The position numbers were made by a program, and so were the translations under genes. A DNA stretch of 64,000 nt from Patescibacteria group bacterium (lineage in GTDB: Bacteria > Patescibacteriota > Microgenomatia > PFEM01 > JAHIFH01). The notes below the pieces were generated by a model. That model saw only the letters and a list, made by a program, of their open reading frames with translations. It searched no databases and had not been told where the DNA came from. The DNA lies in NCBI GenBank assembly GCA_035529375.1, contig DATKWU010000009.1, forward strand, positions 19,092 through 83,091. Direction: 5' to 3'. Shown here piece after piece: positions 1 to 64,000 of this stretch. Position 1 is the first letter of the stretch. Every line of letters begins with the position of its first letter.

Positions 1-687
1 CGTTTTTCAGGAGTAAAAACTTATGTTGTATATAATGGGATTGACCGAAAAATTTTACCTTCAGATAATGAAATTAAGAAAAAAGAGAAAGAATTAATTG
101 AAGGTGTGGGAAAAAAATTAACTTCTGCGATCAAAATTGTCACAGTGATAAGCCTTAATGATGAGAGAAAACTTAAGGGACTTTTAAAAGCTAGGAGGCC
201 TATAGAAAAAATTTTGAAAAAATACAATTGTGTATATTTGATAGTCGCCTATGGAGCATTTTTAAACCAAGCCAAAAAGAAATACAGAGATTTAGAAAAA
301 GTTTATTTTTTTGAAAATCAGAGTAGAAATGAGGTTATGTCCATCTTATGCCTATCTGATATTTTTTATTATCCCACTTTGTTTGATTTGCATCCCAACA
401 CTCTCTTGGAGGCAGGGATTGCAGAGCTACCCGTCGTGACAAAAGCTACTGGTGGGATTCCGGAAATGATTCAGGACCGGAAAACAGGGCTGTTAGTTGA
501 CAATATTAGTCACCAATCCTACGATTATTTAGAGATATTAATTAAAGATCCTAAAAAAAGGAAGCAGCTGGGTAAAGAAAACAAAAAACTGATTTTGAGA
601 AAATTTAATTGGGATAATTTATTTAAAAAATATATTAGACTACTTGATAAATACCTTATTAACAATGTTTTTTCAAAAACCCCATAA
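1..687 (+). CDS. Glycosyltransferase family 4 (GT-B fold), C-terminal part; 5' end lies upstream of the window
   Basis: Frame 1 is open from nt 1 (RFSGVKTYVVYNGIDRKI...), the typical GT4 NGID region. C-terminal EAGIAELPVVTKATGGIPEMIQDRKTGLLVD is the classic GT4 nucleotide-sugar binding motif (E-x7-E region). Confidence 0.8.
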   Translation, partial: RFSGVKTYVVYNGIDRKILPSDNEIKKKEKELIEGVGKKLTSAIKIVTVISLNDERKLKGLLKARRPIEKILKKYNCVYLIVAYGAFLNQAKKKYRDLEKVYFFENQSRNEVMSILCLSDIFYYPTLFDLHPNTLLEAGIAELPVVTKATGGIPEMIQDRKTGLLVDNISHQSYDYLEILIKDPKKRKQLGKENKKLILRKFNWDNLFKKYIRLLDKYLINNVFSKTP

Positions 688-695
688 CTCTTAAT

Positions 696-1802
696 ATGCA
701 AAAAAACAATCGCTTAATTATTATAAGAAATGTATTTTTATTATTAACTGGATTGATTTACTTTATTCTTATACAATACAACAGTAGTTATAGTGAAGCT
801 CTCTTTTTTTTCATCTTTATTTTTGCGATTGGTTACTGTGCCAATTCTCTTCTTGAAATAAATACTAATTGGATGTTGGGAAACTTGATTTTAGCAATAA
901 TCATGAGCTTGAATCTCTCTGGTTTGATTAGTATCTATTCGAGTATGTTAGGCCATTTTAAGTATTCTCATTACTGGGGGGCTGGAGTTTATTTAATTCT
1001 CTCATCGGCTCTTTTTTTTGTTAAAGGAGACAGGAAAAAGTGGAAAAATAAACAAAATTACCTATCCAAAATAAGGGGAGAAATTATTCGTGATTTGTCA
1101 TACGCCCTAATTTGTTTAATAGCGTTTTTCATACTTTCGGCTAACATTTATTCAGAAAATAGATATCCTGCTTATGATCCGTGGACTGTCCATCCTGTTT
1201 CCCAAGAAATAATAAATGGGAATTTAAATTTTTTTGGCGAATTAAAGATTTGGGATCTTGATTTTTACAAAGGGTTCTATTTTACTCATGCATTCTATGC
1301 AAATAATTCCCCAATGCCTGTTCGTTACTGGGGCCTAATTTCTTTTTGCTTAATCTCTGGCTTATTTTATTTAATCTTTATAAATAATTATAATAATCTC
1401 TTAATTGGAATTTCAATTCTTTTTGCCTTGAGTAGTGGAAGAATTATATTTAGGTTTTCCATGCCCATTAGGGAAAACTTCGCTCTTGTCTTTTTGATTT
1501 TTTTTGTTTATTTATTGCATAAATTATTTAGAAAAAGAAGACAAAACATCTCAGCTTTATTGAAATTAATAATACCTCTAACATTATTGGGCTTTTCGCA
1601 TTCCTTCGCATCTGTATTCGTTTCACTTTTTATAATACTAAACATTTTTGAAGAGTTGTTAACTTTTTTTTCACTTCAGAAAAAAGAGGCTCTTTATCGC
1701 TCTATGCTTCTAGTCGGATCTCTCCTAATTGCAACAATTCTCTCCTATAAAGGTTTAGTTCTAATTTTAATAAAACTAATTTTAGGAGAAAGCTTTGTTT
1801 AA
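696..1802 (+). CDS. Polytopic integral membrane protein, function unknown (possibly O-antigen polymerase or ligase-like)
   Basis: 368-aa ORF almost entirely hydrophobic with about 10 predicted TM segments. It is tightly packed after the GT4 gene. No diagnostic motif recognised. Confidence 0.55.
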   Translation: MQKNNRLIIIRNVFLLLTGLIYFILIQYNSSYSEALFFFIFIFAIGYCANSLLEINTNWMLGNLILAIIMSLNLSGLISIYSSMLGHFKYSHYWGAGVYLILSSALFFVKGDRKKWKNKQNYLSKIRGEIIRDLSYALICLIAFFILSANIYSENRYPAYDPWTVHPVSQEIINGNLNFFGELKIWDLDFYKGFYFTHAFYANNSPMPVRYWGLISFCLISGLFYLIFINNYNNLLIGISILFALSSGRIIFRFSMPIRENFALVFLIFFVYLLHKLFRKRRQNISALLKLIIPLTLLGFSHSFASVFVSLFIILNIFEELLTFFSLQKKEALYRSMLLVGSLLIATILSYKGLVLILIKLILGESFV

Positions 1803-1820
1803 TTTAATTTCAGAAATAGT

Positions 1821-2726
1821 ATGAAAATAAAACTATGTCGTCAATTAGGTTGCAGCGCATTAAAATTTATGTATGCAATCCTTTTTGTTTTTTCTTCAGG
1901 ATTCATAACATACCATCAATTTATTATTTGGGAAAGGGGACTTAAGTATATAAATGCTAGTTTGTTTCTAATTTTTGTTATTAATATTTCGATAGTCATA
2001 CTTTCTATCTTCATCATTAAATTTAAAAGTTTTTTATTTGAAAATAAAATTATTATTTCATTTGCATTATCTACCTTTTTGACTTATAGCGGATACATAT
2101 ATTTGATAAACAGGGGGATAAGAGACGCTGCCTCGTTTCGTGGGATAGTCTATATTATTATCTCAACTTGCTTAGTCATTGTTTTAGTTTGGCAAAAAGT
2201 TTTAGAAAAATTTCTCGTGCTCAAGAAAAAAACATACATTTTAATTGTTATGGCGATTTCCATTAACTTAATTCCACAGGCAATACAAACCGCGCAAAAG
2301 CTTCGTATAGGACGAGGAGTTGCTATTTCACAAGCTGATGTTGACCTAATAAAAGAATTTAAAAATCGCTACAACGAAGATATTTATTTTATTTACAAAA
2401 GTGAAAAAAGCCTTATTAATTGTGCAGTCAAATATTATTTAATCGAACAGAGAAAAATGTTTGAGGAAGAAAATTTTACCAGTAACGAATTAGAGGAATT
2501 CTTTTTATCAAAATATAAAGAAAGAAACAAAAAAACATATTTTCTTTATGGAACTGAATATGGATTAGATCAGAATGGAACTGAATATGGATTAGATCAG
2601 AGGGTCCAAGAGGACCATCAAGTATTGGAGGAAACTTGCAAAAAGCTTGAATCCCATAACTGCAATTGCTTATTTGAAAAATTAGACAATTTTGCTTTAA
2701 TAACTATCGAAAATTGCATTGATTAA
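1821..2726 (+). CDS. Hypothetical membrane-anchored protein with internal tandem repeat
   Basis: 301-aa ORF. N-terminal half is hydrophobic (4-5 TM) and the C-terminal part is a charged soluble domain. Contains a perfect tandem peptide repeat GTEYGLDQ x2. Confidence 0.5.
   Translation: MKIKLCRQLGCSALKFMYAILFVFSSGFITYHQFIIWERGLKYINASLFLIFVINISIVILSIFIIKFKSFLFENKIIISFALSTFLTYSGYIYLINRGIRDAASFRGIVYIIISTCLVIVLVWQKVLEKFLVLKKKTYILIVMAISINLIPQAIQTAQKLRIGRGVAISQADVDLIKEFKNRYNEDIYFIYKSEKSLINCAVKYYLIEQRKMFEEENFTSNELEEFFLSKYKERNKKTYFLYGTEYGLDQNGTEYGLDQRVQEDHQVLEETCKKLESHNCNCLFEKLDNFALITIENCID
2550..2603 (+). repeat. 27-bp tandem direct repeat x2 (ggaactgaatatggattagatcag + 3 nt) inside the CDS 1821..2726
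   Basis: Direct reading: copy 1 at 2550-2573 and copy 2 at 2577-2600 are identical over 24 nt, with a period of 27 nt. The repeat is in-frame and encodes GTEYGLDQN/GTEYGLDQR. Confidence 0.9.
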
Positions 2727-3857
2727 TTTATGACGCTTTTTTCTAAGCGCCACGTTGCTAAATTTTTGTTCTGCCCTTTTTTGGGCTCTCTTTTCCATTT
2801 CGTGTATCTCTTTAGGATGAGAGATTGCGTATTTAATTTTTAAGGCAAGTGATCTGGAATCGCCTTTAGAAAAAATTAAACCCGTTTTTAAATCCTCAAC
2901 AAGGTATTCCACTCCGTCAAAGTTAGAAGAAATTACTAGAGCTCCAATTGCCATTGCTTCAATAATCACATTTGGCATAAATTCTGAATAAGATGGAAGA
3001 ACCAATACGTTTGACTTTCTTATAAGATCATAAACCTTTTCTTGTTCCTGATAGCCCCAAAACTTGATTTTTTTTAATTCTAATTTAGCAGCCATATTTT
3101 TAAGGTTATCCATCATTTCTCCATCCCCAATAATTTGACACTCCATCGAATAACCACGCTTTTGTAGGTAGGCAATAGATTCCAATAATATCTCTACTCC
3201 TTTTACTGGTTTCAGCCTGCCAACAAATATCAATTTAAAAGGCTCTTGATTTTTGGTTATTAACTTCTTTTTTGAATATTTATCAACGGCGGGACAAATA
3301 TTTGGTAATACATATAATTTTTTTGAATATTTTGGGAACTTTTTTAACAAAAGCGGAGAGGCGGTTATGACAAAGTCAGAATTTTTAATAACAAAGTTTT
3401 CTAACCTTCTAAAAATTTTTAGCAAAAGAGCTGGAAATTTCTTCTGATAGGTATCACTTCCTCCCGCAACCTTTATCACGCTTTTTTTCTTAAATAGCTT
3501 GCTTAGGATTATAACTTCAATTCCGTAGATCTCGTGTCCCCAAGGGTTAGTAATAATCTTGATTTTTGGATATTTTTTTAATACCAGAAGGGCTTTGATG
3601 AAAGAAGAAATCAAATAAAATATCGAATTAAAATACTTTCCGAATTGACCCTCAAAAAAAAATTGTTTAACCGAATGAATCAGGAGAAGTCCTGAACATC
3701 TTTTGAACAGCCTGCTTACGTTATCTGGTAGAACCATATGTAACCTATCAAAATAGTCAGAAAAAGATTCTATATAAAGTCCTAATTTCCTTTTATGTAA
3801 ATACTCTAAGCCGCTGTCTGCTTTAGTAGAGATTACTAGTACTTCACCCATAAACAA
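2697..3857 (-). CDS. Glycosyltransferase family 4 (GT-B)
   Basis: C-terminal motif VLPSYSEFMPNVIIEAMAIGALVISSNFDGVEYLVEDLKTGLIFSKGD is a canonical GT4 donor-binding signature. Length 386 aa. Confidence 0.85.
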   Translation of the reverse strand: MFMGEVLVISTKADSGLEYLHKRKLGLYIESFSDYFDRLHMVLPDNVSRLFKRCSGLLLIHSVKQFFFEGQFGKYFNSIFYLISSFIKALLVLKKYPKIKIITNPWGHEIYGIEVIILSKLFKKKSVIKVAGGSDTYQKKFPALLLKIFRRLENFVIKNSDFVITASPLLLKKFPKYSKKLYVLPNICPAVDKYSKKKLITKNQEPFKLIFVGRLKPVKGVEILLESIAYLQKRGYSMECQIIGDGEMMDNLKNMAAKLELKKIKFWGYQEQEKVYDLIRKSNVLVLPSYSEFMPNVIIEAMAIGALVISSNFDGVEYLVEDLKTGLIFSKGDSRSLALKIKYAISHPKEIHEMEKRAQKRAEQKFSNVALRKKRHKLINAIFDSY

Positions 3858-3862
3858 AAAAA

Positions 3863-4939
3863 TTAATTTTTAATTAGATTATGAAAAAGGCTGATATAGA
3901 TATCAGCTATATTAGCCCAACTGTATTTTTTTGCAGTCATTCTGGCTCTTTTTGCCATTTCTTCCCTTATCTCTGAGTGTCCCAATAATTTATCTATCAG
4001 TTGCGATAGCTGGCTTATATTCCCGTGTTCTACCACATAACCATTTTGACCATGCTTGATCATGAAGGACATTCCTACCTTATCGCTAACAATTGTGCTG
4101 GTTTCACTAGCCATTGCTTCAAGTGCAACTAGACCAAAAGACTCATATCTGCTAGGAAGAACAAACACATCCGTTCTTCTATAGGCGGATCTAAGCATTT
4201 TTTGATTAAATGGACCAGTAAAATATACTTTTTTTGAGAAATTATTTTCTGAAACCCAACTTTTTAGTTTTCTATCTTGGTCTTTAGGAGGGCCAATTAT
4301 ATAAAGTTTCCAGTTTTTAGTTTTAACTTTTTTTAAGGCCTTAAGTAGAAATAATAGATTTTTTACCTTTTTAGTACCACCAACGAAACTTATAACCTTT
4401 ACACCCCGACAATCATACTTATCAGAAAAAAGCTTTTTAGTAATCTCGTCATTCAAGAAAATATTCCCCACACCATGGGGGATAATATCTATTTTTTTTG
4501 GAGAAATGTTGTAATGGCTTGAGATGCTTAACTTCATAGATAAAGAAATTGTCACTATTTTGTCGGCAGTTTTTAAAATAAATCGCTCAATTATCTCTTT
4601 CCAAAATGGGTGACCTTCTCCCATTTGTCTTTCCAGAAAAATTAAACCATGGACAGTAACCTGAATCTTCTTGCGTCTTAAAAGCCCTACTATGGAAGAA
4701 AATAATATTGCAGGACTAAATCCGTGTAGTGAAAAAATATCTGCGTCAGAGTGAAAAGCTTCAAAAACAAAAAGAATCTTTTTTAAATATTTATTATAAT
4801 TTTTAAATTTTCTTGCAGGAATTGAAAGCTCTATTCCTTTATCCTCCCAGCTCTGTGTGAGGTTATAAATTACTCTCATCGGTCCTGTAAAAACTTGGTC
4901 TTTACTTTTGGGATATTGACCAATTATCATGACCTTCAT
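3863..4939 (-). CDS. Glycosyltransferase family 4 (GT-B)
   Basis: VFVLPSRYESFGLVALEAMASETSTIVSDKVGMSFMIKHGQNGYVVEH is the GT4 E-x7-E motif region. 358 aa. Has a 4-nt overlap with the downstream gene. Confidence 0.85.
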   Translation of the reverse strand: MKVMIIGQYPKSKDQVFTGPMRVIYNLTQSWEDKGIELSIPARKFKNYNKYLKKILFVFEAFHSDADIFSLHGFSPAILFSSIVGLLRRKKIQVTVHGLIFLERQMGEGHPFWKEIIERFILKTADKIVTISLSMKLSISSHYNISPKKIDIIPHGVGNIFLNDEITKKLFSDKYDCRGVKVISFVGGTKKVKNLLFLLKALKKVKTKNWKLYIIGPPKDQDRKLKSWVSENNFSKKVYFTGPFNQKMLRSAYRRTDVFVLPSRYESFGLVALEAMASETSTIVSDKVGMSFMIKHGQNGYVVEHGNISQLSQLIDKLLGHSEIREEMAKRARMTAKKYSWANIADIYISLFHNLIKN

Positions 4940-6480
4940 TTTCTTGATTTTTGTATGATTATGCTGAATAAATTGTAATTCTTCCCTAACCAGTTATTGA
5001 GCACGGCTGAGATATAAGACTTTTCAGCCCTGTATTTTTCTACTTTTATCTTCAGCTTTCTTCCCTTTAGAAAAGCCGTGAGGCTCTTGTAAATACCCTC
5101 TTTAGCATGAAAATCTGCCATTGTGTAATCTATTTGTCTTATTTCTTTGACTAGAGGGAAAACTCTGATTTTATAAATTAACCTGCCCACTAAAGATATT
5201 ATCCTTGTTAATAAAGAATCAGGGCTATTCTTCCCAAGGGGTTCGTGAGTTATATATATCACTCCCCCGTTTTTTAATTTATCTAGTGATTTTTCCAAGA
5301 CAGTACGGTAATCAGGCAAATGGTGCAAAACAGAACTAAAAGAAATAATGTCATACTTTTCAAAAGTGTCTTTTAGGAAGCTTTCTATGTCTTGATTTAT
5401 CATTTTTAAAAACTTATTTTTATCTGTCTTTTTTTTAAGCAGGGCTAACATTTTTTTTGATAAATCGAGGGCAGTAACATAACAGCCCTTTTTTAAGAAT
5501 TTTAAAGTTAGATTGCCAGTTCCACAGCCAACATCAAGAACAGACGGTTGATTAACCGAGACACTTTTTAAAATCAAATCTATATCTTTAATAACTCTCT
5601 TTTGTTCATATTTATTGAAAATCTCGGAGTGAATGAAATCATAGATTTCGGCTTCTTTTTCGTGAACCTTAATATTCTCTTTTAAAATTTTCTCACGCAG
5701 GCCAATTTTTTCTTTCTGGGCTGATACAGCCAGAGAATAACCATATCTAGATAATTTTGAATTTATCCTTGGTTCTATCTGACCGGTAGTTCTAACAAGA
5801 AGTTCTTTACAAAAATTAGGCAAAAGATAAGTCCACTGTCCCGGTATAAAACAGATGCCTTTTTTCTGTTTAACTTCAAAACCACTTTTCTTGAGAACCG
5901 ATACTACTTCGCCTTGCGTCTTCCAAACATCATAAGGATGTTTTTTTCCCACTTTTACTCCAAAAAAACCTAGTGATTTCCTAACAACTCCAAAAATATT
6001 CCTTGTTAAGCCATACATGCTTATTTTATTAGGGGTAGTAATAACAAACAGCCCATTCTTTTTTAAAACCCTTCTCATTTCTCTAATTGCCTTTCTCCAA
6101 TCAGGCATATGTTCTATTGTCTCGCTGCAGGAAACTTTATTAAAAGTGTTAGCTTTAAATGGAAGTTTGGTTGCGTCACCAGCGATAAACTCGACATTCT
6201 TCAAATTTTCCTTCTTGGCTTTTGCTTTAGCTGCTTTTATCATCCCCTCTGAAATATCAATCCCCACACACTTAGCTCCTTTTATAGAAAAAAGCTCAAT
6301 ATCTCTAGCATTACCACAACCAACATCTAAAATCAGCTCACCTTTGGAAGGATTAAGTAACTCCATCACTACCTTTTGCCTCATTTCTTGTTCATATTTC
6401 AGAATAGGATCACTTCTAATTCGAGTGTCTCTGCCGACGCTCATCTTGTCAAAAAAGTTTTTTATTACTCTCTCTTTCAT
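4936..6480 (-). CDS. Fusion of two class I SAM-dependent methyltransferase domains
   Basis: Domain 1 carries LDVGCGNARDIELF...VGIDISEGMIKAA...FNKVSCSETIEHMPD...LKKNGLFVITTPN (motifs I, II, post-II). Domain 2 carries VLDVGCGTGNLTLKFLKKGCYVTALDLSKKML...FSSVLHHLPD...LKNGGVIYITHEP. Both are Rossmann MTase signatures. Confidence 0.8.
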   Translation of the reverse strand: MKERVIKNFFDKMSVGRDTRIRSDPILKYEQEMRQKVVMELLNPSKGELILDVGCGNARDIELFSIKGAKCVGIDISEGMIKAAKAKAKKENLKNVEFIAGDATKLPFKANTFNKVSCSETIEHMPDWRKAIREMRRVLKKNGLFVITTPNKISMYGLTRNIFGVVRKSLGFFGVKVGKKHPYDVWKTQGEVVSVLKKSGFEVKQKKGICFIPGQWTYLLPNFCKELLVRTTGQIEPRINSKLSRYGYSLAVSAQKEKIGLREKILKENIKVHEKEAEIYDFIHSEIFNKYEQKRVIKDIDLILKSVSVNQPSVLDVGCGTGNLTLKFLKKGCYVTALDLSKKMLALLKKKTDKNKFLKMINQDIESFLKDTFEKYDIISFSSVLHHLPDYRTVLEKSLDKLKNGGVIYITHEPLGKNSPDSLLTRIISLVGRLIYKIRVFPLVKEIRQIDYTMADFHAKEGIYKSLTAFLKGRKLKIKVEKYRAEKSYISAVLNNWLGKNYNLFSIIIQKSRK

Positions 6481-6555
6481 GGATGTCGTCTTTTTATTAT
6501 AACAGGTTGCTTTTTTATTATGTCTCTTTTATCATAATTAAAGGTGTAGAAGCCA

Positions 6556-8118
6556 ATGAAAAATAACCAAAATCCCAAAACGAATCATGGCGTCCCCATA
6601 ACAAACTACCAGGAGCTTGCGGTAATTGCTAAGGAAAGTACCATCTCTTTCTCAGGAAATATTTTGGGAAGAGGAATGGGGCTTATTATCACCTTACTTC
6701 TGGCTCGATTATTTGGCGCCACCCTTTTTGGTATTTATAGCCTGGGGCAGGTGATATTTAATTTTAGCGCTACCATAGCCTGTTTTGGCTTAAGTTACGG
6801 AGCGATAAGATTTGTTTCTACGAATCTGGCTAAAAAGGACCAAGCACGAGTAAAAGGCGCCCTGTTTGAGGTTTCGGTGATTCCGTTAGTTTTAGGAACT
6901 TTTATCGCCCTCATTCTTTACCTTGGCGCAGAAAAGATTGCCCTCCTTTATGGCAAGCCAGAGCTTTTTCGGCCCCTAAGATTATTCGCTTTTGGGGTTC
7001 CTTTTTTCTCTTTATTTCAAGCTTTAAGTAGCGCCACCAGGGGTTTTAAAACAACCAAATACACAGTTTTAGGCGAAAAAATAATTACTCCTTTCCTCAA
7101 TATTTGTTTGATTATTCTTTTTTATTACTTTGGCCTTAAAATATTTGGCATGATTGGAGCATATATTATGTCAATCATCTTCGGGGCTTTGTTTTTTCTC
7201 TCCTCCCTTAAAAAGCTCTTTCCTAAGATAGTTATGGGTGAACTGAAGCCAAAATTTAGGACAAGAAAAATCCTGAAAACCTCTATCCCCTTAACTTTAT
7301 CCTCTACTCTCTTCTTTTTGGTTGCCTGGACAGATATTTTTATGGTGGGATATTTTTTGCCTACAGTAGAGGTAGGTGTATACAGACTGACAACCTTACT
7401 TTCTTCTCAGGTAATAGTTTTTCTTTTAGCCATAAATGCCATTTTCACTCCATTTATTTCAGAATATCATCAAGGGAAGAAGATAAAAGAACTAGAAAGC
7501 TTATATAAGGTTGTCACCCGCTGGGCTTTTTATTTTGCTTCTTTAGTTTTTCTTATTATTGCTATCGCTCCAAGAGAATTACTGCAAGTTTTTGGTGAAA
7601 ACTATATTTTGGGAAAAAATAGCATGATAACTCTTGCGGCGGGCCACTTGATAAGTGCGGGGGTGGGATCGGTGGGGTTTATCTTGATTATGACTGGTTA
7701 TCAAAACTGGGAATTGATCAATTCGCTAATCTTATTTATATTGACTCTGGCTACAAACATTATCCTCATTCCCCGTTTTGGTATTATCGGCGCTGCTATT
7801 GCCACTGCTTTTTCAATTGGTCTTATTAATATCGTTCGTCTCATAGAAGTTTATAAGACCTTAAAAATTCAGCCCTTTAATCTAAAATACTTTGAAGGAA
7901 TATTGGCAGGAGTAGTAACTTTTTTATTGGTTTCGGGTTTGAAAAATTATTTATTTACCAATTTCCACTATCTTGTCAGCCTCATGTTATCTCTATTATT
8001 TGTCCTAACAACATTTTCCCTACTTCTGCTGATTTTCGGTTTGGAGAAAGAAGACAGAGTTATATTAAATAAAATAAAACACAAGCTATGGCAAGGAAAA
8101 TTTTGGTCATTGGTTTAG
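6556..8118 (+). CDS. Wzx-like oligosaccharide flippase (polysaccharide biosynthesis protein, MOP superfamily)
   Basis: 520 aa with about 14 TM helices and the typical PST-family N-terminus (KESTISFSGNILGRGMGLIITLLLARLFGATLFGIYSLGQ). Confidence 0.75.
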   Translation: MKNNQNPKTNHGVPITNYQELAVIAKESTISFSGNILGRGMGLIITLLLARLFGATLFGIYSLGQVIFNFSATIACFGLSYGAIRFVSTNLAKKDQARVKGALFEVSVIPLVLGTFIALILYLGAEKIALLYGKPELFRPLRLFAFGVPFFSLFQALSSATRGFKTTKYTVLGEKIITPFLNICLIILFYYFGLKIFGMIGAYIMSIIFGALFFLSSLKKLFPKIVMGELKPKFRTRKILKTSIPLTLSSTLFFLVAWTDIFMVGYFLPTVEVGVYRLTTLLSSQVIVFLLAINAIFTPFISEYHQGKKIKELESLYKVVTRWAFYFASLVFLIIAIAPRELLQVFGENYILGKNSMITLAAGHLISAGVGSVGFILIMTGYQNWELINSLILFILTLATNIILIPRFGIIGAAIATAFSIGLINIVRLIEVYKTLKIQPFNLKYFEGILAGVVTFLLVSGLKNYLFTNFHYLVSLMLSLLFVLTTFSLLLLIFGLEKEDRVILNKIKHKLWQGKFWSLV

Positions 8119-9743
8119 ACGGAATGCCTGAAAGCCTAATTAAAAAATTAGGCAAACAGGGTATTATCCCTAATTTGTATCGCCTCTATAAAAAGGGCGT
8201 GTTTGGTAGTTTGGAAAGCACTATGCCCCCTATCACCGCTCCTGCTTGGGTATCTTTCGCTACGGGGGTTAATCCTGGAAAACATGGTTGTTTCAATTTT
8301 CTCAAATTATCTAAAGGTTCACTCAGCGTTAATAGGGCTATCACTTCTCGAGATATTAAATCTCCAACCCTTTACGAGATTCTTAATCTTCAAGGAAAAA
8401 AATCTATTCTAATCAACCTTCCAGTTTCTTTTCCTCCTATAACCAATGACATAATTTTAACCAGCATAATGTCTCGAGGAGAAAACTTTATTTTTCCCCA
8501 GTCGCTAAAAAAGGAAATGCCCATTTTAAAAAAATATCGAGTTAGTCCAAATCCTGAGATTGCTGCTTATGGAAGCAGAGAAAAGTTTGCTACCGAGGTG
8601 AGAAGAATCGAAAAAATTAGGTTTGACTGTGCTAAGCAATTATTTCAGAAGAAGGAATGGGATTTTTTCTTTTTATTAATCAGTAGTCCTGATTGGATTC
8701 AGCACAAATGTTTCGATAGGCTTGTTTCGGGTAAAATTTCTAAAAATTCAGAGTCTTGTAATATCTATCAAGACATTGACAAATCTCTTGGTTGGTTTTT
8801 AGAGAATATCAAAGACGACACCTCTTTAATTATTATTTCCGACCACGGTTTTAAAGTCTATGAAGGCTTCTTTTATGTTAACGCCTGGCTCCATAAAGAG
8901 GGTTTGCTTCAACTTCAAAAAGTGCGCGAAGATTTTGTCGAGACTCCAATCAGCCGATTAGCCGAGGAAAAGAGTTTGGCTAAGAAAAAGAAGAAAAGAA
9001 TTAAAATCGAAAGGTTATATAATTTTTTAGTCCGCCACCCATTCCTGTTTCGCAAAATCACCCCCTCATATCGTTACATAAAATCATTATTGCCTTTTTA
9101 CTTTGACCTCTCGGCTACCCAGAGACCGGATATTCCCTCTTCCAAAGCAGTATCCATTTCTATTGGGGCTAACGACATATACTTTCATGATAAAAACCGT
9201 TTTTCCGATGGACTATTAAGCGCTGATGCATATAGAAGGTTGTTGAAGGAAGTAAAAACAGAGCTTAGTCAATTAAAATCTCCGCTATCTCGAGAGAAAC
9301 TGTTCAAAAAGGTTTTTGCTAAAGATGAAATCTATTCCGGCGACTATACCTCATTTGCTCCCGATTTATTGTTGGAAGAAAAATCTTTTAAAACCAGCAA
9401 AGAGACAAGGCCAGCAATATTCTCTATTCAAATAGTTAATAGTCACTCTCCAGATGGAATCTTTATCGGCTACGGTTCCGAGTTTGTGAAAGGCAAAAGA
9501 ATTAAAAATCTCAAAATTTTTGACATCGCTCCTTTAATTCTCCATCTATTAGATATTCCCATTCCTAAAAACATGGATGGCCGGATTAGAAGGGAGCTCT
9601 TTGATAAAGACAGCTTCATGGCTAAACGGGCCATTAAAACTCAAAGCTATAGAATTAAAAAAACATTCCCCAAAAAATATAAAGAGGGAAAGGAGGATAC
9701 AGAAGAGGTTAAAAGACGTCTAAAGACGCTTGGATATTTCTAG
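8088..9743 (+). CDS. Alkaline phosphatase superfamily protein (type I phosphodiesterase / nucleotide pyrophosphatase-like, PF01663-type)
   Basis: N-terminus ILVIGLDGMPESL...IPNLYRL...MPPITAPAWVSFATGVNPGKHG matches the metal-ligand/nucleophile region of the NPP/AP family. 551 aa. Tandem paralog of the next gene. Confidence 0.7.
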   Translation: MARKILVIGLDGMPESLIKKLGKQGIIPNLYRLYKKGVFGSLESTMPPITAPAWVSFATGVNPGKHGCFNFLKLSKGSLSVNRAITSRDIKSPTLYEILNLQGKKSILINLPVSFPPITNDIILTSIMSRGENFIFPQSLKKEMPILKKYRVSPNPEIAAYGSREKFATEVRRIEKIRFDCAKQLFQKKEWDFFFLLISSPDWIQHKCFDRLVSGKISKNSESCNIYQDIDKSLGWFLENIKDDTSLIIISDHGFKVYEGFFYVNAWLHKEGLLQLQKVREDFVETPISRLAEEKSLAKKKKKRIKIERLYNFLVRHPFLFRKITPSYRYIKSLLPFYFDLSATQRPDIPSSKAVSISIGANDIYFHDKNRFSDGLLSADAYRRLLKEVKTELSQLKSPLSREKLFKKVFAKDEIYSGDYTSFAPDLLLEEKSFKTSKETRPAIFSIQIVNSHSPDGIFIGYGSEFVKGKRIKNLKIFDIAPLILHLLDIPIPKNMDGRIRRELFDKDSFMAKRAIKTQSYRIKKTFPKKYKEGKEDTEEVKRRLKTLGYF

Positions 9744-11022
9744 ATTTAACATCACGATGGAAAAAAGAACAGTTATTATCGGCATTGATGGTGTCCCTTT
9801 TGGTTTGATGAACAATTTATCGGAAAAAGGGGTAATGCCTCATTTTAAAAAATTAAAAAATGAAGGTGTTTTTAAAAAAATGCGTTCTTCTATTCCACCC
9901 ATTTCGTCTATCTCCTGGATTTCAATTATTACTGGTAAAAATCCTGGTGAACATGGAATTTTTGGTTTTATGGAACTTATGCCTAAAACTTATACTCTTC
10001 ACTTTCCTAATTTTAATGATGTCCAAGAAAAACCCTTTTGGTTAAAAAAGAGGAATAAAAAATTTGCTATTATTAATGTTCCCTCCACTTATCCACCCAA
10101 ACCTCTTAATGGTATTCATCTCTCTGGTTTTATCTCCCTAGATTTAGAAAAAGCTGTTTACCCTCCTGAGCTCTTTCCTAAATTAAAAGAAATGAATTAC
10201 CAAGTCGATGTTGATTCGAGCCTAGCCCACCAATCAATGAGCCTTTTCCTTAAGAAACTGAACGAAACCCTTGAAGCTCGGATTGAAGCTTATCGTTATC
10301 TTTGGAAAAAAGAAGATTGGGATGTTTTTATGTTTGTTTTTACTGGTACTGATCGAATTGGCCATTTTCTCTGGGATGCTTATCGAAATAAAAATCATCA
10401 ATATCATGCCGATTTTCTTGATCATTTTAATAGAATCGATAAAGTGATTGGGGAGATTAGTAAAAAACTAAGAAAAGATGATTCTTTGTTTATGCTTTCT
10501 GATCATGGTATGGGAAAAATGAAAGCTAATGTTAATATTAATTATTTCCTAAAAAAAAGAGGTTTTTTAGATCTTGACAAAAATCTCAAAAGCTATAATC
10601 AGATTACTGAAAAAACCAAAGCTTTTGCCCTCGAGCCAGCTAGAATTTATATTCATCGACAAGGAAAGTATCCTCGAGGAAAAGTAAATAAATCACAAAG
10701 AGAAAAAATTACTAAACAATTAGTCGAGGCTTTTAACTCTCTAAAATACGAAAATCGAAAAGTAATTAAAAAGATTTATCATAAAGAAGAAATTTACCAA
10801 GGAAAATGTTTAAATCAAGCACCAGATCTGGTCCTGTTACCTCGATCTGGATTCCGCTTTCGAGCTAATATTGATAAAGAAACTCTTTTTGAAAAAGATG
10901 TTTTTTCTGGAGAACATACTTTAGATGATTCTTTCCTCTTTGTTAGAAGTCCGCAAATAAGAGATTTACCAGAAAATCTAACCGTAGAAGATTTTGTGCC
11001 TCTTTTAGAAAAAACTTTCTAG
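9730..11022 (+). CDS. Alkaline phosphatase superfamily protein (type I phosphodiesterase / nucleotide pyrophosphatase-like), paralog of the preceding gene
   Basis: VIIGIDGVPFGLM...MPHFKKL...IPPISSISWISIITGKNPGEHG carries the same signature as 8088..9743, plus a later DRIGHF histidine motif. 430 aa. Confidence 0.7.
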   Translation: MDISRFNITMEKRTVIIGIDGVPFGLMNNLSEKGVMPHFKKLKNEGVFKKMRSSIPPISSISWISIITGKNPGEHGIFGFMELMPKTYTLHFPNFNDVQEKPFWLKKRNKKFAIINVPSTYPPKPLNGIHLSGFISLDLEKAVYPPELFPKLKEMNYQVDVDSSLAHQSMSLFLKKLNETLEARIEAYRYLWKKEDWDVFMFVFTGTDRIGHFLWDAYRNKNHQYHADFLDHFNRIDKVIGEISKKLRKDDSLFMLSDHGMGKMKANVNINYFLKKRGFLDLDKNLKSYNQITEKTKAFALEPARIYIHRQGKYPRGKVNKSQREKITKQLVEAFNSLKYENRKVIKKIYHKEEIYQGKCLNQAPDLVLLPRSGFRFRANIDKETLFEKDVFSGEHTLDDSFLFVRSPQIRDLPENLTVEDFVPLLEKTF

Positions 11023-11023
11023 A

Positions 11024-11052
11024 TTGCCAATGAGAGTAAAAATGTGTAAGAT
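11024..11052 (+). promoter_or_regulatory. Candidate sigma70-like promoter TTGCCA-17nt-TAAGAT, predicting a near-leaderless transcript for the ORF starting at 11063
   Basis: Direct reading: ttgcca at 11024-11029 and taagat at 11047-11052 with 17-nt spacing. The ATG at 11063 lies about 4-5 nt downstream of the predicted TSS. Confidence 0.3.
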
Positions 11053-11062
11053 ATAAACGATT

Positions 11063-12628
11063 ATGGCCAAACAAATTAAAAAAACTAGAAAAAAAGTAAA
11101 AAAAATGAAGAGAACAACATTTGTTTGTCACAATAAAAACAAAACTTGTTGGAATTGCCCGGCGGCTATCTTTAAGGGTAATGTTGATTTCCGCGCTTGT
11201 GGTCAAGAAAAAAAGGTTGAAAGTTTAAGAGAAGATGGTCAAATCGTGATTGAATGTTCCCGAAGACCTAAACTTGGTCATTATGAACCCAATATTACCT
11301 TTGAACAATGTCCAGAATGGGAAAAAACGAAATATGGTTATCTTCTCAAAAATATGAGAGTGATGATCTTGGGTATTGATGGCTATTTGGGATGGACATT
11401 AGCCCTAAAATTAGGCAAATTAGGTTTTCAAGTAAGCGGAATTGACAACTATACGCGACGAGATTCTGTTATGGAGAGATGCGCCCACACAATTGTTCCT
11501 ATTGCTCGAATGACTAAACGTCTCAAGACAGCAAGAAAAGTATTAGGGATTGATATTAACTTCCGGAAAATGGATATTTGTGATATTGAAAATCTAAAAA
11601 TTTTCCTTGAAGAAGAAAAACCAGAGGCAATTGTTCACTACGCAGAAATCCCTTCAGCTCCGTATAGTATGATCGATGTTGATCATGCCATCCAAGTCCA
11701 AAAAAATAATGTTATTGGTACTCTGGGACTCCTATGGACAATGAAGGATATCGTCCCCAATGCTTCCTTGATTAAATTAGGTACTTTGGGAGAATATGGC
11801 GCCCCATTAACAGGCAGGCCTCTTTTCGAGGGCATGTTCCCGGCTGATGCGATTTTAAAATGGGATAACCGAGAATGGAGCCTTGGAGGTGAATTAACCC
11901 CTCGAGATCCAGTCAGCCTTTACCATGTCAGCAAAGTTCAAGATACTTTTAATGTCTATGAGGCTTGTAAATATTGGTGGCTTCGGTCTTATGACGTCAT
12001 GCAGGGAGTGATTTACGGCGTTCATACTCAAGAGGTCTCAGCTAACCCTAAACTCCGCACCCGGTTGGATATTGACGAATGGTTTGGAACAGTTGTCAAT
12101 AGATTTGTTGCTCAGGTTATTTTAGGCCTTCCTTTAACTATTTATGGCAGTGGCAGTCAAATAAGAGGAATGATTGCTTTAGAAGATGCCATGGAATGTA
12201 TGGTCCGGTTAATTGCTTCGCCGCCTGAGCCAGGTCAATACGCCGTTGTCAATCAAATTTCTGGCCTTCATAAAATAAGCGAATTGGCTGAAACAATTGC
12301 TGAAGTAGGTAGGAAAAAATTTGGTCTGAAAGCAAAAATTCAGAGATTGGAAAATCCTAGGGTTGAAACTGAAGAACACCCTTTTGAAGTTGTCTCCAGA
12401 AATCTTCCTCAATTAGGTTTCAAACCAAAAGTTAGTTTGGAAAAAGAAATTACCAGAATGTTTAAACTTTTAACCAAACGGGAGATTAAAGAAAGAATCA
12501 AGGCCAAAGCTCAACTAGTTTGGCCTAAAACAAGATGGTCAGGAGAAAAAAGAAAATCTGAAGTATTAGAGATATACAAGCCAGGAACTAAAAAAGTAAA
12601 AGGCTATAAAGGCAAACTAGATATCTAA
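11063..12628 (+). CDS. sqdB: UDP-sulfoquinovose synthase (SQD1/Agl3 family, SDR superfamily) with about 97-aa Cys-rich N-terminal extension; alternative start at 11354 (MRVMILG)
   Basis: Strong colinear matches to SQD1 motifs: MILGIDGYLGW (Rossmann GxxGxxG), HYAEIPSAPYSMID, NNVIGTL, KLGTLGEYGAP, VSLYHVSK (catalytic YxxxK), VMQGVIYGVHT, RTRLDIDEWFGTVVNRF, GLPLTIYGSGSQIRG, ENPRVETEEH. The N-terminal 97 aa (C22, C29, C32, C46, C65, C83) has no SQD1 counterpart. Confidence 0.85.
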   Translation: MAKQIKKTRKKVKKMKRTTFVCHNKNKTCWNCPAAIFKGNVDFRACGQEKKVESLREDGQIVIECSRRPKLGHYEPNITFEQCPEWEKTKYGYLLKNMRVMILGIDGYLGWTLALKLGKLGFQVSGIDNYTRRDSVMERCAHTIVPIARMTKRLKTARKVLGIDINFRKMDICDIENLKIFLEEEKPEAIVHYAEIPSAPYSMIDVDHAIQVQKNNVIGTLGLLWTMKDIVPNASLIKLGTLGEYGAPLTGRPLFEGMFPADAILKWDNREWSLGGELTPRDPVSLYHVSKVQDTFNVYEACKYWWLRSYDVMQGVIYGVHTQEVSANPKLRTRLDIDEWFGTVVNRFVAQVILGLPLTIYGSGSQIRGMIALEDAMECMVRLIASPPEPGQYAVVNQISGLHKISELAETIAEVGRKKFGLKAKIQRLENPRVETEEHPFEVVSRNLPQLGFKPKVSLEKEITRMFKLLTKREIKERIKAKAQLVWPKTRWSGEKRKSEVLEIYKPGTKKVKGYKGKLDI

Positions 12629-12632
12629 AAAA

Positions 12633-12944
12633 ATGGATATTTCTACTAGCGAATTCTCTAAAGAGGTCTTAGAATCAAAAACTCCTGTTTTGGTTGAATT
12701 TTGGGCTTCTTGGTGCCTTCCCTGCCAGACAGCCAATTCTTTGTTAGAAGAAATTAAAAAGGAATATAAAAAGAAAATAAAAGTTATTAAAATAAACCTT
12801 GATAAAAATCCAACTTTCTCATCTAAATATAATGTTAAAGGCTTACCCACTTTTATGATTTTTAAAAAAGGAAAGGAAAAAGAAAGAAAGATAGGCGCTC
12901 AATCAAAAGACAATCTTTGTCAAATGATTGAGAAATTTATTTAA
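12633..12944 (+). CDS. trxA: Thioredoxin with atypical WCLPC active site
   Basis: 103 aa. VLVEFWASWCLPCQ plus the downstream GLPTFMIFKKGKE (cis-Pro loop region) is the thioredoxin fold signature. The canonical WCGPC is replaced by WCLPC. Confidence 0.85.
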   Translation: MDISTSEFSKEVLESKTPVLVEFWASWCLPCQTANSLLEEIKKEYKKKIKVIKINLDKNPTFSSKYNVKGLPTFMIFKKGKEKERKIGAQSKDNLCQMIEKFI

Positions 12945-12947
12945 AAA

Positions 12948-13892
12948 ATGAAAATCTTAATTACCGGCGGCTGTGGTTTTATTGGTGTCAATTTAGTCAA
13001 TTATTTACTCAAAAAAACAAATTGGCAAATTAATGTTTTAGATAATCTTAGTATTGGCAAACTTAAAGATTTAAAGACGATTAGTAAAAATTCCAAAAAA
13101 AGAGTTAATTTTTTCAAAGGCGATATTAGAAACAAAAAGGATGTTGAAAAAGCAATAGTTAATTGTCATTACCTTGTCCATTTAGCTGCCCAAACTGGTG
13201 TTATCTCTTCTCAAAAAGATCCTTTTCAAGACGCTGAAATTAATATTTTTGGAACACTCAATCTGCTAGAAGCAAGTAGGAAAAAGGGGTTAGAAAAATT
13301 TATTTTTGCTTCATCTGCCGCTCCGTTAGGCGAACAACAACCACCTCTTGATGAAAAAAAAGTCCCTCAGCCCCTTGCTCCTTATGGAGCTAGTAAATTA
13401 GCTGGTGAAGGCTATTGCAGCGCCTACGCTGGTTCTTTTGGCCTAAAAACTACTGCTTTGAGATTCTCTAGCGCCTATGGTCCCTGGTCTTATCTAAAAG
13501 GAAGTGTTGTCGCTAAGTTTATTAAACAAATAATAAATAAAGAAGCCGTCACTATTTATGGGGATGGTGAGCAAACCCGAGACTTTGTTTATGTTGAGGA
13601 TATTTGTCAGGCTATTTATTTAAGTTTAACCAAGAAACTTACCAATAATTTTAATCTTTTCCAGATTGGAACAGGAAAAGAAACAACTGTTAATAAATTA
13701 TTTCAATTATTAGAAAAAGAATTCTCAAAAAGGAATTACAAGGTGATAAAACCTAAATATGAAAAATCAAGACCAGGTGAAATTAAAAAGAATTATACTA
13801 ATATCTCTAAAGCTAAAAAAATCCTCGATTATAAGCCTCAAACAGAACTTACTGAAGGAATTAAAAAAACGCTTGATTGGTTTCTAAAATAA
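12948..13892 (+). CDS. NAD-dependent nucleotide-sugar epimerase/dehydratase (GalE/UXS-like SDR)
   Basis: MKILITGGCGFIGVNLV (GxxGxxG), PYGASKLAGE (YxxxK), GDGEQTRDFVYVEDI are typical of extended SDR sugar epimerases. 314 aa. Confidence 0.85.
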   Translation: MKILITGGCGFIGVNLVNYLLKKTNWQINVLDNLSIGKLKDLKTISKNSKKRVNFFKGDIRNKKDVEKAIVNCHYLVHLAAQTGVISSQKDPFQDAEINIFGTLNLLEASRKKGLEKFIFASSAAPLGEQQPPLDEKKVPQPLAPYGASKLAGEGYCSAYAGSFGLKTTALRFSSAYGPWSYLKGSVVAKFIKQIINKEAVTIYGDGEQTRDFVYVEDICQAIYLSLTKKLTNNFNLFQIGTGKETTVNKLFQLLEKEFSKRNYKVIKPKYEKSRPGEIKKNYTNISKAKKILDYKPQTELTEGIKKTLDWFLK

Positions 13893-13942
13893 ATTAACTT
13901 TTTCGCTTGAAGATTCTTTTTTATCCATATTTCTATTAGAAT

Positions 13943-13980
13943 TTATCACTAAAAACTAAAGTGTTATACTCTAGTATAAT
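13943..13980 (+). promoter_or_regulatory. Candidate promoter (TTATCA-16nt-TATACT, and a TATAAT abutting the ATG) for the gene 13981..15822
   Basis: Direct reading of the 88-nt intergenic spacer. It is AT-rich, with tatact at 13965-13970 and tataat at 13975-13980 immediately before the ATG at 13981. Confidence 0.25.
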
Positions 13981-15822
13981 ATGTTGATAATAATCAAGAA
14001 GTCAATAAAATATATTTTTCTAATTTTAGGAGTTTCGATTATTTTCCTGTTTAATATTTGGTTAATTAACCAGGGTTCTGGTTTCACTATTCCTAGAGAG
14101 CTTCTTTTCCGAACTCAAGCTGACATCATGAAACCTCTTATTGCCTTTCCAGTTATCCTTGTTTTCTTATTGTTAATCAATAAGTTATTCTCTTCAAAAA
14201 TTAAAAAACTTAGTCATAAACAAAAAACGATTTTAATCTTCCTTTTTTGTTTAGTTTCTGCTTTCAGTCTTTCTTGGACTGTTCAAACAAATCCCGATTC
14301 AGGAACATATCTCGTTGAGTCCAATTATTTAGTTAAAAACGGTGTTATCAAATATTTCAGAGACTGGGGAACTTTTAGTTGTCGATTGACGATGCCAGTA
14401 ATGCCTTTCTTATACGGAACGTCTTTTAAATTAATCAGCAATAAAGCAATAGCCGTAATCCTAGTTAATTTATTAATTTTTCTGGGAATAATTGTTAATA
14501 CTTATCTAATTGGCCGCAGGCTCTTAAATAGTAGAGCGGCCATTTATATAATCATCTTATTTTCAACGACACCCTTTATTATTACCCAATCTCATTTGAT
14601 GCTACTTGATCTCGGCCTGACATTTTTTTTAAGTCTATCTTTTTATTTAATTCTGAAAAATATTGATGAACCTTCATATAAAAAAGGTTTATTAGCAGGT
14701 TTGATATTCTTTATCGCCTCTCTAACAAAAGCAACCGGAATACTTTATTTAACCGCTTTATTCTTATCGTTCTTAATCTGGATTATTATTTGTCAAGAAA
14801 ATAAAAAAACGATCATTTGTTATCTTTTTTCATGGATAACAATGGGTTTCCTTGATCTTATTTATGCTATCTGGAAAAAAGATCTTTATTTTAAAACTTT
14901 AATTACTAATAAGGATATTATTCCCGCTTTTCTGCCCTTAATAATTGTAGGATTATTTTTATTATTAAGCCTTCTATTTTTAATTAAAGGCTATTGGCCC
15001 AAACTCAAGAAGAAGCAATTAAACAAATTTTTTTTAATCGGGATAATTATCTTTTATCTGATTATCTCATTGCTATTTTTATGGGGAGGAAAAAAGGCTT
15101 TTTATCTAAGAACAATATTTATTGGCACTAATATTCCTATCGCTCTCCTTTTTTACTCATCTTTTTATTTTGCTTACAAAAAGAAATTCATGGTACCAAT
15201 AATCTTGATTCCTTGGTTAGCAACGGTAAATTTTATTCATTTTACGATGTTTAAGCATCAACTTTATTCTTATCCAGTAATATTATTACTAGCTGTTTTT
15301 TCTTTAACTTCGTTTTTTAAAAACAAGCAAAAACAAATCAGAGCCATGTTAGTCATCCTTGCTTTTTCTTTGACAATTACCTACTTTTTCTTTTTACCAA
15401 TGATTAATAAGCATGTCAAAAACAATATTAGAGATAGTGTTAGATATGTAAACCAATACGAACCACAAGAAGTTGTTGTTCTTTTTTTCCCTGTAGGGGA
15501 ATTGGGAGAGATGTTTCAAAAGTCACTTGAAAGAACCAGTCGATGCCCTCAACCGCCAAGCATTACTGATTTAATGGCTTTTTATACCAATACTCCTATT
15601 ACTTACGAAAAAACAGACGATTTTATCAACAAATTAGAAAATGGCATCCAGCCCGAGGCTGTATTTTTAGTCTACCATCTCGATCTTCCTGTTGTTGAGA
15701 ATAAAAAGTTAGAAGCCCTGTTAAATGAAAATTATATTGAAGGGCCAATGTTCGACGAAAATAGAGGAGCGGGCGTCTGGCATGTCAAAATTAAGCTTTA
15801 TTACCCTTCAAGGCAAGAATAG
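13981..15822 (+). CDS. Polytopic membrane protein, putative GT-C-type glycosyltransferase with C-terminal soluble domain
   Basis: 613 aa with more than 12 TM segments. The motif IASLTKATGILYL resembles the TK(P)xGIL loop shared with the GT-C-like ORFs at 54856 and 18849. About 130 aa at the C-terminus are hydrophilic. Confidence 0.5.
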   Translation: MLIIIKKSIKYIFLILGVSIIFLFNIWLINQGSGFTIPRELLFRTQADIMKPLIAFPVILVFLLLINKLFSSKIKKLSHKQKTILIFLFCLVSAFSLSWTVQTNPDSGTYLVESNYLVKNGVIKYFRDWGTFSCRLTMPVMPFLYGTSFKLISNKAIAVILVNLLIFLGIIVNTYLIGRRLLNSRAAIYIIILFSTTPFIITQSHLMLLDLGLTFFLSLSFYLILKNIDEPSYKKGLLAGLIFFIASLTKATGILYLTALFLSFLIWIIICQENKKTIICYLFSWITMGFLDLIYAIWKKDLYFKTLITNKDIIPAFLPLIIVGLFLLLSLLFLIKGYWPKLKKKQLNKFFLIGIIIFYLIISLLFLWGGKKAFYLRTIFIGTNIPIALLFYSSFYFAYKKKFMVPIILIPWLATVNFIHFTMFKHQLYSYPVILLLAVFSLTSFFKNKQKQIRAMLVILAFSLTITYFFFLPMINKHVKNNIRDSVRYVNQYEPQEVVVLFFPVGELGEMFQKSLERTSRCPQPPSITDLMAFYTNTPITYEKTDDFINKLENGIQPEAVFLVYHLDLPVVENKKLEALLNENYIEGPMFDENRGAGVWHVKIKLYYPSRQE

Positions 15823-16909
15823 AACCTGATAACAAAACCCAAAAAATTAAGAAATTAACTACTAATGTTAAAAAGCCATCAGTAGCAATGTTTATTTCAA
15901 TATAAGCTGAAGAAAATTCGATTACCTGCCTACCTATTTGTAAAATCAAAAAAAGAGCTAAAACAATTGTAAAAAAATTTTCTGCTACTTCAAAATTGAA
16001 AACCGGCTTTCTTCTAAACAGATGAAAGAGATAAAAGAAAAAGGGAACGAAAAAAAATAAATCTGCTAAAATAAAATTAAGACTGCTGGCTATATTGATA
16101 AACTTCTTAAATAAAAAACGAACCAGAATTAATTTATTGGCTAATAATTGTTCTTGATCAAAATGGTATTTAACCCTAAAAATGGGAAACTGAGGACTAA
16201 TAGCGACTGCGTTCTCGGGCTCTCCTTTAGTTGACTCTATCTCAAAGTGGTAAATTTTCCTATTAGAATTTTCAATTTTCGGAAAACCAAAAGGAAACAA
16301 TTCATCGGGCTGGAATTGGTCAACCTTATATTCATTTTCATAATACCAAGATTCATTACCCTTTTCTTTTAGTCTGAAAATCAAAACATCATCATTAATC
16401 CTACCAAAGGTATTAAAACGAATGGAAATTATTCCTAAATTATCTTCATAAGCAGTAAATTCTCCATCGATTTTTTCGCCAGTTAATAATTCATTTGTTT
16501 TCCAAGAAACTAAACTAGTCCGTTTCTGATCTTGAAATAAAATTGGCAAAGCTTCACCAGAATTAAAAACATTAATAAAGGAAAAACCTAGGCCTAAGAA
16601 TAATAAAAAACCCGGTATTAAAGACCAAGCTACCCATTTCTTATTTATAAATTGCTTAATCTTTCTACTTAAAACAGTTAACTGATTAAAAAAATCTTTC
16701 TTGATTATTTCAAATTCTTTAAAGCCCCTAGCCTCAACTACAATCAGAACTATCAATAATAAGCCAAGTGAGAAAATTATTCTCGCCAAAAGAGAAACAT
16801 CTAAATCTAAACCAAGTCTCAGCTTATCTGCAAGGACTAAACTTACAGAAACGAAAAGAAGAGCACCAAGAAATCTTTTTAAATAATCTATAATTCGTTT
16901 AAACATCAT
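15791..16909 (-). CDS. Hypothetical membrane protein with central soluble domain
   Basis: 372 aa. TM segments at both ends flank about 170 aa of soluble sequence. One soluble segment (YHFEIESTKGEPENAVAIS) resembles FYLESPESNVNDAVEI in ORF 28085..28732. Confidence 0.5.
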   Translation of the reverse strand: MMFKRIIDYLKRFLGALLFVSVSLVLADKLRLGLDLDVSLLARIIFSLGLLLIVLIVVEARGFKEFEIIKKDFFNQLTVLSRKIKQFINKKWVAWSLIPGFLLFLGLGFSFINVFNSGEALPILFQDQKRTSLVSWKTNELLTGEKIDGEFTAYEDNLGIISIRFNTFGRINDDVLIFRLKEKGNESWYYENEYKVDQFQPDELFPFGFPKIENSNRKIYHFEIESTKGEPENAVAISPQFPIFRVKYHFDQEQLLANKLILVRFLFKKFINIASSLNFILADLFFFVPFFFYLFHLFRRKPVFNFEVAENFFTIVLALFLILQIGRQVIEFSSAYIEINIATDGFLTLVVNFLIFWVLLSGSILALKGNKA

Positions 16910-17484
16910 TAATAATAATTTAACAGTTCGTCAGGATCTTTTACTTCGAACCAAAGACTATTACTTATTACTCCATCACTTCTAATCAAACGGAGACTAA
17001 AAGTTCCAAATTCTTTGGGTACTTGTTGTTTGCCTACAACCAATTCGTCGGCCCAGCTTTCAATTAATAATTCCTGATCACCAATCATCACTTTTCCTCT
17101 CCTATGATCGGGAAAGAAATTTTTACCCTTTATTTCAATAGTATTACCCTGAATTCCCCAAAGAGGAGGAAAGATTGAATAAATTTTAGGCAAGAGCCCT
17201 CTTTCTAGCTTCTGATCACGCCATTCTCGATAAACAAAACCAGCCAGAATTATTATTCCAATTAAGAGAAGTGATAAAAATTTCTTTTTTCTCAGAATTT
17301 TCCCCCATTCAACAAAACTTAAGAAAAAAATAAAAACTATCAATAGCGAAGTCGCTATTAAGGGAGGAATTTTAGGCGTTAACATCCAAATTTCAGTCAA
17401 AATAAACTCAATCGGCAAATAAAACAAAATAAAAATACTGACGGCTAAAATGGCGGCAATTAAGTAGTTTAAAATTTTCTCCAT
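16909..17484 (-). CDS. Small membrane protein with C-terminal IPT/TIG-like domain
   Basis: 191 aa with 2-3 N-terminal TM segments. The C-terminal GNTIEIKGKNFFPDHRRGKVMIGDQELLIESWADELVVGKQ...FSLRLIRSDGVISNSLWFEV fits the IPT/TIG beta-sandwich pattern. Has a 1-nt ATGA-type overlap with the upstream gene. Confidence 0.5.
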   Translation of the reverse strand: MEKILNYLIAAILAVSIFILFYLPIEFILTEIWMLTPKIPPLIATSLLIVFIFFLSFVEWGKILRKKKFLSLLLIGIIILAGFVYREWRDQKLERGLLPKIYSIFPPLWGIQGNTIEIKGKNFFPDHRRGKVMIGDQELLIESWADELVVGKQQVPKEFGTFSLRLIRSDGVISNSLWFEVKDPDELLNYY

Positions 17485-17542
17485 TATTATCTCAATTTAT
17501 TGTAAAGCTTAATAATAACCAGTTCAATTTGAAAATTAACCT

Positions 17543-18832
17543 TTAGTTCTTAAAAGCTAAAGATAGCTTTTTTGATTCCCATAAATAATAGCCTGAAAGG
17601 CTGATTAGTAGTCCAATCAAAACAGTGATTGATACCCAAATCATTTCCGTTAAGTTCTGGTGAAAAATTGAAAGAAAGATTATTTGAGCTAAAGCAGCTA
17701 TGCTTGGAAAGAAAACTACCCTAGTCTTCTTGATTGATAAATAGTAGTTAACTAAAAGATAGGTTAAGGAATAGAGGCTGAAAAAAACCGCAAAAAGGGG
17801 TAAAGCATGAGTTGCCGATAAATATTGACGGCCATAAAGAATATTAATCATTAATTTGGGAAAGAGAAAATAAACTGAGGTAATCCCAAGACAAACAAAA
17901 AGAACCAAACCTAGGCTTTGAAAAAGCAATTTTTGGTATTGTTTCCCTCTGGCTTCATGTTCTGAAACCATAGGAAACATCACTAAAGAAACTGGCATTG
18001 AGCCAAAAAAGATTATCTTACCTAAAACTGCTAGAGCCGCGTAAAAGCCAGCTTCTTGAGCTGAAAGGAAATGTCTGGCTAAGACAATGTCCGTGGTGTA
18101 AAGCGAGGTAAAAGCCAAAATTGAGAGAAAAACAGGCAAAGCATAAATAACCACTTTTCTTTCATTAAAATCATTCTTTTCTATCTTTTTACCTAAAATC
18201 TTTTTAACAAACCAAAAACTGAGAATAAAACCAATAGCCGAGCCAATGACAACAGCAGTCAGAGCCCCAAAAATCTGATAACCCAGATAAACCAGAAAAA
18301 TACTTAAAACTAGTTTAATAATGAAGGCCGATGTTTCGGCCAAAAAATAGCGCTTGAAAAAAAGAAAACCCTGAAGAGTAGCTAAATTAATGTAAAGAAA
18401 AAGAGATAAAAAAGAGGAAAGACCAATAAAAAAGAGAAAAAAGTTTGATTGGAGATGAAGAAAGGAGGTAGTTAAAGGAGAAATAATTAGAAAAATTAAC
18501 AAAATAAGCGAACCAAAAACAAGGGCTTTTTTTATTGTCCATTGATAAAAATAATCCACCACTAATAATTTTCCTTGGCCTCTTAATTCAGAAACAAATT
18601 TAGTGACCACCAATCTAATGGTGGCAATAGGTATACTTAAAAGATAGGCCACGCCGATTAGAGCGGCCAAGGCGCCGTAATCAATCGGTCCTAACATCCT
18701 TCCCATTAAAAGATGAAAAAGGTAATTGGAAAAATTACCCAACAAACTGCCAAAAAACAGAATACCACTCCCCATCACTAATTGATTTTTAGAGATTTTT
18801 GTTAATTGTTCTCTTAAAAGATTAATTTTCAT
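17543..18832 (-). CDS. Wzx-like flippase / polysaccharide biosynthesis protein (MOP superfamily)
   Basis: 429 aa with about 12 TM. The PST-type N-terminus is QLVMGSGILFFGSLLGNFSNYLFHLLMGRMLGPIDYGALAALIG. Confidence 0.7.
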   Translation of the reverse strand: MKINLLREQLTKISKNQLVMGSGILFFGSLLGNFSNYLFHLLMGRMLGPIDYGALAALIGVAYLLSIPIATIRLVVTKFVSELRGQGKLLVVDYFYQWTIKKALVFGSLILLIFLIISPLTTSFLHLQSNFFLFFIGLSSFLSLFLYINLATLQGFLFFKRYFLAETSAFIIKLVLSIFLVYLGYQIFGALTAVVIGSAIGFILSFWFVKKILGKKIEKNDFNERKVVIYALPVFLSILAFTSLYTTDIVLARHFLSAQEAGFYAALAVLGKIIFFGSMPVSLVMFPMVSEHEARGKQYQKLLFQSLGLVLFVCLGITSVYFLFPKLMINILYGRQYLSATHALPLFAVFFSLYSLTYLLVNYYLSIKKTRVVFFPSIAALAQIIFLSIFHQNLTEMIWVSITVLIGLLISLSGYYLWESKKLSLAFKN

Positions 18833-18848
18833 TTTTTAAAATCAATTC

Positions 18849-20039
18849 TTAGGCTAACCAAAAACCCCGGGTAAAAAATAAGACAGCCATAATTAATAAA
18901 GGAATGACTATTATTGGATAAAGGATTCTCACCCAGCGATATTTCTCTGCCCAAATGGAAAGAAGAATAAAACCAGGGAAAAGAACAAGAACATAACGAG
19001 GCATTGAACAAAAAGTCCCGGTAAGAGTCGGCAATAGATAGGCAAGCGCCATAAAAGTAAAATAGGCAAACCATCTTCTTAGGTAGGTAAAGACAATCAA
19101 GAAAAAGAAGAGAGTCCCGCTTAAAAACTCTAAAATAACAGTTAGATAGACTGGCGAGGTTTTATCAACCGTGATCAACATCTTTAGATAACGCCAAAAA
19201 ACCTGATAAAGCAAAACCAATTTGCTCGTCTCCCTACCCGCCCCAAAATAGGGCTGAACCCGAGCAAAAAGTAAAGGATCCAAAAAATTAATTCTTAAGT
19301 AGGACATATAACCAATTAACCCTAAAGGAATAAATAATAAAGGCATGAGATTAGAAGTAAAATATTTCAAATCTCTTTTTTCTTTTTGATCAAATCCGGA
19401 TTGAAAAGCTAGTTCAACAACTAGAGCCGGAAAAAGAAAGACACCCGTCAAGCGGGTTGAAGCCGCCAATAAACCGAAAATGCCGGCTAACCACCAATTT
19501 TTGGTCTTGGCAAAATAAAAACTGGCTAAAATCAAAACTAAGAACAATGATTCGGTATAAACAGCGGCCAAGTAAAAAGAAGTGGGAAAAATTAACAAAT
19601 AAAGAATCGCCCGCCTAGCAATTCTTCGATTGAAATCTAGTCTAACTAATTTAAAAAAAAGAAAAAGACTAAAAAATAAACTGATCGAAGAGATAAACAA
19701 ACCCGCTAATAAAAGCCTACCTCTAAAAATGGGGCTAAAACCGATGAATTCAATTAACTTAGGATAAAGCGGGAAAAAGGCTTGTTGATAAATTCCATAA
19801 CCCTTTTTAGCAATATCTAAATAATCAATTCCTTCAAAATTAGCTCGACAGCAAAGCCATTGAGGATCAAGGGCTACTCTCCCGGTATAAAGATACTCCG
19901 TCATCGTGGGAAAAAAGCGTTCACCCAGAGCAATTAAGCCAGATAGCAAGACTTGCCAGATAATAAAAACTGACAGAATGAAAAAGAGAAGACCTTTATT
20001 TTGCCTTAACCACTTTTTGATAGACTTTATAAGTTTCAT
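18849..20039 (-). CDS. GT-C-type membrane glycosyltransferase, PIG-V/DUF2029-like mannosyltransferase family
   Basis: 396 aa, polytopic. Carries the ANFEGIDYLDIAKKGYG motif (WDG-x-Y-IA-x-GY-like loop of the PIG-V/DUF2029 family) and a STRLTGVFLF loop. Confidence 0.55.
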   Translation of the reverse strand: MKLIKSIKKWLRQNKGLLFFILSVFIIWQVLLSGLIALGERFFPTMTEYLYTGRVALDPQWLCCRANFEGIDYLDIAKKGYGIYQQAFFPLYPKLIEFIGFSPIFRGRLLLAGLFISSISLFFSLFLFFKLVRLDFNRRIARRAILYLLIFPTSFYLAAVYTESLFLVLILASFYFAKTKNWWLAGIFGLLAASTRLTGVFLFPALVVELAFQSGFDQKEKRDLKYFTSNLMPLLFIPLGLIGYMSYLRINFLDPLLFARVQPYFGAGRETSKLVLLYQVFWRYLKMLITVDKTSPVYLTVILEFLSGTLFFFLIVFTYLRRWFAYFTFMALAYLLPTLTGTFCSMPRYVLVLFPGFILLSIWAEKYRWVRILYPIIVIPLLIMAVLFFTRGFWLA

Positions 20040-21072
20040 TGGCTACTTTTTCCCAACTGAACTTCTTGGCTTGATTTAAACCTCTTTTAATTAATTTCTC
20101 TCTTAAATCTTCATCTTCAATGGCTACCGCCAGGCCATTGGTTATATCATTTATATCATAAGGATCAACCAGCACCGCTGCTTGGCCAGAAATTTCCGGT
20201 AAACTTGCCTCTTTGCTGGTCACCACTGGCGTTCCACAAGCCATGGCTTGGATAACCGGCAAACCAAAACCTTCATAAAAAGAAGGCTGGCAATAAACCG
20301 TGGCGAGGTTATAAAGAACCACCAAGTCCTCATCAGACACGTAACCGACTCGAATCACCTCTTTATCCTGGCCATATTGCTTGATTAACTGAACCAAAGG
20401 CTGATCTTCAATATGGGTTTGATCAAATTCCTTTTGCGCTGCTTGCTTGCCGACAATCACTAAAGGCAGCTTCATCGCCTTACAAGCCTTAACTAAACCT
20501 AAAACATTCTTATTGTAATTAACGTCACCAACATAAAGAACGAATTTAACCGGTAAATTATATTTCTTCCTTACCTTTGCCAACTTCTTTTTTTCTTCGA
20601 TTGGTTGAAAAATTTCACTAGCCGCCAAATAAACAACCTCGATTTTCTCCTCAGGATAAGCTAGATAATGAGCAATGTCTTTTTTAGAATTCTTTGAATC
20701 AGTAATCACCCGATTGACTGTCTTGAGAGTCATTTTTTGCGCCTCAAATTTTAATCTACCTTTAATCCCGGGAGGATAATGTTCAGGAAAAACTAAAGGG
20801 GTCGTGTCATGGATAGTGACCACAGTTTTTTTCTTTCTCATTAAAGGTAAAGTTTTGAAAAATAAGTCAAAATAGGGATAGTGAACTAAATCACAATCTT
20901 TGGGAATTTCTCCTGCCTCAACTGAAACCACTTCAAAATCAGCTCTTTTAATTGCCTGAAGAGCTTGGAGCAAGCTTTGAGTATAAGCACCAATTCCTCG
21001 AAATTGATGACCTGTTTTTAATGGTGAAATATCAAGAGCAACTTTCATTATTTTTTTAACAAATAACGCCAA
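19996..21072 (-). CDS. Glycosyltransferase family 4 (GT-B)
   Basis: QPSFYEGFGLPVIQAMACGTPVVTSKEASLPEISGQAAVLVDPYD is the GT4 E-x7-E signature. 358 aa. Confidence 0.85.
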   Translation of the reverse strand: MALFVKKIMKVALDISPLKTGHQFRGIGAYTQSLLQALQAIKRADFEVVSVEAGEIPKDCDLVHYPYFDLFFKTLPLMRKKKTVVTIHDTTPLVFPEHYPPGIKGRLKFEAQKMTLKTVNRVITDSKNSKKDIAHYLAYPEEKIEVVYLAASEIFQPIEEKKKLAKVRKKYNLPVKFVLYVGDVNYNKNVLGLVKACKAMKLPLVIVGKQAAQKEFDQTHIEDQPLVQLIKQYGQDKEVIRVGYVSDEDLVVLYNLATVYCQPSFYEGFGLPVIQAMACGTPVVTSKEASLPEISGQAAVLVDPYDINDITNGLAVAIEDEDLREKLIKRGLNQAKKFSWEKVANETYKVYQKVVKAK

Positions 21073-21917
21073 TAGGCTCTAGGAAATCTTAAAGCCGAGA
21101 AAAAAGAAAAAACAATTCCCTGAAAGCCATCAAGAATGCCTTTATGCCTAAAAAGAGTTAAGAAAAACCAATAAATTGGTTTGATCAAAAAGTAATTCAG
21201 GGATTGAATTGGATTCTTGCTTAATTTTTTTTCTTTAAATTCAGCGACAATCAAATTAATATATTTACTATTCCTTTGAAGATATTTTTTAAAGGTGGTG
21301 TCCGCATAATGAAGGAGATCATTTTGCAACCAACCAACCTTGCCTTTAATCACAATCTGTTCATGAACATCCTGACAAGGAAAGTGGGCTTTGCCATTCT
21401 TGACCAGCCGAATAACGCCATCAGGATAAACCCCGCCATAACGAAGATATTTACCTAGAAAATAATTTAATCGGGCCACAAAAAAGCCAGCGTATTCACC
21501 TTTATCTTGACCAATCCTTCCGTCTCTTTTTTCGACTATTCTTTGGTGTCTTAAAAACAATTCTCTCTTGGTAATTATTTTTTGGTACCTATTAATTTTT
21601 TTATCACTTAAAGAAGTAATCATTTTAATCTCTTTAGATAATGCCTCAGTTACTCTTTCATCCGCATCTAACTGTAAAATCCATTCTCCCTGGCAGGCTT
21701 CTAGAGCTTTTTGTTTATTGATGTGAAAGATAGGCGGATTATTAGTAATCGTTACCTTGGCTCCATATTCTTTAGCAATCTCAACCGTCTTATCTTGAGA
21801 AGAACCATCAACAATAATAATTTCATCAGCCAAATCTTTGACTAATTCAAGACATTCCCCTAGATTTTCTTCTTCATTATAGGTAGCCAAAGCAACTGAG
21901 ATTTTATCTTTTTTCAT
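21048..21917 (-). CDS. Glycosyltransferase family 2 (GT-A)
   Basis: ISVALATYNEEENL...IIIVDGSSQDKT...LQLDADERV covers the GT2 DxD/NEE region. 289 aa. Confidence 0.8.
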   Translation of the reverse strand: MKKDKISVALATYNEEENLGECLELVKDLADEIIIVDGSSQDKTVEIAKEYGAKVTITNNPPIFHINKQKALEACQGEWILQLDADERVTEALSKEIKMITSLSDKKINRYQKIITKRELFLRHQRIVEKRDGRIGQDKGEYAGFFVARLNYFLGKYLRYGGVYPDGVIRLVKNGKAHFPCQDVHEQIVIKGKVGWLQNDLLHYADTTFKKYLQRNSKYINLIVAEFKEKKLSKNPIQSLNYFLIKPIYWFFLTLFRHKGILDGFQGIVFSFFSALRFPRAYWRYLLKK

Positions 21918-23062
21918 TTGATTCCCATTTTTTTAGTTTCAACTTTCTCTGGCAACATAAATTGAACCGAATCATCAGCTGTCACACCTCTTTCATCAGC
22001 AATAATTAAATTAATAGCGTGAACAATAGCTAGATGAGCAATTTGAATTTTGGAGGAAGATGGACCTTCAGGTTTAGCATTACTTTTAATAATCTGCTTT
22101 GCCTGTTTACCTAAGGGCGTATCAATATTCTCGGTAATGGCAACCGTGATGGCTTTCTTTTTCTTAGCCTGTCTTAAGATTTCATAAACAAAACCTGTGC
22201 CACCACTAGCAGAGATACCAATAACCACGTCTCCCTTATTAATAGCAAAACCAGCGTAACGAGCCAAACCTCCTTCTTCTTCACCTAGCCCTTTAGCAAA
22301 AGATACTGGTTGGGAATCAGCTAAATCATTAGTAAAAACCATAATCGGTAAACCGGTTTCAAGTCCCTGACCAGCCATTTCTCTGGCTACTAAAGCTGAA
22401 GCACCAGCACCAGTGACAATTACCTTTTTCCCTTTTTTAATTTGCCTCATAATCAACCTGGCCGTCTTTACAATTCCCTCTTTACTACTTTCCAAGGTAT
22501 CGGTCAATCCCTTCTGTTCCTCTTTAAAAACCCGCTCTATTTTAGACTCGATTGTCCGACAGCCATTAAAATCAATTGAAACCATTAAGGGTTTGTTAAT
22601 GTCAATTAACTGACCAACACTGTCAATCAAAGTTAAGTTATTGTAAGGAGTTTCTGTAAATTCTAAGGTTGTTCCTGGTAAATCACCCACCTTGTAAGAA
22701 GTTTTACAGAGATAATTAATCAAACTTGTTTTGCCAGCATTAAAAACGCCAAGAACCATAACTTTATCTCCCTTTTTGAAAAATTTATTGATCTTTTTTT
22801 CAAGTTTAGGTAGATTATGAAAAGTTTTTAAGGAAATCGGTAAAATTTCCTCTCTTAACTCTTTTTTTGTTTTTGATAAAGTCGTCCTTTTAACCCGATC
22901 GTCTTTATTACCAATCACCAGATAGTTCATTCCTTTTGTTTCACAGGCATCAATAAAAGACTTCGTTGTATTTATCTGCGGATCAACCAAATTAATAATC
23001 AAAATTGCTCCGGTCGGATCAGCTAATAAATAGGGGGCGGCTAGTTTTTTGGCTACTCTCAT
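21914..23062 (-). CDS. Fusion protein: circularly permuted GTPase domain (YlqF/RsgA-like motif order) + C-terminal SIS (sugar isomerase) domain
   Basis: N-terminal half shows G4 IGNKDD before G1 VLGVFNAGKTSLIN, followed by PGTT and LIDSVG; this is the cpGTPase order G4-G1-G2/G3. The C-terminal half has VIVTGAGASALVAREMAGQ...GDVVIGISASGGTGFVYEILRQAKKKK, as in the SIS domains of GmhA/KpsF. Confidence 0.6.
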   Translation of the reverse strand: MRVAKKLAAPYLLADPTGAILIINLVDPQINTTKSFIDACETKGMNYLVIGNKDDRVKRTTLSKTKKELREEILPISLKTFHNLPKLEKKINKFFKKGDKVMVLGVFNAGKTSLINYLCKTSYKVGDLPGTTLEFTETPYNNLTLIDSVGQLIDINKPLMVSIDFNGCRTIESKIERVFKEEQKGLTDTLESSKEGIVKTARLIMRQIKKGKKVIVTGAGASALVAREMAGQGLETGLPIMVFTNDLADSQPVSFAKGLGEEEGGLARYAGFAINKGDVVIGISASGGTGFVYEILRQAKKKKAITVAITENIDTPLGKQAKQIIKSNAKPEGPSSSKIQIAHLAIVHAINLIIADERGVTADDSVQFMLPEKVETKKMGIK

Positions 23063-24705
23063 TTCTCGGTAATCCTAAAAGCTATTTTACCATTTAAGAA
23101 ATAAATTTCTTTGATTATTTTAGTAGAATCAGGAATTTCTTCATCAGTGCCAATAATAAGAACGTTTTCTTCTTTTTCTAAGGCTTCAAAATCAATTTGC
23201 TCAAAATGGTATTTATCGAAATCACGGACGGTCGAAAAACCAAATCGATCACGAGGGGTTAACCTAACCTCTTGCTGAAATTTTTCCGGAGGGTATTGCA
23301 AATAAAAAAGAAATAAAATATAGGGTTGATCATACTTATCTGTAACGTAAATTCGTTCGTACTTCTCCCCGACTGTCTGAACATAACTCACTAACTGATC
23401 AAAACCATCCTCCCAAGCGTCCGGGTAAGTTTTGGGATAATGGAGATAGTATTGATGCAAATAACCACTGACACTCCAAATCAAAATAATAATCGCCAAA
23501 GCCCAGGCAATTCTCATCAATTTTTGACTTACCTTGTCTTTAAGCCACAACCAACCCTGGTAAAAACCATAAGCACTCACGATAACTAAGGGAACCACCA
23601 TTGATAAAGACCGAAGAGCATGGGGAGTTTGAAAAGTCATCGCTGCCGGTATCGGCGCCACCATCAACCAAAGAAGAAGCACAAGCCAATTTTCTGGCCT
23701 CTTTTTCAAAAGAAAGTAAATTCCCAAAACAACTAAAGGAATATCAAATAAATACATTTGACCTGTCTCGGGAACACGGTTTCTCTCAATAACGTCACCA
23801 CTAATAAACAAAAACTCTCCCTGAAAATGATCAAACCAATTTTTCCCAAAGGCAATCGTATAGGCTAAGTAGCGGTTGTGAATTAGACGCACCGGTAAAG
23901 CCATATTAGTGGCGTGCTGACCTCTCAGTTCATTAATCCGCCAGAGCGGTCCAGTATCCGCTATCAGGCCCACACCAGCAAACCGCGAAACTCCGGCTGG
24001 ACCAAGGAAACTAATCAACAAGGGAATTAAAATTACCAACCCCATAATACCGCTCATCAAAATTGCCTGGTAGTTTTTTCGCTTGAACAATTTGTCTCGA
24101 TAAAGAAAAACTAATCCCAAACCCAGAAGCGGAACAACTATCCGGGCACTATGGTAGGTATAAAAAGACAAAGAATAAGCTAAAACAGCCAGAATAAAAA
24201 ATCTTGGGTTTTTTAAGCCTTTAAAGAATAGCCAAGTACCCAAAATAATCAAGAAAGTGGCGGCGTTTGCTTCCCAACCGCCGCGGGAAAAATGGAGGTG
24301 CCAGGGAGAAATGGCTAAAAAGAAAGCGGCGATTAAACTCAAACGTTCGTCAGCAAATAGTTCTTTGACCAAAAGAAAAACCAGCCAAACGCTGAAAATA
24401 CCCAAAAGCGCTGACGGTAATCTGACGGCCAGGACATTAAGGCCGAGTAACTTAACAAAGGGTAAAACTAAATAGAAATAAAGACCTGGCTTGTAATCGC
24501 CAAAGGACTTGAAGTGCAAAGGCCAGGAAACGCCATGTTCATCCCTGCCGGTGAGGAGAAGAGAGTAAGCATTATAACCAATGGCCGCTTCATCAGCATT
24601 AAGTCCAGCCGGATATCGACTGAGATCCCAAAACCTTAAAACCGCTGCCAAAAGCAGAATTAAGACTAAAAACATCATGATTAATTTTGGTTTTCTGTTT
24701 TTCAT
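23059..24705 (-). CDS. GT-C glycosyltransferase, PMT/ArnT-like (GT39/GT83-like phospholipid-carrier-dependent glycosyltransferase), paralog 1 of 3
   Basis: 548 aa, polytopic. The first-loop motif RFWDLSRYPAGLNADEAAIGYNAYSLLLTGRDEHG contains the DE acidic motif typical of PMT/ArnT. Has a C-terminal soluble domain. Confidence 0.75.
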   Translation of the reverse strand: MKNRKPKLIMMFLVLILLLAAVLRFWDLSRYPAGLNADEAAIGYNAYSLLLTGRDEHGVSWPLHFKSFGDYKPGLYFYLVLPFVKLLGLNVLAVRLPSALLGIFSVWLVFLLVKELFADERLSLIAAFFLAISPWHLHFSRGGWEANAATFLIILGTWLFFKGLKNPRFFILAVLAYSLSFYTYHSARIVVPLLGLGLVFLYRDKLFKRKNYQAILMSGIMGLVILIPLLISFLGPAGVSRFAGVGLIADTGPLWRINELRGQHATNMALPVRLIHNRYLAYTIAFGKNWFDHFQGEFLFISGDVIERNRVPETGQMYLFDIPLVVLGIYFLLKKRPENWLVLLLWLMVAPIPAAMTFQTPHALRSLSMVVPLVIVSAYGFYQGWLWLKDKVSQKLMRIAWALAIIILIWSVSGYLHQYYLHYPKTYPDAWEDGFDQLVSYVQTVGEKYERIYVTDKYDQPYILFLFYLQYPPEKFQQEVRLTPRDRFGFSTVRDFDKYHFEQIDFEALEKEENVLIIGTDEEIPDSTKIIKEIYFLNGKIAFRITEK

Positions 24706-26378
24706 TCTGTCTCCACCACCCGGTAAGCTAATCGACCATCAAGAAAATAGATTTCTTCTAATAATCTCGCTCCCGGTGTTTGGCTAATATCTCCGATTGG
24801 GAGTTCAAATTCGTCGCCGATAAAAAGACAATTTTGACATTGCCTGTCTTCTGGCCAATAAATATTTCTAAATTCGATATTGTCAATTTTCTCGACCAGA
24901 CCAACATCGCCCCAAGGGTTTTCTTTCAAATAAGCCTGGGCTTGGTAATCTTTGGGTGGATATTGAGTGTAGAAAAGATAAAAGATATATGGCTGGCCAT
25001 ATTCCTGGGTAACAACGATTTTTTCATATTTCTCTTTTCCTTCTTTAATCATCTCAGCGATGGCCTCCGTACCATAATTCCAGCCAGCGGAATTCTTCTC
25101 GGCAGAATGAAGATAATAAAGATCAAGATAAAGAGTTAGACAAAAAAGATAACCTAAGACAGTTAAAAAAATCCCCAGGAAAAAAAGTTTTTTGGATTTT
25201 TGTTTAAGCCAAGAAAAAACCACATTGATTCCCATCGCCGTAAAAACCACCAAAGGAATCACTAGCCAATAAGACCTCAACCCATGGACCGCATCGCGGG
25301 TTATGGCCGCGGGGACGGGGCTGGCAATCAACCACCAAAAGAAAAGATTCTTTCCCCGTCTTTTTTCTTTGGCTAAGGCATAACCGATGCCAACAAGAAG
25401 AAAAGGAATTTCAAGATAATACATCATCCCCATATAAGGGGTGCTATGTCGGGGTGACTGCCAATCGCCTTCAAAAAAAAGAAACTTGCCGGTCAAATGG
25501 TTAAAGTAGTGATCCGCCACCAAGCGGGCTTTATTTAAAACCTCATGGTGATAGAAATTAAAATTTAATTGGGGAAAACTCTCTTCTTGGGCAATAATTG
25601 CTGAGACTTCTTCCTCAGACCGGGTATAGGAAAAAATCTGGGTCACTTTGGCTCTCCGGGCGCTGCCTTGAAACGAAGACAAAAGAGGCAAGAGGAGAAG
25701 CATCAACAGAATTAATCCCAGGATTTTTTTCTGCTTAGGCAAATTCATTATTTTTTGTCGATAGATGGCCAAGGCCCCAAACATAAAAACGACTAAGAAA
25801 ACCTTGGCCCCATGGTAAACATAAAAGGAAGCGGCCAGGAAAACAAAGGTCAGCAGAAAAAATCTGGTGGCCCTGGTTTCCAGAGACTTAAGGAAAAAGA
25901 TAACTCCTAAAACAATCGTCAACAGAGCTAAATTAACTTCCCAAGCGCCCCGAGAAAAATGAATCTGCCAAGGAGAAATGGCTAAAAGCAAGGCAGCCAG
26001 ATAAGGCAGACAAACAAACTCTTTTCTTTTATTCAAAAGCATTTTGGTTAAGAAAAACAGAGCGATGACCGTCCCCACCCCGGCTAAAGCCGAGGGTAAT
26101 CTGATGGCAAAGGTGTTTAAGCCAAAAACAGCCACTGAAGGCAGGAGATAGTAAACAAAAAGCCCTGGCTTGTAATCACCAAAAGATTTAAAAGTCAAAG
26201 GTAAAAGCTGGCCATATTCATCCCGACCGGTCTCTAAAATCGAATAAGCATTATAACCTAAAGCTGGTTCATCCCAAGTGAGGCCGACGGGGTAATCGCC
26301 GAGTTTGTAAACTCTTAAAGAAAACGCCAAAACGGCAATCAAAATTAAGGGCCAATATTTTTTCAAGAATTTTTTCAT
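24702..26378 (-). CDS. GT-C glycosyltransferase, PMT/ArnT-like, paralog 2 of 3
   Basis: RVYKLGDYPVGLTWDEPALGYNAYSILETGRDEYG shares the loop motif and the overall architecture with 23059..24705. 558 aa. Confidence 0.75.
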   Translation of the reverse strand: MKKFLKKYWPLILIAVLAFSLRVYKLGDYPVGLTWDEPALGYNAYSILETGRDEYGQLLPLTFKSFGDYKPGLFVYYLLPSVAVFGLNTFAIRLPSALAGVGTVIALFFLTKMLLNKRKEFVCLPYLAALLLAISPWQIHFSRGAWEVNLALLTIVLGVIFFLKSLETRATRFFLLTFVFLAASFYVYHGAKVFLVVFMFGALAIYRQKIMNLPKQKKILGLILLMLLLLPLLSSFQGSARRAKVTQIFSYTRSEEEVSAIIAQEESFPQLNFNFYHHEVLNKARLVADHYFNHLTGKFLFFEGDWQSPRHSTPYMGMMYYLEIPFLLVGIGYALAKEKRRGKNLFFWWLIASPVPAAITRDAVHGLRSYWLVIPLVVFTAMGINVVFSWLKQKSKKLFFLGIFLTVLGYLFCLTLYLDLYYLHSAEKNSAGWNYGTEAIAEMIKEGKEKYEKIVVTQEYGQPYIFYLFYTQYPPKDYQAQAYLKENPWGDVGLVEKIDNIEFRNIYWPEDRQCQNCLFIGDEFELPIGDISQTPGARLLEEIYFLDGRLAYRVVETE

Positions 26379-26394
26379 TTTTCTAACTTCCTTT

Positions 26395-28092
26395 CTAGGG
26401 TTTTAAAACTAAGATTTCAAAAGCCGGCTGGCCATCAAGGAAATTGATTGTTTCTATCTTCTGCCAGTCTTGAGAATAATTATTAGGACTGGTAATCAGT
26501 AAATAATTATTCTGCTTAAATTCTTCGGTTTGACTCTTTTCTTTGATTTCCCAATCATTTAAAAAGACAAACTTATCAAAAGCATCGACCCAGTACCAGT
26601 CAGTTTTAAAATAGCGAACCAGATTGGAATCAGATTGATATTTGGCTGGATCCCAATAAAGATAAAAGAGCAAAAATTCATGGGGCTCACCATATCTTTT
26701 GGTTATCAAAATCTTATCATAATCCCGATAATGCTCTTGAATAAAACTGGCGACTTGTTTATAGCCATACTGCCAGGACCAGGAATAATTCTGGCGATAA
26801 GTACCAAAATAGAGGCTTAAATAATTAAAGGTGAAAACAAAAATCATTAAGATAAAAAGAACAATAAAAATAGTACCTAATTTCTTTTTTTTCTGATTGA
26901 GAAATTGAGCTAATTGAAAAACCCCAAGGCCAATCAAAATCTGGGGTAAAGGCAACATGAGCGAGGCCCTTAGAACATGACTACCTCCCCGGGTGATGGC
27001 CGCCGGCAGCGGCGCCAGCAAAAGCCAAATCAAGATAACTAAAGCAAATTTCTTCTTTTTAAGAAGAGCCAAAAAGATTAAAACACCAAGACCAAGATAG
27101 AAAAAAGGCATTTCTACTGGAAACAAAACCCCATGATTGGGAACGCTAAATTGATATTGGCTTCCGCCTTCTAAAAAAAGAAAACGAGGTGAAAAATAGC
27201 CAAGATAATTAGTCAAAAAGTGAGTCGTAAAGTAAATTGGTCGATTGTAAACCAGTCGAGCCATCAGTGAAGGCAGGTTTGAATTCAAACGACTTTCAAC
27301 AATCTCGTTAATCGCCCCTTGGTCAATAATCGAAATCCAATTGGCCCGCGCCCTAGCCTCAGAGCCTAAAAGAATGGGAACCAAAGGTAAAAAGAAAATG
27401 GCCAGCAAGAGAATCGTTAAGATTAAATATTTTTTCTTTTTCGACCACCATTTTGCCCACTCTTCTTTATAAAGCCAAATTAAAGCCAAAATCATTAAGG
27501 GTGTAAAAATGCGGGCGTTATGATAAGAATAAACCGAAAGTCCCAGGCTTAAGGCGGCCAGCGGTAAAAACCAGGCTTTTTTCTGACGATAAAAAAAGCA
27601 AGCCAGGCCGGCAATAATAAAAAACACGCTTAAATTAGACTGAACCACAAATCGCGAAGAAAAAAGAGACCAAGGGCTAACGGCAAGCAAAAAGGACGCC
27701 AAAAGACTGATGCCTGGAGACAAGCCTAAACCTTGAACCAAGAAAAAACAAGCCAGGACCGAAAAGGTGCCCCAAAGGACATGAGGAAAGCGAATTCCCA
27801 ATTCATTTAAGCCAAAAACGGCAATACTGGGCAGAGAAAAGTAAAGGTTGGCTGGTAAAGGATAGTCACCGTAAGCCCGAAAATTGGCCAAAGGCAGGAA
27901 TTGTCCCCATTCATCTCTGCCGGTCTTTAAAATAGAAAAGGCATTGTAACCATGACTAACTTCATCCCAATTCAAAGCCGGCGGCATTCGCTCCAAGTCC
28001 ACCAGTCTTAATCCCAAGGCCAAAAAGAAAATCAAAATCAAAAAAAATTTGGTTTTTCTTTTCATCAACCAATCATCAATCAGTTCAAACAA
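26395..28092 (-). CDS. GT-C glycosyltransferase, PMT/ArnT-like, paralog 3 of 3
   Basis: RLVDLERMPPALNWDEVSHGYNAFSILKTGRDEWG shows the same family signature. 565 aa. Confidence 0.75.
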   Translation of the reverse strand: MFELIDDWLMKRKTKFFLILIFFLALGLRLVDLERMPPALNWDEVSHGYNAFSILKTGRDEWGQFLPLANFRAYGDYPLPANLYFSLPSIAVFGLNELGIRFPHVLWGTFSVLACFFLVQGLGLSPGISLLASFLLAVSPWSLFSSRFVVQSNLSVFFIIAGLACFFYRQKKAWFLPLAALSLGLSVYSYHNARIFTPLMILALIWLYKEEWAKWWSKKKKYLILTILLLAIFFLPLVPILLGSEARARANWISIIDQGAINEIVESRLNSNLPSLMARLVYNRPIYFTTHFLTNYLGYFSPRFLFLEGGSQYQFSVPNHGVLFPVEMPFFYLGLGVLIFLALLKKKKFALVILIWLLLAPLPAAITRGGSHVLRASLMLPLPQILIGLGVFQLAQFLNQKKKKLGTIFIVLFILMIFVFTFNYLSLYFGTYRQNYSWSWQYGYKQVASFIQEHYRDYDKILITKRYGEPHEFLLFYLYWDPAKYQSDSNLVRYFKTDWYWVDAFDKFVFLNDWEIKEKSQTEEFKQNNYLLITSPNNYSQDWQKIETINFLDGQPAFEILVLKP

Positions 28093-28732
28093 ATAAACCT
28101 AAGATTAAAATCAAGGCTAATAAAGCCAAATAATTAAAAACAAAAACGCCATCTCCTTGCAAACGAAAGAGCCAGTCGGTTATTATTTCTTTAACCAAAG
28201 CTTGTTTGTTACCGGGATAATAATTGACAATAAAACGCAAGTCAGCTTCTTTTTCCTCTTCAGAAAAAATCATTTTCCCTGATGAGTAAACATCCTGTTT
28301 GTTATAAACTATTTCAACAGCATCGTTGACATTAGATTCAGGTGACTCCAAATAAAAATAGTAGCTTTTTTCAGCGGAATCAGGAATAGGTTCAAATTGG
28401 AATTTAATTGTGCTGGGGTCGCCGATATTAAAACCATTGATTTTCAATTCTCTCAGATTCTGAGGCTGGTTAGCTTCCTGAAGATAAAAATAAACTGGCT
28501 GTTGATTTCTTAAGCTCCTGTTTTTTAAGTTAATAATGATCATCTCGAGATTATTCTTACCAGCCACAAAGGTTTGGCCGACTTGACGCTGGCCGTAGAT
28601 TTGGTAAAGCTCTTCACCTCTGGTTTGAGCAAGATCAACCCGGTGTTTGATGATAAAAACGGAAATCAAAAACAAAAAGAAGATAAAAATCACTATTAAG
28701 AAAAAGATGGCCAGCCAAATTTTTTTGTTCAT
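28085..28732 (-). CDS. Hypothetical membrane-anchored protein (single N-terminal TM + soluble domain)
   Basis: 215 aa. The N-terminal TM is IWLAIFFLIVIFIFFLFLISVFII. The soluble domain shares a short motif with ORF 15791..16909. A second hydrophobic stretch sits at the C-terminus. Confidence 0.5.
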   Translation of the reverse strand: MNKKIWLAIFFLIVIFIFFLFLISVFIIKHRVDLAQTRGEELYQIYGQRQVGQTFVAGKNNLEMIIINLKNRSLRNQQPVYFYLQEANQPQNLRELKINGFNIGDPSTIKFQFEPIPDSAEKSYYFYLESPESNVNDAVEIVYNKQDVYSSGKMIFSEEEKEADLRFIVNYYPGNKQALVKEIITDWLFRLQGDGVFVFNYLALLALILILGLFV

Positions 28733-29985
28733 GATTTTTTAAAACTTTGCCAAATCAGCCAAAAAGAAGTTCCCGCCAGAACACTATGAAATAAACTCTG
28801 TAAAAGTTGGGGGTCAAAAATTTGCCTCTGTTTTAAGATCATAAAGGGACTCGAAAGGCTTAAAAAAGAGGGATTGATTGGCGTTAATAAACCGAATGTC
28901 TGGGCGATATCATCAAAAAGAAAGACCACGCCAAAAAAAGCTAAATAAAAAATTACTTGCGGCAAGAGTGTCTTTGGTTGTTGGACTAATAAGATGGTCA
29001 AAAAAGGCAGTAACCAAACAATCCATTGAGGGTGAAAGTGACTTAAAGAAAAAATTAACAATAAAACAGTCAAGAAAACGGGAATGGTTTTTTCTCTTCT
29101 ACCCAGCCATGATTTTTGGGTAAAGAAAAACAAACCGGTCCCCAAAGCCACGAAGATAATCAGATTTTCACCAAAACCAAGACTAATTCCGGCCTGAAAA
29201 AGACGCTGGTTCAAACCCGAAAAAAGGACTGACTGGCGAAACCCGCCTGAATTGAAAAAGGGTAATAAAGTCGCTAAATAAAGACCACCTCCGGCCAGGA
29301 GAACAAAAATTATTTTCTTTAACCGACGACTGGATAAAATCGCTAGGAAGGGCAATAACAGTAAAGGATAGGTCTTAAAAGCAGCCGCCAAACCCAAAAG
29401 TAGGCCGCTGCGCCAAACTTGATTTTGATTTAAATAAGCAACTGACCACAAAACCAAAAAGGCCGGTAAAATATCAAAATTCGATAAGCCATAGAGGGTA
29501 TACCAAACGACGGGGTTAAAAAGCCAAAAAACAAAAACCTTTTTCTTTTGAGCTTCGGTCTTAAAAAAAGAAGTTAACAAAAAGGCAGTCGCCAAATCTA
29601 AAACCAGGTAAGGTAATTTCAAGATAAAAAGATAGCGAAAAAGATGAGGGTTAAAAATTTGATTTGGTCCCCAATCAAAAAGCCAGTGGACAAAATCACT
29701 GCCTAACAACGGCCGAAAAGCAAATTGAAAACTACCGAAAACAAAATAAACCAGGGGCGGATAATTAAAAGTATCAGTATAGGGCAGGCTTGAAACGTGA
29801 TTGGCCAAATACTGATAAAGATCGATCACTTTTTGGGAAAGGAAGTAAAAATGAAAATGCTGGCTTTTGATGTCCGGGTGATAGAAAAAAGGCATCATTA
29901 AAAGACGAAGAAAAAGGGCTGGGAGCAGCGCCCGGCCATAAAAGGAAGTCAAAAATTTCTTAATCTGGCTTATCACTCTAATCAT
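28729..29985 (-). CDS. Polytopic membrane protein, paralog of 34801..36072 (putative GT-C-like)
   Basis: 418 aa. The motifs FYHPDIKSQ and YPPLVYFVFG are shared with 34801..36072 (VHPDIRAID, YPPLAYLIPG). Confidence 0.5.
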   Translation of the reverse strand: MIRVISQIKKFLTSFYGRALLPALFLRLLMMPFFYHPDIKSQHFHFYFLSQKVIDLYQYLANHVSSLPYTDTFNYPPLVYFVFGSFQFAFRPLLGSDFVHWLFDWGPNQIFNPHLFRYLFILKLPYLVLDLATAFLLTSFFKTEAQKKKVFVFWLFNPVVWYTLYGLSNFDILPAFLVLWSVAYLNQNQVWRSGLLLGLAAAFKTYPLLLLPFLAILSSRRLKKIIFVLLAGGGLYLATLLPFFNSGGFRQSVLFSGLNQRLFQAGISLGFGENLIIFVALGTGLFFFTQKSWLGRREKTIPVFLTVLLLIFSLSHFHPQWIVWLLPFLTILLVQQPKTLLPQVIFYLAFFGVVFLFDDIAQTFGLLTPINPSFLSLSSPFMILKQRQIFDPQLLQSLFHSVLAGTSFWLIWQSFKKS

Positions 29986-30127
29986 TATTTTAATCTTTCG
30001 CCAATCATCAGTAAAGCCTTGATCAAAATTATCATCTAAAGCTATTGTCTGGTAAAAACTTCCCTGAATATTGAAAAGAAACTACCTCTAGAGGAGTCAA
30101 AAATTGCCTAAGTCAACCAAAATTTTA

Positions 30128-30934
30128 CTAATTTTTTCCAATTAATTTTCGCCATTTTTGCCCCAAACCAATAATTAAAGTTAACAAGTAATATTTTAAT
30201 AAGCCGTTATACTTTTTACTGCTTTCCACTAACCACTGATGGGTTATTTCAGGGAAATCTTTACCCGCCGCACCGTGGTGGTGAAGGATCTTAGCTGAAG
30301 GCAAATAATAAACAGCTAAACCGGCTTTATTTGCTTGGCGACAATAATCTAAGTCTTCAAAATAAAAGAAATATTTTTCATTTAACAAACCAATTTTTTT
30401 AATTATCTTTCGAGGAATCACCATCGCCGCTCCGGTGACCGCATCGACTTTGACTGGCTTTTTGGTTCGGGGATAATATTTTTGATAACTATCTTTTTGG
30501 CCCAACCAAAATTCTTTAATCGCCCTAAAAAGAGAAGGAAAATGATAAACAGAGGGCTGAATCGAACCATCAGGATTAATTAACTGCAAACCAGTAATTG
30601 CTTGAGGATGGTCTTGGACAAATTTGATTGTTTCTTCCAAAGTCCCTTCCAAAACTTGAGTGTCAACGTTAAGTAAAAGTAGAAACTTTCCTTGAGCCCG
30701 TTTTATCCCCCGATTAACCGCACCCGTAAAACCCCAGTTTTGATCAAGCAAGATGGCCTGGACTGTTCCTCTCTGAAGGTTTTTTTTCAAAAAATCAACA
30801 CTGCTGTCCTTTGAACCATTATCAACCACAATCACTTCCATTTTTAACCTGCCCTTATTCTTTTCAAGAGAATCAAGACACTCTTGAAGAAGTTTTTTGG
30901 TATTAAAATTGGGAATAATAATTGATAAGTCCAT
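30128..30934 (-). CDS. Glycosyltransferase family 2 (GT-A)
   Basis: LSIIIPNFNTKKLLQECLDSL...VIVVDNGSKDSS...LLLNVDTQ are GT2 signatures. 268 aa. Confidence 0.8.
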   Translation of the reverse strand: MDLSIIIPNFNTKKLLQECLDSLEKNKGRLKMEVIVVDNGSKDSSVDFLKKNLQRGTVQAILLDQNWGFTGAVNRGIKRAQGKFLLLLNVDTQVLEGTLEETIKFVQDHPQAITGLQLINPDGSIQPSVYHFPSLFRAIKEFWLGQKDSYQKYYPRTKKPVKVDAVTGAAMVIPRKIIKKIGLLNEKYFFYFEDLDYCRQANKAGLAVYYLPSAKILHHHGAAGKDFPEITHQWLVESSKKYNGLLKYYLLTLIIGLGQKWRKLIGKN

Positions 30935-30935
30935 C

Positions 30936-31796
30936 TTAAAGATTAAGAATCTTTTTATCAGAAATAATGGCTTCTTCTTGTTCTTTAAATCTCTTGGGAA
31001 TCAAGCCAGGAAGTTTAATCAAGGCCGCCAAGATAACCTTAAGATAACCCGGATTTCTTAAACGATAAAAAATGCCGGCAATGTGTTTAGGCATTAATTT
31101 CGGAGCAGTTAAGTTTTTCCAGATAAACAAAAGCTGGTTTCGTTCTTGAATCAGAGAAACATAGCTTTTTCTTAATTTCTTAAAAGTACTTTCGTGTTGA
31201 TGAGTGACTTGAGCTCGAGGATCCCATAAACACCGCCAGCCTCTTTTTTGGGCGCGGTAACATAAATCAATATCCTCCCAGTAAAATTTGAAACTCTCAT
31301 CAAAACCACCCAAACGTTTCCACATCGACTTTCTAAAGGCAGCACTCCCACCACTTGCCCAAAAAGTTTGATGAGGGGTTTTGGTTTTTCTGCCGGCGGT
31401 ATAAATAATGTAACCTTTTAAAAAATAGCCTTTGGTCCAACTAAGCTTTGGGCTGTTAGTTTCATTAAAAGAAACGGCAAAAACACTTGGATCTTGAAAA
31501 TCTTCTTTTAGGGGCTTGAGTAAATCTTTTCGGGGAACAACATCAAGATTAAGGAGAATAATAATCTCATGCTTAGCGATTTCAACTCCGCGATTAACAT
31601 TACCCGCAAAACCTAAGCGGCGGTGGGGAATCAGTTTAACTTTGGGAAAGTTTTTCTTTAAATAATCAAGACTGCCATCCTTAGAATTATCATCAGTGAC
31701 AATCACCTCATCAGCCCCAATGGCGATAATTTTTCTTAGGTTTTTTTTGAACAGATCTAAATTGTTCCAACTGGGAATGACTACGGAAAATTTCAT
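30936..31796 (-). CDS. Glycosyltransferase family 2 (GT-A)
   Basis: FSVVIPSWNNLDLFKKNL...VIVTDDNSKDGS...ILLNLDVVP are GT2 signatures. 286 aa. Confidence 0.8.
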   Translation of the reverse strand: MKFSVVIPSWNNLDLFKKNLRKIIAIGADEVIVTDDNSKDGSLDYLKKNFPKVKLIPHRRLGFAGNVNRGVEIAKHEIIILLNLDVVPRKDLLKPLKEDFQDPSVFAVSFNETNSPKLSWTKGYFLKGYIIYTAGRKTKTPHQTFWASGGSAAFRKSMWKRLGGFDESFKFYWEDIDLCYRAQKRGWRCLWDPRAQVTHQHESTFKKLRKSYVSLIQERNQLLFIWKNLTAPKLMPKHIAGIFYRLRNPGYLKVILAALIKLPGLIPKRFKEQEEAIISDKKILNL

Positions 31797-32437
31797 TTTT
31801 TTTGGGCTTTAACTGCTTTTATCATGCCAAGTAAAAAAAATTTTCTGGCGACAATTATGAGTCCTGATTTTTTTATCAGCTTTTCTAATTTTATCTGGTC
31901 AAATTTTTGAATATGCGTCCCTTTCCAAATTTTACCTCGGCTTCTGACCCAAAAAAACCAAATAATCCGGAAAAGTAGATTTTCGCTAGGTACCAGAAAA
32001 ACAACATATCCCCCTTTTTTAAGAACCCTTTTAATCTCGGCCAAAACTTTTTCCGGCTTAAAAACGTGCTCCAATACCTCAAGGGCAAAAACCGCATCAA
32101 ACTCATTATTATCAAAAGGTAAATCTTCAGCTTGAGCAACTCTAAATCTTAATTTTTTACTTCTAGCAAACTTTTTTTTGGCGTAAGCAACTGATGGAGG
32201 AAGAACGTCAATGCCAACAACTAAATCGGCTTTAGAATAATCAAGAATAACCTTAGTAAAAGTTCCATCGGCACAGCCGATATCTAAAATCTTCCCTCCT
32301 GTAGGTTTAGTTAACTCACCGACATTCTTAAATCTTCGGTAATGCCAGAACCGCTGAAAAATATTTTCTTTTATTCCTCTTTCATACCAATCAGGAGGAA
32401 TATTTTGGTGAAGCTCGGCGGCGGTTTTTGGTTTCAT
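31793..32437 (-). CDS. Class I SAM-dependent methyltransferase
   Basis: ILDIGCADGTFTKVIL...VVGIDVLPPSVAYAKKK...FDAVFALEVLEHVFKPEKVLAEIKRVLKKGGYVVFLVP are MTase motifs I-III. 214 aa. Confidence 0.85.
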   Translation of the reverse strand: MKPKTAAELHQNIPPDWYERGIKENIFQRFWHYRRFKNVGELTKPTGGKILDIGCADGTFTKVILDYSKADLVVGIDVLPPSVAYAKKKFARSKKLRFRVAQAEDLPFDNNEFDAVFALEVLEHVFKPEKVLAEIKRVLKKGGYVVFLVPSENLLFRIIWFFWVRSRGKIWKGTHIQKFDQIKLEKLIKKSGLIIVARKFFLLGMIKAVKAQKK

Positions 32438-34808
32438 AAAGAAAAAGTCCTCCTAGAATAATCAGGCTAATCAATGAAACTGCCAGTCCTATTCTAAATG
32501 ATAGAGGATCATAAATAAAGCGAATTTTATGTTTACCTGCCGGCACAAAAATTGCCCGAAAAGCAAAATTGGCACGATAAATCAGTGTTTCTTTGTCGTC
32601 TATAAAGACTTTCCAACCAGGATAAAAACTGTCAACCAAAAAAAGCCAACCTGGGTTTTCATTTTCTAATTGAATTATCTCTTGACCTGGCTCATATTCA
32701 AGCCAAACAATTTCTTCTTTTTCTTTAGGGACCTCTAATTCCTTTTCAATTTCTGATTCTGGCTCTTTTTCCAAGATAATCTCATTGCTTAAATCAAAGT
32801 CTGAACTACCTAAGAGGTTAATTATCTTTTCTGGGTCAGATTCAACCCGATAACTATAAACCATAAAAGCTCTTGGAAGACACTGGCTATTCTCTAAAAC
32901 CTCAACTGTTCCGTCTTCAAAAACTTTATTAAATTTTGCTAATTGAAACAAACTTCCTGGTTTCCCAGTTTTATCAGGGACATACCTTCCTCCTTCTTTA
33001 ATCTGTTTAACCGCTAGGATAAAACAGGTGTTGGTCAAATCGAATAACTGAGAGTCATATTTCTCAATTGCCCCGTATCGACCCATCATTCTAGCAACCT
33101 TACCTCCGTTAATAACATTAATTAACCGAGCCCATCTCTCGGGATAAACAGCATCATAGCCCGAAGCCGATTCTAACCCATAAGGCATCCACATACTAAT
33201 AGGAATCGCATCGCCGGTATTAATCCTTACCGGTTTCTTTTGTTCCTGAAGAAATTCTAAAACCGGCGTAGTTGGAAAAATTATTCTTGCTTCTGAAAAG
33301 GGAGTAAATTTCCAACCAAAACGAAAAAGCTCAAAAACAAGCAAGAAAAAAAGGAGCCAAATTGAAAGCTTTTTTAAAAAGCTAACCCTCAACAGCCATA
33401 AAAGTGCTAAAGTAGCAACCGATAAAGCAAGCGGTAAGATTAAATTTCGCAGGCTGACTTTAAGATTAACTACCTCATTTAAAGAAAAAGGCATAATTTG
33501 CCGAGAAAGAAAAATCCCAATCATCAATCCCAAAATAATCAGACCAAAAACTAGCGGAATCCTCGCGATTCGAATTTTCTTTTTTTCACTAACAATTGAT
33601 TCAACCGCCAGCGCAGCTAAGACTGCAATAGAAAAATTAGTCAAACAAAGAATTCTTGTTGCCGTTGCTGCTTTTAAACCTAAAAAACCCAAATTACTAA
33701 CGACCTTAGCAATTGGTGTGGGCAAAGCTAGGATAAGAGAACCAATAAACAACCCACCAAAGAAATAAACTAACCTTTTTCTTTGACTTCTAAAAACAAC
33801 CACCATTGCTAAAATCAAGCCAATTATTCCCGAATAGCCAACCCCATTGGTATAATTTCCCGGACCCCAATAGTTATAAGTAGCTGGATTACCAAAAAAA
33901 TCAGGCGCAATTAAGGTAATCAGTTGCTGCCAAGGTAAAAAAGCAACCTCAAGCCCCCCCGAAACTCCTTCTTCCACTCGCTGGGAGAGAGAAAATAATT
34001 CCCAGCCAGGGATTAGCTGAACCGCACTGAGAGTTAAACCCAATAAAACCAATATTCCCAAAATCAGATGTGTTTTAATCGAATCCCGGTTAAAAATCTT
34101 GAAATCAAGCCTAAACCAAAAATAGAACAAAAGTAAGGCTAAAGTATAAATAACCACCTGGGGATAACCCATAAAAATCTGAAGAGATAAAGCCAAACTT
34201 AAGAACAGTCCCCAAATCAGCTGTTTCTTCTCTAACCATCTATCTAATAAAAACAAAAGTAGCGGAATAAAAACAATAACATAACCATGAATATTATATT
34301 CCAGCCAAATCAAGGAGAATCCAGAAAAAGCAAAAATCATTCCTCCAAAAATCGAGGCAATTTTGGTCAACTTCAAATTTCTTAGGAACAAATAGGTAAA
34401 AATAGCAATTAATAAGGGTTGGAGTACTGTTTGCCATGCCCAGGCGTAAGGCTTAGACAAGAACAGATAAAACAAATTAGTCGGATTTAAAGCTCCGCTC
34501 TGAAAGTTGGCTAACAAAGGATAACCACCAAATTGCAAGGGGTTCCATAAAGGCAATTTTCCCTGTCTAAACAAGTCAGCTATAAAACTCTTGAGTGGAT
34601 AGAAAAGCGAAGGAACATCAGCTAAGAGCGGATTTTTAACCGGAACGCCAGTAGGAAATCCCCAATTGTAATCGAGCCAAGGATAATAGACACCAACAAT
34701 AAAATCAGCTGGAAAAGGAATTAATCCCTTGAAGAAGAACTTCCAGAAAAAGACGATTATCAAGAACGCAATTAAAATAATCGGCCAAAACTTTTTAATC
34801 TTAGACAT
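32391..34808 (-). CDS. yfhO: YfhO-family membrane protein (GT-C-like glycosyltransferase)
   Basis: 805 aa. The hallmark N-terminal region LFYPLKSFIADLFRQGKLPLWNPLQFGGYPLLANFQSGALNPTNLFY matches the YfhO family, followed by about 12 TM and a large C-terminal soluble domain. Confidence 0.75.
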   Translation of the reverse strand: MSKIKKFWPIILIAFLIIVFFWKFFFKGLIPFPADFIVGVYYPWLDYNWGFPTGVPVKNPLLADVPSLFYPLKSFIADLFRQGKLPLWNPLQFGGYPLLANFQSGALNPTNLFYLFLSKPYAWAWQTVLQPLLIAIFTYLFLRNLKLTKIASIFGGMIFAFSGFSLIWLEYNIHGYVIVFIPLLLFLLDRWLEKKQLIWGLFLSLALSLQIFMGYPQVVIYTLALLLFYFWFRLDFKIFNRDSIKTHLILGILVLLGLTLSAVQLIPGWELFSLSQRVEEGVSGGLEVAFLPWQQLITLIAPDFFGNPATYNYWGPGNYTNGVGYSGIIGLILAMVVVFRSQRKRLVYFFGGLFIGSLILALPTPIAKVVSNLGFLGLKAATATRILCLTNFSIAVLAALAVESIVSEKKKIRIARIPLVFGLIILGLMIGIFLSRQIMPFSLNEVVNLKVSLRNLILPLALSVATLALLWLLRVSFLKKLSIWLLFFLLVFELFRFGWKFTPFSEARIIFPTTPVLEFLQEQKKPVRINTGDAIPISMWMPYGLESASGYDAVYPERWARLINVINGGKVARMMGRYGAIEKYDSQLFDLTNTCFILAVKQIKEGGRYVPDKTGKPGSLFQLAKFNKVFEDGTVEVLENSQCLPRAFMVYSYRVESDPEKIINLLGSSDFDLSNEIILEKEPESEIEKELEVPKEKEEIVWLEYEPGQEIIQLENENPGWLFLVDSFYPGWKVFIDDKETLIYRANFAFRAIFVPAGKHKIRFIYDPLSFRIGLAVSLISLIILGGLFLYETKNRRRASPKYSS

Positions 34809-36072
34809 TCTTTTTCTCGGAGAGCAGTTGCCAGGCTAAAATAATAGCGGTAGCTGCAAATAAAGACCGGAGCAGGCTTTTAAGAGTAAAAATGTCGGTC
34901 ATGCTTGATAACCAACTAGTCAGAGAACCAAATTCAGCCAGAGAAGGGGAAACTGGAGCCAGCAAACCCAAATGAAGCGAGGGTTCAAAAAAGAATAATA
35001 AAGCCAGATAACAGCCGAAGAGAATCCCAATTTGAACAAAATATTTTCTGCCCTTATCAATCACCAGCCAAATTAAAAAGGGGGTTAACCATAAAAACCA
35101 TTGGGGGTGGTAATGAGTCACCGAGAAAAAAAGAAGCATTAAAGTCAGACCTATTTGCCAAAGAGCTTCTTTTTTACCAGTCAGTTTATTAGCCAAAAAT
35201 AGCAAGAGAAAATAACCAAGAGCAAAAATTGAGAGATATTCTGCCCCTGACAAAGGCAATTTCATGTAAAGCATTTTTTCTGTTTGACTGGCCAAAAAGG
35301 CTGACTGCCGATACATTGGTGAAAAAAGAAAATAGGGAATAACAATCACTAAATAAGGGGCGGCGCCAATGACCAGGAGTTTAATTCGCCGCCAAAATCC
35401 TTTTTCCAAAACCAAAGCAAAAATAGGCAAAAAGAGTAAGGGGACTAACTTAAAGGCGCCACCAAGACCTAACATTAAAACCGACCATTCTTTTCTTTCT
35501 TTAAAGGCAAAGAAAATCGCGGCCACGATCATTAAGGTCGGGAAAATATCTATCTGGCCCATGGCAAAAGTAGCATAAAGAGTTAAAGGATTAACCATCC
35601 ATAATTTAAAAGCAATTTCTGCCTTTTTTTGAGTAAACAACCGATAAAGCAAAAAAGCTAACAGGAAATCAAAAAGAAGGTAGGGCAACTTAAGTAAAAA
35701 GAGAGTCTTAAATAAAATCACGGCGTGATAAGTAGCTCCCATATCTAAGAGAAAGAGGTTATTAAAAGAAAAATTATATAAAGGACCTAAGAGAAACATG
35801 AAGACACCAGGAATTAAATAGGCTAAAGGAGGATAGATAAACAAATCTGACCCATAAATTGTGACAAATAAATTACCGGGGTCTAATCGAGAAAGGTGGT
35901 CATAAAAAGTCAGCCATTCCCCTTTTTGAGAGATCAGATAGGCGCCAAAATCAATGGCGCGAATATCGGGGTGAACCGTTAAAGGCATTAAGATCAATCT
36001 TAAAGCCAAACCAATTAAAATCCATTTGAGAAAAAACTTTTTCATTGAGCTAATTTTACTATTTCCTGGCAA
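34801..36072 (-). CDS. Polytopic membrane protein, paralog of 28729..29985 (putative GT-C-like)
   Basis: 423 aa. See the shared motifs listed for 28729..29985. Confidence 0.5.
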   Translation of the reverse strand: MPGNSKISSMKKFFLKWILIGLALRLILMPLTVHPDIRAIDFGAYLISQKGEWLTFYDHLSRLDPGNLFVTIYGSDLFIYPPLAYLIPGVFMFLLGPLYNFSFNNLFLLDMGATYHAVILFKTLFLLKLPYLLFDFLLAFLLYRLFTQKKAEIAFKLWMVNPLTLYATFAMGQIDIFPTLMIVAAIFFAFKERKEWSVLMLGLGGAFKLVPLLFLPIFALVLEKGFWRRIKLLVIGAAPYLVIVIPYFLFSPMYRQSAFLASQTEKMLYMKLPLSGAEYLSIFALGYFLLLFLANKLTGKKEALWQIGLTLMLLFFSVTHYHPQWFLWLTPFLIWLVIDKGRKYFVQIGILFGCYLALLFFFEPSLHLGLLAPVSPSLAEFGSLTSWLSSMTDIFTLKSLLRSLFAATAIILAWQLLSEKKNV

Positions 36073-37115
36073 AAATGTTCTTGAGAAAAAACCTGGGCTC
36101 TTTTTTTCGCCCCGGCTGCTAATCTTTCTCTTAATTTATTATCCCTAGCAACTTTTAAGGTCTGCTCAATTAATTCTTCTTTACTCTTCCATAATAAACC
36201 ATCTTTCTGGTGATTAACAATTTCCGGCTGGCCGCCTTTGTTAATCACAATCGGCACACAACCAGCCGCCATGGCCTCAACCGTCGTAATCCCAAAATGC
36301 TCTACTTTCTCTGGATTCTGCTCCTCATCAACACCAAAACCAGCCGCTGTCCAAAAAATTTTGGCTTGAGCATAAAGCTTTTTTAATTCTGAAAAAGGCG
36401 GACTTTCAATAATTTCGACTGGCAGTTTTTTAGCTTTCTGTTTAAGTAAATCAAAAGCTTCATCCTTGCCAATATCTGTCCCACCAGCTAAAATCAACTG
36501 CCAATCACCTAATTCTTTAGCTATCTGGCCAAAAACATCTATTAAAACATCTTGTCTCTTAGACTGTATTAATTGAGAAAACCGACCAACCGAAAAGATA
36601 ATATTCTTCTTTTCCCCAGACTTAAACTCTTTAACCGCTACCGGTGGATAGACAATCTGGCTTTGGACGCCATATTCCTTATCAATAAATCTTTTGGTTA
36701 ATTGAGAATTGCAAATAATAGTCTTAATTCTCTTTAATTTAACTTTATTCAAAGGCTTCCTTCCGCCAACATCATGAAAGGGGACTTGAAAATGAAGAAG
36801 GTTCTTTTTGGCAAAAAGCGAAGGGATACTCCCATCAGAAACATAAAAAAGCAAATCATAGTTTTTCATTAAGGACATCTTTTTAAAGAAATTTTCCTTA
36901 AAAAAATTAGGAACAAAGCTAATTTTTTTTAAATCAATTCCTAATCTCTTTTCCAGCTTCTTCCCTATTCCCCTATCATCCCAAAAAACATCCACTTGCC
37001 AGCCTTTTTTAGCCAAACAATGAGCCACGGTTATGGCGTAGCGTTCCCCACCACCCAAAGTATCTAAATAGGGATCAAAGATACCGGCCTTTTTCATTTT
37101 TGCTGCCTCTCCCAT
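36042..37115 (-). CDS. Glycosyltransferase family 4 (GT-B)
   Basis: EHFGITTVEAMAAGCVPIVINKGGQPEIVNHQKDGLLW is the GT4 E-x7-E signature. 357 aa. Confidence 0.85.
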   Translation of the reverse strand: MGEAAKMKKAGIFDPYLDTLGGGERYAITVAHCLAKKGWQVDVFWDDRGIGKKLEKRLGIDLKKISFVPNFFKENFFKKMSLMKNYDLLFYVSDGSIPSLFAKKNLLHFQVPFHDVGGRKPLNKVKLKRIKTIICNSQLTKRFIDKEYGVQSQIVYPPVAVKEFKSGEKKNIIFSVGRFSQLIQSKRQDVLIDVFGQIAKELGDWQLILAGGTDIGKDEAFDLLKQKAKKLPVEIIESPPFSELKKLYAQAKIFWTAAGFGVDEEQNPEKVEHFGITTVEAMAAGCVPIVINKGGQPEIVNHQKDGLLWKSKEELIEQTLKVARDNKLRERLAAGAKKRAQVFSQEHFCQEIVKLAQ

Positions 37116-37858
37116 AATCTGGCATAAGTAATAAAACGACTAAACATTTGGAAAATAATTTCAATCCAACCAACAGTACCATCTCGCCAGCCCTGTTGCC
37201 TTATCGCTCGTTTCCAAAATTCGCCGACCATAATTCTTAAAATCCGCCACCAAGTAACGGGCGGATGATGAGCTTGGTAAAGCAAATCTGCTTCGATTTT
37301 TGACCATTGTCTGGTTTTTTCGACCATTGAAGACAAATCTCGGTGAGTCAGATGAAGCATCGGTTCTTTCAAGTGACTTAATTCACCTTCATAAATTGGC
37401 TCTTCATGCAATCTGCCTCGCCACTCTTTTAGTTTGTCCTTCTTAAATAACCTCTTGACATAATCAGGCCAAGAACCCCCATACTTAACTTCTTTGCCAA
37501 GGTAAAAATTCCTTCTGGGGATAGCAAAAGCACTGCCTTCTCTTTTTTTCATTAATCCTTCTATCTCTCTTCTCAATCCAGGTGTCACCCGCTCGTCAGC
37601 ATCGAGGTAAAAGATCCAATCACCTTTAGCAACCTCTAAACCCTTATTCCTCCAACTAGCATAATCCGGCTTTTTTAAAGGAACCTCTATAATCTCTGCT
37701 TTATATTTTTTTGCAATTTCTATTGTTTTGTCAGTCGAACCAGTATCAACCAAAATAATTTCGTCAGTCCACTTAACTGATTCCAAACAGTCTCTAATCA
37801 TCGCTTCTTCATTCCGAGCAATAATAATAACGCTAAGCTTCATAACTCCCCTTTCCAA
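37094..37858 (-). CDS. Glycosyltransferase family 2 (GT-A)
   Basis: LSVIIIARNEEAMIRDCLESVKWTDEIILVDTGSTDKT...FYLDADERVTP. 254 aa. Paralog of 38741..39643. Confidence 0.8.
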   Translation of the reverse strand: MERGVMKLSVIIIARNEEAMIRDCLESVKWTDEIILVDTGSTDKTIEIAKKYKAEIIEVPLKKPDYASWRNKGLEVAKGDWIFYLDADERVTPGLRREIEGLMKKREGSAFAIPRRNFYLGKEVKYGGSWPDYVKRLFKKDKLKEWRGRLHEEPIYEGELSHLKEPMLHLTHRDLSSMVEKTRQWSKIEADLLYQAHHPPVTWWRILRIMVGEFWKRAIRQQGWRDGTVGWIEIIFQMFSRFITYARLWERQQK

Positions 37859-38741
37859 ATCTATTAATTAAGAAGTCACGGAAACCAATTTTTTGCCAGG
37901 GTCGACCAATAAGCAAACGGCTCAACCCCCATTTAAATAAAGCTAATTTAGCTCGTAAAGGCGCATAACGAAGACCAAACAAAAGACGGTTTCTAGTCAA
38001 ATAATAATCATGTAAAGAGCCGCCAACCTCACTTGAACTGGCATTAAAATGCCACATTTTTGCTTGAGGAACGAATAAAAGCTGAAAACCCGCTTTTTTA
38101 GCCCGAACCGAGTAATCAGAATCCTCATAATAAGCAAAATATTTTTTATCTAAAAAGCCAATTTTCTCGATCACTTTTCTTTTAATTAACATCGCACAAC
38201 CCGAAATATAATCGGTTTCTTCTATTTGGTCATATTGTCCCTGATCAACTTCGTCAACGCCGCGATGTTGAGTCAGAACGTTCTGCCAATCAACGATGCC
38301 TCCAACAAACCAAAGAACCTTGCCTCTCTCTGACTCTTGATAACGATCACGATGAAACTCATGTCCAGGGGCAAAATAGATTTTTGGACTCAAAAGACCA
38401 GCTTTCTTTCTTTTTTCTGCTACTTTAAATAGATGAACTAGTAGATTTTCATCTAAAATCGTGTCGTTGTTAATAATAAAAATATAATCAGCTTTGTCAT
38501 CAAAAGCTTTTTTCATCCCTAAGTTATAACCGCCAGCAAAACCGAGATTCTCTTTGGTTTCTAAAAAGATAAACTTAGGAAATTTTTTCTTCAAATCATT
38601 AATCTTCTCTTGAGGATTATTATTAACAACAATTGTTTCCAGCTCAAAACCTTTGCTTTTCAGTTTATTAATTGATTGAAGGCATTGAAGAGTTAAATCC
38701 TTACTTTTATAGTGAACCGTAACAATCGTAATTTTCTTCAT
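37833..38741 (-). CDS. Glycosyltransferase family 2 (GT-A)
   Basis: ITIVTVHYKSKDLTLQCLQSI...IVVNNNPQE...IINNDTIL are GT2 signatures. 302 aa. Confidence 0.8.
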   Translation of the reverse strand: MKKITIVTVHYKSKDLTLQCLQSINKLKSKGFELETIVVNNNPQEKINDLKKKFPKFIFLETKENLGFAGGYNLGMKKAFDDKADYIFIINNDTILDENLLVHLFKVAEKRKKAGLLSPKIYFAPGHEFHRDRYQESERGKVLWFVGGIVDWQNVLTQHRGVDEVDQGQYDQIEETDYISGCAMLIKRKVIEKIGFLDKKYFAYYEDSDYSVRAKKAGFQLLFVPQAKMWHFNASSSEVGGSLHDYYLTRNRLLFGLRYAPLRAKLALFKWGLSRLLIGRPWQKIGFRDFLINRFGKGSYEA

Positions 38742-39643
38742 TAACTTAATTTGCGTTTAACTCTTAGCTGAAGCTTTTTCAGGGGATTCTTGAGCTCTTT
38801 TATGGCGGTGGTTGTCCACCAATAGGCTGTTTCCTTACCCAGAGCCTTCATTTCACTAACAAAATCTTGCAAAGGCAGTTCTTCGGCTTTAAAACCTTGT
38901 TTTTCCCAAATTTTGAGATACAAGATAAACTCGGAAAAAGCTTGGAGCAAAGCCAAAACCAAACCATGGAGACCATCTTTGTAACCTTCACCCGCAAAAA
39001 AACGGCTCAAAAATTCACCTGTTGGTTTCTTAATTAGATCCGGCCATTGAAATTTATAACCAGATTCAACTAACCCCTCAAGTTGAATATCAGTATAACG
39101 ATTAACTCTCTCTAAATACTGGGAAATTGATTGATAGTGATAGTGAACAATCGCTTGGCTTTCTTTAGCTTCTAAATCTTTCCCCTTACCTCTGGTCAGG
39201 GGAATACTATGAATCTTATCAGACCATTCAACCGCGCCTTTTTTGAAAAAACGAATATTCCAATCCGGCCACCAACGAGAATGTTTAATCCATTTACCAA
39301 AAATAATGTTTTTTCTGGGCAAACGGAAGAAACTCGCTCCTTGAGGCTTGGTCGCTAATCTTTTTAGCGTCTTGGCTAGTAAAGGAGGCACTTCTTCATC
39401 AGCATCGAGGATAAGAAACCAATTCCCTTTCGCCTTGGCAATAGAAAAATTTCTAACGGGTTCAACATAGCGAGGATAAGGATGAGAAAAAACCTTGGCC
39501 CCAAGCTTCTTGGCGATCGCCGCTGTCTTATCGATTGATTCAGTATCGACCACAATCATTTCATCCGCCCATTTAACTGAATCAAGACAGCGTCTAATAT
39601 TTTTTTCTTCGTTATAAGCAACAATAACCACCGAAATTGACAT
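38741..39643 (-). CDS. Glycosyltransferase family 2 (GT-A)
   Basis: ISVVIVAYNEEKNIRRCLDSVKWADEMIVVDTESIDKT...LILDADEEVPP. 300 aa. Confidence 0.8.
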   Translation of the reverse strand: MSISVVIVAYNEEKNIRRCLDSVKWADEMIVVDTESIDKTAAIAKKLGAKVFSHPYPRYVEPVRNFSIAKAKGNWFLILDADEEVPPLLAKTLKRLATKPQGASFFRLPRKNIIFGKWIKHSRWWPDWNIRFFKKGAVEWSDKIHSIPLTRGKGKDLEAKESQAIVHYHYQSISQYLERVNRYTDIQLEGLVESGYKFQWPDLIKKPTGEFLSRFFAGEGYKDGLHGLVLALLQAFSEFILYLKIWEKQGFKAEELPLQDFVSEMKALGKETAYWWTTTAIKELKNPLKKLQLRVKRKLS

Positions 39644-39651
39644 ATTTCTCC

Positions 39652-41346
39652 TTAAATGATACCACGAACCTGATAAATTCTCGCCTGATCATTCCCAAAA
39701 ACCTGATCGATGCCTAATTGCTCTTCCGTCAGCCTAAATTCCTGTTGATCAACCAGATAAATGTAGCCAATCTGATTATTTAACAAAAAGCCCCTGGCCC
39801 AGATCTCGTTATCAGTGGTAAAAAATTTAATTTCATCTTCAGCTCTTTTTTCAAAATCATAGCCAGAAATAATCAGATTCATTTCGTCTTCTAAAAAAGT
39901 TTGTTTATTAGCCAAAGCCGAAACATAGGCCGTTGTTTCATAAGCATATAAGGGAATTGGGGTCTGCTTAAATCTTTGTTTTTCAAAAGGATTGTAAAAA
40001 TAAGTCAAAACCACGGCTTTTTTCTGATTTTTGAGAAAGGAGAGGGCCTCTAATTCACCTTGAGAGATGGCCGTGGGCGGTGGCCAGCCTAAATAGCCTC
40101 TAAGGGTCGCTAAGCTCGTAGGTATGGTTAATAAAATAACTAAGCCTAATAAAAACCACTTGAAATTGGCCTTGATTTTCATTAAATCAGCTAGAGCTAC
40201 GGCCGCATAAAAATTAGCAAAAAACAAGAAATAATAGAAAAACTGAATCGTGTTCCAGGCCGTGCCTTTTTGAACAAAAACAAGGGGAATCAATAAACCA
40301 AGAGCACCACCAATCATAATCAAGACATCAAGTTCCGTGAAATCTTTTTTAAGATTTTTCTTAATTAAAGTTACCAAACCAACCATTCTCATTCCCAAAT
40401 TTCCCACTAGAAAGATAATCAATCCTCCCAGTTCCAACACAAAAAGCCTGAAAACCATTTTATTTTCAGTAAAAGCATATCTGGCAACCGCTAATCTGGG
40501 TAAGTAAAGCCGATCAGGCGTTTCGATCATCGTATGAATAAACCAGAAAGGCTGGAAAACGAGTAAAGAAGCGGCTTCCCGATTAATAAGTAAGAAGGTA
40601 ATCAAAGAAGTTATCAAAGCAATCAAAAAGATCAACCAAAACTCTTTCTTTTTCTTAAAAAGAGCAAAAACAAACAGCGCTGGTAAAGCAATAATGCCGG
40701 CATAAACCTTAATATTAATCAAAATCCCAAAAAGCAAACCTAAACTAATTATCTGCCAAAGCTGTCCTTTTTTTAGCCGCAACAAACCTAAAATCCCAGC
40801 CAATAAAACTACTAAGGATAAGGCAAAAGAGGGATTAATCAAAGTGGAAATTGACTGCATTGACCAAAACAAAGATTCGCCCCCTAATTCTTTGGTCCGC
40901 CATAAGGTAATCAAAAAACCAAAAGAGCCAGCAAAATAATTGAAAAAGGCCAACCAAAAACCAGTCCAAAAATCCTTGCGCCAAAAATAACCAACTAAAA
41001 ACGAAAGCAAGCCAATACCCAGAGCCAAGAAAACAGGGAAAACCTGAAAATAGAGATAGCGAATCGGAATTGTGGTTAATCTATTAAAAACAGCTAAGAA
41101 AAGGTCGTAAAAATAGTGGTAATTAGTTAATTCAAAACCAGCTAGAGTTGGATGAGGCGGTGGAAAACCTTCTAAAACTTGATTCGCTAGGGCTAGGTGC
41201 CAAACCGCGTCATGACCATTGGGTCCCCAAAAACCCATGCCAAAATCATAGATTAAACCGCTCCGGAACATGGTGACTCCTTGAGCTAGAACGCCGAAAA
41301 AAAGGAGAATGGCTAAAAAGATTTTAGATTTTCTTTTTAATTGCAT
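39652..41346 (-). CDS. Large polytopic membrane protein, function unknown (possibly GT-C-type)
   Basis: 564 aa with more than 12 TM. An N-terminal loop FWGPNGHDAVWHLALANQVLEGFPPPHPTLAGF precedes a C-terminal soluble domain. Confidence 0.5.
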   Translation of the reverse strand: MQLKRKSKIFLAILLFFGVLAQGVTMFRSGLIYDFGMGFWGPNGHDAVWHLALANQVLEGFPPPHPTLAGFELTNYHYFYDLFLAVFNRLTTIPIRYLYFQVFPVFLALGIGLLSFLVGYFWRKDFWTGFWLAFFNYFAGSFGFLITLWRTKELGGESLFWSMQSISTLINPSFALSLVVLLAGILGLLRLKKGQLWQIISLGLLFGILINIKVYAGIIALPALFVFALFKKKKEFWLIFLIALITSLITFLLINREAASLLVFQPFWFIHTMIETPDRLYLPRLAVARYAFTENKMVFRLFVLELGGLIIFLVGNLGMRMVGLVTLIKKNLKKDFTELDVLIMIGGALGLLIPLVFVQKGTAWNTIQFFYYFLFFANFYAAVALADLMKIKANFKWFLLGLVILLTIPTSLATLRGYLGWPPPTAISQGELEALSFLKNQKKAVVLTYFYNPFEKQRFKQTPIPLYAYETTAYVSALANKQTFLEDEMNLIISGYDFEKRAEDEIKFFTTDNEIWARGFLLNNQIGYIYLVDQQEFRLTEEQLGIDQVFGNDQARIYQVRGII

Positions 41347-42823
41347 AGATTAATTTCTGACTATCAATAATCAATTGCTGGCCGACCATTAGATAAATAA
41401 CCCCAAAATAAACTAAGCCGCCTAAGATAATAGAAAAAATCAGACCAAAAAGACCTTTAGCTAAGAATGATTCAAAAAGGAAAACAACGACTGCCATGAT
41501 TAAACTGGCGATTAAAGGTTTGATAATCGAACCAATAAAATTAAATTTAATATGTTGCTTGGTAATCCAAATCGCCACCACCGAACTAAAGGCAACCAGA
41601 GCCGAGGCCGCGGCGACGCCGTTAAAACCAAACTTAAGTGCTAAAAGAGGAAAGAAAATCCAAGTTAAAATTGTCCACATGACCATTAATTTAAAAACGG
41701 TTTTAATCTTGCCAATCGCCGTCAAAGCATTGGTCAGAGGTGTCGTCACCGCTCCCCAAAGACTGTTAATGGCGTAAAGATACAAAGCCAAGATCGCTAT
41801 TTCCCACTTACTGTAACGAGGTATAATCATCACCAAAGGCCGGGCTACCAAACAAAGACCAATCACTAAAGGAAAAACTAAGAGGGTAATAAAAAACAAG
41901 GTTTTTTCAATTGCCCGAGTTAACTCTTTCTTGTCATCTTGCATTCGGGCATAAGCGGGAAAAGTAACTTTAATAACCGCATCCATCACAAAACGAAGGG
42001 GCATTTGGGCCCACTTTTGCGCCCAGCCAAGGATACCAACACCAGTCGCCCCGATAATCTTCCAAAGAAAAACATTCATTAAACGATCTTTAATCACGGC
42101 TAAAAAAGAGTTGGTCTGATAAGGAACACCAAAGCGAAGCAGATGTTTTAAAGAATCTTTTTCAAAAGCAAAACCAATCTTCCAAGGAGAAAGCAAATAA
42201 ATCAAGATAACACCAACAAAGCCCCGAGCTAAAACGGCCCAGGCATAACTGGTGACGCCAAAGCCTTGCCAAGCTAAGAAAACGGCTAAACCATAAAAAA
42301 GCAAACTTTCAACAATTTCGACGACAACTAATAAATCAAATCTTAACTTTCTTTCTAACAAAACCGAAGGAATTGTTTTTAAAGAAGCTAGGAAAAAACC
42401 AACTGTCAAAGCCCAAAGTAACCAAATTCCAGACTGACTAATATTATAAAAACCGCGCAACCAGGGGGTGAGGAGGAAAACCAAAATAACTAAAGTTAAG
42501 ACTAGAGCTTGTTGAATCGTAAAAGTACTCCGAATATCCGCTAATTTCGGCTTCTCTTTTTTCTGAATCAAGGCTGCCGCCAAACCAATGTCAGAAAAAT
42601 AGCCTAGAATGGCAATTAATTCAGAAACAGCAAAAAAAAGACCAATCTCGGCCTGATTTAAAAAAACAGTCAGAATAAAAAAACCAAGAAAAGAAATAAT
42701 TTGAAGAATAAAAGTCCGTCCGGTTAGAGCCACGACCCCTTTGACGGCCCGTCCCTTAACTGTCTCTAAATCAATCTCCAGAGCGCTTTCGGGCATGCCT
42801 GCGATCATTTCTTCCATGCCCAT
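41324..42823 (-). CDS. Wzx-like flippase / polysaccharide biosynthesis protein (MOP superfamily)
   Basis: 499 aa with about 14 TM. The typical PST N-terminus is KGVVALTGRTFILQIISFLGFFILTVFLNQAEIGLFFAV. Confidence 0.7.
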   Translation of the reverse strand: MGMEEMIAGMPESALEIDLETVKGRAVKGVVALTGRTFILQIISFLGFFILTVFLNQAEIGLFFAVSELIAILGYFSDIGLAAALIQKKEKPKLADIRSTFTIQQALVLTLVILVFLLTPWLRGFYNISQSGIWLLWALTVGFFLASLKTIPSVLLERKLRFDLLVVVEIVESLLFYGLAVFLAWQGFGVTSYAWAVLARGFVGVILIYLLSPWKIGFAFEKDSLKHLLRFGVPYQTNSFLAVIKDRLMNVFLWKIIGATGVGILGWAQKWAQMPLRFVMDAVIKVTFPAYARMQDDKKELTRAIEKTLFFITLLVFPLVIGLCLVARPLVMIIPRYSKWEIAILALYLYAINSLWGAVTTPLTNALTAIGKIKTVFKLMVMWTILTWIFFPLLALKFGFNGVAAASALVAFSSVVAIWITKQHIKFNFIGSIIKPLIASLIMAVVVFLFESFLAKGLFGLIFSIILGGLVYFGVIYLMVGQQLIIDSQKLIYAIKKKI

Positions 42824-42840
42824 ATTTTAGCATAAAGCTA

Positions 42841-43626
42841 ATGAAAGGTGATAAAATATCAACAATGAAAAAAGTTAGTTTCAAAAGTAATGGTTTTAAG
42901 CTTGTCGGCATTCTTCATTCACCTTCTAAATCAACAAAAAAAGCAATTATTATGGCTCACGGATTAAAGGTTGATAAAGACGAAGGTGGTATTTTTATTC
43001 GAACTGCTAACAAACTAACTCAATTAGGAGTAGCAGTCTTCCGATTTGATTTTAGAGGTTGTGGTGAAAGCGAAGGAAAATTCGCCGATAGAACTATTCG
43101 CAGTGATATCCAGGATTTAGCCAATGCCTTCGGATTCATGGAATATGAAGGTTATCAGAAATTCAGTTTATTAGGAGCCAGTTGGGGTGGTGGTATTGGA
43201 GTTTTGTTTCTTAAAGATAATCCTAAGTTTATTAAATCATTAGTATTATGGAATCCTGCTCTTGATTATAAAAGCGGAATAAACAAACTTATCATTCCTT
43301 ATTTAAAAAGGAAAATTATTGAAATGATTAAAAAACGCACTTTTAAGATAAAAGCAGAAAAATTTGATTTCAACAAAAAATTAGTTATCCAGATGATAAA
43401 ATATAAACCTTATCAAGCTCTCAGACAAATTAGTTGTCCAACTTTAATCATTCATGGCGATAAAGACGAAAAAGTTCCGTTAGAAGACTCAATTAAATAC
43501 TACAAATTAACCAAAGGTCCATCAAAGCTAGAAATAATTAAAGGTTCCTCACATGGATTCCATATACCAGAGGCCGAAAAGAAAGTAATGGAGCTTACCT
43601 TAAACTTCTTCAAAGAAAACTGTTAA
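42841..43626 (+). CDS. Alpha/beta hydrolase fold protein
   Basis: The nucleophile elbow LLGASWGGGI (G-x-S-x-G), a late HG motif (GSSHGFH), and the length (261 aa) fit the dienelactone-hydrolase/BAAT-like alpha/beta hydrolases. Confidence 0.75.
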   Translation: MKGDKISTMKKVSFKSNGFKLVGILHSPSKSTKKAIIMAHGLKVDKDEGGIFIRTANKLTQLGVAVFRFDFRGCGESEGKFADRTIRSDIQDLANAFGFMEYEGYQKFSLLGASWGGGIGVLFLKDNPKFIKSLVLWNPALDYKSGINKLIIPYLKRKIIEMIKKRTFKIKAEKFDFNKKLVIQMIKYKPYQALRQISCPTLIIHGDKDEKVPLEDSIKYYKLTKGPSKLEIIKGSSHGFHIPEAEKKVMELTLNFFKENC

Positions 43627-45323
43627 TTTCTCTTTCTCTCCTGCCAAGCAAGCACAAAAAACAAACAAACAAAACTTAAGAGACTAATAGCATTAGCTAT
43701 TCCCCTTAATCTTGTGTTCCTGAACCAGCCAGTGACGGTCCGTTTGTTGACCGGCACCTCAACTTGAATTAAGCCTGTCTCTGGATTAACTTGGTGGTTT
43801 ACTTTTTCTGAATCAACAAAAATCTCCCAATTGGGAAAATCGAAAACAGGCACTTCAACAATTGAATTCTGATCACCGATAACATCAATGGTAAAACGCC
43901 AAAAATTTGACCTTTTATTAAAATCTCTCACCTTTGCTTCACCGGCAATCACCCAGGGTTCTGTTGGCGCCAGGTCGGTGGGAATTTTTTCTACCTGCTT
44001 TGGTACATAATCTGAAAGGGTGGCCATTGATTGGAGCCGCCATTCTTCTCCAGAAAGCTTCTCCTGATCAGTGAGTGGTGAATAATATTCTTCCGGATGA
44101 AAATAATCCAGATTCAAAACTAGAACCAAAAGGATTAAAACCAGACTTAAAAACAATTGGCTTCTTTTCTTTTCCGAAAAGGCGACTAAGCCGCCAACTA
44201 AGAATGAGCTGGCAAACATCGCTAAAGCTAAGAAGCGCCAGGGAAATTGGACGAATGATAAAAGGGGAATTGCTTCCCAAATAAAAACTGATTTAGCATG
44301 AGTCATAAAAACAGTGATGGCAAAAAGAAAAAAGAAAAAAACCAAGGACCAAGAAAGCTTTCTTTTTCGTTGCCACCAAAGATAAAGAAAAATTCCGCCA
44401 GTAATAATGACCAACCACCAGTGCGGCCAGCCGATTTGAAAGGCAAGATCATCATCAGGCCCAAGCCGAGAAGGACCATAACCCCAGCTTCGATCTAAGA
44501 ATAACTGTCTCACCGTGGCAAAATGATGACGAAAATCATAATAACCTGAAGTATGCATCTCGATCGTCACCAGCGATTTCTCAAAAAAGGCTGGCAAGAT
44601 AAAGAAAGCCGCCAGACCCGCCGCCCAAACAAAAACAATGCCTAAAGGAATAATTTTTTTCCAATCTTTTGTTTGAACAAGCCAATAGAAACCCCAAACA
44701 AAGGCAATGGGAACAAAAAGCAAGGCCATGATATTGTGAGAAAGAAATAAAAAAGTCAAAGAAAAAAGACTGGTTAAAAAGAAGGAAAATTTACCCGTCT
44801 TAACAAATTTGTAAATTCCCCAGAGAATCAGAGGGAAAAAAACAATCGCCCAAGATTCGGTCAAGGCCCCCCGAACATAAACATCAACCGCGTGATAAGG
44901 AGCGAGAACATAAAAGACACCAGCTACCATTCCTGCCCACTTGCCAAAAAACTCTTTAGTCAGAAGATACATAAAGATTCCTGATAGCAAAAAACTTAGG
45001 AAAAAAAGAATCTTAGCCACGTCAAGGAAATTCATCCCCAGTAAACGGAAAACCATGCCTAAATAGTAGGGAAAAACAGGGTGATAGTTATAAATCGGAT
45101 GACCATAACCAGCCCCCATGTCAGGCACCCAGCGACAAGGAATTTGGCCATCCTGAAAACATCTTTCCATCTCATAGAGACGCATGACCTGGACATCATC
45201 ATGCATCGAAAAATAACCTGGCCTAAGCAAAGCTAAGCCCGCCAAAATAGCTATGATTATTACCAAAATGAAAGGAATTTGATTTCTAATTTTATTTAAT
45301 TTATTTAGGTTTTCTTTTTTCAT
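43623..45323 (-). CDS. Polytopic membrane protein of a YfhO-related/GT-C-like family, tandem paralog A
   Basis: 566 aa. The N-terminal motif MHDDVQVMRLYEMERCFQDGQIPCRWVPDMGAGYGHPIYNYHP is shared with 45301..46992 and with the N-domain of 49339..52533. Confidence 0.55.
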   Translation of the reverse strand: MKKENLNKLNKIRNQIPFILVIIIAILAGLALLRPGYFSMHDDVQVMRLYEMERCFQDGQIPCRWVPDMGAGYGHPIYNYHPVFPYYLGMVFRLLGMNFLDVAKILFFLSFLLSGIFMYLLTKEFFGKWAGMVAGVFYVLAPYHAVDVYVRGALTESWAIVFFPLILWGIYKFVKTGKFSFFLTSLFSLTFLFLSHNIMALLFVPIAFVWGFYWLVQTKDWKKIIPLGIVFVWAAGLAAFFILPAFFEKSLVTIEMHTSGYYDFRHHFATVRQLFLDRSWGYGPSRLGPDDDLAFQIGWPHWWLVIITGGIFLYLWWQRKRKLSWSLVFFFFLFAITVFMTHAKSVFIWEAIPLLSFVQFPWRFLALAMFASSFLVGGLVAFSEKKRSQLFLSLVLILLVLVLNLDYFHPEEYYSPLTDQEKLSGEEWRLQSMATLSDYVPKQVEKIPTDLAPTEPWVIAGEAKVRDFNKRSNFWRFTIDVIGDQNSIVEVPVFDFPNWEIFVDSEKVNHQVNPETGLIQVEVPVNKRTVTGWFRNTRLRGIANAISLLSFVCLFFVLAWQERKRN

Positions 45324-46992
45324 TGATTAACCAACCGCCGATAAACAAAAGACTCGACAAAGTAAGAAAATCACCTATTATTCTGATTGGCGTTCTCTTT
45401 AGTTTGACATAAAAGTCATGTTCTCCTTCAGCGACGGCAAAGGTAATTAGCCCCAAATCATTTTGATAGTCAATCGGAGTTTCTTGACCATCAACCCGTA
45501 ATTCAAATTTGGGAAAATAAAACAAAGGCAATTGAATCTTGGCTTGTTCAGAAATAACCTTAATTTCTCCTTTTTGCCAGTCAGTCCCCTTTTCAAAATA
45601 GAAAACTTCCGCCTCACCAACAATCACTTCTGGCTGGGCTGGCGCTTTTCCCGCCGGCGGCGCTTTAGCAAAAACCGGCAAGTAATCAAAGATACTCGCC
45701 GTTACTTGTTTCTCCCAAAGTTCTCCAGAAAACTTATCTTGGTCAGTAATATCGAGCCAACCTATCGGCCTAAAATAGTTAACATTCAAGATGATCACTC
45801 CTGAAATCAATAAAATCCCCACTAACAGAGAATATTTTTTAAAATAAGAAACTATTGCTCCCGCCATCGTGGAAAAAGCAAAAATAACTAAGGCTAAAAA
45901 ACGCCAGGGAAACTGAAGGTAGGCTAAAAGGCTAATTTTATTCCAGATAAAAGTTGATCGCTGGTGAGCTAAAAAAGCACTGGCAAGCCCGACCGCTCCT
46001 AAAAAAATCAGGGTGAAAAAGGAAAACTTTTCCTTTTTCCAGAGTCGAAGACTAAAAACAAGAGCTAAAAAAGCAAAAAGCCAATGAAAAGTGCCGATCG
46101 CAAAAGTAAAATCATCGCCAGGCCCAAAGACGCTCGAACCATAGCCCCAATGGGTCGAAAAGAATAATTGGCGGAGAGAAACAAAGTGAGCCAGATAATT
46201 AAAGTAGCCGGAAAGCATTGATTCAACATGAACAAGATTTTTTTCAAAAACAACTGGTAAGATAAAAAAACCAGCCAGGCCGATACCAAGAATCGCCCCT
46301 CCAAGAATTTTGGGCAATAATTTCCACTCTCGATAATACCAAAGCAAAAACAGTCCCCAAAAAGCCGCGACGGGTGTAAAAATCAAAGAAGTAATATTAT
46401 GAGTTAAAAGCAGTCCTCCGTAACTCAAAGCCAAAAAGATAAGATATTTCGTCTTTTTTTGACGAACAAATTCAAGGATCGCCCAAAAAATTAATGGCAA
46501 AAAAACCAGGGCTGTAAATTCTCCTACGGCTCCCCGACTGTAAATGTCAGTCGCTCGATAGGGTGCATAAACATAAAAAACAGCCGCCACTAACCCGCCA
46601 AAATCGCCCCAAAGGGACCTTGACAGTAAAAACATGGCTAATCCGGAGAAAATAAAGGTCAAAATAAATTCAATCTTAATTGAAGCCAGGAAAGAAAAAC
46701 CAACCAAGTGAAAAACTTCCATCAGATAATAAGCTAAGGGAGGATAATAAATAAAGAGAGGATAGCCATAACCATAACCCAAATCAGGTACCCAGCGACA
46801 GGGAATTTGGCCATCCCGAAGACATTGATCAATCCCTAAAACCCTGATGGGCTGCATATCGTCATGCATCGGAAAATAACCAGGTCTCATCAGAGAATTA
46901 AAAGAAAAAAAGGCTAAAAAAAGCACCAGGAAAATAAAAAGAGGCAGTTTTAATTTTTTCATTAGTTTTAATTTTTTCATTTTTTCTGCCAA
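45301..46992 (-). CDS. Polytopic membrane protein of the same family, tandem paralog B
   Basis: 563 aa. MHDDMQPIRVLGIDQCLRDGQIPCRWVPDLGYGYGYPLFIYYP. Confidence 0.55.
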   Translation of the reverse strand: MAEKMKKLKLMKKLKLPLFIFLVLFLAFFSFNSLMRPGYFPMHDDMQPIRVLGIDQCLRDGQIPCRWVPDLGYGYGYPLFIYYPPLAYYLMEVFHLVGFSFLASIKIEFILTFIFSGLAMFLLSRSLWGDFGGLVAAVFYVYAPYRATDIYSRGAVGEFTALVFLPLIFWAILEFVRQKKTKYLIFLALSYGGLLLTHNITSLIFTPVAAFWGLFLLWYYREWKLLPKILGGAILGIGLAGFFILPVVFEKNLVHVESMLSGYFNYLAHFVSLRQLFFSTHWGYGSSVFGPGDDFTFAIGTFHWLFAFLALVFSLRLWKKEKFSFFTLIFLGAVGLASAFLAHQRSTFIWNKISLLAYLQFPWRFLALVIFAFSTMAGAIVSYFKKYSLLVGILLISGVIILNVNYFRPIGWLDITDQDKFSGELWEKQVTASIFDYLPVFAKAPPAGKAPAQPEVIVGEAEVFYFEKGTDWQKGEIKVISEQAKIQLPLFYFPKFELRVDGQETPIDYQNDLGLITFAVAEGEHDFYVKLKRTPIRIIGDFLTLSSLLFIGGWLINEKRKPK

Positions 46993-48581
46993 AATTCTTT
47001 CTTAACTTTAAAAAATAATAATTTATCCTCAATCCCCTTAGGGTTAATCGCTTTAGGATATTCTTGAATTAACTCCAACCCAGAAGCTTCCGGTGCTATC
47101 TGCAAACGACTCTGGTTGACCACCAGATAAACCTCATTATCAACCAAAGAATTGACTAAGCTGGGAGGAACACTAACAATTGGATAACCCACCCCAATCA
47201 CGGTTACGCCTGGGACTTTTTCCAAATAAATCTGCAAACCATCAGGCAGGGTTCCAAAAAAGCCTTCTGTGCCGACCAAGACACTTTTTTCTTTGGCTTT
47301 TTCCTTAACCAAGTCAGCAATTTCCTTAATTCCTTGGCCGGCTGACCATTCTTCAAGATAACCAGAACGCATTCTTCTTGGCAACGGCGCTTTTTCTGGT
47401 TGGGTCAATAAGAAATAATTATAATAAAGAGAAGGAATGATAATTAACAAAATCAGCAACCAAGAAACTGATAAACTAGATTGGACTTTTTTTTGGAACG
47501 AAACAGCCAATTTCTCAATCACCGCCACATAGAAATAGGCCGCTAAGATAATTAAAGGCCAAACAGTGAAAAGAATATAACGGGGCGTAAAGACCTTGGC
47601 AAAAACGGCTTGACCAAATAAGGGCAAAGTACTGATGAGAAAAAGCCAAGTGGCCTGTTGCCAATTTTCTCTCTTAAGCCACATCCAGGCTAAAGCCGCC
47701 AAAGCCAAAATTAAGATTGGCCAAGTCAGAAGATTAGGTAACCATCTAACCAAATCAAAAAAATGGGGTTTAAGAGGATCGAGAGGGTGAGCCAGAATAT
47801 CTTTAAACGAAAAGACGTAATCTTTATTTCGTAAAGCGATCATCTGGAAGTTAGCACCTAAACGGAGTAAATTATAAATCCCAAAAGCAAAAGCATAAAC
47901 CACACCCCAAAGAGAAACTGCCTGGCCAAAATGACGCCACTTCGCCAATTTTTTCAGCCGTCTAGTGGGAAAGGGATGAAATAAAAAAACAGTTGGTAAT
48001 AAAATGGCAAAAAAGAGCGCTGGTGATTTGGTGATTAAAGCGGCGCCCAAAATCATCCCGCTAATCATCGCCAGATCAAGACGCAAATGGCGAATTAAAA
48101 GAATCCCAAAATAAAAAACCCAAATCCCCCACATCGCCAATAAAGAATCAACTAAAGCCATCCGGTCAAAAAAAACAAAAAAGGGCACTATCGCATAAAA
48201 CAGGGCAGCGATTAAAGCCGTCTTTTTATCTTTAAAAAGAGCCAGAGTTAAAAGAAAAATACCAATTAAGGAGCCTAAGCCGGCCATGACTGATAAAAAT
48301 CTGCCAGCCGCCAGCGGGTTCTTAATCACCGCCAAAATTCCCATTAAAAGCCACATGAACAGGGGCTGTTTGCCGTCAGAAAGAGGTAAAAAACGCAGCG
48401 TCGGTTCGGCCTTCATTACTTGAGACCAGCGAATATAAATGGCCTCATCAGCAAAAATAGGGAGAATGGTTAAATTAATCAGTCGTAAGAAAAAGAAAAT
48501 CACTAAAATAACCATCCCCAAGCCCAACACCCAACCATAATCTTTTTTTAGCCTTTTAATCATAATCGCCTCGCCAGTCAT
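46977..48581 (-). CDS. GT-C glycosyltransferase, ArnT/PMT-like (GT83/GT39-like)
   Basis: 534 aa. The first loop INLTILPIFADEAIYIRWSQ carries the conserved acidic DE motif of ArnT-like enzymes. Has about 12 TM plus a C-terminal soluble domain. Confidence 0.7.
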   Translation of the reverse strand: MTGEAIMIKRLKKDYGWVLGLGMVILVIFFFLRLINLTILPIFADEAIYIRWSQVMKAEPTLRFLPLSDGKQPLFMWLLMGILAVIKNPLAAGRFLSVMAGLGSLIGIFLLTLALFKDKKTALIAALFYAIVPFFVFFDRMALVDSLLAMWGIWVFYFGILLIRHLRLDLAMISGMILGAALITKSPALFFAILLPTVFLFHPFPTRRLKKLAKWRHFGQAVSLWGVVYAFAFGIYNLLRLGANFQMIALRNKDYVFSFKDILAHPLDPLKPHFFDLVRWLPNLLTWPILILALAALAWMWLKRENWQQATWLFLISTLPLFGQAVFAKVFTPRYILFTVWPLIILAAYFYVAVIEKLAVSFQKKVQSSLSVSWLLILLIIIPSLYYNYFLLTQPEKAPLPRRMRSGYLEEWSAGQGIKEIADLVKEKAKEKSVLVGTEGFFGTLPDGLQIYLEKVPGVTVIGVGYPIVSVPPSLVNSLVDNEVYLVVNQSRLQIAPEASGLELIQEYPKAINPKGIEDKLLFFKVKKEFWQKK

Positions 48582-49308
48582 TGATTTTAACTCTTAAAAT
48601 CTCGAAAAGCATTTCCTTCGACTCTTTGATAAAATTTTTTTGTTTGCCGCCAACCACATCTCTATCTTCCCAGGCCACCGGCACCTCTTTAATCCGATAG
48701 CCTTTTTTTTCAGCCACAAAAAGCATTTCGACATCCCAAGCACCTACCCGCCAACCTTTTATTTCAGTTATTTGTTTAAAAATCCGCATCTTTCTAAAAA
48801 CCTCCTTACCGGCCTTCCTCTTAAAAGCCTTAAAACCACACTGGGTATCAATAATTTTGGGTAGGAAAAAGATTTGCCGAAAAGACCGGAAACCCCAGGA
48901 AATAATTTTCCGGTACCAAGGAAAGCGTTTCCTTTCTTTGCCTCGAGAGCCAATCACAATCTTAAAATCTTCTTCAAACCAGGGAAGTAATTTTTCCATC
49001 TCTTTAATGGGGACTGACAAATCCATATCCGTAAATAAGATAATCTCTCCTTTTGCTTTTTCCAAACCCGACTTAATGGCAAAAGGCTTACCAGCATGTT
49101 TATTTTTCTTTATTTTGAAACGAGAATGATATTGAGAGAATTTTTCAACCATTTTTAAACTCTTATCAGTTGAACCGTCATCAGAAACAATGACTTCACT
49201 AACATAATCTTGTTTTTTAAGATATTGATCAATTTCCTCTAAAACGCCTCTTTTGAGATTTTTCTCCTCGTTGAACATGGGAATAACAACAGAAAGATAG
49301 GGCTTCAT
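48556..49308 (-). CDS. GT2 polyprenyl-phosphate glycosyltransferase (DPM1/GtrB/ArnC-like)
   Basis: 250 aa. LSVVIPMFNEEKNL...EVIVSDDGSTDKS...ILFTDMDLS has the GtrB/ArnC-like size and motifs. It sits immediately upstream of, and overlaps, an ArnT-like GT-C gene. Confidence 0.75.
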   Translation of the reverse strand: MKPYLSVVIPMFNEEKNLKRGVLEEIDQYLKKQDYVSEVIVSDDGSTDKSLKMVEKFSQYHSRFKIKKNKHAGKPFAIKSGLEKAKGEIILFTDMDLSVPIKEMEKLLPWFEEDFKIVIGSRGKERKRFPWYRKIISWGFRSFRQIFFLPKIIDTQCGFKAFKRKAGKEVFRKMRIFKQITEIKGWRVGAWDVEMLFVAEKKGYRIKEVPVAWEDRDVVGGKQKNFIKESKEMLFEILRVKINDWRGDYD

Positions 49309-49338
49309 TTTTCTTTAAAGAAATTATACCTTATCCGC

Positions 49339-52300
49339 CTAAGGTTTAAAACCTGGAGGGATTTTGAGCCCAATGCCTCCATAAATTTCCTCAACTTCTT
49401 GAGGAGGAATGACTATTTGAAAAAGAGGGTCATCAGGATTTTGGCTTGGTTTGACTTGATAAAAGTCAAAGAGATAACGATAGCCGGCATTCATTCCCAG
49501 AGGGACTGAATAAGAAACATTGAATTTTTCTTCCTTGGCAATCTCGCCAATTCTCAAAACTACTTTTTCCTTATAATTTAAGCCTAATTGTTTGGACCCA
49601 AGTTGATTGACTAACTGACTACCTCTGAATAATAAAAGAAACAAGATTAAGAGAAAAACCAGTTGCCATTTTCTCATCACTTTAATTAAAAAGAGAGTCA
49701 AAAACAAAGCTAAAAAGGGATAAAGGAAATTAAAATAATATTCTGAAGGTCTCTGGCCAAAAATAGTAAAACCAAAAGGAAAGATTAACCAAAGAATGGT
49801 GGTGGCTAAATAAAACTTTTTCTTAAACTCTTCCGATTCTTTCTGCCAAAGAAAGATAATTATTCCCAAGGGCAAAAGATAAAATAAGAGAGGGAAAAAA
49901 GGAAGGTTAAAACCGCCAAAACCAGAGCTAATATTTCGCCAAACGGGCAGCCAGGCAAATAAATCGACTCCCCCGTTTTTCGGGGTAAGAAAATTAATCA
50001 ATGATCTGGTATTTAAGAACTGATGGCGCCAATCAAAAAGAAAAAGCGGTAAAAAAGTCAAGCCGATACCGATTAAAAAAGTAATTATTCTTTTGAAATT
50101 CAGTTTTTTATTAATCAGGAAAACTAAACTAAAAGGAATTAAATAGATTAATTGAAAATGAAAGTTAATTCCCATGCCGATTACTAAACCAAGGATTAAG
50201 CTAAAGACAAGAGAAGGTTTCTTAAAATACTTTGCCAAGAAAAACCAACTAAAGATAACCATTAAGGGCACTAAAATTGGATTCCAGGCAATTTGATCAA
50301 TCTCAATTAAGGATGGATGGAGTGACCAAATCAGGAGAAAAATCAAAGCGATTTGGCGATCAAACAACTTTTGCAATAGCCAATAAGCCAAAGCAAAAAA
50401 AGAAAGATTATAAAAGACAATAAATAAAACAATTGCTTGGGGATGAAGGGTAGTGATGAAGTAAAAAGGAGTTAAAAGATAGGTAAAATAAGGACCAAGG
50501 AAAAAGCCTTCTGGCCCCAAAACTCGAGGACCGATTAAAGTCAACTTCCCTTCCGTCAAGATCTGCTTAACGACCAAGGCGTCTCGTTCTTGATCCCAAT
50601 CAAAAATGACTCTTTCGTTAAGATGATAAAAACGGAAAAAAGAAAAAATTAGGAAAACAAGTAAAAGAGGAATCAGAAAAGAAAATTTTTTGAATTTTGG
50701 CAAATTTAATTTCGTTTTCCAAAAAAGTAAAACTAACCATGAAAGTAAAAAGAAGAGGCTAAGGCCATTGAAAAATTTCTGGGTTGGTGTTTGGACAATT
50801 CTCCATTCAACAGAATTATCACCTACATCTAACTTCACATTTTTTAAACAAATTCTGCCTTGACAATTAAAGTCATTTTGAACCAAATTTTGGTTAAAAA
50901 ATAACTGATAAGCTCCAGGAAAATATTCCAAATTGAGCCTGATGTCAGTCTCCAGCTCAACTGGACTCTCAAGAGTGATTTTGCCAAAGGTGTTGCCGCG
51001 TTCTACCTGATACGGGATTTCCACTCCTTCTTCTAAAGTCTTTATTGTTCCGCTCTGTTGGGCAAAAGGCGGCGGTTGATATTCTTCTGGAGAAGGTTTA
51101 ATTCTAGCAACGAAAGCATCGGCTTTTTCTATTGGGCCGACAAGAATGAAAGGTTCTTCAAAAGTACATCCCTTCTCGCTTTCACGATATAAAACATCAT
51201 CTTCAAAAGTAGTGGTGGAAAACCGGTGAATGTGGCGGCTTTCAAATTGGTAATAGGGGGTGATATCGTTGGTCGGTTGGGATAAAAGATGATTTCTATT
51301 ACCCACCAGGGCAAAAAAGATAAAAATAAAGGCTAAGCCTAAAGAAACCTTTTTCTCCTTTATCTTAGCTAAAAGAAATCCAGCGAGAGCGGCAATCGTA
51401 AAGCTAGTCACCCCCAAAAGTCGCCAAGAGAATTGAATTTTTTGAAGAAAAACTACTCTTTCCCAAAGAAAAAGCGAGTAAGGCAAGATAAGAAAAATTA
51501 AAAATAAGGAAAGAAAAAACCAGGAAAGAATCAGCGAATTTTCAAGGAAATATTGTCGTCTTTTTTTACTTCTTAGCCACTCCCAAACAAGAAACAAACC
51601 AGAGAAAAAAAGAACTAACCATTGGGCATAACCAAGCATAAAGGACATTTGATCATATTTTGTTCCCGGAGAAGAGTAATAATAGCCCCAAGGAGAACGA
51701 ATTAACTGTCTTAAAGTAGGAAAATGGTCCTGATAATTAATTGTCTGGAGGGTCGCGAGTCTAGTTTGACCTTGTTCCACCCAGGCGGGACCAATAAAAA
51801 AGGCAGCTAAACCAAAAAAACTTAAAAAAACCAAAAGGATAAAAACAATTTTCGTTTTGTCAAAAAACTTAAGCAAAATCATTTTATAAAGAATAAAAAA
51901 AGCAATAATCGGCAAGAGAAACATCGCCGCAAAGTTGTGGGAAATTAATAATAAGCTACCAACAATCACGGTTAAAAATCCTTTTAAATAAAGCGATTTA
52001 CCTTTGAGCTTGTCTTCAAACAAACCACTGATCAGAAAAAGCAATAACGGTAAAATCAGATAACTCATAAATTCGGGGCTGCCACGGACGAAAATTAGTA
52101 AAAAACGATAGGGGACAAAAAGATAGAGAATGGCGCCAACAAAACTGGCTAAGTAGTTTTTAGTCTCTCTTGAAAGCCAAAGATAAAAAAAGACGGGAGT
52201 CAAGAGAAGGGTGAAAAAATAAATAAACTTCAAAGAGAGAATCACATCGTTTACCAAAAAGTTGATAAGAAAAACGAGATAATAAATCAGGGGGTAGAAA

Positions 52301-52533
52301 AAATTATAGATAGGGATACCACCGTAATGATTTAAACTCCCGGCCCAGCGAAGAGGAAAATGGCCTTCTTTCAAAGTCGTAATTGCATCAAAACTCCGGG
52401 CGATATGGTGGTCGCCATCGTGGGTAAAAAAAGCATAGTGAGTAAAAAGACCTTTTGAGCAATAAACTCCCAGAAAAGCTAACACCAAAATAGCAATCAG
52501 CGAGAATTTATTTTTTTTCAAGAATTTCTTCAT
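49339..52533 (-). CDS. 1064-aa fusion of two GT-C-type membrane domains (N: YfhO-related HDD-family; C: ArnT-like DE-motif family)
   Basis: The N-terminus THDGDHHIARSFDAITTLKEGHFPLRWAGSLNHYGGIPIYNFFYP parallels ORFs 43623/45301. Around residue 600, FYHLNERVIFDWDQERDALVVKQILTEGKLTLIGPRV parallels the N-terminus of ORF 52508 (FYRLPEYMTFLGDEGRDALVWLRMIRNGKFVLIGPV). Confidence 0.6.
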   Translation of the reverse strand: MKKFLKKNKFSLIAILVLAFLGVYCSKGLFTHYAFFTHDGDHHIARSFDAITTLKEGHFPLRWAGSLNHYGGIPIYNFFYPLIYYLVFLINFLVNDVILSLKFIYFFTLLLTPVFFYLWLSRETKNYLASFVGAILYLFVPYRFLLIFVRGSPEFMSYLILPLLLFLISGLFEDKLKGKSLYLKGFLTVIVGSLLLISHNFAAMFLLPIIAFFILYKMILLKFFDKTKIVFILLVFLSFFGLAAFFIGPAWVEQGQTRLATLQTINYQDHFPTLRQLIRSPWGYYYSSPGTKYDQMSFMLGYAQWLVLFFSGLFLVWEWLRSKKRRQYFLENSLILSWFFLSLFLIFLILPYSLFLWERVVFLQKIQFSWRLLGVTSFTIAALAGFLLAKIKEKKVSLGLAFIFIFFALVGNRNHLLSQPTNDITPYYQFESRHIHRFSTTTFEDDVLYRESEKGCTFEEPFILVGPIEKADAFVARIKPSPEEYQPPPFAQQSGTIKTLEEGVEIPYQVERGNTFGKITLESPVELETDIRLNLEYFPGAYQLFFNQNLVQNDFNCQGRICLKNVKLDVGDNSVEWRIVQTPTQKFFNGLSLFFLLSWLVLLFWKTKLNLPKFKKFSFLIPLLLVFLIFSFFRFYHLNERVIFDWDQERDALVVKQILTEGKLTLIGPRVLGPEGFFLGPYFTYLLTPFYFITTLHPQAIVLFIVFYNLSFFALAYWLLQKLFDRQIALIFLLIWSLHPSLIEIDQIAWNPILVPLMVIFSWFFLAKYFKKPSLVFSLILGLVIGMGINFHFQLIYLIPFSLVFLINKKLNFKRIITFLIGIGLTFLPLFLFDWRHQFLNTRSLINFLTPKNGGVDLFAWLPVWRNISSGFGGFNLPFFPLLFYLLPLGIIIFLWQKESEEFKKKFYLATTILWLIFPFGFTIFGQRPSEYYFNFLYPFLALFLTLFLIKVMRKWQLVFLLILFLLLFRGSQLVNQLGSKQLGLNYKEKVVLRIGEIAKEEKFNVSYSVPLGMNAGYRYLFDFYQVKPSQNPDDPLFQIVIPPQEVEEIYGGIGLKIPPGFKP

Positions 52534-54088
52534 TAGGGTAAGAGTGGATCAATTTGTAAATTTTAATCCCTTTGACTTCCCACTCTTGGTCAATTTTAGA
52601 CCAACCAAAATTAGCGATTTCTGCTTGAGGATCAGTGGTCGGCTGACAAGGCAGTTTTTCGCAGACAACAAAAAGCTGGTCCGTAATCGTCTCTTCAGTT
52701 CTTAGGGGTTCGATTGCCGTTGGCGGTATCCCCCACTTCTCCATAAAAAAGGCATAAGCCGCCGCGTAATTTCTTTCGGCAATTAAACCAAGATTAAAAG
52801 GCTTGCCCTTGGCTTGACCAACGAGAAATTGGGCTATTTCCTGAGTCCTCCCTAATTGATTATTCGAAGCTCTTTTTAAAAGATTGTTTTGACAGGCTAA
52901 AGAGATAAGAAAAGTGAAAATAACGAAAAAAATAATTTTCCCGTAGATTTTTTTCTGCCAAGTTTGAGACAAAACCCAACCAACTAAAAGAAAAGGCGCG
53001 GGAAAGAAAAAGCCGAAATAATGATCATAGATATGCTGTTTGTAATTACCTAAACCAAACAAACCAACAATTAACCAAATTAAGATGAGAAACAGGGGTT
53101 TGTTTTCCTGCCAAATCTTTGACCAGTTTGGCTTTCTAGAATAACGATTAAAACTAAAACCAACTAATCCTAAAATTGTTAGAATTACCAGCCAACCACC
53201 ATAGGCTTCGTTTTTAGCGGCAATTAATCTTGTCCATACCTGTGAAGCTAAATTCCAGATTTGAGGAATAGCTTTATAAAACTTAAGATTAACGGTTGTC
53301 TGACGAACAGTGAAAAAGGCTTTAAAAGCCTTAAAATTAATAAAATTATGACGTAAATCAAACCAAGCTAAAGGAAGAATTGTCAGAACGCCAAAAATTA
53401 AAACACAGACCAGAGTGTAAAGAAACAAAGATTTTATTTTAGCCTTGTTTTTCAAGACGTCTTTTAAAGTTAAAAGCCAAAAGAAACTGACTGTCGGAAT
53501 TAAAAGTAAACCCAGATAATGAGATTGCAGGGCAAAGGATAAACCAAGACCAACAATCGGAATCCACCAAAATCTTTGTTTGAGCCAAAATTGATAAACA
53601 CCATAAATTGTTAGTAAAGCGAAAAAAGGCATAATATTAGGATTCCAAGAAGAACGAGAGTAAACAATGACCACCGGTGAAACCGCGTAGAGTAAGGCCG
53701 CAATTAAACCAGCTTGTTGATCAAACCATTCACGGCCGACCCACCAAACAAAACCGATAGTCACCACCCCTAAGAAAGCTACCATCGCACTCGGACCAAT
53801 TGGTGATAAACCAAAAAGAAAAAACCAAGGTAAGGCAAAATAATAATATAAAGGGCCAAGATACATATTACCAATGGAAGTCACCGGACCAATTAAAACA
53901 AACTTTCCGTTTCTAATCATCCTTAACCAAACAAGAGCGTCTCGACCTTCATCACCCAAAAAAGTCATGTACTCAGGGAGGCGATAAAAACGTAAAAAAG
54001 CACCAACCAGAAGAATCAGACTTAAAATGATGACTTCAGTCTGATTATTTTTAACAAACTTGACTATTTTCTTTTTAAATATCTTCAT
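52508..54088 (-). CDS. GT-C glycosyltransferase, ArnT/PMT-like
   Basis: 526 aa. The FLGDEGRDALVW acidic loop follows TM1 and is followed by about 12 TM. Confidence 0.7.
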   Translation of the reverse strand: MKIFKKKIVKFVKNNQTEVIILSLILLVGAFLRFYRLPEYMTFLGDEGRDALVWLRMIRNGKFVLIGPVTSIGNMYLGPLYYYFALPWFFLFGLSPIGPSAMVAFLGVVTIGFVWWVGREWFDQQAGLIAALLYAVSPVVIVYSRSSWNPNIMPFFALLTIYGVYQFWLKQRFWWIPIVGLGLSFALQSHYLGLLLIPTVSFFWLLTLKDVLKNKAKIKSLFLYTLVCVLIFGVLTILPLAWFDLRHNFINFKAFKAFFTVRQTTVNLKFYKAIPQIWNLASQVWTRLIAAKNEAYGGWLVILTILGLVGFSFNRYSRKPNWSKIWQENKPLFLILIWLIVGLFGLGNYKQHIYDHYFGFFFPAPFLLVGWVLSQTWQKKIYGKIIFFVIFTFLISLACQNNLLKRASNNQLGRTQEIAQFLVGQAKGKPFNLGLIAERNYAAAYAFFMEKWGIPPTAIEPLRTEETITDQLFVVCEKLPCQPTTDPQAEIANFGWSKIDQEWEVKGIKIYKLIHSYPNEEILEKK

Positions 54089-54806
54089 TTTTTAATTTCT
54101 TTAATTTTTTTCTTAATCTAAAAAGATCAGTCAAACCACCCAGAATCACTTTTAAGCTTGCTCCCGTGGCTTGGCCTTCTTGCCTGGGAAGATGACGGAC
54201 CCCTATTTCTACAATTTTGAAGCCCGCCTTTTTGGCTTTGATTAATAACTCACTGGTAATAAAAGGACCTCTTTCGGATTCAAGTGCCGGTATTTTTTCA
54301 ATTACTTCTTTTTTAATCATTTTAAAACCACAATCAATGTCTTTTACTTTTAAACCAAAAAGAAAATAAACCGCTGGTTGCCATAAATATTTTGACCCCC
54401 AAATCCGATAAAAAGGCACTTGGCGCTTCAGGTAATAACCAATTACCAAATCCGCCTTAGTTTCCTGTTGAGTTTTAATGAATTCTGTCACTTCACTAAA
54501 ATCAAACTGACCGTCACCATCAGTAAAAACAATCCAGGGATATTGAGAATGATAAAGACCGGATTTAAGCGCCGCCCCATAGCCACGATTGGGGGTGTGG
54601 GTAATCAAGCGAATACGGGATTCTTTTTTTATCAAGCTCCTAACAATCTCACCCGTCTTATCAGTTGAACCATCATCAATCACCATTACTTCCCATTTTT
54701 TGGCTACCTGGGGAATAATCTTAAGAGCTTTAGTGACGGTAGCCTCAATATTAGCTTCTTCATTGTAGGCCGGAAAGAAAACCGAAAGGGCGTCTAGCTT
54801 CTCCAT
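54075..54806 (-). CDS. GT2 polyprenyl-phosphate glycosyltransferase (DPM1/GtrB/ArnC-like)
   Basis: 243 aa. LSVFFPAYNEEANI...VMVIDDGSTDKT...IVFTDGDGQ. It is adjacent to, and overlaps, a GT-C gene. Confidence 0.75.
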   Translation of the reverse strand: MEKLDALSVFFPAYNEEANIEATVTKALKIIPQVAKKWEVMVIDDGSTDKTGEIVRSLIKKESRIRLITHTPNRGYGAALKSGLYHSQYPWIVFTDGDGQFDFSEVTEFIKTQQETKADLVIGYYLKRQVPFYRIWGSKYLWQPAVYFLFGLKVKDIDCGFKMIKKEVIEKIPALESERGPFITSELLIKAKKAGFKIVEIGVRHLPRQEGQATGASLKVILGGLTDLFRLRKKLKKLKNEDI

Positions 54807-54855
54807 CAGTTAGAATTATAGCAAATAGGAATGAGCTTATGCTATTATAGAGACG

Positions 54856-56019
54856 ATGAAAGTCATCAAAAAATCTTGGCGCGATCTCCTGATTATTAGC
54901 CTGGTCAGCTTAGCTTCAACCGCCCTTATCTGGCTACCTTTTTTCTTAAGACTACCTCGCTTTTGGAATATTAACTTACCGGCCGGAGGAATGGCGACGA
55001 TTATGAAAAATTTTGACGGCCTTTATTACGTGGTGATTGCCAAATCTCTTTACAATCCAGAGATTATTAAGAACCTTGTTCCTTTTGATTTACCGGTTAT
55101 CTATTATGCCGCCCACTTTCCTCTTTATCCCCTTTTAATCAGAATTGGCAGTCTGGTTATCAATTCCCTTTGGTCAATGCTTTCGATTAGCGTTCTGGCG
55201 GCCCTCTTATCGGCTTTTGTTTTTTATCTTTTTCTTAAAGAATTCAGACTCTCAAAAGAACCTCTCTGGCTAGCAATTGTTTACCTTCTATTTCCGGCTC
55301 GCTGGCTGATTGTCCGCTCCGTCGGTTCACCCGAACCTCTATTCATTCTTTTCTTGCTTCTCTCCTTTTACTTTTTTAAGAAGAAAAATTGGTGGCTGGC
55401 TGGGAGTTTTGGGGCCCTGGCCCAACTAACCAAACCGCCGGGAATTTTGCTTTTTCTGGCTTACGGAATCTACATCTTCTGGCAAAATTGGCAGGCAATT
55501 AAAGAAGATTGGCAAACCAAACTAAGTCAGCTAACTAAAACCTATGCTCCTCTTTTCTTGATCCCTTTAGCTCTTTTAGTAGTCTCCCTATACTATTTAT
55601 ATATCTATGGCGATTTCTTTGCCTATTTTCATTCAGGTGACAATATTCATCTTTTCTGGCCACCCTTGCAAATTTTTAATGCGGCTGCCGCCTGGGTAGG
55701 CACTTATTGGCTAGAAGAAGCAATTTATATTTATTTAATAGGAATTTTAGGGGTGATTTATTTGTTTAAACAAAAACGTTATGAACTGGGATTTTTTACG
55801 GCGGTCTTTTATTTCACCACTCTTTTTATCTCTCACCGGGATATTAGTCGTTACAGCCTACCCATGCTCCCTTTCATTCTGATTGCTTTTGACAAATTTT
55901 TAGTCAGAAAAGAATTTAAAATTGCTTTTGGAGTAATTCTCTTACCAATCTATCTTTATGCTATCAATTTCATTACGGGGAATACTTTAGCCATTGCTGA
56001 CTGGACTCCATTTTTATAA
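54856..56019 (+). CDS. GT-C-type membrane glycosyltransferase, PIG-V/DUF2029-like
   Basis: 387 aa, polytopic. The motifs NFDGLYYVVIAKSLYN and LAQLTKPPGILLFLAYG are shared in pattern with ORF 18849..20039. Confidence 0.55.
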   Translation: MKVIKKSWRDLLIISLVSLASTALIWLPFFLRLPRFWNINLPAGGMATIMKNFDGLYYVVIAKSLYNPEIIKNLVPFDLPVIYYAAHFPLYPLLIRIGSLVINSLWSMLSISVLAALLSAFVFYLFLKEFRLSKEPLWLAIVYLLFPARWLIVRSVGSPEPLFILFLLLSFYFFKKKNWWLAGSFGALAQLTKPPGILLFLAYGIYIFWQNWQAIKEDWQTKLSQLTKTYAPLFLIPLALLVVSLYYLYIYGDFFAYFHSGDNIHLFWPPLQIFNAAAAWVGTYWLEEAIYIYLIGILGVIYLFKQKRYELGFFTAVFYFTTLFISHRDISRYSLPMLPFILIAFDKFLVRKEFKIAFGVILLPIYLYAINFITGNTLAIADWTPFL

Positions 56020-56913
56020 CTTCCTCACAACCCCCTTCTCCGCATTAACATCAACTAGATCACCATCTTTCAAGGCTTTAGTCGCTATCTGCGTTCCCAC
56101 TACGCAAGGAATTTTCATTTCTCTTGAAATAATAGCCGCATGACACAATATTCCGCCTTCGTCTGTCACAATTGCTGAAGTTTTTTGAATAATAGTGGTA
56201 AATTTAGGGGAAGTCATCTTAGTAACTAAAATCTCACCCTTATTAAACCTTTCTATTCTTGCAGGATCCAAAATAACCCGAACTCTACCACTGGCTTTTC
56301 CTTTAGAAGCAACTATTCCAGAGATTTTCTTAATTTTTTCCGGAGCTTTCGGAATTTTTCTTTTTTTAATAAGGAAGCTATATTTTTTGATTAAATCACC
56401 ATAGGTTTCAGCTAGTTTTTTCTCTCCTCTCCTCAAAAATACTTTTCTTTGGTCATCAACAGAAGTAAGAACTCGTGCGCCCTTATCTTCTCCCCATCCC
56501 TTATCGTTGCACTGAGAGAGAAGGAGGTTTAATTCTCCCAAGCACCCCCACGGAGTGTGAACTAGGATTTGTTTTCTATTAGGAAGAGAATACCTGATAG
56601 TCTTCTTAGACCTTTTCTCAAAATCTAACGGTGATCCGGGAATAATATCAACCTCAAACCCCGTCTTTTTTACAAATTGGTGATATTGTCTAGCGGATTT
56701 TGTTCCTTTAGGCGGATGAATCTCAAGCCCCTCTCCCACTTTCCAGGGAAGTTTATTTTTATTGACTAGAATATTGAAATGCCCTTCCCTAACTTTTACT
56801 TCATAGCCTAAAAGTCTGTAGGCGTACTGAGAAGTAAACACCCAATCGTCTTGAGATAATCCCCAATCCTTGAGAAGCTCTTCTAAACTCTCTAATGCTT
56901 TTTCTATTCCCAT
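56014..56913 (-). CDS. Protein with C-terminal PEP-utilizing-enzyme mobile (phosphohistidine) domain; N-terminal domain unknown
   Basis: The C-terminus GEILVTKMTSPKFTTIIQKTSAIVTDEGGILCHAAIISREMKIPCVVGT matches the swivelling phosphohistidine domain of PEP synthase/PPDK. 299 aa. Confidence 0.6.
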   Translation of the reverse strand: MGIEKALESLEELLKDWGLSQDDWVFTSQYAYRLLGYEVKVREGHFNILVNKNKLPWKVGEGLEIHPPKGTKSARQYHQFVKKTGFEVDIIPGSPLDFEKRSKKTIRYSLPNRKQILVHTPWGCLGELNLLLSQCNDKGWGEDKGARVLTSVDDQRKVFLRRGEKKLAETYGDLIKKYSFLIKKRKIPKAPEKIKKISGIVASKGKASGRVRVILDPARIERFNKGEILVTKMTSPKFTTIIQKTSAIVTDEGGILCHAAIISREMKIPCVVGTQIATKALKDGDLVDVNAEKGVVRKL

Positions 56914-56923
56914 AAAAAGACAC

Positions 56924-58090
56924 CTATCCTATCCTTCTTTGAATCCGGCCAAAAAGTTTAGATTTTCTTGTTTTCCAGATAAAAGTGGTATACATAAAGA
57001 AATTGTAAGGAAGAACCAGAAAACCAATCGCCAAGATTAAGAATATTTGACGCCATTGATCGCCAAAGAAACTCGTCCCGGCCCAAACAACGATCGTCTG
57101 GATAATCAAAGCTCCCATCGAAGTTAAATTAAACTGAATGAATTTGTAGGGCAGTTGTTTTAGCGAAACAATCTTTTTCTCGGCAAAAGTCCAGATATTA
57201 TTGAGAATAAAATTGCTAATAATAGCCAATTCGGTAGCAATGGCTGTGGCCGGACCAGGCGAAAAGCCAGCCCGATAGAAAACTTCTAAACCGATGGCGT
57301 TAACTAAATAACCAATAAAGCCAACTACGGCAAATTTCATGAATTGAATGGTCTTAGGATCTTGAAGCCGCAAAAGAATCACGGAAATAAGAGTCACAAT
57401 CACGTCTTTGCTACTTAACTTAGATCTGCCGATTTCCCGAACTTTGAATCTCAAGGGAATTTCCACTATTTTAGCTTTATTTTGAACTAATTGATAAAGA
57501 ATTTGGGTTTTGTAGAAAAAACCACTGGAAAGGCGAGAAAAATCAATCTGATCAAGAACGCCTCTAGTTCTGGTCAACTTCAAACCTGTGGTCGTGTCTT
57601 TAACAATATTAATCTTAGGAAAAAAGAGAACGATTCGACTAAAAAGACCACCAAAAGTGGTTAAAATCTTTCTAAAAAGACCCCATTCTTTGGGGATTAA
57701 GCCGCCTTTAATAAACCTTGAGCCGATAACATGATCATAACCTTGGTCAAATTTTTTGACTAAATCAATAATGTATTGAGGGTCGTGCTGAAAATCAGCG
57801 TCAAATTCAATTACCGCCACCGCCTCCATCTTTTCCATTGCCTGCTTCATTCCCCGAATATAAGCTGCCCCTAAACCCTCTTTCTTACCTAAAGAAAGCT
57901 CTACATTCTTGTACTTCTTCATCTTCTCTTTAACCACCTCCGCCGTCCCGTCAGGCGAATGATCATCAACCACTAAAATACTCATCTCATATTTCTTGAT
58001 CTTAGGAAAAACCTCTTTTTCTAAGACTTCAATCATCTTGGCAATATTTTCTTTCTCGTTGTAAGTAGGAATAATGACAACAATCTTCAT
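56924..58090 (-). CDS. Polyprenyl-phosphate (dolichyl-phosphate-type) mannosyl/glycosyl transferase GT2 fused to C-terminal GtrA-like membrane domain
   Basis: N-terminus IVVIIPTYNEKENI...ILVVDDHSPDGT...GAAYIRGM is DPM1-like. The C-terminus FMKFAVVGFIGYLVNAIGLEVFYRAGFSPGPATAIATELAIISNFILNNIWTF is the GtrA-family signature. Confidence 0.8.
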   Translation of the reverse strand: MKIVVIIPTYNEKENIAKMIEVLEKEVFPKIKKYEMSILVVDDHSPDGTAEVVKEKMKKYKNVELSLGKKEGLGAAYIRGMKQAMEKMEAVAVIEFDADFQHDPQYIIDLVKKFDQGYDHVIGSRFIKGGLIPKEWGLFRKILTTFGGLFSRIVLFFPKINIVKDTTTGLKLTRTRGVLDQIDFSRLSSGFFYKTQILYQLVQNKAKIVEIPLRFKVREIGRSKLSSKDVIVTLISVILLRLQDPKTIQFMKFAVVGFIGYLVNAIGLEVFYRAGFSPGPATAIATELAIISNFILNNIWTFAEKKIVSLKQLPYKFIQFNLTSMGALIIQTIVVWAGTSFFGDQWRQIFLILAIGFLVLPYNFFMYTTFIWKTRKSKLFGRIQRRIG

Positions 58091-58130
58091 GGTTTTACTC
58101 TAACAGATAATCCTGATAAAATGCAAACGT

Positions 58131-58796
58131 ATGAAGATCGATATTCTCACCCTCTTTCCAAAGATGTTTAAGGGCCCCTTTGCTGAGAGTATTATTAAAC
58201 GGGCCCAGGAGAAAGAATTAACAAAGATTAAAATTCATGATCTGAGAAAGTGGACAAAAGACAAACACCAAACCGTTGATGACCGACCTTTTGGTGGCGG
58301 CCCAGGGATGATCTTAATGGTTGAACCTATCTACCAGGCTCTAAAAGAACTTCGGCAAAAACAAACTAAAACAATTCTTTTAACCCCTCAAGGTAAAATC
58401 TTTAAACAAACCATGGCTAAAAAACTGGCCAAGGAAAAACATCTAATTTTTATTTGCGGTCATTACGAAGGGGTGGATGAAAGAATCCGGAAACATTTAG
58501 TTGACGAAGAAATCTCGATTGGCGATTATGTTCTGACGGGTGGCGAACTACCAGCCATGATTGTCATTGACACCATTATCAGACTAATTCCTGGTGTTTT
58601 AAAAAAAGAAGAAGCGGTTAAAAACGAGTCTTTTACTAATAATCTCCTGGAGTACCCTCAATATACCCGACCGGCTAAATTTAAAGGCTGGCAAGCTCCA
58701 GAGATTCTTCTCTCCGGCAACCATCAAAAAATCAAAGAGTGGCGCCAAAAGAAAGCCAAAGAAAAAACTAAAAAAAGAAGGCCGGATTTGCTTTAA
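58131..58796 (+). CDS. trmD: tRNA (guanine37-N1)-methyltransferase TrmD
   Basis: IDILTLFPKMF, DDRPFGGGPGMIL, ICGHYEGVDERI, SIGDYVLTGGELPAMIVIDTIIRL are all hallmark TrmD motifs. 221 aa. Confidence 0.95.
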   Translation: MKIDILTLFPKMFKGPFAESIIKRAQEKELTKIKIHDLRKWTKDKHQTVDDRPFGGGPGMILMVEPIYQALKELRQKQTKTILLTPQGKIFKQTMAKKLAKEKHLIFICGHYEGVDERIRKHLVDEEISIGDYVLTGGELPAMIVIDTIIRLIPGVLKKEEAVKNESFTNNLLEYPQYTRPAKFKGWQAPEILLSGNHQKIKEWRQKKAKEKTKKRRPDLL

Positions 58797-59680
58797 TTAG
58801 ACAATTGTATTTTCATCTTCTCCAGTCCTTCTCTTAAAGTCTTCATCTTAATACCTAATTCCTTCTCTATTTTTTCATTAGAAAGGCCTAAAAACTTATG
58901 CCAAGGACGATCTGATTTTGATTGTTTCTTTTGATATTCTGCTAAAGAACCTTTTTTGACTAACTTTTTATCAAAACCAAAAACATCAGCTATCTCCAGA
59001 GCTAAATCATAGGGTGATTGAAAACTTGAAGAGACTAAATGAAAAACGCCTTTTGGTTTTGATTCAAGAATCTTTTCTAACCCAAAAGCAATATCGTCAA
59101 TGAAGGTTGGTGTCGTAATCTGATCAGCAAACATCGGATAAAGACTCTTTTCTTCGAAACCCTTAATCATTCTCCTAATCAAATCAATTTTGGGTTCAAA
59201 TTTGGCCCGATAAGGAAAAGCAATTCTCAAGATACAAAAATTATTTGTCAGTTTTTTTATTTCTTCTTCAGCCCAATATTTAGTCTGGCCATACCATTCG
59301 ATTGGCTGAGGTTTATCCGTTTCTTTGTAGGCTGTTTTTTTCTTGCCATCAAAAATAAAATCAGTGGAAAAATGAATTAGATATTTGTTATATTGCTGAC
59401 ATAATTGAGCCAGATTGCGCGTTCCCACAACATTAATTTGATAACAAGGTCCTTTTTTATCACCGCGTTGTTCCCAGGCCTGATTAACATCAGTAAAAGC
59501 AGCCAAATGAATTAAGGAATCAGCCTGACTAGAACCAATAATTTTCTCTAACTGATCTTTATCAGTAATATCAATATTGGTGGTTAAATCCAGATTTTGG
59601 AAATCAAATTTTTTTCCAAGAAGCTCAACAATTCTTGAACCAACTAAGCCTGACAAACCAGTACCTAAAACCTTTTTCAT
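58793..59680 (-). CDS. rfbD: dTDP-4-dehydrorhamnose reductase-like NAD(P)-dependent sugar-nucleotide reductase (RmlD family)
   Basis: GTGLSGLVGSRIV, IHLAAFTDVNQAWEQ, HFSTDFIFDG, YGQTKYWAEE match the RmlD pattern (AAxTxVDxAE, STDYVFDG, YGxSK). Confidence 0.7.
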   Translation of the reverse strand: MKKVLGTGLSGLVGSRIVELLGKKFDFQNLDLTTNIDITDKDQLEKIIGSSQADSLIHLAAFTDVNQAWEQRGDKKGPCYQINVVGTRNLAQLCQQYNKYLIHFSTDFIFDGKKKTAYKETDKPQPIEWYGQTKYWAEEEIKKLTNNFCILRIAFPYRAKFEPKIDLIRRMIKGFEEKSLYPMFADQITTPTFIDDIAFGLEKILESKPKGVFHLVSSSFQSPYDLALEIADVFGFDKKLVKKGSLAEYQKKQSKSDRPWHKFLGLSNEKIEKELGIKMKTLREGLEKMKIQLSN

Positions 59681-60225
59681 TTCTTTTTAACTAAGTCCCA
59701 ACTAAAAATAGCGTTATTTAGAGACTTAACTTTTATCTCTTTAAAAGAAATTCTGCCTTCATCCTGAGGATTATATTCTTTGGTTGGATGATTAACTAAC
59801 TCCGCTTCACCAGGACCGGGCGCCATAATGCCGTGATAAACTCCTTCAGGAATAGTAATGGTATAAACAGGCACCGTTTTTTTTACTTTTATCTTCAAAT
59901 CAGCTCCTTTTGCTTCAACCACTTCAAGTCTTCCATAAGTAGAAGAATTTTTTCTCATATCCAAAAGTAAAATCCACATTGTCCCGCGGACAATGGTAAA
60001 ACGATCTTTTTGATGTTTATGGAAATGATATTGATCCTTATCTCTTGCCTGACCAGGTCTGGTCACTGAGTTGTAGCTGTAAATACTTTTGCTTTTCTCC
60101 TTAGCAGAATCAAAAGTCTCAACTAAAAAACCTCTTGGATCATAAAAAATTGTTCTCTTGATAACCTTAACCTTTTTTATTTTAATTTTTTCCGGACTAA
60201 TCAGAACAATTCTATTTTTCTTCAT
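59677..60225 (-). CDS. rfbC: dTDP-4-dehydrorhamnose 3,5-epimerase-like cupin (RmlC family)
   Basis: FYDPRGFLVETFD and the HFHKHQKDRFTIVRGTMWILLLDMRKNSSTYG region parallel RmlC. 182 aa. Has a 4-nt overlap with the RmlD-like gene. Confidence 0.6.
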   Translation of the reverse strand: MKKNRIVLISPEKIKIKKVKVIKRTIFYDPRGFLVETFDSAKEKSKSIYSYNSVTRPGQARDKDQYHFHKHQKDRFTIVRGTMWILLLDMRKNSSTYGRLEVVEAKGADLKIKVKKTVPVYTITIPEGVYHGIMAPGPGEAELVNHPTKEYNPQDEGRISFKEIKVKSLNNAIFSWDLVKKK

Positions 60226-60231
60226 TTTTTA

Positions 60232-61122
60232 TCACCACCCTCCACTAGCACCGCCGCCGCCGCCACTACCACCGCTAAAACCACCAAAGCCTCCGCCGCC
60301 ACTACCACCGCTACCGCCACTAAAGAAGCCACCCCAGCTCTTGGTAAAATTGGTCGGTTTCTTTTTCTTTTTCAGTTTTTTGTAATTCTTGGAAAGAACA
60401 TAATCTAAAAGAAGACCAAAGATACCGAGACTAAAAGTCAGAAGGGCAAAGGATAAGATTGTCCCGATAATTAGGCCTAAAACACCTCCCATTATTCCTC
60501 CAATTACACCGCCTGGCCAAAATCTTTTACTTCTTCCTAGAAAAGAAGAAGCGTAAATCAGAATAATAAAACTAATAATAATCAAGGGTAAAATTGCCAA
60601 AGCCTTTACCTGAATTTCTTCCTGACTAGAAGGTACTTCGCCAGAAGTAATGTATCCCTGGATTTTTTCGACAGCTAGTTTGATTCCTTGATCATAATTA
60701 TCTTCTTTAAAAGCCGGTTTCATTTCTTCCCGAATAATTTTACCGGCTCGGCCATCAGTAATCACTGGCTCTAAACCATAACCAACCTCGATTCTTATCT
60801 TTCTTTCTTCCTTAGATACTAGAATCAGGAGGCCGTTATCTTTTTCTTTTTTACCTATGCCCCACTCTTCAAATAAACGAACCGCGTAATCTTCAATTGA
60901 ATCACCTTCTAAGGAATTAATCGTTACCACCGCAATTTCGGCGGTTGTTTTTTCCTCAAACTCAGTTAAATTTTGTTCTAAAGAATCACGGTAATCAGGG
61001 GAAAGAAGCTGGGCAAAATCATTAACATAGCCAGTTGGTTCAGGAAAATCCTGAGCCAACACCGGCAAGGCTACTAGGAAAAATCCTAGCAATAAAAGAA
61101 CTGGCAGTTTAAAAAACTTCAT
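60232..61122 (-). CDS. TPM-domain (TLP18.3/Psb32/YgcG-like) protein with TM segments and Gly-rich C-terminal tail
   Basis: YVNDFAQLLSPDYRDSLEQNLTEFEEKTTAEIAVVTINSLEGDSIEDYAVRLFEEWGIGKKEKDNGLLILVS...IRIEVGYGLE is the TPM/DUF477 signature. The C-terminus is GGFGGFSGGSGGGGGASGGW. Confidence 0.8.
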   Translation of the reverse strand: MKFFKLPVLLLLGFFLVALPVLAQDFPEPTGYVNDFAQLLSPDYRDSLEQNLTEFEEKTTAEIAVVTINSLEGDSIEDYAVRLFEEWGIGKKEKDNGLLILVSKEERKIRIEVGYGLEPVITDGRAGKIIREEMKPAFKEDNYDQGIKLAVEKIQGYITSGEVPSSQEEIQVKALAILPLIIISFIILIYASSFLGRSKRFWPGGVIGGIMGGVLGLIIGTILSFALLTFSLGIFGLLLDYVLSKNYKKLKKKKKPTNFTKSWGGFFSGGSGGSGGGGFGGFSGGSGGGGGASGGW

Positions 61123-61691
61123 TCAGGTTTCTCCGGCTGAATATTAACCTCAGGCGCTTGTTCCGCTCCCTCAACGGCTTCGAAATAAGAGCGCTCGTTA
61201 AAACCAAAAGTACCGGCAATCAGATTTGCCGGAAACTTCTTGATAGTTGTATTGTAATCTCGAACTAAATCATTGTAGCGTCGTCTTTCGACGGCGACTC
61301 GATTTTCTGTCCCAGCCAATTCATCCATTAATTGAGAAACATTTTCGGCTGAACGTAATTCAGGATAATTCTCCATGACCACCAGCAATCTACCTAAAGC
61401 CGACTCTACTTGAGTGGCGGCCTTAGCTTTTTCTTCAACCGTGGCCGCGCCTGAATAGCGAGTTCTCGCTTCGGCAATTTGACCAAAAACCGCTTGTTCT
61501 TGGCTCATAATGCCTTCAACTGATTTGACCAAATTAGGAATTAAGTCAAAACGACGCTGGTATTGAGTCTCGACCTGGGCCCACTGATTCTCAATTGCTT
61601 GGTTTTGGGTAACCAGATTATTGTAAAAAGTCGCCAAACTTAAACCAGCAAAGAGAACAACTGCGCCAATAATAATCAAAATTTTCTTCAA
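61119..61691 (-). CDS. lemA: LemA family membrane protein
   Basis: An N-terminal TM is followed by NQAIENQWAQVETQYQRRFDLIPNLV...ENYPELRS, typical of LemA. It is the classic partner of the TPM-domain gene downstream. 190 aa. Confidence 0.8.
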   Translation of the reverse strand: MKKILIIIGAVVLFAGLSLATFYNNLVTQNQAIENQWAQVETQYQRRFDLIPNLVKSVEGIMSQEQAVFGQIAEARTRYSGAATVEEKAKAATQVESALGRLLVVMENYPELRSAENVSQLMDELAGTENRVAVERRRYNDLVRDYNTTIKKFPANLIAGTFGFNERSYFEAVEGAEQAPEVNIQPEKPE

Positions 61692-61709
61692 ATTTCTTCA
61701 CCCCCCTTC

Positions 61710-62216
61710 TTAGGTGTGCTTGTCAGCAACAACAAAAGCGCCATAAGCTTCCGGTTTAGTTTTGGCCACAAAACCATTACCATTAACCATACCAACGACT
61801 TCCTTAATCATTTCTCGAGTCGGACCAACATCACCGACATCAATGTGAATTTCCAGTTTATATCTTTCCCCATTTAATTTCTGGGTTAATTGAGGAACAA
61901 TTTTTTCGGCTAAACGAATTGAAAGAAGGGTTTCTGTATAAATTTTATCTCGAAGACTTTTTAAATTGGTAACTTTCTTTTTCTGCCAGAAATAACGACC
62001 GCCCTTACTTTTCCGGTGAATGACTACGGCCGTAACAAAACTCACTTTCTCGCCACCAGTCAATTTTTTAGTCTTTGAGTCCGTGCCAATCACCAGCCGA
62101 TAAGAATAGTCCGGCTGTTCACTCATAAAAGCCACTAAATCATCAACCACTTTATCAATGGCCATCTTACCTTTAGTAGGACTAATAAAAAAATTACCTG
62201 CCCTCATCACAGCCAT
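61710..62216 (-). CDS. Hypothetical protein (possibly YkuK/DUF458-like RNase-H-fold family; weak)
   Basis: 168-aa soluble ORF with clean start and stop, divergent from rtcB. The family assignment is from memory only. Confidence 0.4.
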   Translation of the reverse strand: MAVMRAGNFFISPTKGKMAIDKVVDDLVAFMSEQPDYSYRLVIGTDSKTKKLTGGEKVSFVTAVVIHRKSKGGRYFWQKKKVTNLKSLRDKIYTETLLSIRLAEKIVPQLTQKLNGERYKLEIHIDVGDVGPTREMIKEVVGMVNGNGFVAKTKPEAYGAFVVADKHT

Positions 62217-62248
62217 ATTTTATCATAAATCCCTGTTATAATAAAACC

Positions 62249-63661
62249 ATGGAGATTCAACTTAAAAACATTGGTCTTAACCGCTGGCAGATAGAAAAAC
62301 TTCCCCAAATGAGAGCCGATGTTGTAGTTTACGTTAAAGAAGAACTCTTGGCAAAAGTCAAAGAAGACCGGTCTCTAGAACAACTCGCTCAAGCGGCTTC
62401 TTTACCCAAGCTTGTCTCACCGGTCATTGCCATGCCTGATGTCCATGAAGGTTTTGGTTTACCGATTGGCGGCATCATGGTCACTAATGGTCTTGTTTCT
62501 TCAGGCGCGGTTGGGATGGATATTAACTGCGGTATTAGGTTTCTCTATAGTCAACTTAAATATGATCCCAAACTCTTTCCCTCAGAAACTCTAAAATTAT
62601 TAATCAATAGAATTCAAAGAGAAATTCCTGTTGGTTTAGGTCAAAGACGCCGAGAAGCTATTCCCAATCTACCTTTCCGGGAAATTGTTTATCACGGTGC
62701 CCAGGCTTTGATTAAAAAGGGTTATGGCGAAAAAGAAGACGTGGAATCAATTGAAGAAAACGGTCGAATGGCTGGCGCTGATCCCAATAATCTCTCTGAA
62801 AGAGCCATCAAGCGAGCTGAAAAAGAAGTCGGGACACTCGGTTCTGGTAACCACTTTATTGAAATCCAGGTTTTAGAGAAAATTTATGATCAAGATTTGG
62901 CTAAAAAATGGGGCCTTTTTGAAAACCAGATTTGCGTGATGATCCACACTGGTTCCCGGGCTCTTGGTCATCAAACCTGTATTGATTACACTAAGAGATT
63001 CTCTGAAGAAGAAGCCAATTATGGTATTAAAGCGCCTATTCCTAATTTAGCGGCTCTACCAACTGATTCACCGGCTGGAACCGCTTATCTTTCGGCCATG
63101 GCCGCTTGTGTTAATTTTGCCTTTGCTAATCGTCAATTAATCAGTCATTATGTTCGTGATGTTTTTAAAAGATTATTTAAAACCAAAGAAGCAAAATTAA
63201 CTCTTCTTTATGATGTCGCTCATAATATTGCCAAATGGGAAAAACATCAAGGTAAAGAAGTTCTGGTTCACCGTAAGGGGGCGACCCGGGCTTTACCAGC
63301 CAACCATGAACAAAATCCTAAACATTACTTAGAAACCGGCCATCCTTCGTTGGTGCCTGGCAGCATGGGCGCACCTTCTTATATTATGGTTGGTTTGCCT
63401 GACACCAGAGAAACTTATTTCTCCATTAATCATGGCGCCGGTCGGGCCATGAGTCGAAGCGAAGCCAAAAGAAGAATTAAAAAAGAGGAATTCGAAAAAC
63501 AAATGGGAGGAATTATTTATAATAAACCCTTTCATGTCATTGCTGATGAAGCCCCCCAGGCTTATAAAGATATAAACTTGGTGATTGAGACCTTAGTTGA
63601 AGCAGGTTTAAGCAAAAAAGTTTGTCACCTTCGACCCCTAGCGGTGATTAAAGGCGATTAA
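62249..63661 (+). CDS. rtcB: RNA-splicing ligase RtcB
   Basis: MPDVHEGFGLPIGG, DINCGIR, GTLGSGNHFIEIQ, MIHTGSRALGHQ and SINHGAGR correspond to the conserved metal-binding and active-site histidine motifs of RtcB. 470 aa. Confidence 0.95.
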   Translation: MEIQLKNIGLNRWQIEKLPQMRADVVVYVKEELLAKVKEDRSLEQLAQAASLPKLVSPVIAMPDVHEGFGLPIGGIMVTNGLVSSGAVGMDINCGIRFLYSQLKYDPKLFPSETLKLLINRIQREIPVGLGQRRREAIPNLPFREIVYHGAQALIKKGYGEKEDVESIEENGRMAGADPNNLSERAIKRAEKEVGTLGSGNHFIEIQVLEKIYDQDLAKKWGLFENQICVMIHTGSRALGHQTCIDYTKRFSEEEANYGIKAPIPNLAALPTDSPAGTAYLSAMAACVNFAFANRQLISHYVRDVFKRLFKTKEAKLTLLYDVAHNIAKWEKHQGKEVLVHRKGATRALPANHEQNPKHYLETGHPSLVPGSMGAPSYIMVGLPDTRETYFSINHGAGRAMSRSEAKRRIKKEEFEKQMGGIIYNKPFHVIADEAPQAYKDINLVIETLVEAGLSKKVCHLRPLAVIKGD

Positions 63662-63703
63662 CCCCTTTAAAAGTTCCTCTCTGTTTGTTAAGATAAACTA
63701 GAA

Positions 63704-64000
63704 ATGTTAAATACATCCTTGGTTCTTCACGCTAATCTTCAATACGCCGAAATTCCTACTGCAGAAATTCCTAAAATTATCAAAGAAAGTTATTTACCTA
63801 CTCTTAAAGGTCTTTTAAAAATTCCCAAATCCAAAATTTCTTTTAACTTTACCGGTGTCACTCTGGAAATTTTGGAAAAGGAATATCCAGAAATAATTGA
63901 TTTAATTAAAAGAGGAATTGAAAAAGGCCAGTTTGAATTGCTGGGTTTTGCTTACTCTCAACCGATTCTTCCTCTTATTCAGGAAGTTGACATTAATCTT
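63704..64000 (+). CDS. N-terminal part of a probable GH57-family glycoside hydrolase (alpha-amylase / glucanotransferase / branching-enzyme type); 3' end lies beyond the window
   Basis: MLNTSLVLHANLQYAEIP... resembles the GH57 N-terminus pattern (LVLHAHLPY). The ORF is open to the window end. Confidence 0.4.
   Translation, partial: MLNTSLVLHANLQYAEIPTAEIPKIIKESYLPTLKGLLKIPKSKISFNFTGVTLEILEKEYPEIIDLIKRGIEKGQFELLGFAYSQPILPLIQEVDINL

What the first reader, a model, noticed from the sequence alone, without database searches (positions are those of the whole stretch)
1..58090. 58-kb glycosylation megacluster with an extreme density of GT-C membrane transferases and lipid-carrier logistics
The cluster contains 5 GT4, about 10 GT2, 3 Wzx/MOP flippases, three SAM methyltransferase domains, RmlC/RmlD-like enzymes, and about 14 polytopic GT-C-type proteins (PMT/ArnT-like x5, YfhO, PIG-V/DUF2029-like x2, HDD-family x3, others). 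Polyprenyl-P-sugar synthases (GtrB/ArnC/DPM1-type) sit directly next to GT-C genes (48556/46977; 54075/52508; 56924). This repeats the ArnC-ArnT / GtrB-GtrC / Ppm1-Pmt logic several times. The organisation points to extensive periplasmic-face decoration of proteins, lipids or surface polymers with several different sugars. Such a concentration in one locus of a small genome is remarkable and may encode a complete surface-glycoprotein or S-layer glycosylation pathway.
Basis: partly seen in the sequence, partly recalled or inferred. Interest (0 to 1): 0.6.

Follow-up and report, generated by a model that had tools for sequence, protein, structure and literature searches.

The report
Giant surface-sugar gene cluster in CPR bacterium
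A tiny-genome (Patescibacteria/Microgenomates) bacterium devotes at least 60 kb to one tightly packed locus for building sugars on its cell surface. The locus holds 15 membrane transferases of the GT-C type, and one of them is an unannotated enzyme shaped like the oligosaccharyltransferases that glycosylate proteins in archaea and eukaryotes.

Summary
HMM searches support nearly every assignment: 5 GT4, 9 GT2, 3 Wzx flippases, 3 SAM-methyltransferase domains and 15 GT-C proteins carrying 16 modules. Three of the GT2s are polyprenyl-phosphate-sugar-synthase-like, and two of these form GT2/GT-C pairs that are conserved in relatives.

The organism is a Patescibacteria (CPR) MAG close to Shapirobacteria/Microgenomates. 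The locus is not a peculiarity of this genome: its core gene order recurs at 40-57% protein identity in Shapirobacteria, other Microgenomates and a complete 1.08-Mb Woesebacteria genome. It also runs past the left edge of the window.

- The one GT-C-like protein with no Pfam hit (39652-41346) gives a high-confidence model whose best PDB matches are STT3, AglB and PglB, including the AglB C-terminal domain. It lacks the WWD motif.
- That protein sits directly after a Wzx flippase and before GT2x3-GT4 in 7 of 7 loci examined.
- The 1064-aa protein is a conserved fusion of two GT-C modules.
- The locus encodes a UDP-sulfoquinovose synthase.

Best reading: an assembly line for lipid-linked glycans, analogous to the archaeal Agl and ER N-glycan pathways. 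The acceptor (protein or wall polymer) is unresolved. I rate it a new variant of a known kind, of moderate to high interest.

The parts
1..687 (+). GT4 glycosyltransferase, C-terminal part; the gene runs off the left edge of the window
   Evidence: Glycos_transf_1 E 2e-18. There is no stop codon in frame from base 1. The full 363-aa gene is seen in L089.
696..2726 (+). Two polytopic membrane proteins with no family (696-1802, about 9 TM; 1821-2726). They are candidate Wzy-type polymerases or other cassette-specific proteins, in a low-GC segment (0.29-0.30).
   Evidence: No Pfam hit even at E<1. TM prediction. For 696-1802 the only database hit is itself. GC values.
2697..4939 (-). Two GT4 glycosyltransferases (2697-3857, 3863-4939)
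   Evidence: Glycos_transf_1 at 1e-38 and 9e-36
4936..6480 (-). Protein with two class-I SAM methyltransferase domains
   Evidence: Methyltransf_11, two stretches, E 6e-48
6556..8118 (+). Wzx/MOP flippase 1
   Evidence: Polysacc_synt 1e-21, 12 TM
8088..11022 (+). Two soluble alkaline-phosphatase-superfamily (type I phosphodiesterase/NPP) paralogues; role unknown
   Evidence: Phosphodiest at 4e-33 and 2e-46; 29% identical to each other
11063..12628 (+). UDP-sulfoquinovose synthase (SQD1/SqdB/Agl3 type) with a 97-aa Cys-rich N-terminal extension
   Evidence: NCBIfam UDPsulfquin_syn E 1e-124 (416 bits, below the 575 cut-off). PDB SQD1 1i24 E 1e-78 over the full length, with KLGTxGEYG and YHxSK conserved.
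12633..13892 (+). Thioredoxin (12633-12944) and an SDR-type NDP-sugar epimerase/dehydratase (12948-13892)
   Evidence: TIGR01068 at 110.8 bits, above the cut-off. GDP_Man_Dehyd/Epimerase at 3e-57.
13981..15822 (+). GT-C transferase (PMT_2), 613 aa, 12 TM
   Evidence: PMT_2 at 47 bits; TM prediction
15791..17484 (-). Unknown membrane protein (15791-16909) and a small membrane protein with an IPT/TIG domain (16909-17484)
   Evidence: No Pfam hit for the first; TIG at 1e-4 for the second
17543..18832 (-). Wzx/MOP flippase 2
   Evidence: Polysacc_synt_3 at 1.5e-15
18849..20039 (-). Short GT-C-like protein (396 aa), paralogue of 54856-56019
   Evidence: PMT_2 at 20 bits, below the cut-off. 35% identity to 54856 over 199 aa.
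19996..21917 (-). GT4 (19996-21072) and GT2 (21048-21917)
21914..23062 (-). Fusion of a circularly permuted (YlqF/RsgA-like) GTPase and a SIS sugar-phosphate isomerase domain
   Evidence: MMR_HSR1 at 4e-11, SIS_2 at 2e-13; NCBIfam results
23059..28092 (-). Three tandem PMT/PMT_2-type GT-C paralogues (23059-24705, 24702-26378, 26395-28092)
   Evidence: Pfam hits above the cut-off. 33-38% identical to each other over the full length.
28085..28732 (-). Unknown protein with an N-terminal TM helix and an extracytoplasmic domain
   Evidence: No significant Pfam hit; TM prediction
28729..29985 (-). GT87-type GT-C
   Evidence: GT87 at 33.8 bits; 32% identical to 34801
30128..32437 (-). Two cytoplasmic GT2s (30128-30934, 30936-31796) and a SAM methyltransferase (31793-32437)
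   Evidence: orthologues are collinear in L087
32391..34808 (-). YfhO-type GT-C, 805 aa
   Evidence: YfhO at 68.9 bits; an orthologue sits at the same position in L088
34801..36072 (-). GT87-type GT-C
   Evidence: GT87 at 33.4 bits
36042..39643 (-). Conserved block of cytoplasmic transferases: GT4 (36042-37115) and three GT2s (37094, 37833, 38741)
   Evidence: The same order follows the X564 homologue in L087, L088 and L092-L094; L095 ends after the second GT2.
39652..41346 (-). 'X564': a GT-C with oligosaccharyltransferase-like architecture (TM domain plus AglB-like C-terminal globular domain), no Pfam family and no WWD motif
41324..42823 (-). Wzx/MOP flippase 3, always directly upstream of X564
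   Evidence: Polysacc_synt_3 at 5e-51. Neighbourhood seen in 7 of 7 loci. One Wzx-X564 fusion, P0265.
42841..43626 (+). Alpha/beta hydrolase on the opposite strand (possible esterase)
   Evidence: Hydrolase_4 at 8e-22
43623..46992 (-). Two PTPS_related-type GT-C paralogues ('HDD' motif in the first outer loop)
   Evidence: PF10131 at 36.6 and 40.8 bits; 41% identical to each other
46977..49308 (-). Conserved pair: GT-C (PMT_2, 46977-48581) and a soluble GT2 resembling polyprenyl-P-sugar synthases (48556-49308)
   Evidence: Orthologues are adjacent in L087. In L091 a GT2/GT-C pair occupies the same position by Pfam content.
49339..52533 (-). 1064-aa fusion of two GT-C modules (PTPS_related type, 1-416; PMT_2 type, 583-978) joined by a beta-rich domain
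52508..54806 (-). Conserved pair: GT-C (PMT_2, 52508-54088) and a soluble GT2 resembling polyprenyl-P-sugar synthases (54075-54806)
   Evidence: Best PDB matches are ArnC 4e-13, DPMS and GtrB. The pair is conserved in L087 at 57% and 38% identity.
54856..56019 (+). Short GT-C (PMT at 24.5 bits), opposite strand
   Evidence: a similarly placed gene is present in L091
56014..56913 (-). Protein carrying only a PEP-utilising-enzyme mobile (phosphohistidine) domain at its C-terminus; role unknown
   Evidence: PEP-utilizers at 3e-24; NCBIfam results
56924..58090 (-). Membrane-anchored polyprenyl-phosphate-sugar synthase of the Pyrococcus DPMS type (GT2 plus GtrA-like TM domain)
   Evidence: PF00535 and PF04138; PDB 5mlz E 3e-45 over residues 1-345
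58793..60225 (-). RmlD-like reductase (58793-59680) and an RmlC-like cupin epimerase (59677-60225), lying beyond TrmD (58131-58796, +)
   Evidence: RmlD_sub_bind at 6e-54; dTDP_sugar_isom at 2.5e-12. Both are below the NCBIfam equivalog cut-offs. The same RmlC-RmlD-TrmD-DPMS order is found in Woesebacteria L091.

Best explanation
This is the main envelope-glycan locus of a Microgenomates-type CPR bacterium. I read it as an assembly line, not as a set of independent decoration systems. Only the family assignments and the conserved gene order are shown; every step below is inferred.

1. Nucleotide-sugar enzymes supply unusual sugars. These are the UDP-sulfoquinovose synthase, an SDR epimerase/dehydratase, the RmlC/RmlD-like pair and a SIS isomerase.
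2. Cytoplasmic GT4 and GT2 enzymes build one or more oligosaccharides on a polyprenyl carrier. The conserved core is GT2x3-GT4, plus GT2x2 and a methyltransferase.
3. Wzx-type flippases move these oligosaccharides to the outer face.
4. In parallel, three GT2 enzymes of the DPM1/ArnC/GtrB kind make polyprenyl-phosphate-monosaccharide donors (a fourth lies just left of the window). One of them carries its own GtrA-like membrane domain.
5. Fifteen GT-C enzymes then use these lipid-linked donors outside the membrane to extend, branch and transfer the glycan.
6. Because GT-Cs far outnumber donor synthases, most must share donors and differ in acceptor position. This is how ALG3/9/12/6/8/10 work in the ER and how the Mpt/Aft/Emb enzymes work in mycobacteria.
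7. X564 (39652-41346) follows the third Wzx in every genome examined and has the architecture of STT3/AglB/PglB. It is the best candidate for the enzyme that transfers the flipped oligosaccharide en bloc to its final acceptor, most plausibly a surface protein. It lacks the WWD sequon-binding motif, so it would not act through the canonical N-X-S/T mechanism.
For: -
- The polyprenyl-P-sugar synthase identity rests on 5mlz at E 3e-45 and on ArnC/DPMS/GtrB as the best matches.
- GT2/GT-C adjacency is conserved at 38-57% identity in L087, and the whole right-hand order RmlC-RmlD-TrmD-DPMS...fusion...Wzx recurs in a complete 1.08-Mb Woesebacteria genome.
- The order Wzx-X564-GT2-GT2-GT2-GT4 was found in all 7 loci examined, at 46-54% identity. 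L095 ends after the second GT2, and L094 has one gene inserted between Wzx and X564.
- One protein fuses Wzx and X564 in a single chain (P0265).
- By Foldseek 15 of the top 18 hits are STT3, AglB or PglB and 3 are DPY19 (E 2.5e-8 to 3e-6), ArnC's partner ArnT is at 1.5e-4, and PMT is only at 0.18.
- The first outer loops carry invariant acidic residues: D46 in X564, and D39 and D647/D651 in the two halves of the fusion.
- The general framework of GT-A, flippase and GT-C systems, including versions with a soluble GT-A and a Wzx flippase, is described in PMC8035078.
Against: - There is no biochemical or glycan-structure evidence.
- No initiating phosphoglycosyl transferase and no acceptor gene was found in the window or in the 10 kb to its left.
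- X564 lacks the WWD motif that PMC7226087 describes as conserved in all three domains.
- X564 has no sequence-level link to STT3: the Pfam scan of 30 family members gave no STT3 hit and the profile search against PDB sequences gave nothing.
- DPY19, a mono-mannosyltransferase, ranks among the OSTs in Foldseek, so X564 might transfer single sugars.
- In the Woesebacteria locus no X564 homologue follows Wzx.
- PMT_2 and YfhO enzymes in monoderm bacteria usually act on polymers.
Confidence: 0.55

Rival explanations
1. The locus builds a wall polysaccharide or lipoglycan, and no protein is glycosylated. A polymer is made by the Wzx-dependent route and then elongated and branched outside the membrane by the GT-Cs. 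It could resemble the rhamnose-rich polysaccharides of streptococci and lactococci, or mycobacterial lipomannan, LAM and arabinogalactan. X564 would be one more polymer-directed GT-C.
For: - PMT_2 and YfhO enzymes of monoderm bacteria glycosylate LTA, WTA and rhamnan (PMC8035078).
- GT87 is the family of mycobacterial PimE-type mannosyltransferases.
- RmlC/RmlD-like genes and GT2s with weak rhamnosyltransferase similarity are present.
- The excess of GT-Cs over donor synthases mirrors mycobacteria.
- Orphan polytopic proteins in the left cassette could be Wzy polymerases.
- The GT2 plus DUF2304 pair left of the window resembles PpgS/Rv3632 of the arabinogalactan-GalN system (the Rv3632 link is from memory).
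Against: - Pfam finds no LCP ligase, chain-length regulator or recognisable Wzy/WaaL domain.
- The best structural relatives of X564 are protein-modifying enzymes (OSTs and DPY19), not Aft/Emb/PimE.
- RmlA and a clear RmlB are absent from the window.
Confidence: 0.35
2. One reading: several independent three-component decoration systems (ArnC-ArnT / GtrB-GtrC type) happen to be clustered. Each adds one sugar to a separate target.
For: Two conserved GT2/GT-C pairs and a DPMS-type enzyme are present. B. subtilis and L. lactis each have three such pairs.
Against: - Only 3-4 synthases serve 15 GT-Cs.
- The tandem paralogue sets (a triplet, two pairs and one fusion) and the strictly conserved order with cytoplasmic GT blocks and Wzx point to a sequential pathway.
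- Genes overlap, and a run of 23 consecutive minus-strand genes spans 15791-42823.
Confidence: 0.15
3. The left third of the window (about 1-18 kb) is a separately acquired, strain-variable O-antigen- or capsule-like cassette merely abutting the conserved core. The '58-kb megacluster' would then be two or more units.
For: - GC is 0.29-0.34 for most genes in 1-6.5 kb and 12.6-18.8 kb, against 0.36-0.41 in the core.
- This segment has orphan membrane proteins with no homologues outside this MAG.
- It has its own Wzx and its own strand organisation.
- None of these genes appears in the syntenic loci of relatives.
Against: The segment is contiguous, equally compact and functionally coherent with the core, and it was assembled identically in several samples. 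The low GC is mild. This is compatible with the main explanation and refines it rather than replacing it.
Confidence: 0.5
4. The locus is an assembly or binning artefact that joins unrelated glycosylation genes.
For: None found.
Against: The same gene order and identical proteins occur on contigs from independent samples: the right half in ENA ERZ27256828/ERZ27256834, JGI 3300031566 and Logan SRR8554643/SRR8554512, and the left end in ENA ERZ27256828 and JGI 3300031566. The whole locus lies on a 353-kb NCBI contig. Synteny holds in other genomes.
Confidence: 0.01

Closest known systems
Multi-component transmembrane glycosylation systems of monoderm bacteria (CsbB/GtcA/YfhO; GtlA/GtlB; GacI/J/K/L; CsdAB/CD/EF)
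   Same: A GT-A (GT2) enzyme makes a C55-P-sugar, a flippase (GtrA type or Wzx type) moves it, and a PMT_2 or YfhO type GT-C transfers it outside. GT-A/GT-C genes are adjacent. Versions with a soluble GT-A are known (PMC8035078).
   Different: Known genomes have one to three such pairs, scattered. Here 15 GT-Cs lie in one locus with only 3-4 synthases. There are tandem paralogue sets and a GT-C/GT-C fusion. The GT-Cs are interleaved with a cytoplasmic oligosaccharide-building block.
Archaeal N-glycosylation (Agl) clusters, such as Haloferax volcanii aglB/J/G/I/E/D/R/S/P and Sulfolobus agl3 (compared from my own knowledge of these systems)
   Same: The cast is the same: GT2 enzymes acting on a phosphopolyprenol, a Wzx-like flippase (AglR), a SAM methyltransferase (AglP), a GT-C adding a last sugar from Dol-P-Man outside (AglS), an OST with a short AglB-type C-terminal domain, and a UDP-sulfoquinovose synthase (Agl3). 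The window GT2s give sub-threshold AglJ and Dol-P-hexose transferase hits. The DPMS is of the Pyrococcus type.
   Different: This is a bacterium. X564 lacks the WWD and DK motifs and has no STT3 Pfam hit. There are many more GT-Cs. No acceptor is known.
Eukaryotic ER N-glycan precursor pathway (ALG GT4/GT2 enzymes, RFT1, DPM1/ALG5, luminal GT-C ALG3/9/12/6/8/10, STT3)
   Same: The logic matches: cytoplasmic GTs, then a MOP-type flippase, then several GT-Cs using Dol-P-sugars, then an OST-like enzyme. ALG12 and ALG9 are among the structural matches. An Alg6_Alg8-like weak hit appears in L087.
   Different: This is an analogy of logic only. No orthology was shown, and the order of the steps here is unknown.
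Mycobacterial and corynebacterial LM/LAM/arabinogalactan GT-C machinery (PimE, MptA-C, AftA-D, Emb; Ppm1; PpgS/Rv3632/Rv3779)
   Same: Many GT-Cs share one or two polyprenyl-P-sugar donors. GT87 is present. A PpgS-like GT2 plus DUF2304 pair lies left of the window. AftA, AftB and AftD are among the structural matches.
   Different: In Actinobacteria these genes are dispersed over a 3-4 Mb genome. Here they form one locus in a genome of about 1 Mb. No Emb/Aft-type C-terminal carbohydrate-binding modules were identified.
Oligosaccharyltransferases STT3/AglB/PglB (CAZy GT66), compared with X564 only
   Same: Overall fold, including the C-terminal globular domain, is shared. There is an invariant Asp in the first outer loop. 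An [ST]-M-I-E motif sits in a long outer loop, reminiscent of TIXE/SVSE (the motif comparison is from memory).
   Different: There is no WWD motif: GxPPP stands at the corresponding place after the last TM helix. There is no DK/MXXI motif, and no sequence-profile similarity.

Membership tests
GT-C glycosyltransferase superfamily (the 15 proteins) | Polytopic membrane protein with 7 to 13 or more TM helices | tested here: met
   The hydropathy scan gives 6-13 TM helices per protein and 23 for the fusion. AF2 models of two of them are helical bundles.
GT-C glycosyltransferase superfamily (the 15 proteins) | Significant match to a GT-C family model or to a solved GT-C structure | tested here: met
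GT-C glycosyltransferase superfamily (the 15 proteins) | Conserved acidic residue (DxD or a modified motif) in the first extracytoplasmic loop | tested here: met
   Tested on the two families that were aligned. D46 is invariant in 30 X564 homologues. D39, and D647/D651, are invariant in 34 fusion homologues. For the others the motif is only visible by eye (DE, HDD, DEA).
Three-/multi-component transmembrane glycosylation system | GT-A enzyme of the polyprenyl-phosphate-sugar synthase type | tested here: met
   56924 matches 5mlz at E 3e-45 and carries GtrA_DPMS_TM. 54075 matches ArnC at 4e-13, then DPMS and GtrB. 48556 gives PgfS, ArnC and Dol-P-hexose transferase hits. All NCBIfam scores are far below the equivalog cut-offs, so the sugar specificity is unknown.
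Three-/multi-component transmembrane glycosylation system | GT-A and GT-C genes adjacent, with adjacency conserved | tested here: met
   Window pairs are 54075/52508 and 48556/46977. The orthologous pairs are present in L087. The same arrangement, by Pfam content, is present in L091.
Three-/multi-component transmembrane glycosylation system | Flippase for the lipid-P-sugar (GtrA type or Wzx type) | tested here: inconclusive
   There is no free-standing GtrA. A GtrA-like domain is fused to 56924. Three Wzx genes are present. Which substrate each one flips cannot be told.
Oligosaccharyltransferase STT3/AglB/PglB (GT66), for X564 | GT-C TM domain plus C-terminal globular domain of the AglB/STT3 type | tested here: met
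Oligosaccharyltransferase STT3/AglB/PglB (GT66), for X564 | WWD(YG) motif at the start of the C-terminal domain, described as conserved in all three domains (PMC7226087) | tested here: not met
   No WWD or W[WYF]D[YFWNH]G pattern occurs in X564 or in any window protein, and no WWD[YFWNH]G occurs in the six-frame translation of the window. The family has a conserved GxPPP after the last TM helix instead.
Oligosaccharyltransferase STT3/AglB/PglB (GT66), for X564 | EL1 Asp (D47/D56) and the DXD/E metal-binding motif | tested here: inconclusive
   Invariant D46 (in GHDxxWH) and invariant E157 (in GGESLFW) exist.
Oligosaccharyltransferase STT3/AglB/PglB (GT66), for X564 | DK or MXXI motif | tested here: not met
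   No DxxK or MxxI motif is conserved. The nearest thing is the conserved L-E-D-x-x-N-L-x-I at 485-493.
Oligosaccharyltransferase STT3/AglB/PglB (GT66), for X564 | Sequence-profile match to STT3 (PF02516) or to OST chains | tested here: not met
   None of 30 family members hits STT3, and 2 of 30 weakly hit PMT_2. The family profile against PDB sequences gave no hit at E<10.
UDP-sulfoquinovose synthase (SQD1/SqdB/Agl3), for 11063-12628 | Full-length similarity to SQD1 with the catalytic Thr and YxxxK (plus His) conserved | tested here: met
   1i24 at E 1e-78 over residues 98-493. 'klgtlgeyg' and 'slyhvskv' align with KLGTMGEYG and SFYHLSKV. NCBIfam gives 416 bits, below the 575 equivalog cut-off. 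The residue roles are from memory.
Wzx/Wzy-dependent polysaccharide pathway | Wzx flippase | tested here: met
   Three Polysacc_synt / Polysacc_synt_3 proteins with 11-12 TM helices
Wzx/Wzy-dependent polysaccharide pathway | Initiating phosphoglycosyl transferase, Wzy polymerase and chain-length regulator | tested here: not met
   No Bac_transf, Glycos_transf_4, Wzy_C or Wzz hit occurs in any window ORF of at least 120 aa, nor in the left flank. The orphan membrane proteins 696-1802 and 1821-2726 remain possible Wzy candidates.
dTDP-L-rhamnose pathway (RmlABCD) | All four enzymes present | tested here: not met
   RmlD-like scores 183.5 bits against a cut-off of 224. RmlC-like scores 47.5 against 155.75. 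There is no RmlA. 12948 scores 190 against 365 for RmlB.

The most novel reading that the evidence does not exclude
Microgenomates-type CPR bacteria carry a previously unrecognised branch of the oligosaccharyltransferase lineage: X564, with about 1,700 sequence clusters at 50% identity and no Pfam family. Together with a dedicated Wzx flippase, a conserved GT2x3-GT4 block and a battery of outer-face GT-Cs fed by Dol-P-Man-synthase-like enzymes, it would perform en-bloc glycosylation of surface proteins through a recognition mechanism that does not use WWD or the N-X-S/T sequon. That would be a third bacterial route to OST-type protein glycosylation. Its organisation is closer to the archaeal Agl and ER pathways than to Campylobacter Pgl. 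The glycan may contain sulfoquinovose and methylated sugars.
Probability: 0.25. Interest if true: 0.85.

Novelty: new variant of a known kind. Interest (0 to 1): 0.6.

Why it matters
CPR/Patescibacteria make up a large part of bacterial diversity. Many live attached to host cells, and almost nothing is known about their surface chemistry. A locus of at least 58 kb is about 5% of a genome of roughly 1 Mb. The 1.08-Mb figure comes from the complete Woesebacteria relative; the size of this organism's own genome is not known. A locus that large, conserved across Microgenomates classes, must matter for their biology, whether in attachment, host recognition, phage defence or envelope stability.

The work gives three concrete handles:
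- An unannotated OST-like enzyme family that could be tested heterologously, and that could interest glyco-engineers looking for new transferases.
- A conserved GT-C/GT-C fusion.
- A predicted sulfoquinovose-containing glycan that could be searched for by mass spectrometry in enrichments.

The literature searches (full text of PMC open-access papers and bioRxiv) found no paper that connects Patescibacteria or CPR with GT-C enzymes or oligosaccharyltransferases.

Tried and rejected
1. **Taxonomy from TrmD.** The single genome-collection scan with TrmD returned only hits of 62% identity or less, led by Omnitrophota, with no synteny. This was misleading. It was overruled by a 100% match of X564 to an NCBI 'Patescibacteria group bacterium' protein and by Shapirobacteria/Microgenomates relatives.
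2. **Sequence searches of GT-Cs against PDB.** Three GT-Cs (23059, 43623, 52508) and the X564 family profile found nothing. Only fold comparison worked.
3. **Profile-profile comparison.** hhalign of the X564 family against the fusion family gave probability 2%, so no sequence link exists between these GT-C families.
5. **Homologue search for 696-1802.** Only a self hit came back, so the Wzy idea stays untested.
6. **X564 as a canonical N-OST.** Rejected, because the WWD motif is absent.
7. **X564 as a WaaL/PglL/Wzy-type ligase.** I considered this. No such Pfam hit was found, and no such structure appears among the fold matches.
8. **The extra domain in long X564 homologues.** The N-terminal soluble domain of about 450 aa fused to X564 in other lineages was searched for in the window and in the fetched loci. 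It was not found and has no Pfam family.
9. **tRNAs.** None are present, so there is no sign of an integration site.
10. **ORF 6017-6502 (+).** I treated it as spurious because it lies antisense within the methyltransferase gene.

Full report
**1. What is in the window**

The 64-kb window is about 99% coding. It has 54 genes, most of them overlapping their neighbours by 1-47 bp, and no tRNAs. A run of 23 consecutive minus-strand genes spans 15791-42823. A second run of seven spans 43623-54806, separated from the first only by one plus-strand hydrolase gene.

- five GT4
- nine GT2
- three Wzx/MOP flippases
- three SAM-methyltransferase domains
- fifteen GT-C-type polytopic proteins

Thirteen of the GT-Cs pass Pfam's curated thresholds (PMT/PMT_2, GT87, YfhO, PTPS_related). 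One (18849-20039) is sub-threshold but is a clear paralogue of 54856-56019. One (39652-41346) has no Pfam hit at all and was resolved by structure prediction (section 4).

All-against-all BLAST shows that the GT-Cs fall into old paralogue sets at 26-41% identity:
- a tandem PMT-like triplet (23059-28092)
- a PTPS_related pair (43623-46992)
- a GT87 pair
- a pair of short GT-Cs
- the 1064-aa protein 49339-52533, whose N-half belongs with the PTPS_related pair and whose C-half belongs with 52508-54088

**2. Whose genome it is**

A TrmD-based scan of one genome per species gave only matches of 62% identity or less, headed by Omnitrophota, and no synteny. That was a false lead.

Protein 39652-41346 is 100% identical to an NCBI protein from a 'Patescibacteria group bacterium' MAG on a 353-kb contig. 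Its relatives at 45-51% identity are from Candidatus Shapirobacteria and Microgenomates. Homologues of the 1064-aa protein are from Shapirobacteria and Woesebacteria.

Identical proteins in the same order occur on contigs from independent samples. The right half is seen in five assemblies (two ENA, two Logan, one JGI) and the left end in at least two. Assembly artefact is excluded.

**3. The locus is conserved, and larger than the window**

Left edge. The first gene has no stop codon upstream and is cut by the window edge. On a longer contig the region to the left carries, in order going outward:
- the rest of that GT4
- a DUF2304 membrane protein
- a GT2 whose best NCBIfam matches are the polyprenyl-phospho-GalNAc synthase PpgS, AglJ and Dol-P-hexose transferase
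- a methyltransferase
- a CysN-like GTPase
- a third alkaline-phosphatase-family protein
- a CysD/PAPS-reductase-family protein

Right edge. The RmlD-like and RmlC-like genes lie beyond TrmD (58793-60225).

Relatives:
- In a Shapirobacteria genome (L087), 14 consecutive genes are collinear orthologues of window genes 54075 to 30128 at 38-57% identity. The GT87/YfhO/methyltransferase genes at 31793-36072 and the fusion are not represented in that run. It includes both GT2/GT-C pairs, Wzx, X564, GT2x3, GT4 and GT2x2.
- A Microgenomates contig (L088) shows the order Wzx, X564, GT2 genes, GT4, GT87, YfhO.
- The complete 1,078,985-bp Woesebacteria genome CP066686.1 keeps the order RmlC, RmlD, TrmD, DPMS, short PMT, GT2, GT-C, then further on a GT-C, the fusion, GT2, GT-C, and further on a PMT, Wzx, GT2, GT2.

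The extreme GT-C density is therefore a lineage trait of Microgenomates, not a peculiarity of this genome. By contrast, the left 18 kb has lower GC (0.29-0.34 against 0.36-0.41), orphan membrane proteins and no counterpart in those relatives. It looks like a variable cassette attached to the conserved core.

**4. X564 (39652-41346), the gene that could not be named**

The family has at least 1075 homologues in the word-indexed database. In the 50%-identity representative library it has 1726 clusters at E of 1e-3 or better, and 947 at 1e-30 or better. It has no Pfam model: 0 of 30 members hit STT3 and 2 of 30 weakly hit PMT_2. A family profile finds nothing among PDB sequences.

An AlphaFold2 model built from 30 homologues is confident, with mean pLDDT 89.8 and pTM 0.90.

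Foldseek, an independent method, gives 18 top hits at E 2.5e-8 to 3e-6. Fifteen are OST catalytic subunits (yeast and human STT3, AglB, PglB) and three are the C-mannosyltransferase DPY19. ArnT follows at 1.5e-4, ALG12 at 6e-3 and PMT only at 0.18.

Motifs conserved in the X564 family:
- invariant D46 within GFWGxNGHDxxWH, in the first outer loop
- GGE157SLFWSMQS
- [ST]-M-I-E275-S in a long outer loop, reminiscent of the TIXE/SVSE motif of OSTs (comparison from memory)
- QKGTxWNTIQFFYY
- GxPPP directly after the last TM helix

The WWD motif, which PMC7226087 describes as conserved in all three domains, would sit where GxPPP stands. It is absent from X564 and from the whole window. No DK or MXXI motif is present either.

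Conclusion: X564 has OST architecture, but it fails the defining sequence tests for GT66 and should not be filed as an N-oligosaccharyltransferase.

**5. Genomic coupling of X564**

In the window and in six relatives at 46-54% identity (L087, L088, L092-L095), the X564 homologue lies directly downstream of a Wzx gene. In one locus a single gene is inserted between them. Wherever the contig continues, the X564 homologue lies directly upstream of GT2-GT2-GT2-GT4.

One database protein (P0265, 1639 aa) has a Wzx domain at its N-terminus and the X564 module at its C-terminus.

Many other family members are about 1000-1160 aa. They carry a signal peptide and an unannotated soluble domain of about 450 aa in front of the X564 module. 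That domain is not encoded in the window.

The Woesebacteria locus has no X564 homologue after Wzx, so the association is not universal in the class.

**6. Donor synthases and the GT-C fusion**

56924-58090 matches the Pyrococcus Dol-P-Man synthase structure over residues 1-345 (E 3e-45) and carries the GtrA/DPMS transmembrane domain.

54075-54806 and 48556-49308 are soluble GT2s of 243-250 aa. Their best structural relatives are ArnC, DPMS and GtrB. Each overlaps the start of a PMT_2-type GT-C, and both pairs are conserved. All NCBIfam scores are far below the equivalog cut-offs, so the sugars cannot be named.

The fusion 49339-52533 is a conserved architecture, with roughly 80 full-length homologues of about 1000-1070 aa at 37-46% identity. 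Its model (pLDDT 84.2) shows two helical-bundle modules (1-416 and 583-978) and a beta-rich domain (447-579). Both first loops keep invariant Asp residues, D39 and D647/D651. Both halves are therefore probably active.

**7.

11063-12628 is a UDP-sulfoquinovose synthase homologue. It matches SQD1 at E 1e-78 over the full length with the catalytic Thr and YHxSK motifs aligned. NCBIfam gives 416 bits, below the 575 cut-off. It carries a 97-aa Cys-rich N-terminal extension and is followed by a thioredoxin gene.

Together with the CysN-like and CysD/PAPS-reductase-like genes left of the window, this suggests a local route from sulfate to sulfite to UDP-sulfoquinovose. This is an inference, because no clear APS reductase was identified.

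Other members are an SDR epimerase/dehydratase, a GTPase-SIS fusion, RmlD-like and RmlC-like proteins (both below equivalog cut-offs, with no RmlA), and two soluble alkaline-phosphatase-family paralogues of unknown role.

**8. Mechanism**

Shown: the family assignments, the conserved gene order, the predicted folds and the conserved residues.

Inferred: the whole sequence of steps.
- Cytoplasmic GT2 and GT4 enzymes assemble lipid-linked oligosaccharide(s).
- Wzx proteins flip them.
- DPM1/ArnC-like GT2s supply polyprenyl-P-sugars.
- The GT-Cs extend and branch the glycan on the outer face.
- X564, coupled to Wzx, transfers the product to its acceptor.

The ratio of 15 GT-Cs to 3-4 donor synthases argues for an assembly line rather than for independent three-component decoration systems. 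The same cast of enzymes operates in archaeal Agl pathways (AglJ/G/I/E/D, AglR, AglP, AglS, AglB, Agl3) and in the ER N-glycan pathway. This comparison rests on my own knowledge of those systems.

The main rival is that the acceptor is a wall polysaccharide or lipoglycan, as for PMT_2 and YfhO enzymes of Firmicutes (PMC8035078) and for the mycobacterial GT-C network. The window contains no initiating transferase, no LCP ligase and no acceptor gene, so the sequence alone cannot settle this.

**9. Novelty**

Every enzyme class here is known, and NCBI already labels some of these genes 'glycosyltransferase family 39 protein'.

What is new:
- the scale and conserved organisation of the locus in Microgenomates
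- the conserved GT-C/GT-C fusion
- the OST-like X564 family, with no Pfam family and no WWD motif, coupled to Wzx

Nine full-text literature searches found no paper linking Patescibacteria, CPR, Microgenomates or Woesebacteria with GT-C enzymes, oligosaccharyltransferases, sulfoquinovose or protein glycosylation. That library does not cover most subscription journals.

I rate this a new variant of a known kind, with interest 0.6.

Noticed in passing
window 11063-12944, and L089 3565-6346 (left of the window): A UDP-sulfoquinovose synthase homologue with a 97-aa Cys-rich N-terminal extension is followed by a thioredoxin gene. About 5-7 kb left of the window edge lie CysN-like and CysD/PAPS-reductase-like genes. 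Together they may form a local route from sulfate to UDP-sulfoquinovose in a CPR bacterium.
   Followed up: partly
window 21914-23062 (-): An unusual fusion of a circularly permuted YlqF/RsgA-like GTPase with a SIS sugar-phosphate isomerase domain. It is embedded in the operon between the PMT-like triplet and a GT2.
   Followed up: no
proteins P0229, P0245, P0232, P0283, P0265 (homologues of window 39652-41346): Many X564-family members carry a signal peptide and a conserved soluble domain of about 450 aa (FVTIxNPVRG...YPKSVGAW...TDxYQxWG...STYSVQxNDY). This domain has no Pfam family. One protein also has Wzx fused in front. The domain is not encoded in the window.
   Followed up: partly
window 49339-52533 (-), protein residues 447-579: The linker between the two GT-C modules is a beta-rich domain with invariant cysteines (C456, C557, C562). 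It is probably extracytoplasmic, and may be a carbohydrate- or acceptor-binding module.
   Followed up: no
window 56014-56913 (-): A 299-aa protein whose only recognisable part is the phosphohistidine 'mobile' domain of PEP-utilising enzymes. It sits between a short GT-C and the DPMS-type synthase. At the same place in Woesebacteria there is a zf-ChsH2/OB protein instead.
   Followed up: no
window 8088-11022 (+), and L089 4266-5072: Three soluble type-I phosphodiesterase/alkaline-phosphatase-family proteins occur in and next to the locus. One has a weak phosphonoacetate-hydrolase hit. Their role in glycan modification or nucleotide turnover is unknown.
   Followed up: no
window 58131-58796 (+): The housekeeping gene trmD is embedded between the DPMS-type synthase and RmlD. 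The same arrangement is kept in a Woesebacteria genome (L091). TrmD's best genome-collection hits were Omnitrophota at about 60% identity, which would have misassigned the taxon.
   Followed up: yes
window 1-6500 and 12600-18800: This segment has lower GC (0.29-0.34) than the core (0.36-0.41). Its polytopic membrane proteins have no family, and one of them (696-1802) has no homologue outside this MAG. It appears to be a variable, possibly acquired cassette.
   Followed up: partly
window 59677-60225 (-): The RmlC-like cupin scores far below the RmlC equivalog cut-off (47.5 against 155.75 bits). It also gives an odd weak hit to Polysacc_synt_C. It may be a different sugar epimerase.
   Followed up: no
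L089 7788-8880: A GT2 whose best matches are PpgS, AglJ and Dol-P-hexose transferase is followed by a DUF2304 small membrane protein. This resembles (from memory) the mycobacterial PpgS/Rv3632 pair that feeds the GT-C Rv3779. It would be a fourth lipid-P-sugar synthase for this locus.
   Followed up: partly
window 6017-6502 (+): A 161-aa ORF lies antisense within the double-methyltransferase gene. It is probably not a gene.
   Followed up: no

Follow-up and report, generated by a model that had tools for sequence, protein, structure and literature searches.

A cysteine-rich long form of the UDP-sulfoquinovose synthase family and its AlkP-like and thioredoxin partners in a patescibacterial glycosylation island

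The locus and its SQD1-like protein

The window, i.e. the whole 64-kb stretch of patescibacterial DNA that was analyzed, holds a co-directional run of genes around an SQD1-like ORF. Its relevant features are the following.

6556..8118, + strand: Wzx-type flippase (Pfam Polysacc_synt/MatE), heading the co-directional run; context, not a conserved partner
8088..9743, + strand: second, divergent AlkP-superfamily paralogue, 551 aa, PF01663 116 bits, about 25% identical to the conserved partner
9757..11022, + strand: AlkP-superfamily (NPP/PhnA-type) enzyme, orthologue of the near-universal upstream partner of long-form genes
11063..12628, + strand: SQD1-like ORF, 521 aa
11063..11353, + strand: N-terminal extension of the SQD1-like protein, residues 1-97, with an orphan domain at about residues 23-97
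11354..12541, + strand: SQD1-like extended-SDR core, residues 98-493, with GxxGxxG NAD site, T241-[L/M]-G-E244-Y245 and Y287-H288-x-S-K291
12542..12628, + strand: long-form-specific conserved C-terminal tail (W492, G494, E503, Y505, P507, G508 and others); in the alignment, SQD1 stops near residue 493
12633..12944, + strand: thioredoxin, 103 aa, WCLPC active site, 4 nt past the SQD1-like stop
12948..13892, + strand: GalE-like epimerase, 314 aa
13981..15822, + strand: polyprenyl-phosphate-sugar-dependent GT-C (Pfam PMT_2, 47 bits), ending the co-directional run; context
54075..54806, - strand: the window GT2 closest to operon-linked AglJ/Dol-P-hexose-synthase-like GT2s, a candidate polyprenyl-phosphate sulfohexose synthase 40 kb off

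The three genes of the cassette proposed in the initial annotation, i.e. the SQD1-like, thioredoxin and epimerase ORFs, were found exactly as described, with gaps of 4 nt (12629-12632) and 3 nt (12945-12947), and the first translation contains the quoted motifs SAPYSMID, KLGTLGEYGAP, GLPLTIYGSGSQIRG and NPRVETEEH. An identical sequence has already been deposited as a Patescibacteria MAG protein. The glycosylation island said to surround these genes is present in the window, with Wzx flippases and PMT_2/GT87 GT-C, GT2 and GT4 glycosyltransferases, but it is not a conserved context, as Wzx, GT4 and PMT_2 each occur at no more than 12 of 80 related loci. Wzx homologues were seen at only 12 of the 80, and the PMT_2 GT-C is not conserved beside the relatives.

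SQD1 of Arabidopsis and SqdB of cyanobacteria and Rhodobacter are UDP-sulfoquinovose synthases (EC 3.13.1.1, PDB 1QRR/1I24). The ORF at 11063-12628 is a genuine SQD1/SqdB/Agl3 relative with an extended-SDR core. Residues 98-493 matched SQD1 1QRR/1I24 with an E value of about 1e-78 (phmmer, 2e-78 for 1QRR), and the NCBIfam UDP-sulfoquinovose synthase model was matched with an E value of 1e-124. When the AF2 model was searched with Foldseek, SQD1 ranked first (E = 5e-36, TM 0.86), with the GalE and RmlB matches at about 1e-17, some 18 orders of magnitude behind. Over the same residues the long form is 38% identical to reconstructed SQD1 by MAFFT and 35-36% identical to SQD1, its top structural match, in the Foldseek structural alignment. 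Profile and structure checks therefore agree with the family membership first proposed, and the catalytic Thr, Tyr, Lys and His are intact.

The catalytic site was judged by the equivalents of Thr145, Tyr182, Lys186 and His183 and by the [ST]MG...Yx3K fingerprint (PMC4388408; PMC8987622), with residues mapped onto the core from the Agl3 mutagenesis data (PMC4388408). As in SQD1 and SqdB, the GxxGxxG motif, all four equivalents and the T-M-G-E-Y fingerprint are present. The NAD site G104-x-x-G107-x-x-G110 is invariant, and T241-L-G-E-Y and Y287-H288-V-S-K291 are invariant across 70 long-form sequences, with Leu (in the window protein) or Met (in most clade members) at the position of Agl3 Met145. 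The alignment shows that the core carries every catalytic residue that oxidation, 5,6-dehydration and addition chemistry would need. Ala mutants of Agl3 are inactive at His95, Arg101 and Met145 (PMC4388408). His95 is kept as H192, and Glu147, Tyr148, Tyr182 and Lys186 of Agl3 are also conserved. In contrast to SQD1 and Agl3, all long forms have Pro (Pro197) in place of the essential Arg101. Because Pro also occurs in most short-form homologues, Arg at this position, kept only by SQD1, P0270 and P0358, is not family-defining. The protein scored 416 bits against NF041015, the equivalog built around Agl3 (cut-off 575 bits); the missed cut-off is uninformative because validated SQD1 also fails (485 bits), and eight other family members score 408-519.

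The plain SQD1/Agl3-type architecture that had been assigned did not hold. Instead of a single domain of about 380-400 aa, the protein has 521 aa and falls in a long-form clade of its own, marked by five Cys in an N-terminal domain. Compared with SQD1, the long form is extended by about 97 residues at the N terminus, where the five invariant Cys lie, and by a C-terminal tail; its family-specific loop of 40 residues preceding YHxSK is 9 residues longer. Agl3, the UDP-sulfoquinovose synthase serving the N-glycan of Sulfolobus acidocaldarius, has 393 aa and no Cys domain.

The long-form clade and its conserved gene partners

The five invariant Cys (C29, C32, C46, C65 and C83 in a 70-sequence alignment) lie in the motifs TCWNCPAA, F(R)ACGQ, IECxRR and FEQCPEW. 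The Lys-rich leader, residues 1-22, shows no conservation, and translation may therefore begin at Met15; all 80 genomic relatives align from about residue 23. The domain had no Pfam match and no significant match among PDB sequences (best E = 1.8), and it is missing from every short-form relative compared. AF2 confidence was low at residues 40-66 and the domain was not positioned relative to the active site. It could just bind structural Zn.

The long form is a tight, well-separated clade of the SQD1 family. Members come from more than 25 lineages of archaea and bacteria and are 62-83% identical, and the clade was monophyletic in an NJ tree. Clustering at 50% left one full-length representative at 860 bits, with the next full-length relatives at no more than 321 bits and aligned only from residue 98; a representative library of 1.8 billion proteins contained no intermediates between long and short forms. 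The system is not specific to Patescibacteria, as had been suggested, since the long form occurs in DPANN, Asgard, Bathyarchaeia, Thermoplasmatota, Chloroflexota, Omnitrophota and others. Judged by taxonomy, the hosts probably come mostly from sulfidic, anoxic habitats; unlike those of SQD1 and SqdB, they are non-photosynthetic, mostly anaerobic and uncultured. Some members carry an intein located in the catalytic motif, which together with the extreme cross-domain conservation marks the enzyme as under unusual selective constraint. The searchable literature held no earlier description of the long form or its operon. The Cys-rich N-terminal domain of about 97 residues, the upstream AlkP-like partner and the distinct clade common to many archaea had all been overlooked in the initial annotation.

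The gene order AlkP-like, long-form SQD1, thioredoxin, with overlapping or near-zero gaps, was found at 61 of 78 loci on each side. Corrected for truncation, the AlkP-like gene was present at 57 of the 62 long-form loci with enough flank vs 1 of 81 short-form controls (Fisher p = 2e-32), and the thioredoxin at 58 of 70 vs 0 of 81 (p = 1e-28). These counts show that the five-Cys domain, the AlkP-like gene and the thioredoxin are inherited together and only with the long-form clade. The thioredoxin of the proposed cassette, with its atypical WCLPC, is thus a genuine functional partner, but the conserved unit consists of the AlkP-like, long-form SQD1 and thioredoxin genes, and a cassette drawn at 11063-13892 leaves out the key upstream gene at 9757-11022. 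The genomic partners also differ from those of SQD1 and SqdB, for which sqdX/SQD2 would be the counterpart.

The AlkP-like ORF begins at TTG 9730 when called mechanically, and gene callers choose ATG 9757. Its product has about 420 aa, is cytoplasmic and stand-alone, and is annotated just as 'predicted AlkP superfamily phosphohydrolase/phosphomutase'; it carries the bimetal ligands and Ser/Thr nucleophile of NPP/PhnA enzymes and scores above the PF01663 cut-off. The nucleophile is Ser and there is no conserved Cys. Its closest structural relatives split P-O or P-C bonds, and its identity to NPP and to the phosphonoacetate hydrolase PhnA is only 14-19%. Unlike these enzymes, it is strictly linked to a sugar-nucleotide sulfonation enzyme and a thioredoxin, a linkage without earlier description. 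The 120 best homologues included no Rosetta-stone fusions. The operon provides a first functional context for a large family of uncharacterized proteins of that annotation and for an orphan Cys-rich domain.

The thioredoxin scored 110.8 bits against TIGR01068 (cut-off 96.8) and 102 bits against PF00085, and its best PDB matches were all thioredoxins (E = 2e-30). A thioredoxin lies immediately 3' of the long form at 61 of 78 loci, mostly overlapping or no more than 8 nt away, and the active-site motifs are atypical: WCPPC (31), WCTAC (14), WCIPC (6) and WCLPC (5). A role in supplying reduced sulfur, as first suggested, is plausible.

On the strength of sequence and gene-context comparisons, we tentatively regard the long form as a UDP-sulfohexose synthase, most likely for UDP-6-sulfoquinovose, that would form a module of three proteins together with the NPP/PhnA-like metalloenzyme encoded upstream and the thioredoxin encoded downstream, a reading to which we give slightly less than an even chance. 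It is improbable that the protein is instead an ordinary SQD1/Agl3-type synthase on a general sulfite pool, with a housekeeping or protective thioredoxin, an N-terminal Zn module and an unrelated AlkP-like neighbour. The fold and catalytic residues are indeed those of SQD1, the 411-416 bits against the UDP-sulfoquinovose synthase model fall in the range of validated SQD1 (485 bits) and the family, and the island offers plausible downstream glycosyltransferases. Yet such an enzyme would not account for a linkage of the AlkP-like and thioredoxin genes to the long form at about 83-92% of loci in two domains of life and essentially never to short forms, for five Cys invariant at 62-83% overall identity, or for the common overlaps of the translational-coupling type; a housekeeping thioredoxin would be expected to have WCGPC, whereas the partners have WCPPC, WCTAC or WC[ILV]PC.

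Sulfur supply and the destination of the product

SQD1 reportedly co-purifies with Fd-GOGAT, and the question of sulfite delivery is said to date from then. The Agl3 paper stated the in vivo route of sulfite to UDP-sulfoquinovose synthases to be unknown (PMC4388408). Sat or CysDN genes were found within 8 kb of 16 of 80 long-form loci vs 1 of 81 controls (p = 6e-5), sometimes joined by CysC and a DHH phosphoesterase; in a Saccharibacteria locus, L001, a CysD-like gene overlaps the start of the same operon. Sat, CysD and CysN were confirmed by NCBIfam above cut-off, a sulfotransferase and the DHH phosphoesterase were identified by Pfam, and CysC-like proteins by the P-loop motif only. Sulfate-activation genes lie near only 20% of the loci; the other 80% show none nearby, and the 64-kb window contained none. 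CPR genomes often have no sulfate-activation genes. No CysH-type reductase accompanied the long form, PAPS_reduct (PF01507) was absent from the annotated ORFs of the window, and CysD-family queries found nothing in the 64 kb by tblastn. At L086, a locus of the short form, the SQD1-like gene shares 4 nt with a PAPS_reduct gene, and a canonical thioredoxin-dependent sulfite generator therefore fills the equivalent slot there.

The same scaffold might serve a different chemistry: the Cys domain and thioredoxin would relay persulfides or disulfides and the enzyme would make something other than sulfoquinovose, or the reaction would stop at the 5,6-ene or 4-keto sugar. We consider this quite unlikely. 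In its favour, UDP-Glc-5,6-ene is known to be released by SQD1-family enzymes when sulfite is absent (PMC4388408), an invariant 40-residue loop peculiar to the long form lies over the active site, the Cys domain is of a redox type, the hosts appear by taxonomy to live mostly in sulfidic, anoxic habitats, and 80% of the loci are without nearby sulfate-activation genes. The significant enrichment of Sat, CysDN, CysC and DHH phosphoesterase beside the operon, however, points to oxidized sulfur as the input. The long form keeps His183 and the T-M-G-E-Y fingerprint seen in enzymes that use sulfite, and the same type of GT2 follows long and short forms.

The sulfate-activation genes at 16 of 80 loci and the GT2 type common to both forms lend indirect support to the predicted conversion of UDP-glucose and sulfite to UDP-6-sulfoquinovose. 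A polyprenyl-phosphate-type GT2 follows the core at 35 of 80 loci, which makes the lipid-linked glycan destination proposed initially plausible, and it is the same destination as presumed for the protein glycan of Agl3. Since the GT2s beside long forms are homologous to those beside short forms, the same kind of product can be argued. In the window, the GT2 at 54075..54806 is the best match for 23 of the 35 operon-linked GT2s at only about 27% identity, and is 33% identical (137 bits) to a GT2 adjoining a short form; its assignment as a polyprenyl-phosphate sulfohexose synthase is weak. The search for sqdX, which would have pointed to a plain SQDG lipid, gave no sqdX/SQD2 orthologue, as the window GT4s match control SqdX-like proteins only generically (no more than 75 bits, partial), and no SqdX-type cluster recurs beside long forms.

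The ORF at 12948-13892 was confirmed as the GalE-like SDR it had been taken for, and it is a recurrent accessory: about 20 of 78 loci (about 25%) have an orthologue within the next 1-3 genes downstream, at a median identity of 48%. Its best PDB matches are 4-epimerases acting on UDP-Glc, UDP-GlcNAc and UDP-GlcA, including the UDP-glucose 4-epimerase 4ZRM (E = 2e-60), WbpP, WbgU and UDP-GlcA 4-epimerase. By the fingerprints of PMC8987622 it has S-S-A-A-P and the Y-G-A-S-K triad without the [ST]DE or [ST]DK dehydratase pair, and it scored 155 bits against the galE equivalog, below the cut-off of 262. It is a candidate UDP-sulfoquinovose/UDP-sulfofucose 4-epimerase.

That the AlkP-like enzyme acts downstream, either by NPP-type cleavage of UDP-sulfohexose to sulfohexose-1-phosphate and UMP or by sulfosugar-phosphate transfer to an acceptor, with the thioredoxin and Cys domain only regulating the synthase by redox, has a low probability: it leaves unexplained why only the long form needs the enzyme when short forms feed the same GT2 type, hydrolysis of the preceding gene's product would compete with the following GT2, and the enrichment of sulfate-activation genes is unaccounted for.

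A possible on-site sulfonation route

In the three-protein module favoured above, S(IV) would be made on site, because the mostly anaerobic hosts probably have no free sulfite pool. The AlkP-like enzyme would handle activated sulfate (APS or PAPS), and the dedicated thioredoxin would donate two electrons to reduce the sulfuryl group on a Cys in the N-terminal domain, a step analogous to the S-sulfocysteine/thioredoxin step of APS/PAPS reductase or to the ArsC Cys relay. UDP-4-keto-glucose-5,6-ene in the adjacent SDR site would then capture the sulfite. The resulting UDP-sulfoquinovose may optionally be 4-epimerized to UDP-sulfofucose by the product of 12948-13892, and a GT2 would load the sulfosugar on polyprenyl phosphate; once flipped, it would be passed by the island GT-C to a glycan or glycoprotein on the surface of the Patescibacteria cell. 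The role of the AlkP-like protein in sulfur handling is the weakest link of the model, because of its Ser nucleophile, its lack of a conserved Cys and its P-O- and P-C-cleaving relatives; an NPP-type attack on APS would free sulfate rather than reduce it.

The proposed logic resembles that of CysH-type APS/PAPS reductases, in which activated sulfate and reduced thioredoxin give sulfite by way of a Cys-bound intermediate; a dedicated thioredoxin partner is present, and CysH holds the equivalent operon slot in L086. In contrast to CysH, no PAPS_reduct domain occurs in the window or beside long forms save in CysD-like ATP-sulfurylase subunits, and the NPP/PhnA-like enzyme and orphan Cys domain have an unrelated fold, so that the likeness would be one of function.

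It is possible, though rather unlikely, that the AlkP/NPP-like enzyme, the five-Cys domain and the thioredoxin form a CysH-independent machine that reduces activated sulfate, or another oxidized donor, to enzyme-bound sulfite channelled into a C-S bond on a nucleotide sugar, with '...RLKxLGY[LIMF]' tails as docking signals for a sulfonation metabolon. If so, it would be the first defined answer to the in vivo sulfur source of UDP-sulfoquinovose synthases, and sulfonated surface glycans would be widespread in DPANN, Asgard, Bathyarchaeia and CPR. Small and genetically defined, the three-protein operon allows a direct test of sulfite delivery to the synthase. It suggests that surface glycans in these four groups, which are among the least explored lineages, commonly contain sulfoquinovose and perhaps sulfofucose; no biosynthetic pathway to sulfofucose is known (PMC12421959). 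Such sugars would have consequences for host-symbiont recognition and anaerobic organosulfonate cycling. The C-terminal '...RLKxLGY[LIMF]' tails are shared by CysD, CysC, thioredoxin, RHH and AlkP-paralogue proteins, and the paralogue at 8088..9743 of the window ends in ...EEVKRRLKTLGYF, a tail common to sulfur-pathway proteins of related loci.

The SQD1-like operon and the anatomy of its protein

Positions 11063-13892 of the window had been read in the initial annotation as a UDP-sulfoquinovose (UDP-SQ) synthase of the SQD1/Agl3 type followed by a thioredoxin (Trx) and an epimerase, all inside a glycosylation island. The three ORFs, the quoted motifs, the WCLPC site and the spacing between the genes are all present in the ORFs and translations as claimed. 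The island was likewise found around the operon, with Wzx flippases, many PMT_2/GT87 GT-C transferases, GT2, GT4, methyltransferases and YfhO.

Genes of the operon and its upstream flank in the window
8088-9743, divergent AlkP paralogue, about 25 % identity
9757-11022, AlkP-like partner orthologue, median 48 % identity to the partner family
11063-12628, + strand, long SQD1-like ORF, 521 aa
12633-12944, + strand, thioredoxin ORF, 103 aa, 4 nt after the SQD1-like ORF
12948-13892, + strand, GalE-like SDR ORF, 314 aa, 3 nt after the thioredoxin ORF

Residues 98-493 of ORF 11063-12628 align with Arabidopsis SQD1 (PDB 1QRR/1I24) at an E of about 1e-78. A Foldseek search with its AlphaFold model (pLDDT 76.8) returned SQD1 as by far the best solved match (E = 5e-36, TM 0.86), the next being GalE and RmlB at about 1e-17. 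The NCBIfam model for UDP-sulfoquinovose synthase matched with E = 1e-124. The score of 416 bits lies under the cut-off of 575, a shortfall that is uninformative because the validated SQD1, at 485 bits, fails the same cut-off, and it was dropped as evidence against a UDP-SQ synthase. The thioredoxin scored above the TIGR01068 cut-off. The supposed epimerase is a GalE-like SDR whose top solved relatives are all 4-epimerases (4ZRM, E = 2e-60), and it is without the [ST]DE dyad that denotes dehydratases in an SDR fingerprint list (PMC8987622). A protein identical to ORF 11063-12628 has been deposited from a Patescibacteria MAG (406-kb contig). Proteins of this long form are annotated as 'UDP-sulfoquinovose synthase' at JGI and as generic epimerase/dehydratase at NCBI.

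The SDR core keeps GxxGxxG, and SQD1 Thr145, Tyr182, His183 and Lys186 correspond to T241, Y287, H288 and K291. Compared with Agl3, the long form retains the essential His95 and Met145 (Met or Leu) and the important Glu147 and Tyr148, whereas the essential Arg101 is replaced by Pro. The substitution is non-diagnostic because most short-form homologues, the SQD1/SqdB/Agl3 relatives with no N-terminal Cys domain, carry Pro as well, and it was dropped as a sign of altered sulfite chemistry. In its fold and its catalytic residues the long form belongs to the SQD1/SqdB/Agl3 homologous family, and its predicted activity is that of a UDP-SQ synthase. With no SqdX orthologue found, nothing points to a plain SQDG lipid role.

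The long form has three features of its own: the Cys domain, the loop before YHxSK and a conserved C-terminal tail. Nothing in SQD1 or Agl3 corresponds to residues 1-97. Invariant positions were read from an alignment of 70 long-form sequences, in which C29, C32, C46, C65 and C83 are all invariant, held in the motifs TCWNCPAA, F(R)ACGQ, IECxRR and FEQCPEW and flanked by an invariant Arg67 and a near-invariant Arg68. The loop before YHxSK, also invariant, has 40 residues as compared with 31 in SQD1. Profile searches with the Cys domain gave no Pfam match and, against PDB sequences, a best E of 1.8. In the AF2 model residues 40-66 and the active-site loops have a pLDDT below 50, too low for placing the Cys domain against the active site. 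Of the SQD1/Agl3-type label, the fold and the catalytic residues stood and the usual single-domain architecture did not; the long form is a separate clade.

Ahead of the conserved domain, the ORF begins with a Lys-rich leader, MAKQIKKTRKKVKKMKRTTFV (window 11063-11128), which is absent from relatives and has no obvious Shine-Dalgarno sequence; the true start may be Met15, at position 11105. Scans of the window for tRNA and Rfam families gave zero matches, and promoter and terminator scans of window 6-17 kb came out at the level of shuffled sequence and carry no information.

Distribution of the long form and its conserved neighbours

A database search with ORF 11063-12628 returned more than 6000 homologues. 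The best 120 of these are about 505 aa long and share 69-83 % identity over about 96 % of the query, N-terminal extension included; their hosts are Patescibacteria, Thermoplasmatota, Woesearchaeota, Diapherotrites and Asgard archaea. When one genome was scanned for each GTDB species, 187 relatives came up; the 80 loci kept have 62-78 % identity and a match that always starts at about residue 23. The archaeal hosts of these loci are Thermoplasmatota, Aenigmatarchaeota, Woesearchaeota, Iainarchaeota, Altiarchaeales, Bathyarchaeia, Hadarchaeota, Theionarchaea and Hydrothermarchaeales, together with the Asgard lineages Helarchaeota and Borrarchaeum. The bacterial hosts are Saccharibacteria, Armatimonadota, Chloroflexota, Omnitrophota, Aminicenantes, Fibrobacterota, Lentisphaerae, Spirochaetes, Thermodesulfobacteriota, Krumholzibacteria and Ratteibacteria. 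In a representative library of 1.84 billion proteins clustered at 50 % identity, the long form is reduced to a single full-length entry (860 bits), along with fragments and an intein version; the next behind it at full length have 375-416 aa, reach at most 321 bits and align only from residue 98. Phylogenetic placement in an NJ tree showed the long form to be monophyletic, with very short internal branches, and nested among the short forms. Full-text literature searches on the clade, its partners, sulfoquinovose in CPR/Patescibacteria and COG3379 found no relevant description.

Inteins are frequent across the SQD1-like family, in long and short forms alike. Some long forms reach about 850 aa through an intein between the His and Ser of the catalytic Y-H-x-S-K, as in homologue P0013; P0062, P0096 and P0117 also bear inteins, those of P0013 and P0117 being of the LAGLIDADG type (Pfam PF14528). 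No other fusion was seen among the 120 best long-form homologues. Short forms P0254-P0275 and others have 714-1164 aa with 2-3 matched stretches each, a pattern which suggests that many 700-1160-aa short-form representatives contain one or two inteins.

ORFs were called in the 80 long-form loci, clustered de novo and compared with the window. Glycosylation genes are not the recurring neighbours, as Wzx, GT4 and PMT_2 each occur in 12 loci or fewer. An AlkP-superfamily gene lies directly upstream on the same strand in 69 of the 80 loci, and a thioredoxin directly downstream on the same strand in 62. Intergenic distances within this trio are mostly -20 to +8 nt, with adjacency in 61 of 78 loci on each side. 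Where flanking DNA was sufficient, the AlkP-like gene was found at 57/62 loci, Trx at 58/70 and both at 43/58, the Trx count being an underestimate because an antisense ORF was sometimes called at its position. The control set consisted of 80 metagenome short-form loci plus the short-form locus L086 (81 loci, 693 kb). The metagenome loci are largely soil short forms of the Arg type rather than the Pro-type nearest the long clade. The set stands for short forms generally and is not phylogenetically matched; it held an AlkP-like homologue at one locus (Fisher, p = 2e-32) and an operon-type Trx at none (p = 1e-28). Both partners were also absent from four short-form loci among those nearest the long clade, which were inspected singly. 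The linkage in long forms and the absence in controls therefore identify the Cys domain, the AlkP-like enzyme and the thioredoxin as a co-inherited trio. The long-form module is real, with robust statistics behind it, and holds more interest than a common sqdB gene, in part for reasons other than those of the initial annotation.

Sulfur genes and a proposed route to sulfite

The AlkP-like partner is a cytoplasmic, stand-alone protein of about 420 aa, known in databases only as 'alkaline phosphatase family protein' or 'predicted AlkP superfamily phosphohydrolase/phosphomutase', and its AF2 model has a pLDDT of 95.6. All bimetal ligands and the Ser nucleophile are at least 95 % conserved, and a conserved Cys is absent. 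A Cys or formylglycine nucleophile was rejected, the nucleophile being the invariant Ser. No fusions were seen among the 120 best AlkP-like homologues. A role as pAp phosphatase is disfavoured: loci with Sat and CysC have a separate DHH phosphoesterase.

Accessory genes were checked by profile unless stated otherwise. An AglJ/dolichyl-phosphate-hexose-synthase-like GT2 occurs at 35 of the 80 long-form loci, usually directly after Trx. It is homologous (33-38 %) to the membrane-anchored GT2 beside 17 of the 81 short forms, which argues that long and short forms deliver the same kind of nucleotide sugar. Orthologues of the GalE-like SDR of the window were found at about 20 of 78 loci. Also present are a sulfotransferase, a sugar-1-phosphate nucleotidylyltransferase, a TrmB-type regulator, a 75-aa RHH-like protein, a DHH/DHHA1 phosphoesterase (candidate pAp phosphatase), an APS kinase (CysC)-like protein called from its P-loop motif only and a phosphohexomutase-like protein called by sequence inspection only. 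Sulfate adenylyltransferase, as Sat or as CysD with CysN, lies within 8 kb at 16/80 long-form loci versus 1/81 controls. At L001 (Saccharibacteria) a CysD-like gene with no CysN overlaps the start of the AlkP, long SQD1-like, Trx and SDR operon. Beside the long forms in the 80 loci no stand-alone APS/PAPS reductase of the CysH type was seen, and the recurrent oxidised-sulfur genes go no further than APS or PAPS. The short-form locus L086, by contrast, does have a PAPS_reduct gene, in a 4-nt overlap with the SQD1-like gene. The 64-kb window has no Sat, CysDN, CysC, CysH, sulfotransferase or UDP-Glc-supply gene.

C-S bond formation on UDP-4-keto-glucose-5,6-ene requires S(IV), and a dedicated thioredoxin in a tightly coupled operon is usually the stoichiometric reductant of its neighbour (CysH, ArsC, Msr, NrdH). 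On the most economical reading, activated sulfate would undergo a Trx-dependent reduction that the trio carries out or helps along, and the SDR site would receive the sulfite from it. The invariant cysteines, with Arg67 and Arg68 alongside, could serve as carriers of an S-sulfo intermediate, or as a redox or metal centre. Candidate roles of the AlkP-like enzyme are nucleotide-donor binding, sulfuryl transfer and by-product removal. Its part is the weakest step of the model because relatives of the enzyme attack phosphorus; action of the AlkP-like enzyme downstream instead is an unlikely alternative to its place in sulfite supply. The GT2 would make polyprenyl-P-sulfohexose for the flippases and GT-C transferases of the island. 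The GalE-like SDR may interconvert UDP-SQ and UDP-sulfofucose, or may just supply UDP-Glc. Sulfofucose, the C4 epimer, occurs in the N-glycan of Thermoplasma; its biosynthetic route is not known (PMC12421959).

A different nucleophile or product would suit the loci with no sulfate-activation genes nearby, whereas the shared GT2 type points to the same kind of sugar, and we consider such a change improbable. A plain SQD1 would agree with the fold and the catalytic residues, and would leave the co-inherited partners aside; its probability is similarly low. The model in which the trio makes or delivers sulfite by Trx-dependent reduction of activated sulfate for UDP-sulfohexose synthesis has the better prospects, falling a little short of probable. 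The module may work like CysH with Trx, although it does not belong to the CysH family. The chance that it hides a new sulfite-generating and channelling mechanism is credible but still on the doubtful side.

A shared C-terminal tail and other genes

At long-form loci, 26 of 1027 ORFs end in an acidic stretch and then '...EExxIxxRLKxLGY[LIMF]'; among control ORFs 1 of 634 does. The carriers are 9/9 CysD-like proteins, 9/11 75-aa RHH-like proteins, four extended thioredoxins, one CysC, two members of the AlkP cluster and one unclustered 84-aa ORF; examples are L019 9531-9935, L020 9864-10091 and L050 16313-16846, all long-form loci. The AlkP paralogue at window 8088-9743 ends with the same tail (...VKRRLKTLGYF, window 9644-9743). 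The tail looks like a docking motif that would bring proteins of the sulfur pathway to one shared hub. L001 2536-3375 and L002 6368-7213 (Hydrothermarchaeales) encode a divergent PAPS_reduct/CysD-like protein of about 280 aa with no CysN GTPase, which might be an ATP sulfurylase subunit acting alone or some other protein.

At L086 (metagenome contig ERR10503181_64183, 6001-7763) the short-form gene is translationally coupled to a CysH-type PAPS reductase, amid small unannotated ORFs, GT2s and a 962-aa protein. The short form of L084 adjoins ThyX and an RNase T-like exonuclease. Both contigs may be viral, with sulfosugar synthesis as auxiliary metabolic genes.

The density of polyprenyl-phosphate-sugar-dependent transferases in the window is exceptional for a small CPR genome. 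Back-to-back tandem arrays of GT-C-sized paralogues, about 500-565 aa each, occupy 23059-28092 (-) and 39652-48581 (-). PMT_2/PMT was confirmed for the three ORFs of the former; in the latter, ORF 39652-41346 has no Pfam match, 41324-42823 is a Wzx/MurJ-type flippase and 43623-48581 is GT-C-sized by length alone. GT87 genes also lie at 28729-29985 and 34801-36072, and YfhO at 32391-34808. Among the glycosyltransferases, the gene at 21914-23062 (-) encodes a small GTPase domain (MMR_HSR1/FeoB_N-like) fused, unusually, to a SIS sugar-phosphate isomerase domain. The 514-aa protein at 4936-6480 (-), with two tandem class-I SAM methyltransferase domains, adjoins the flippase heading the operon run and is possibly a glycan O-methyltransferase.
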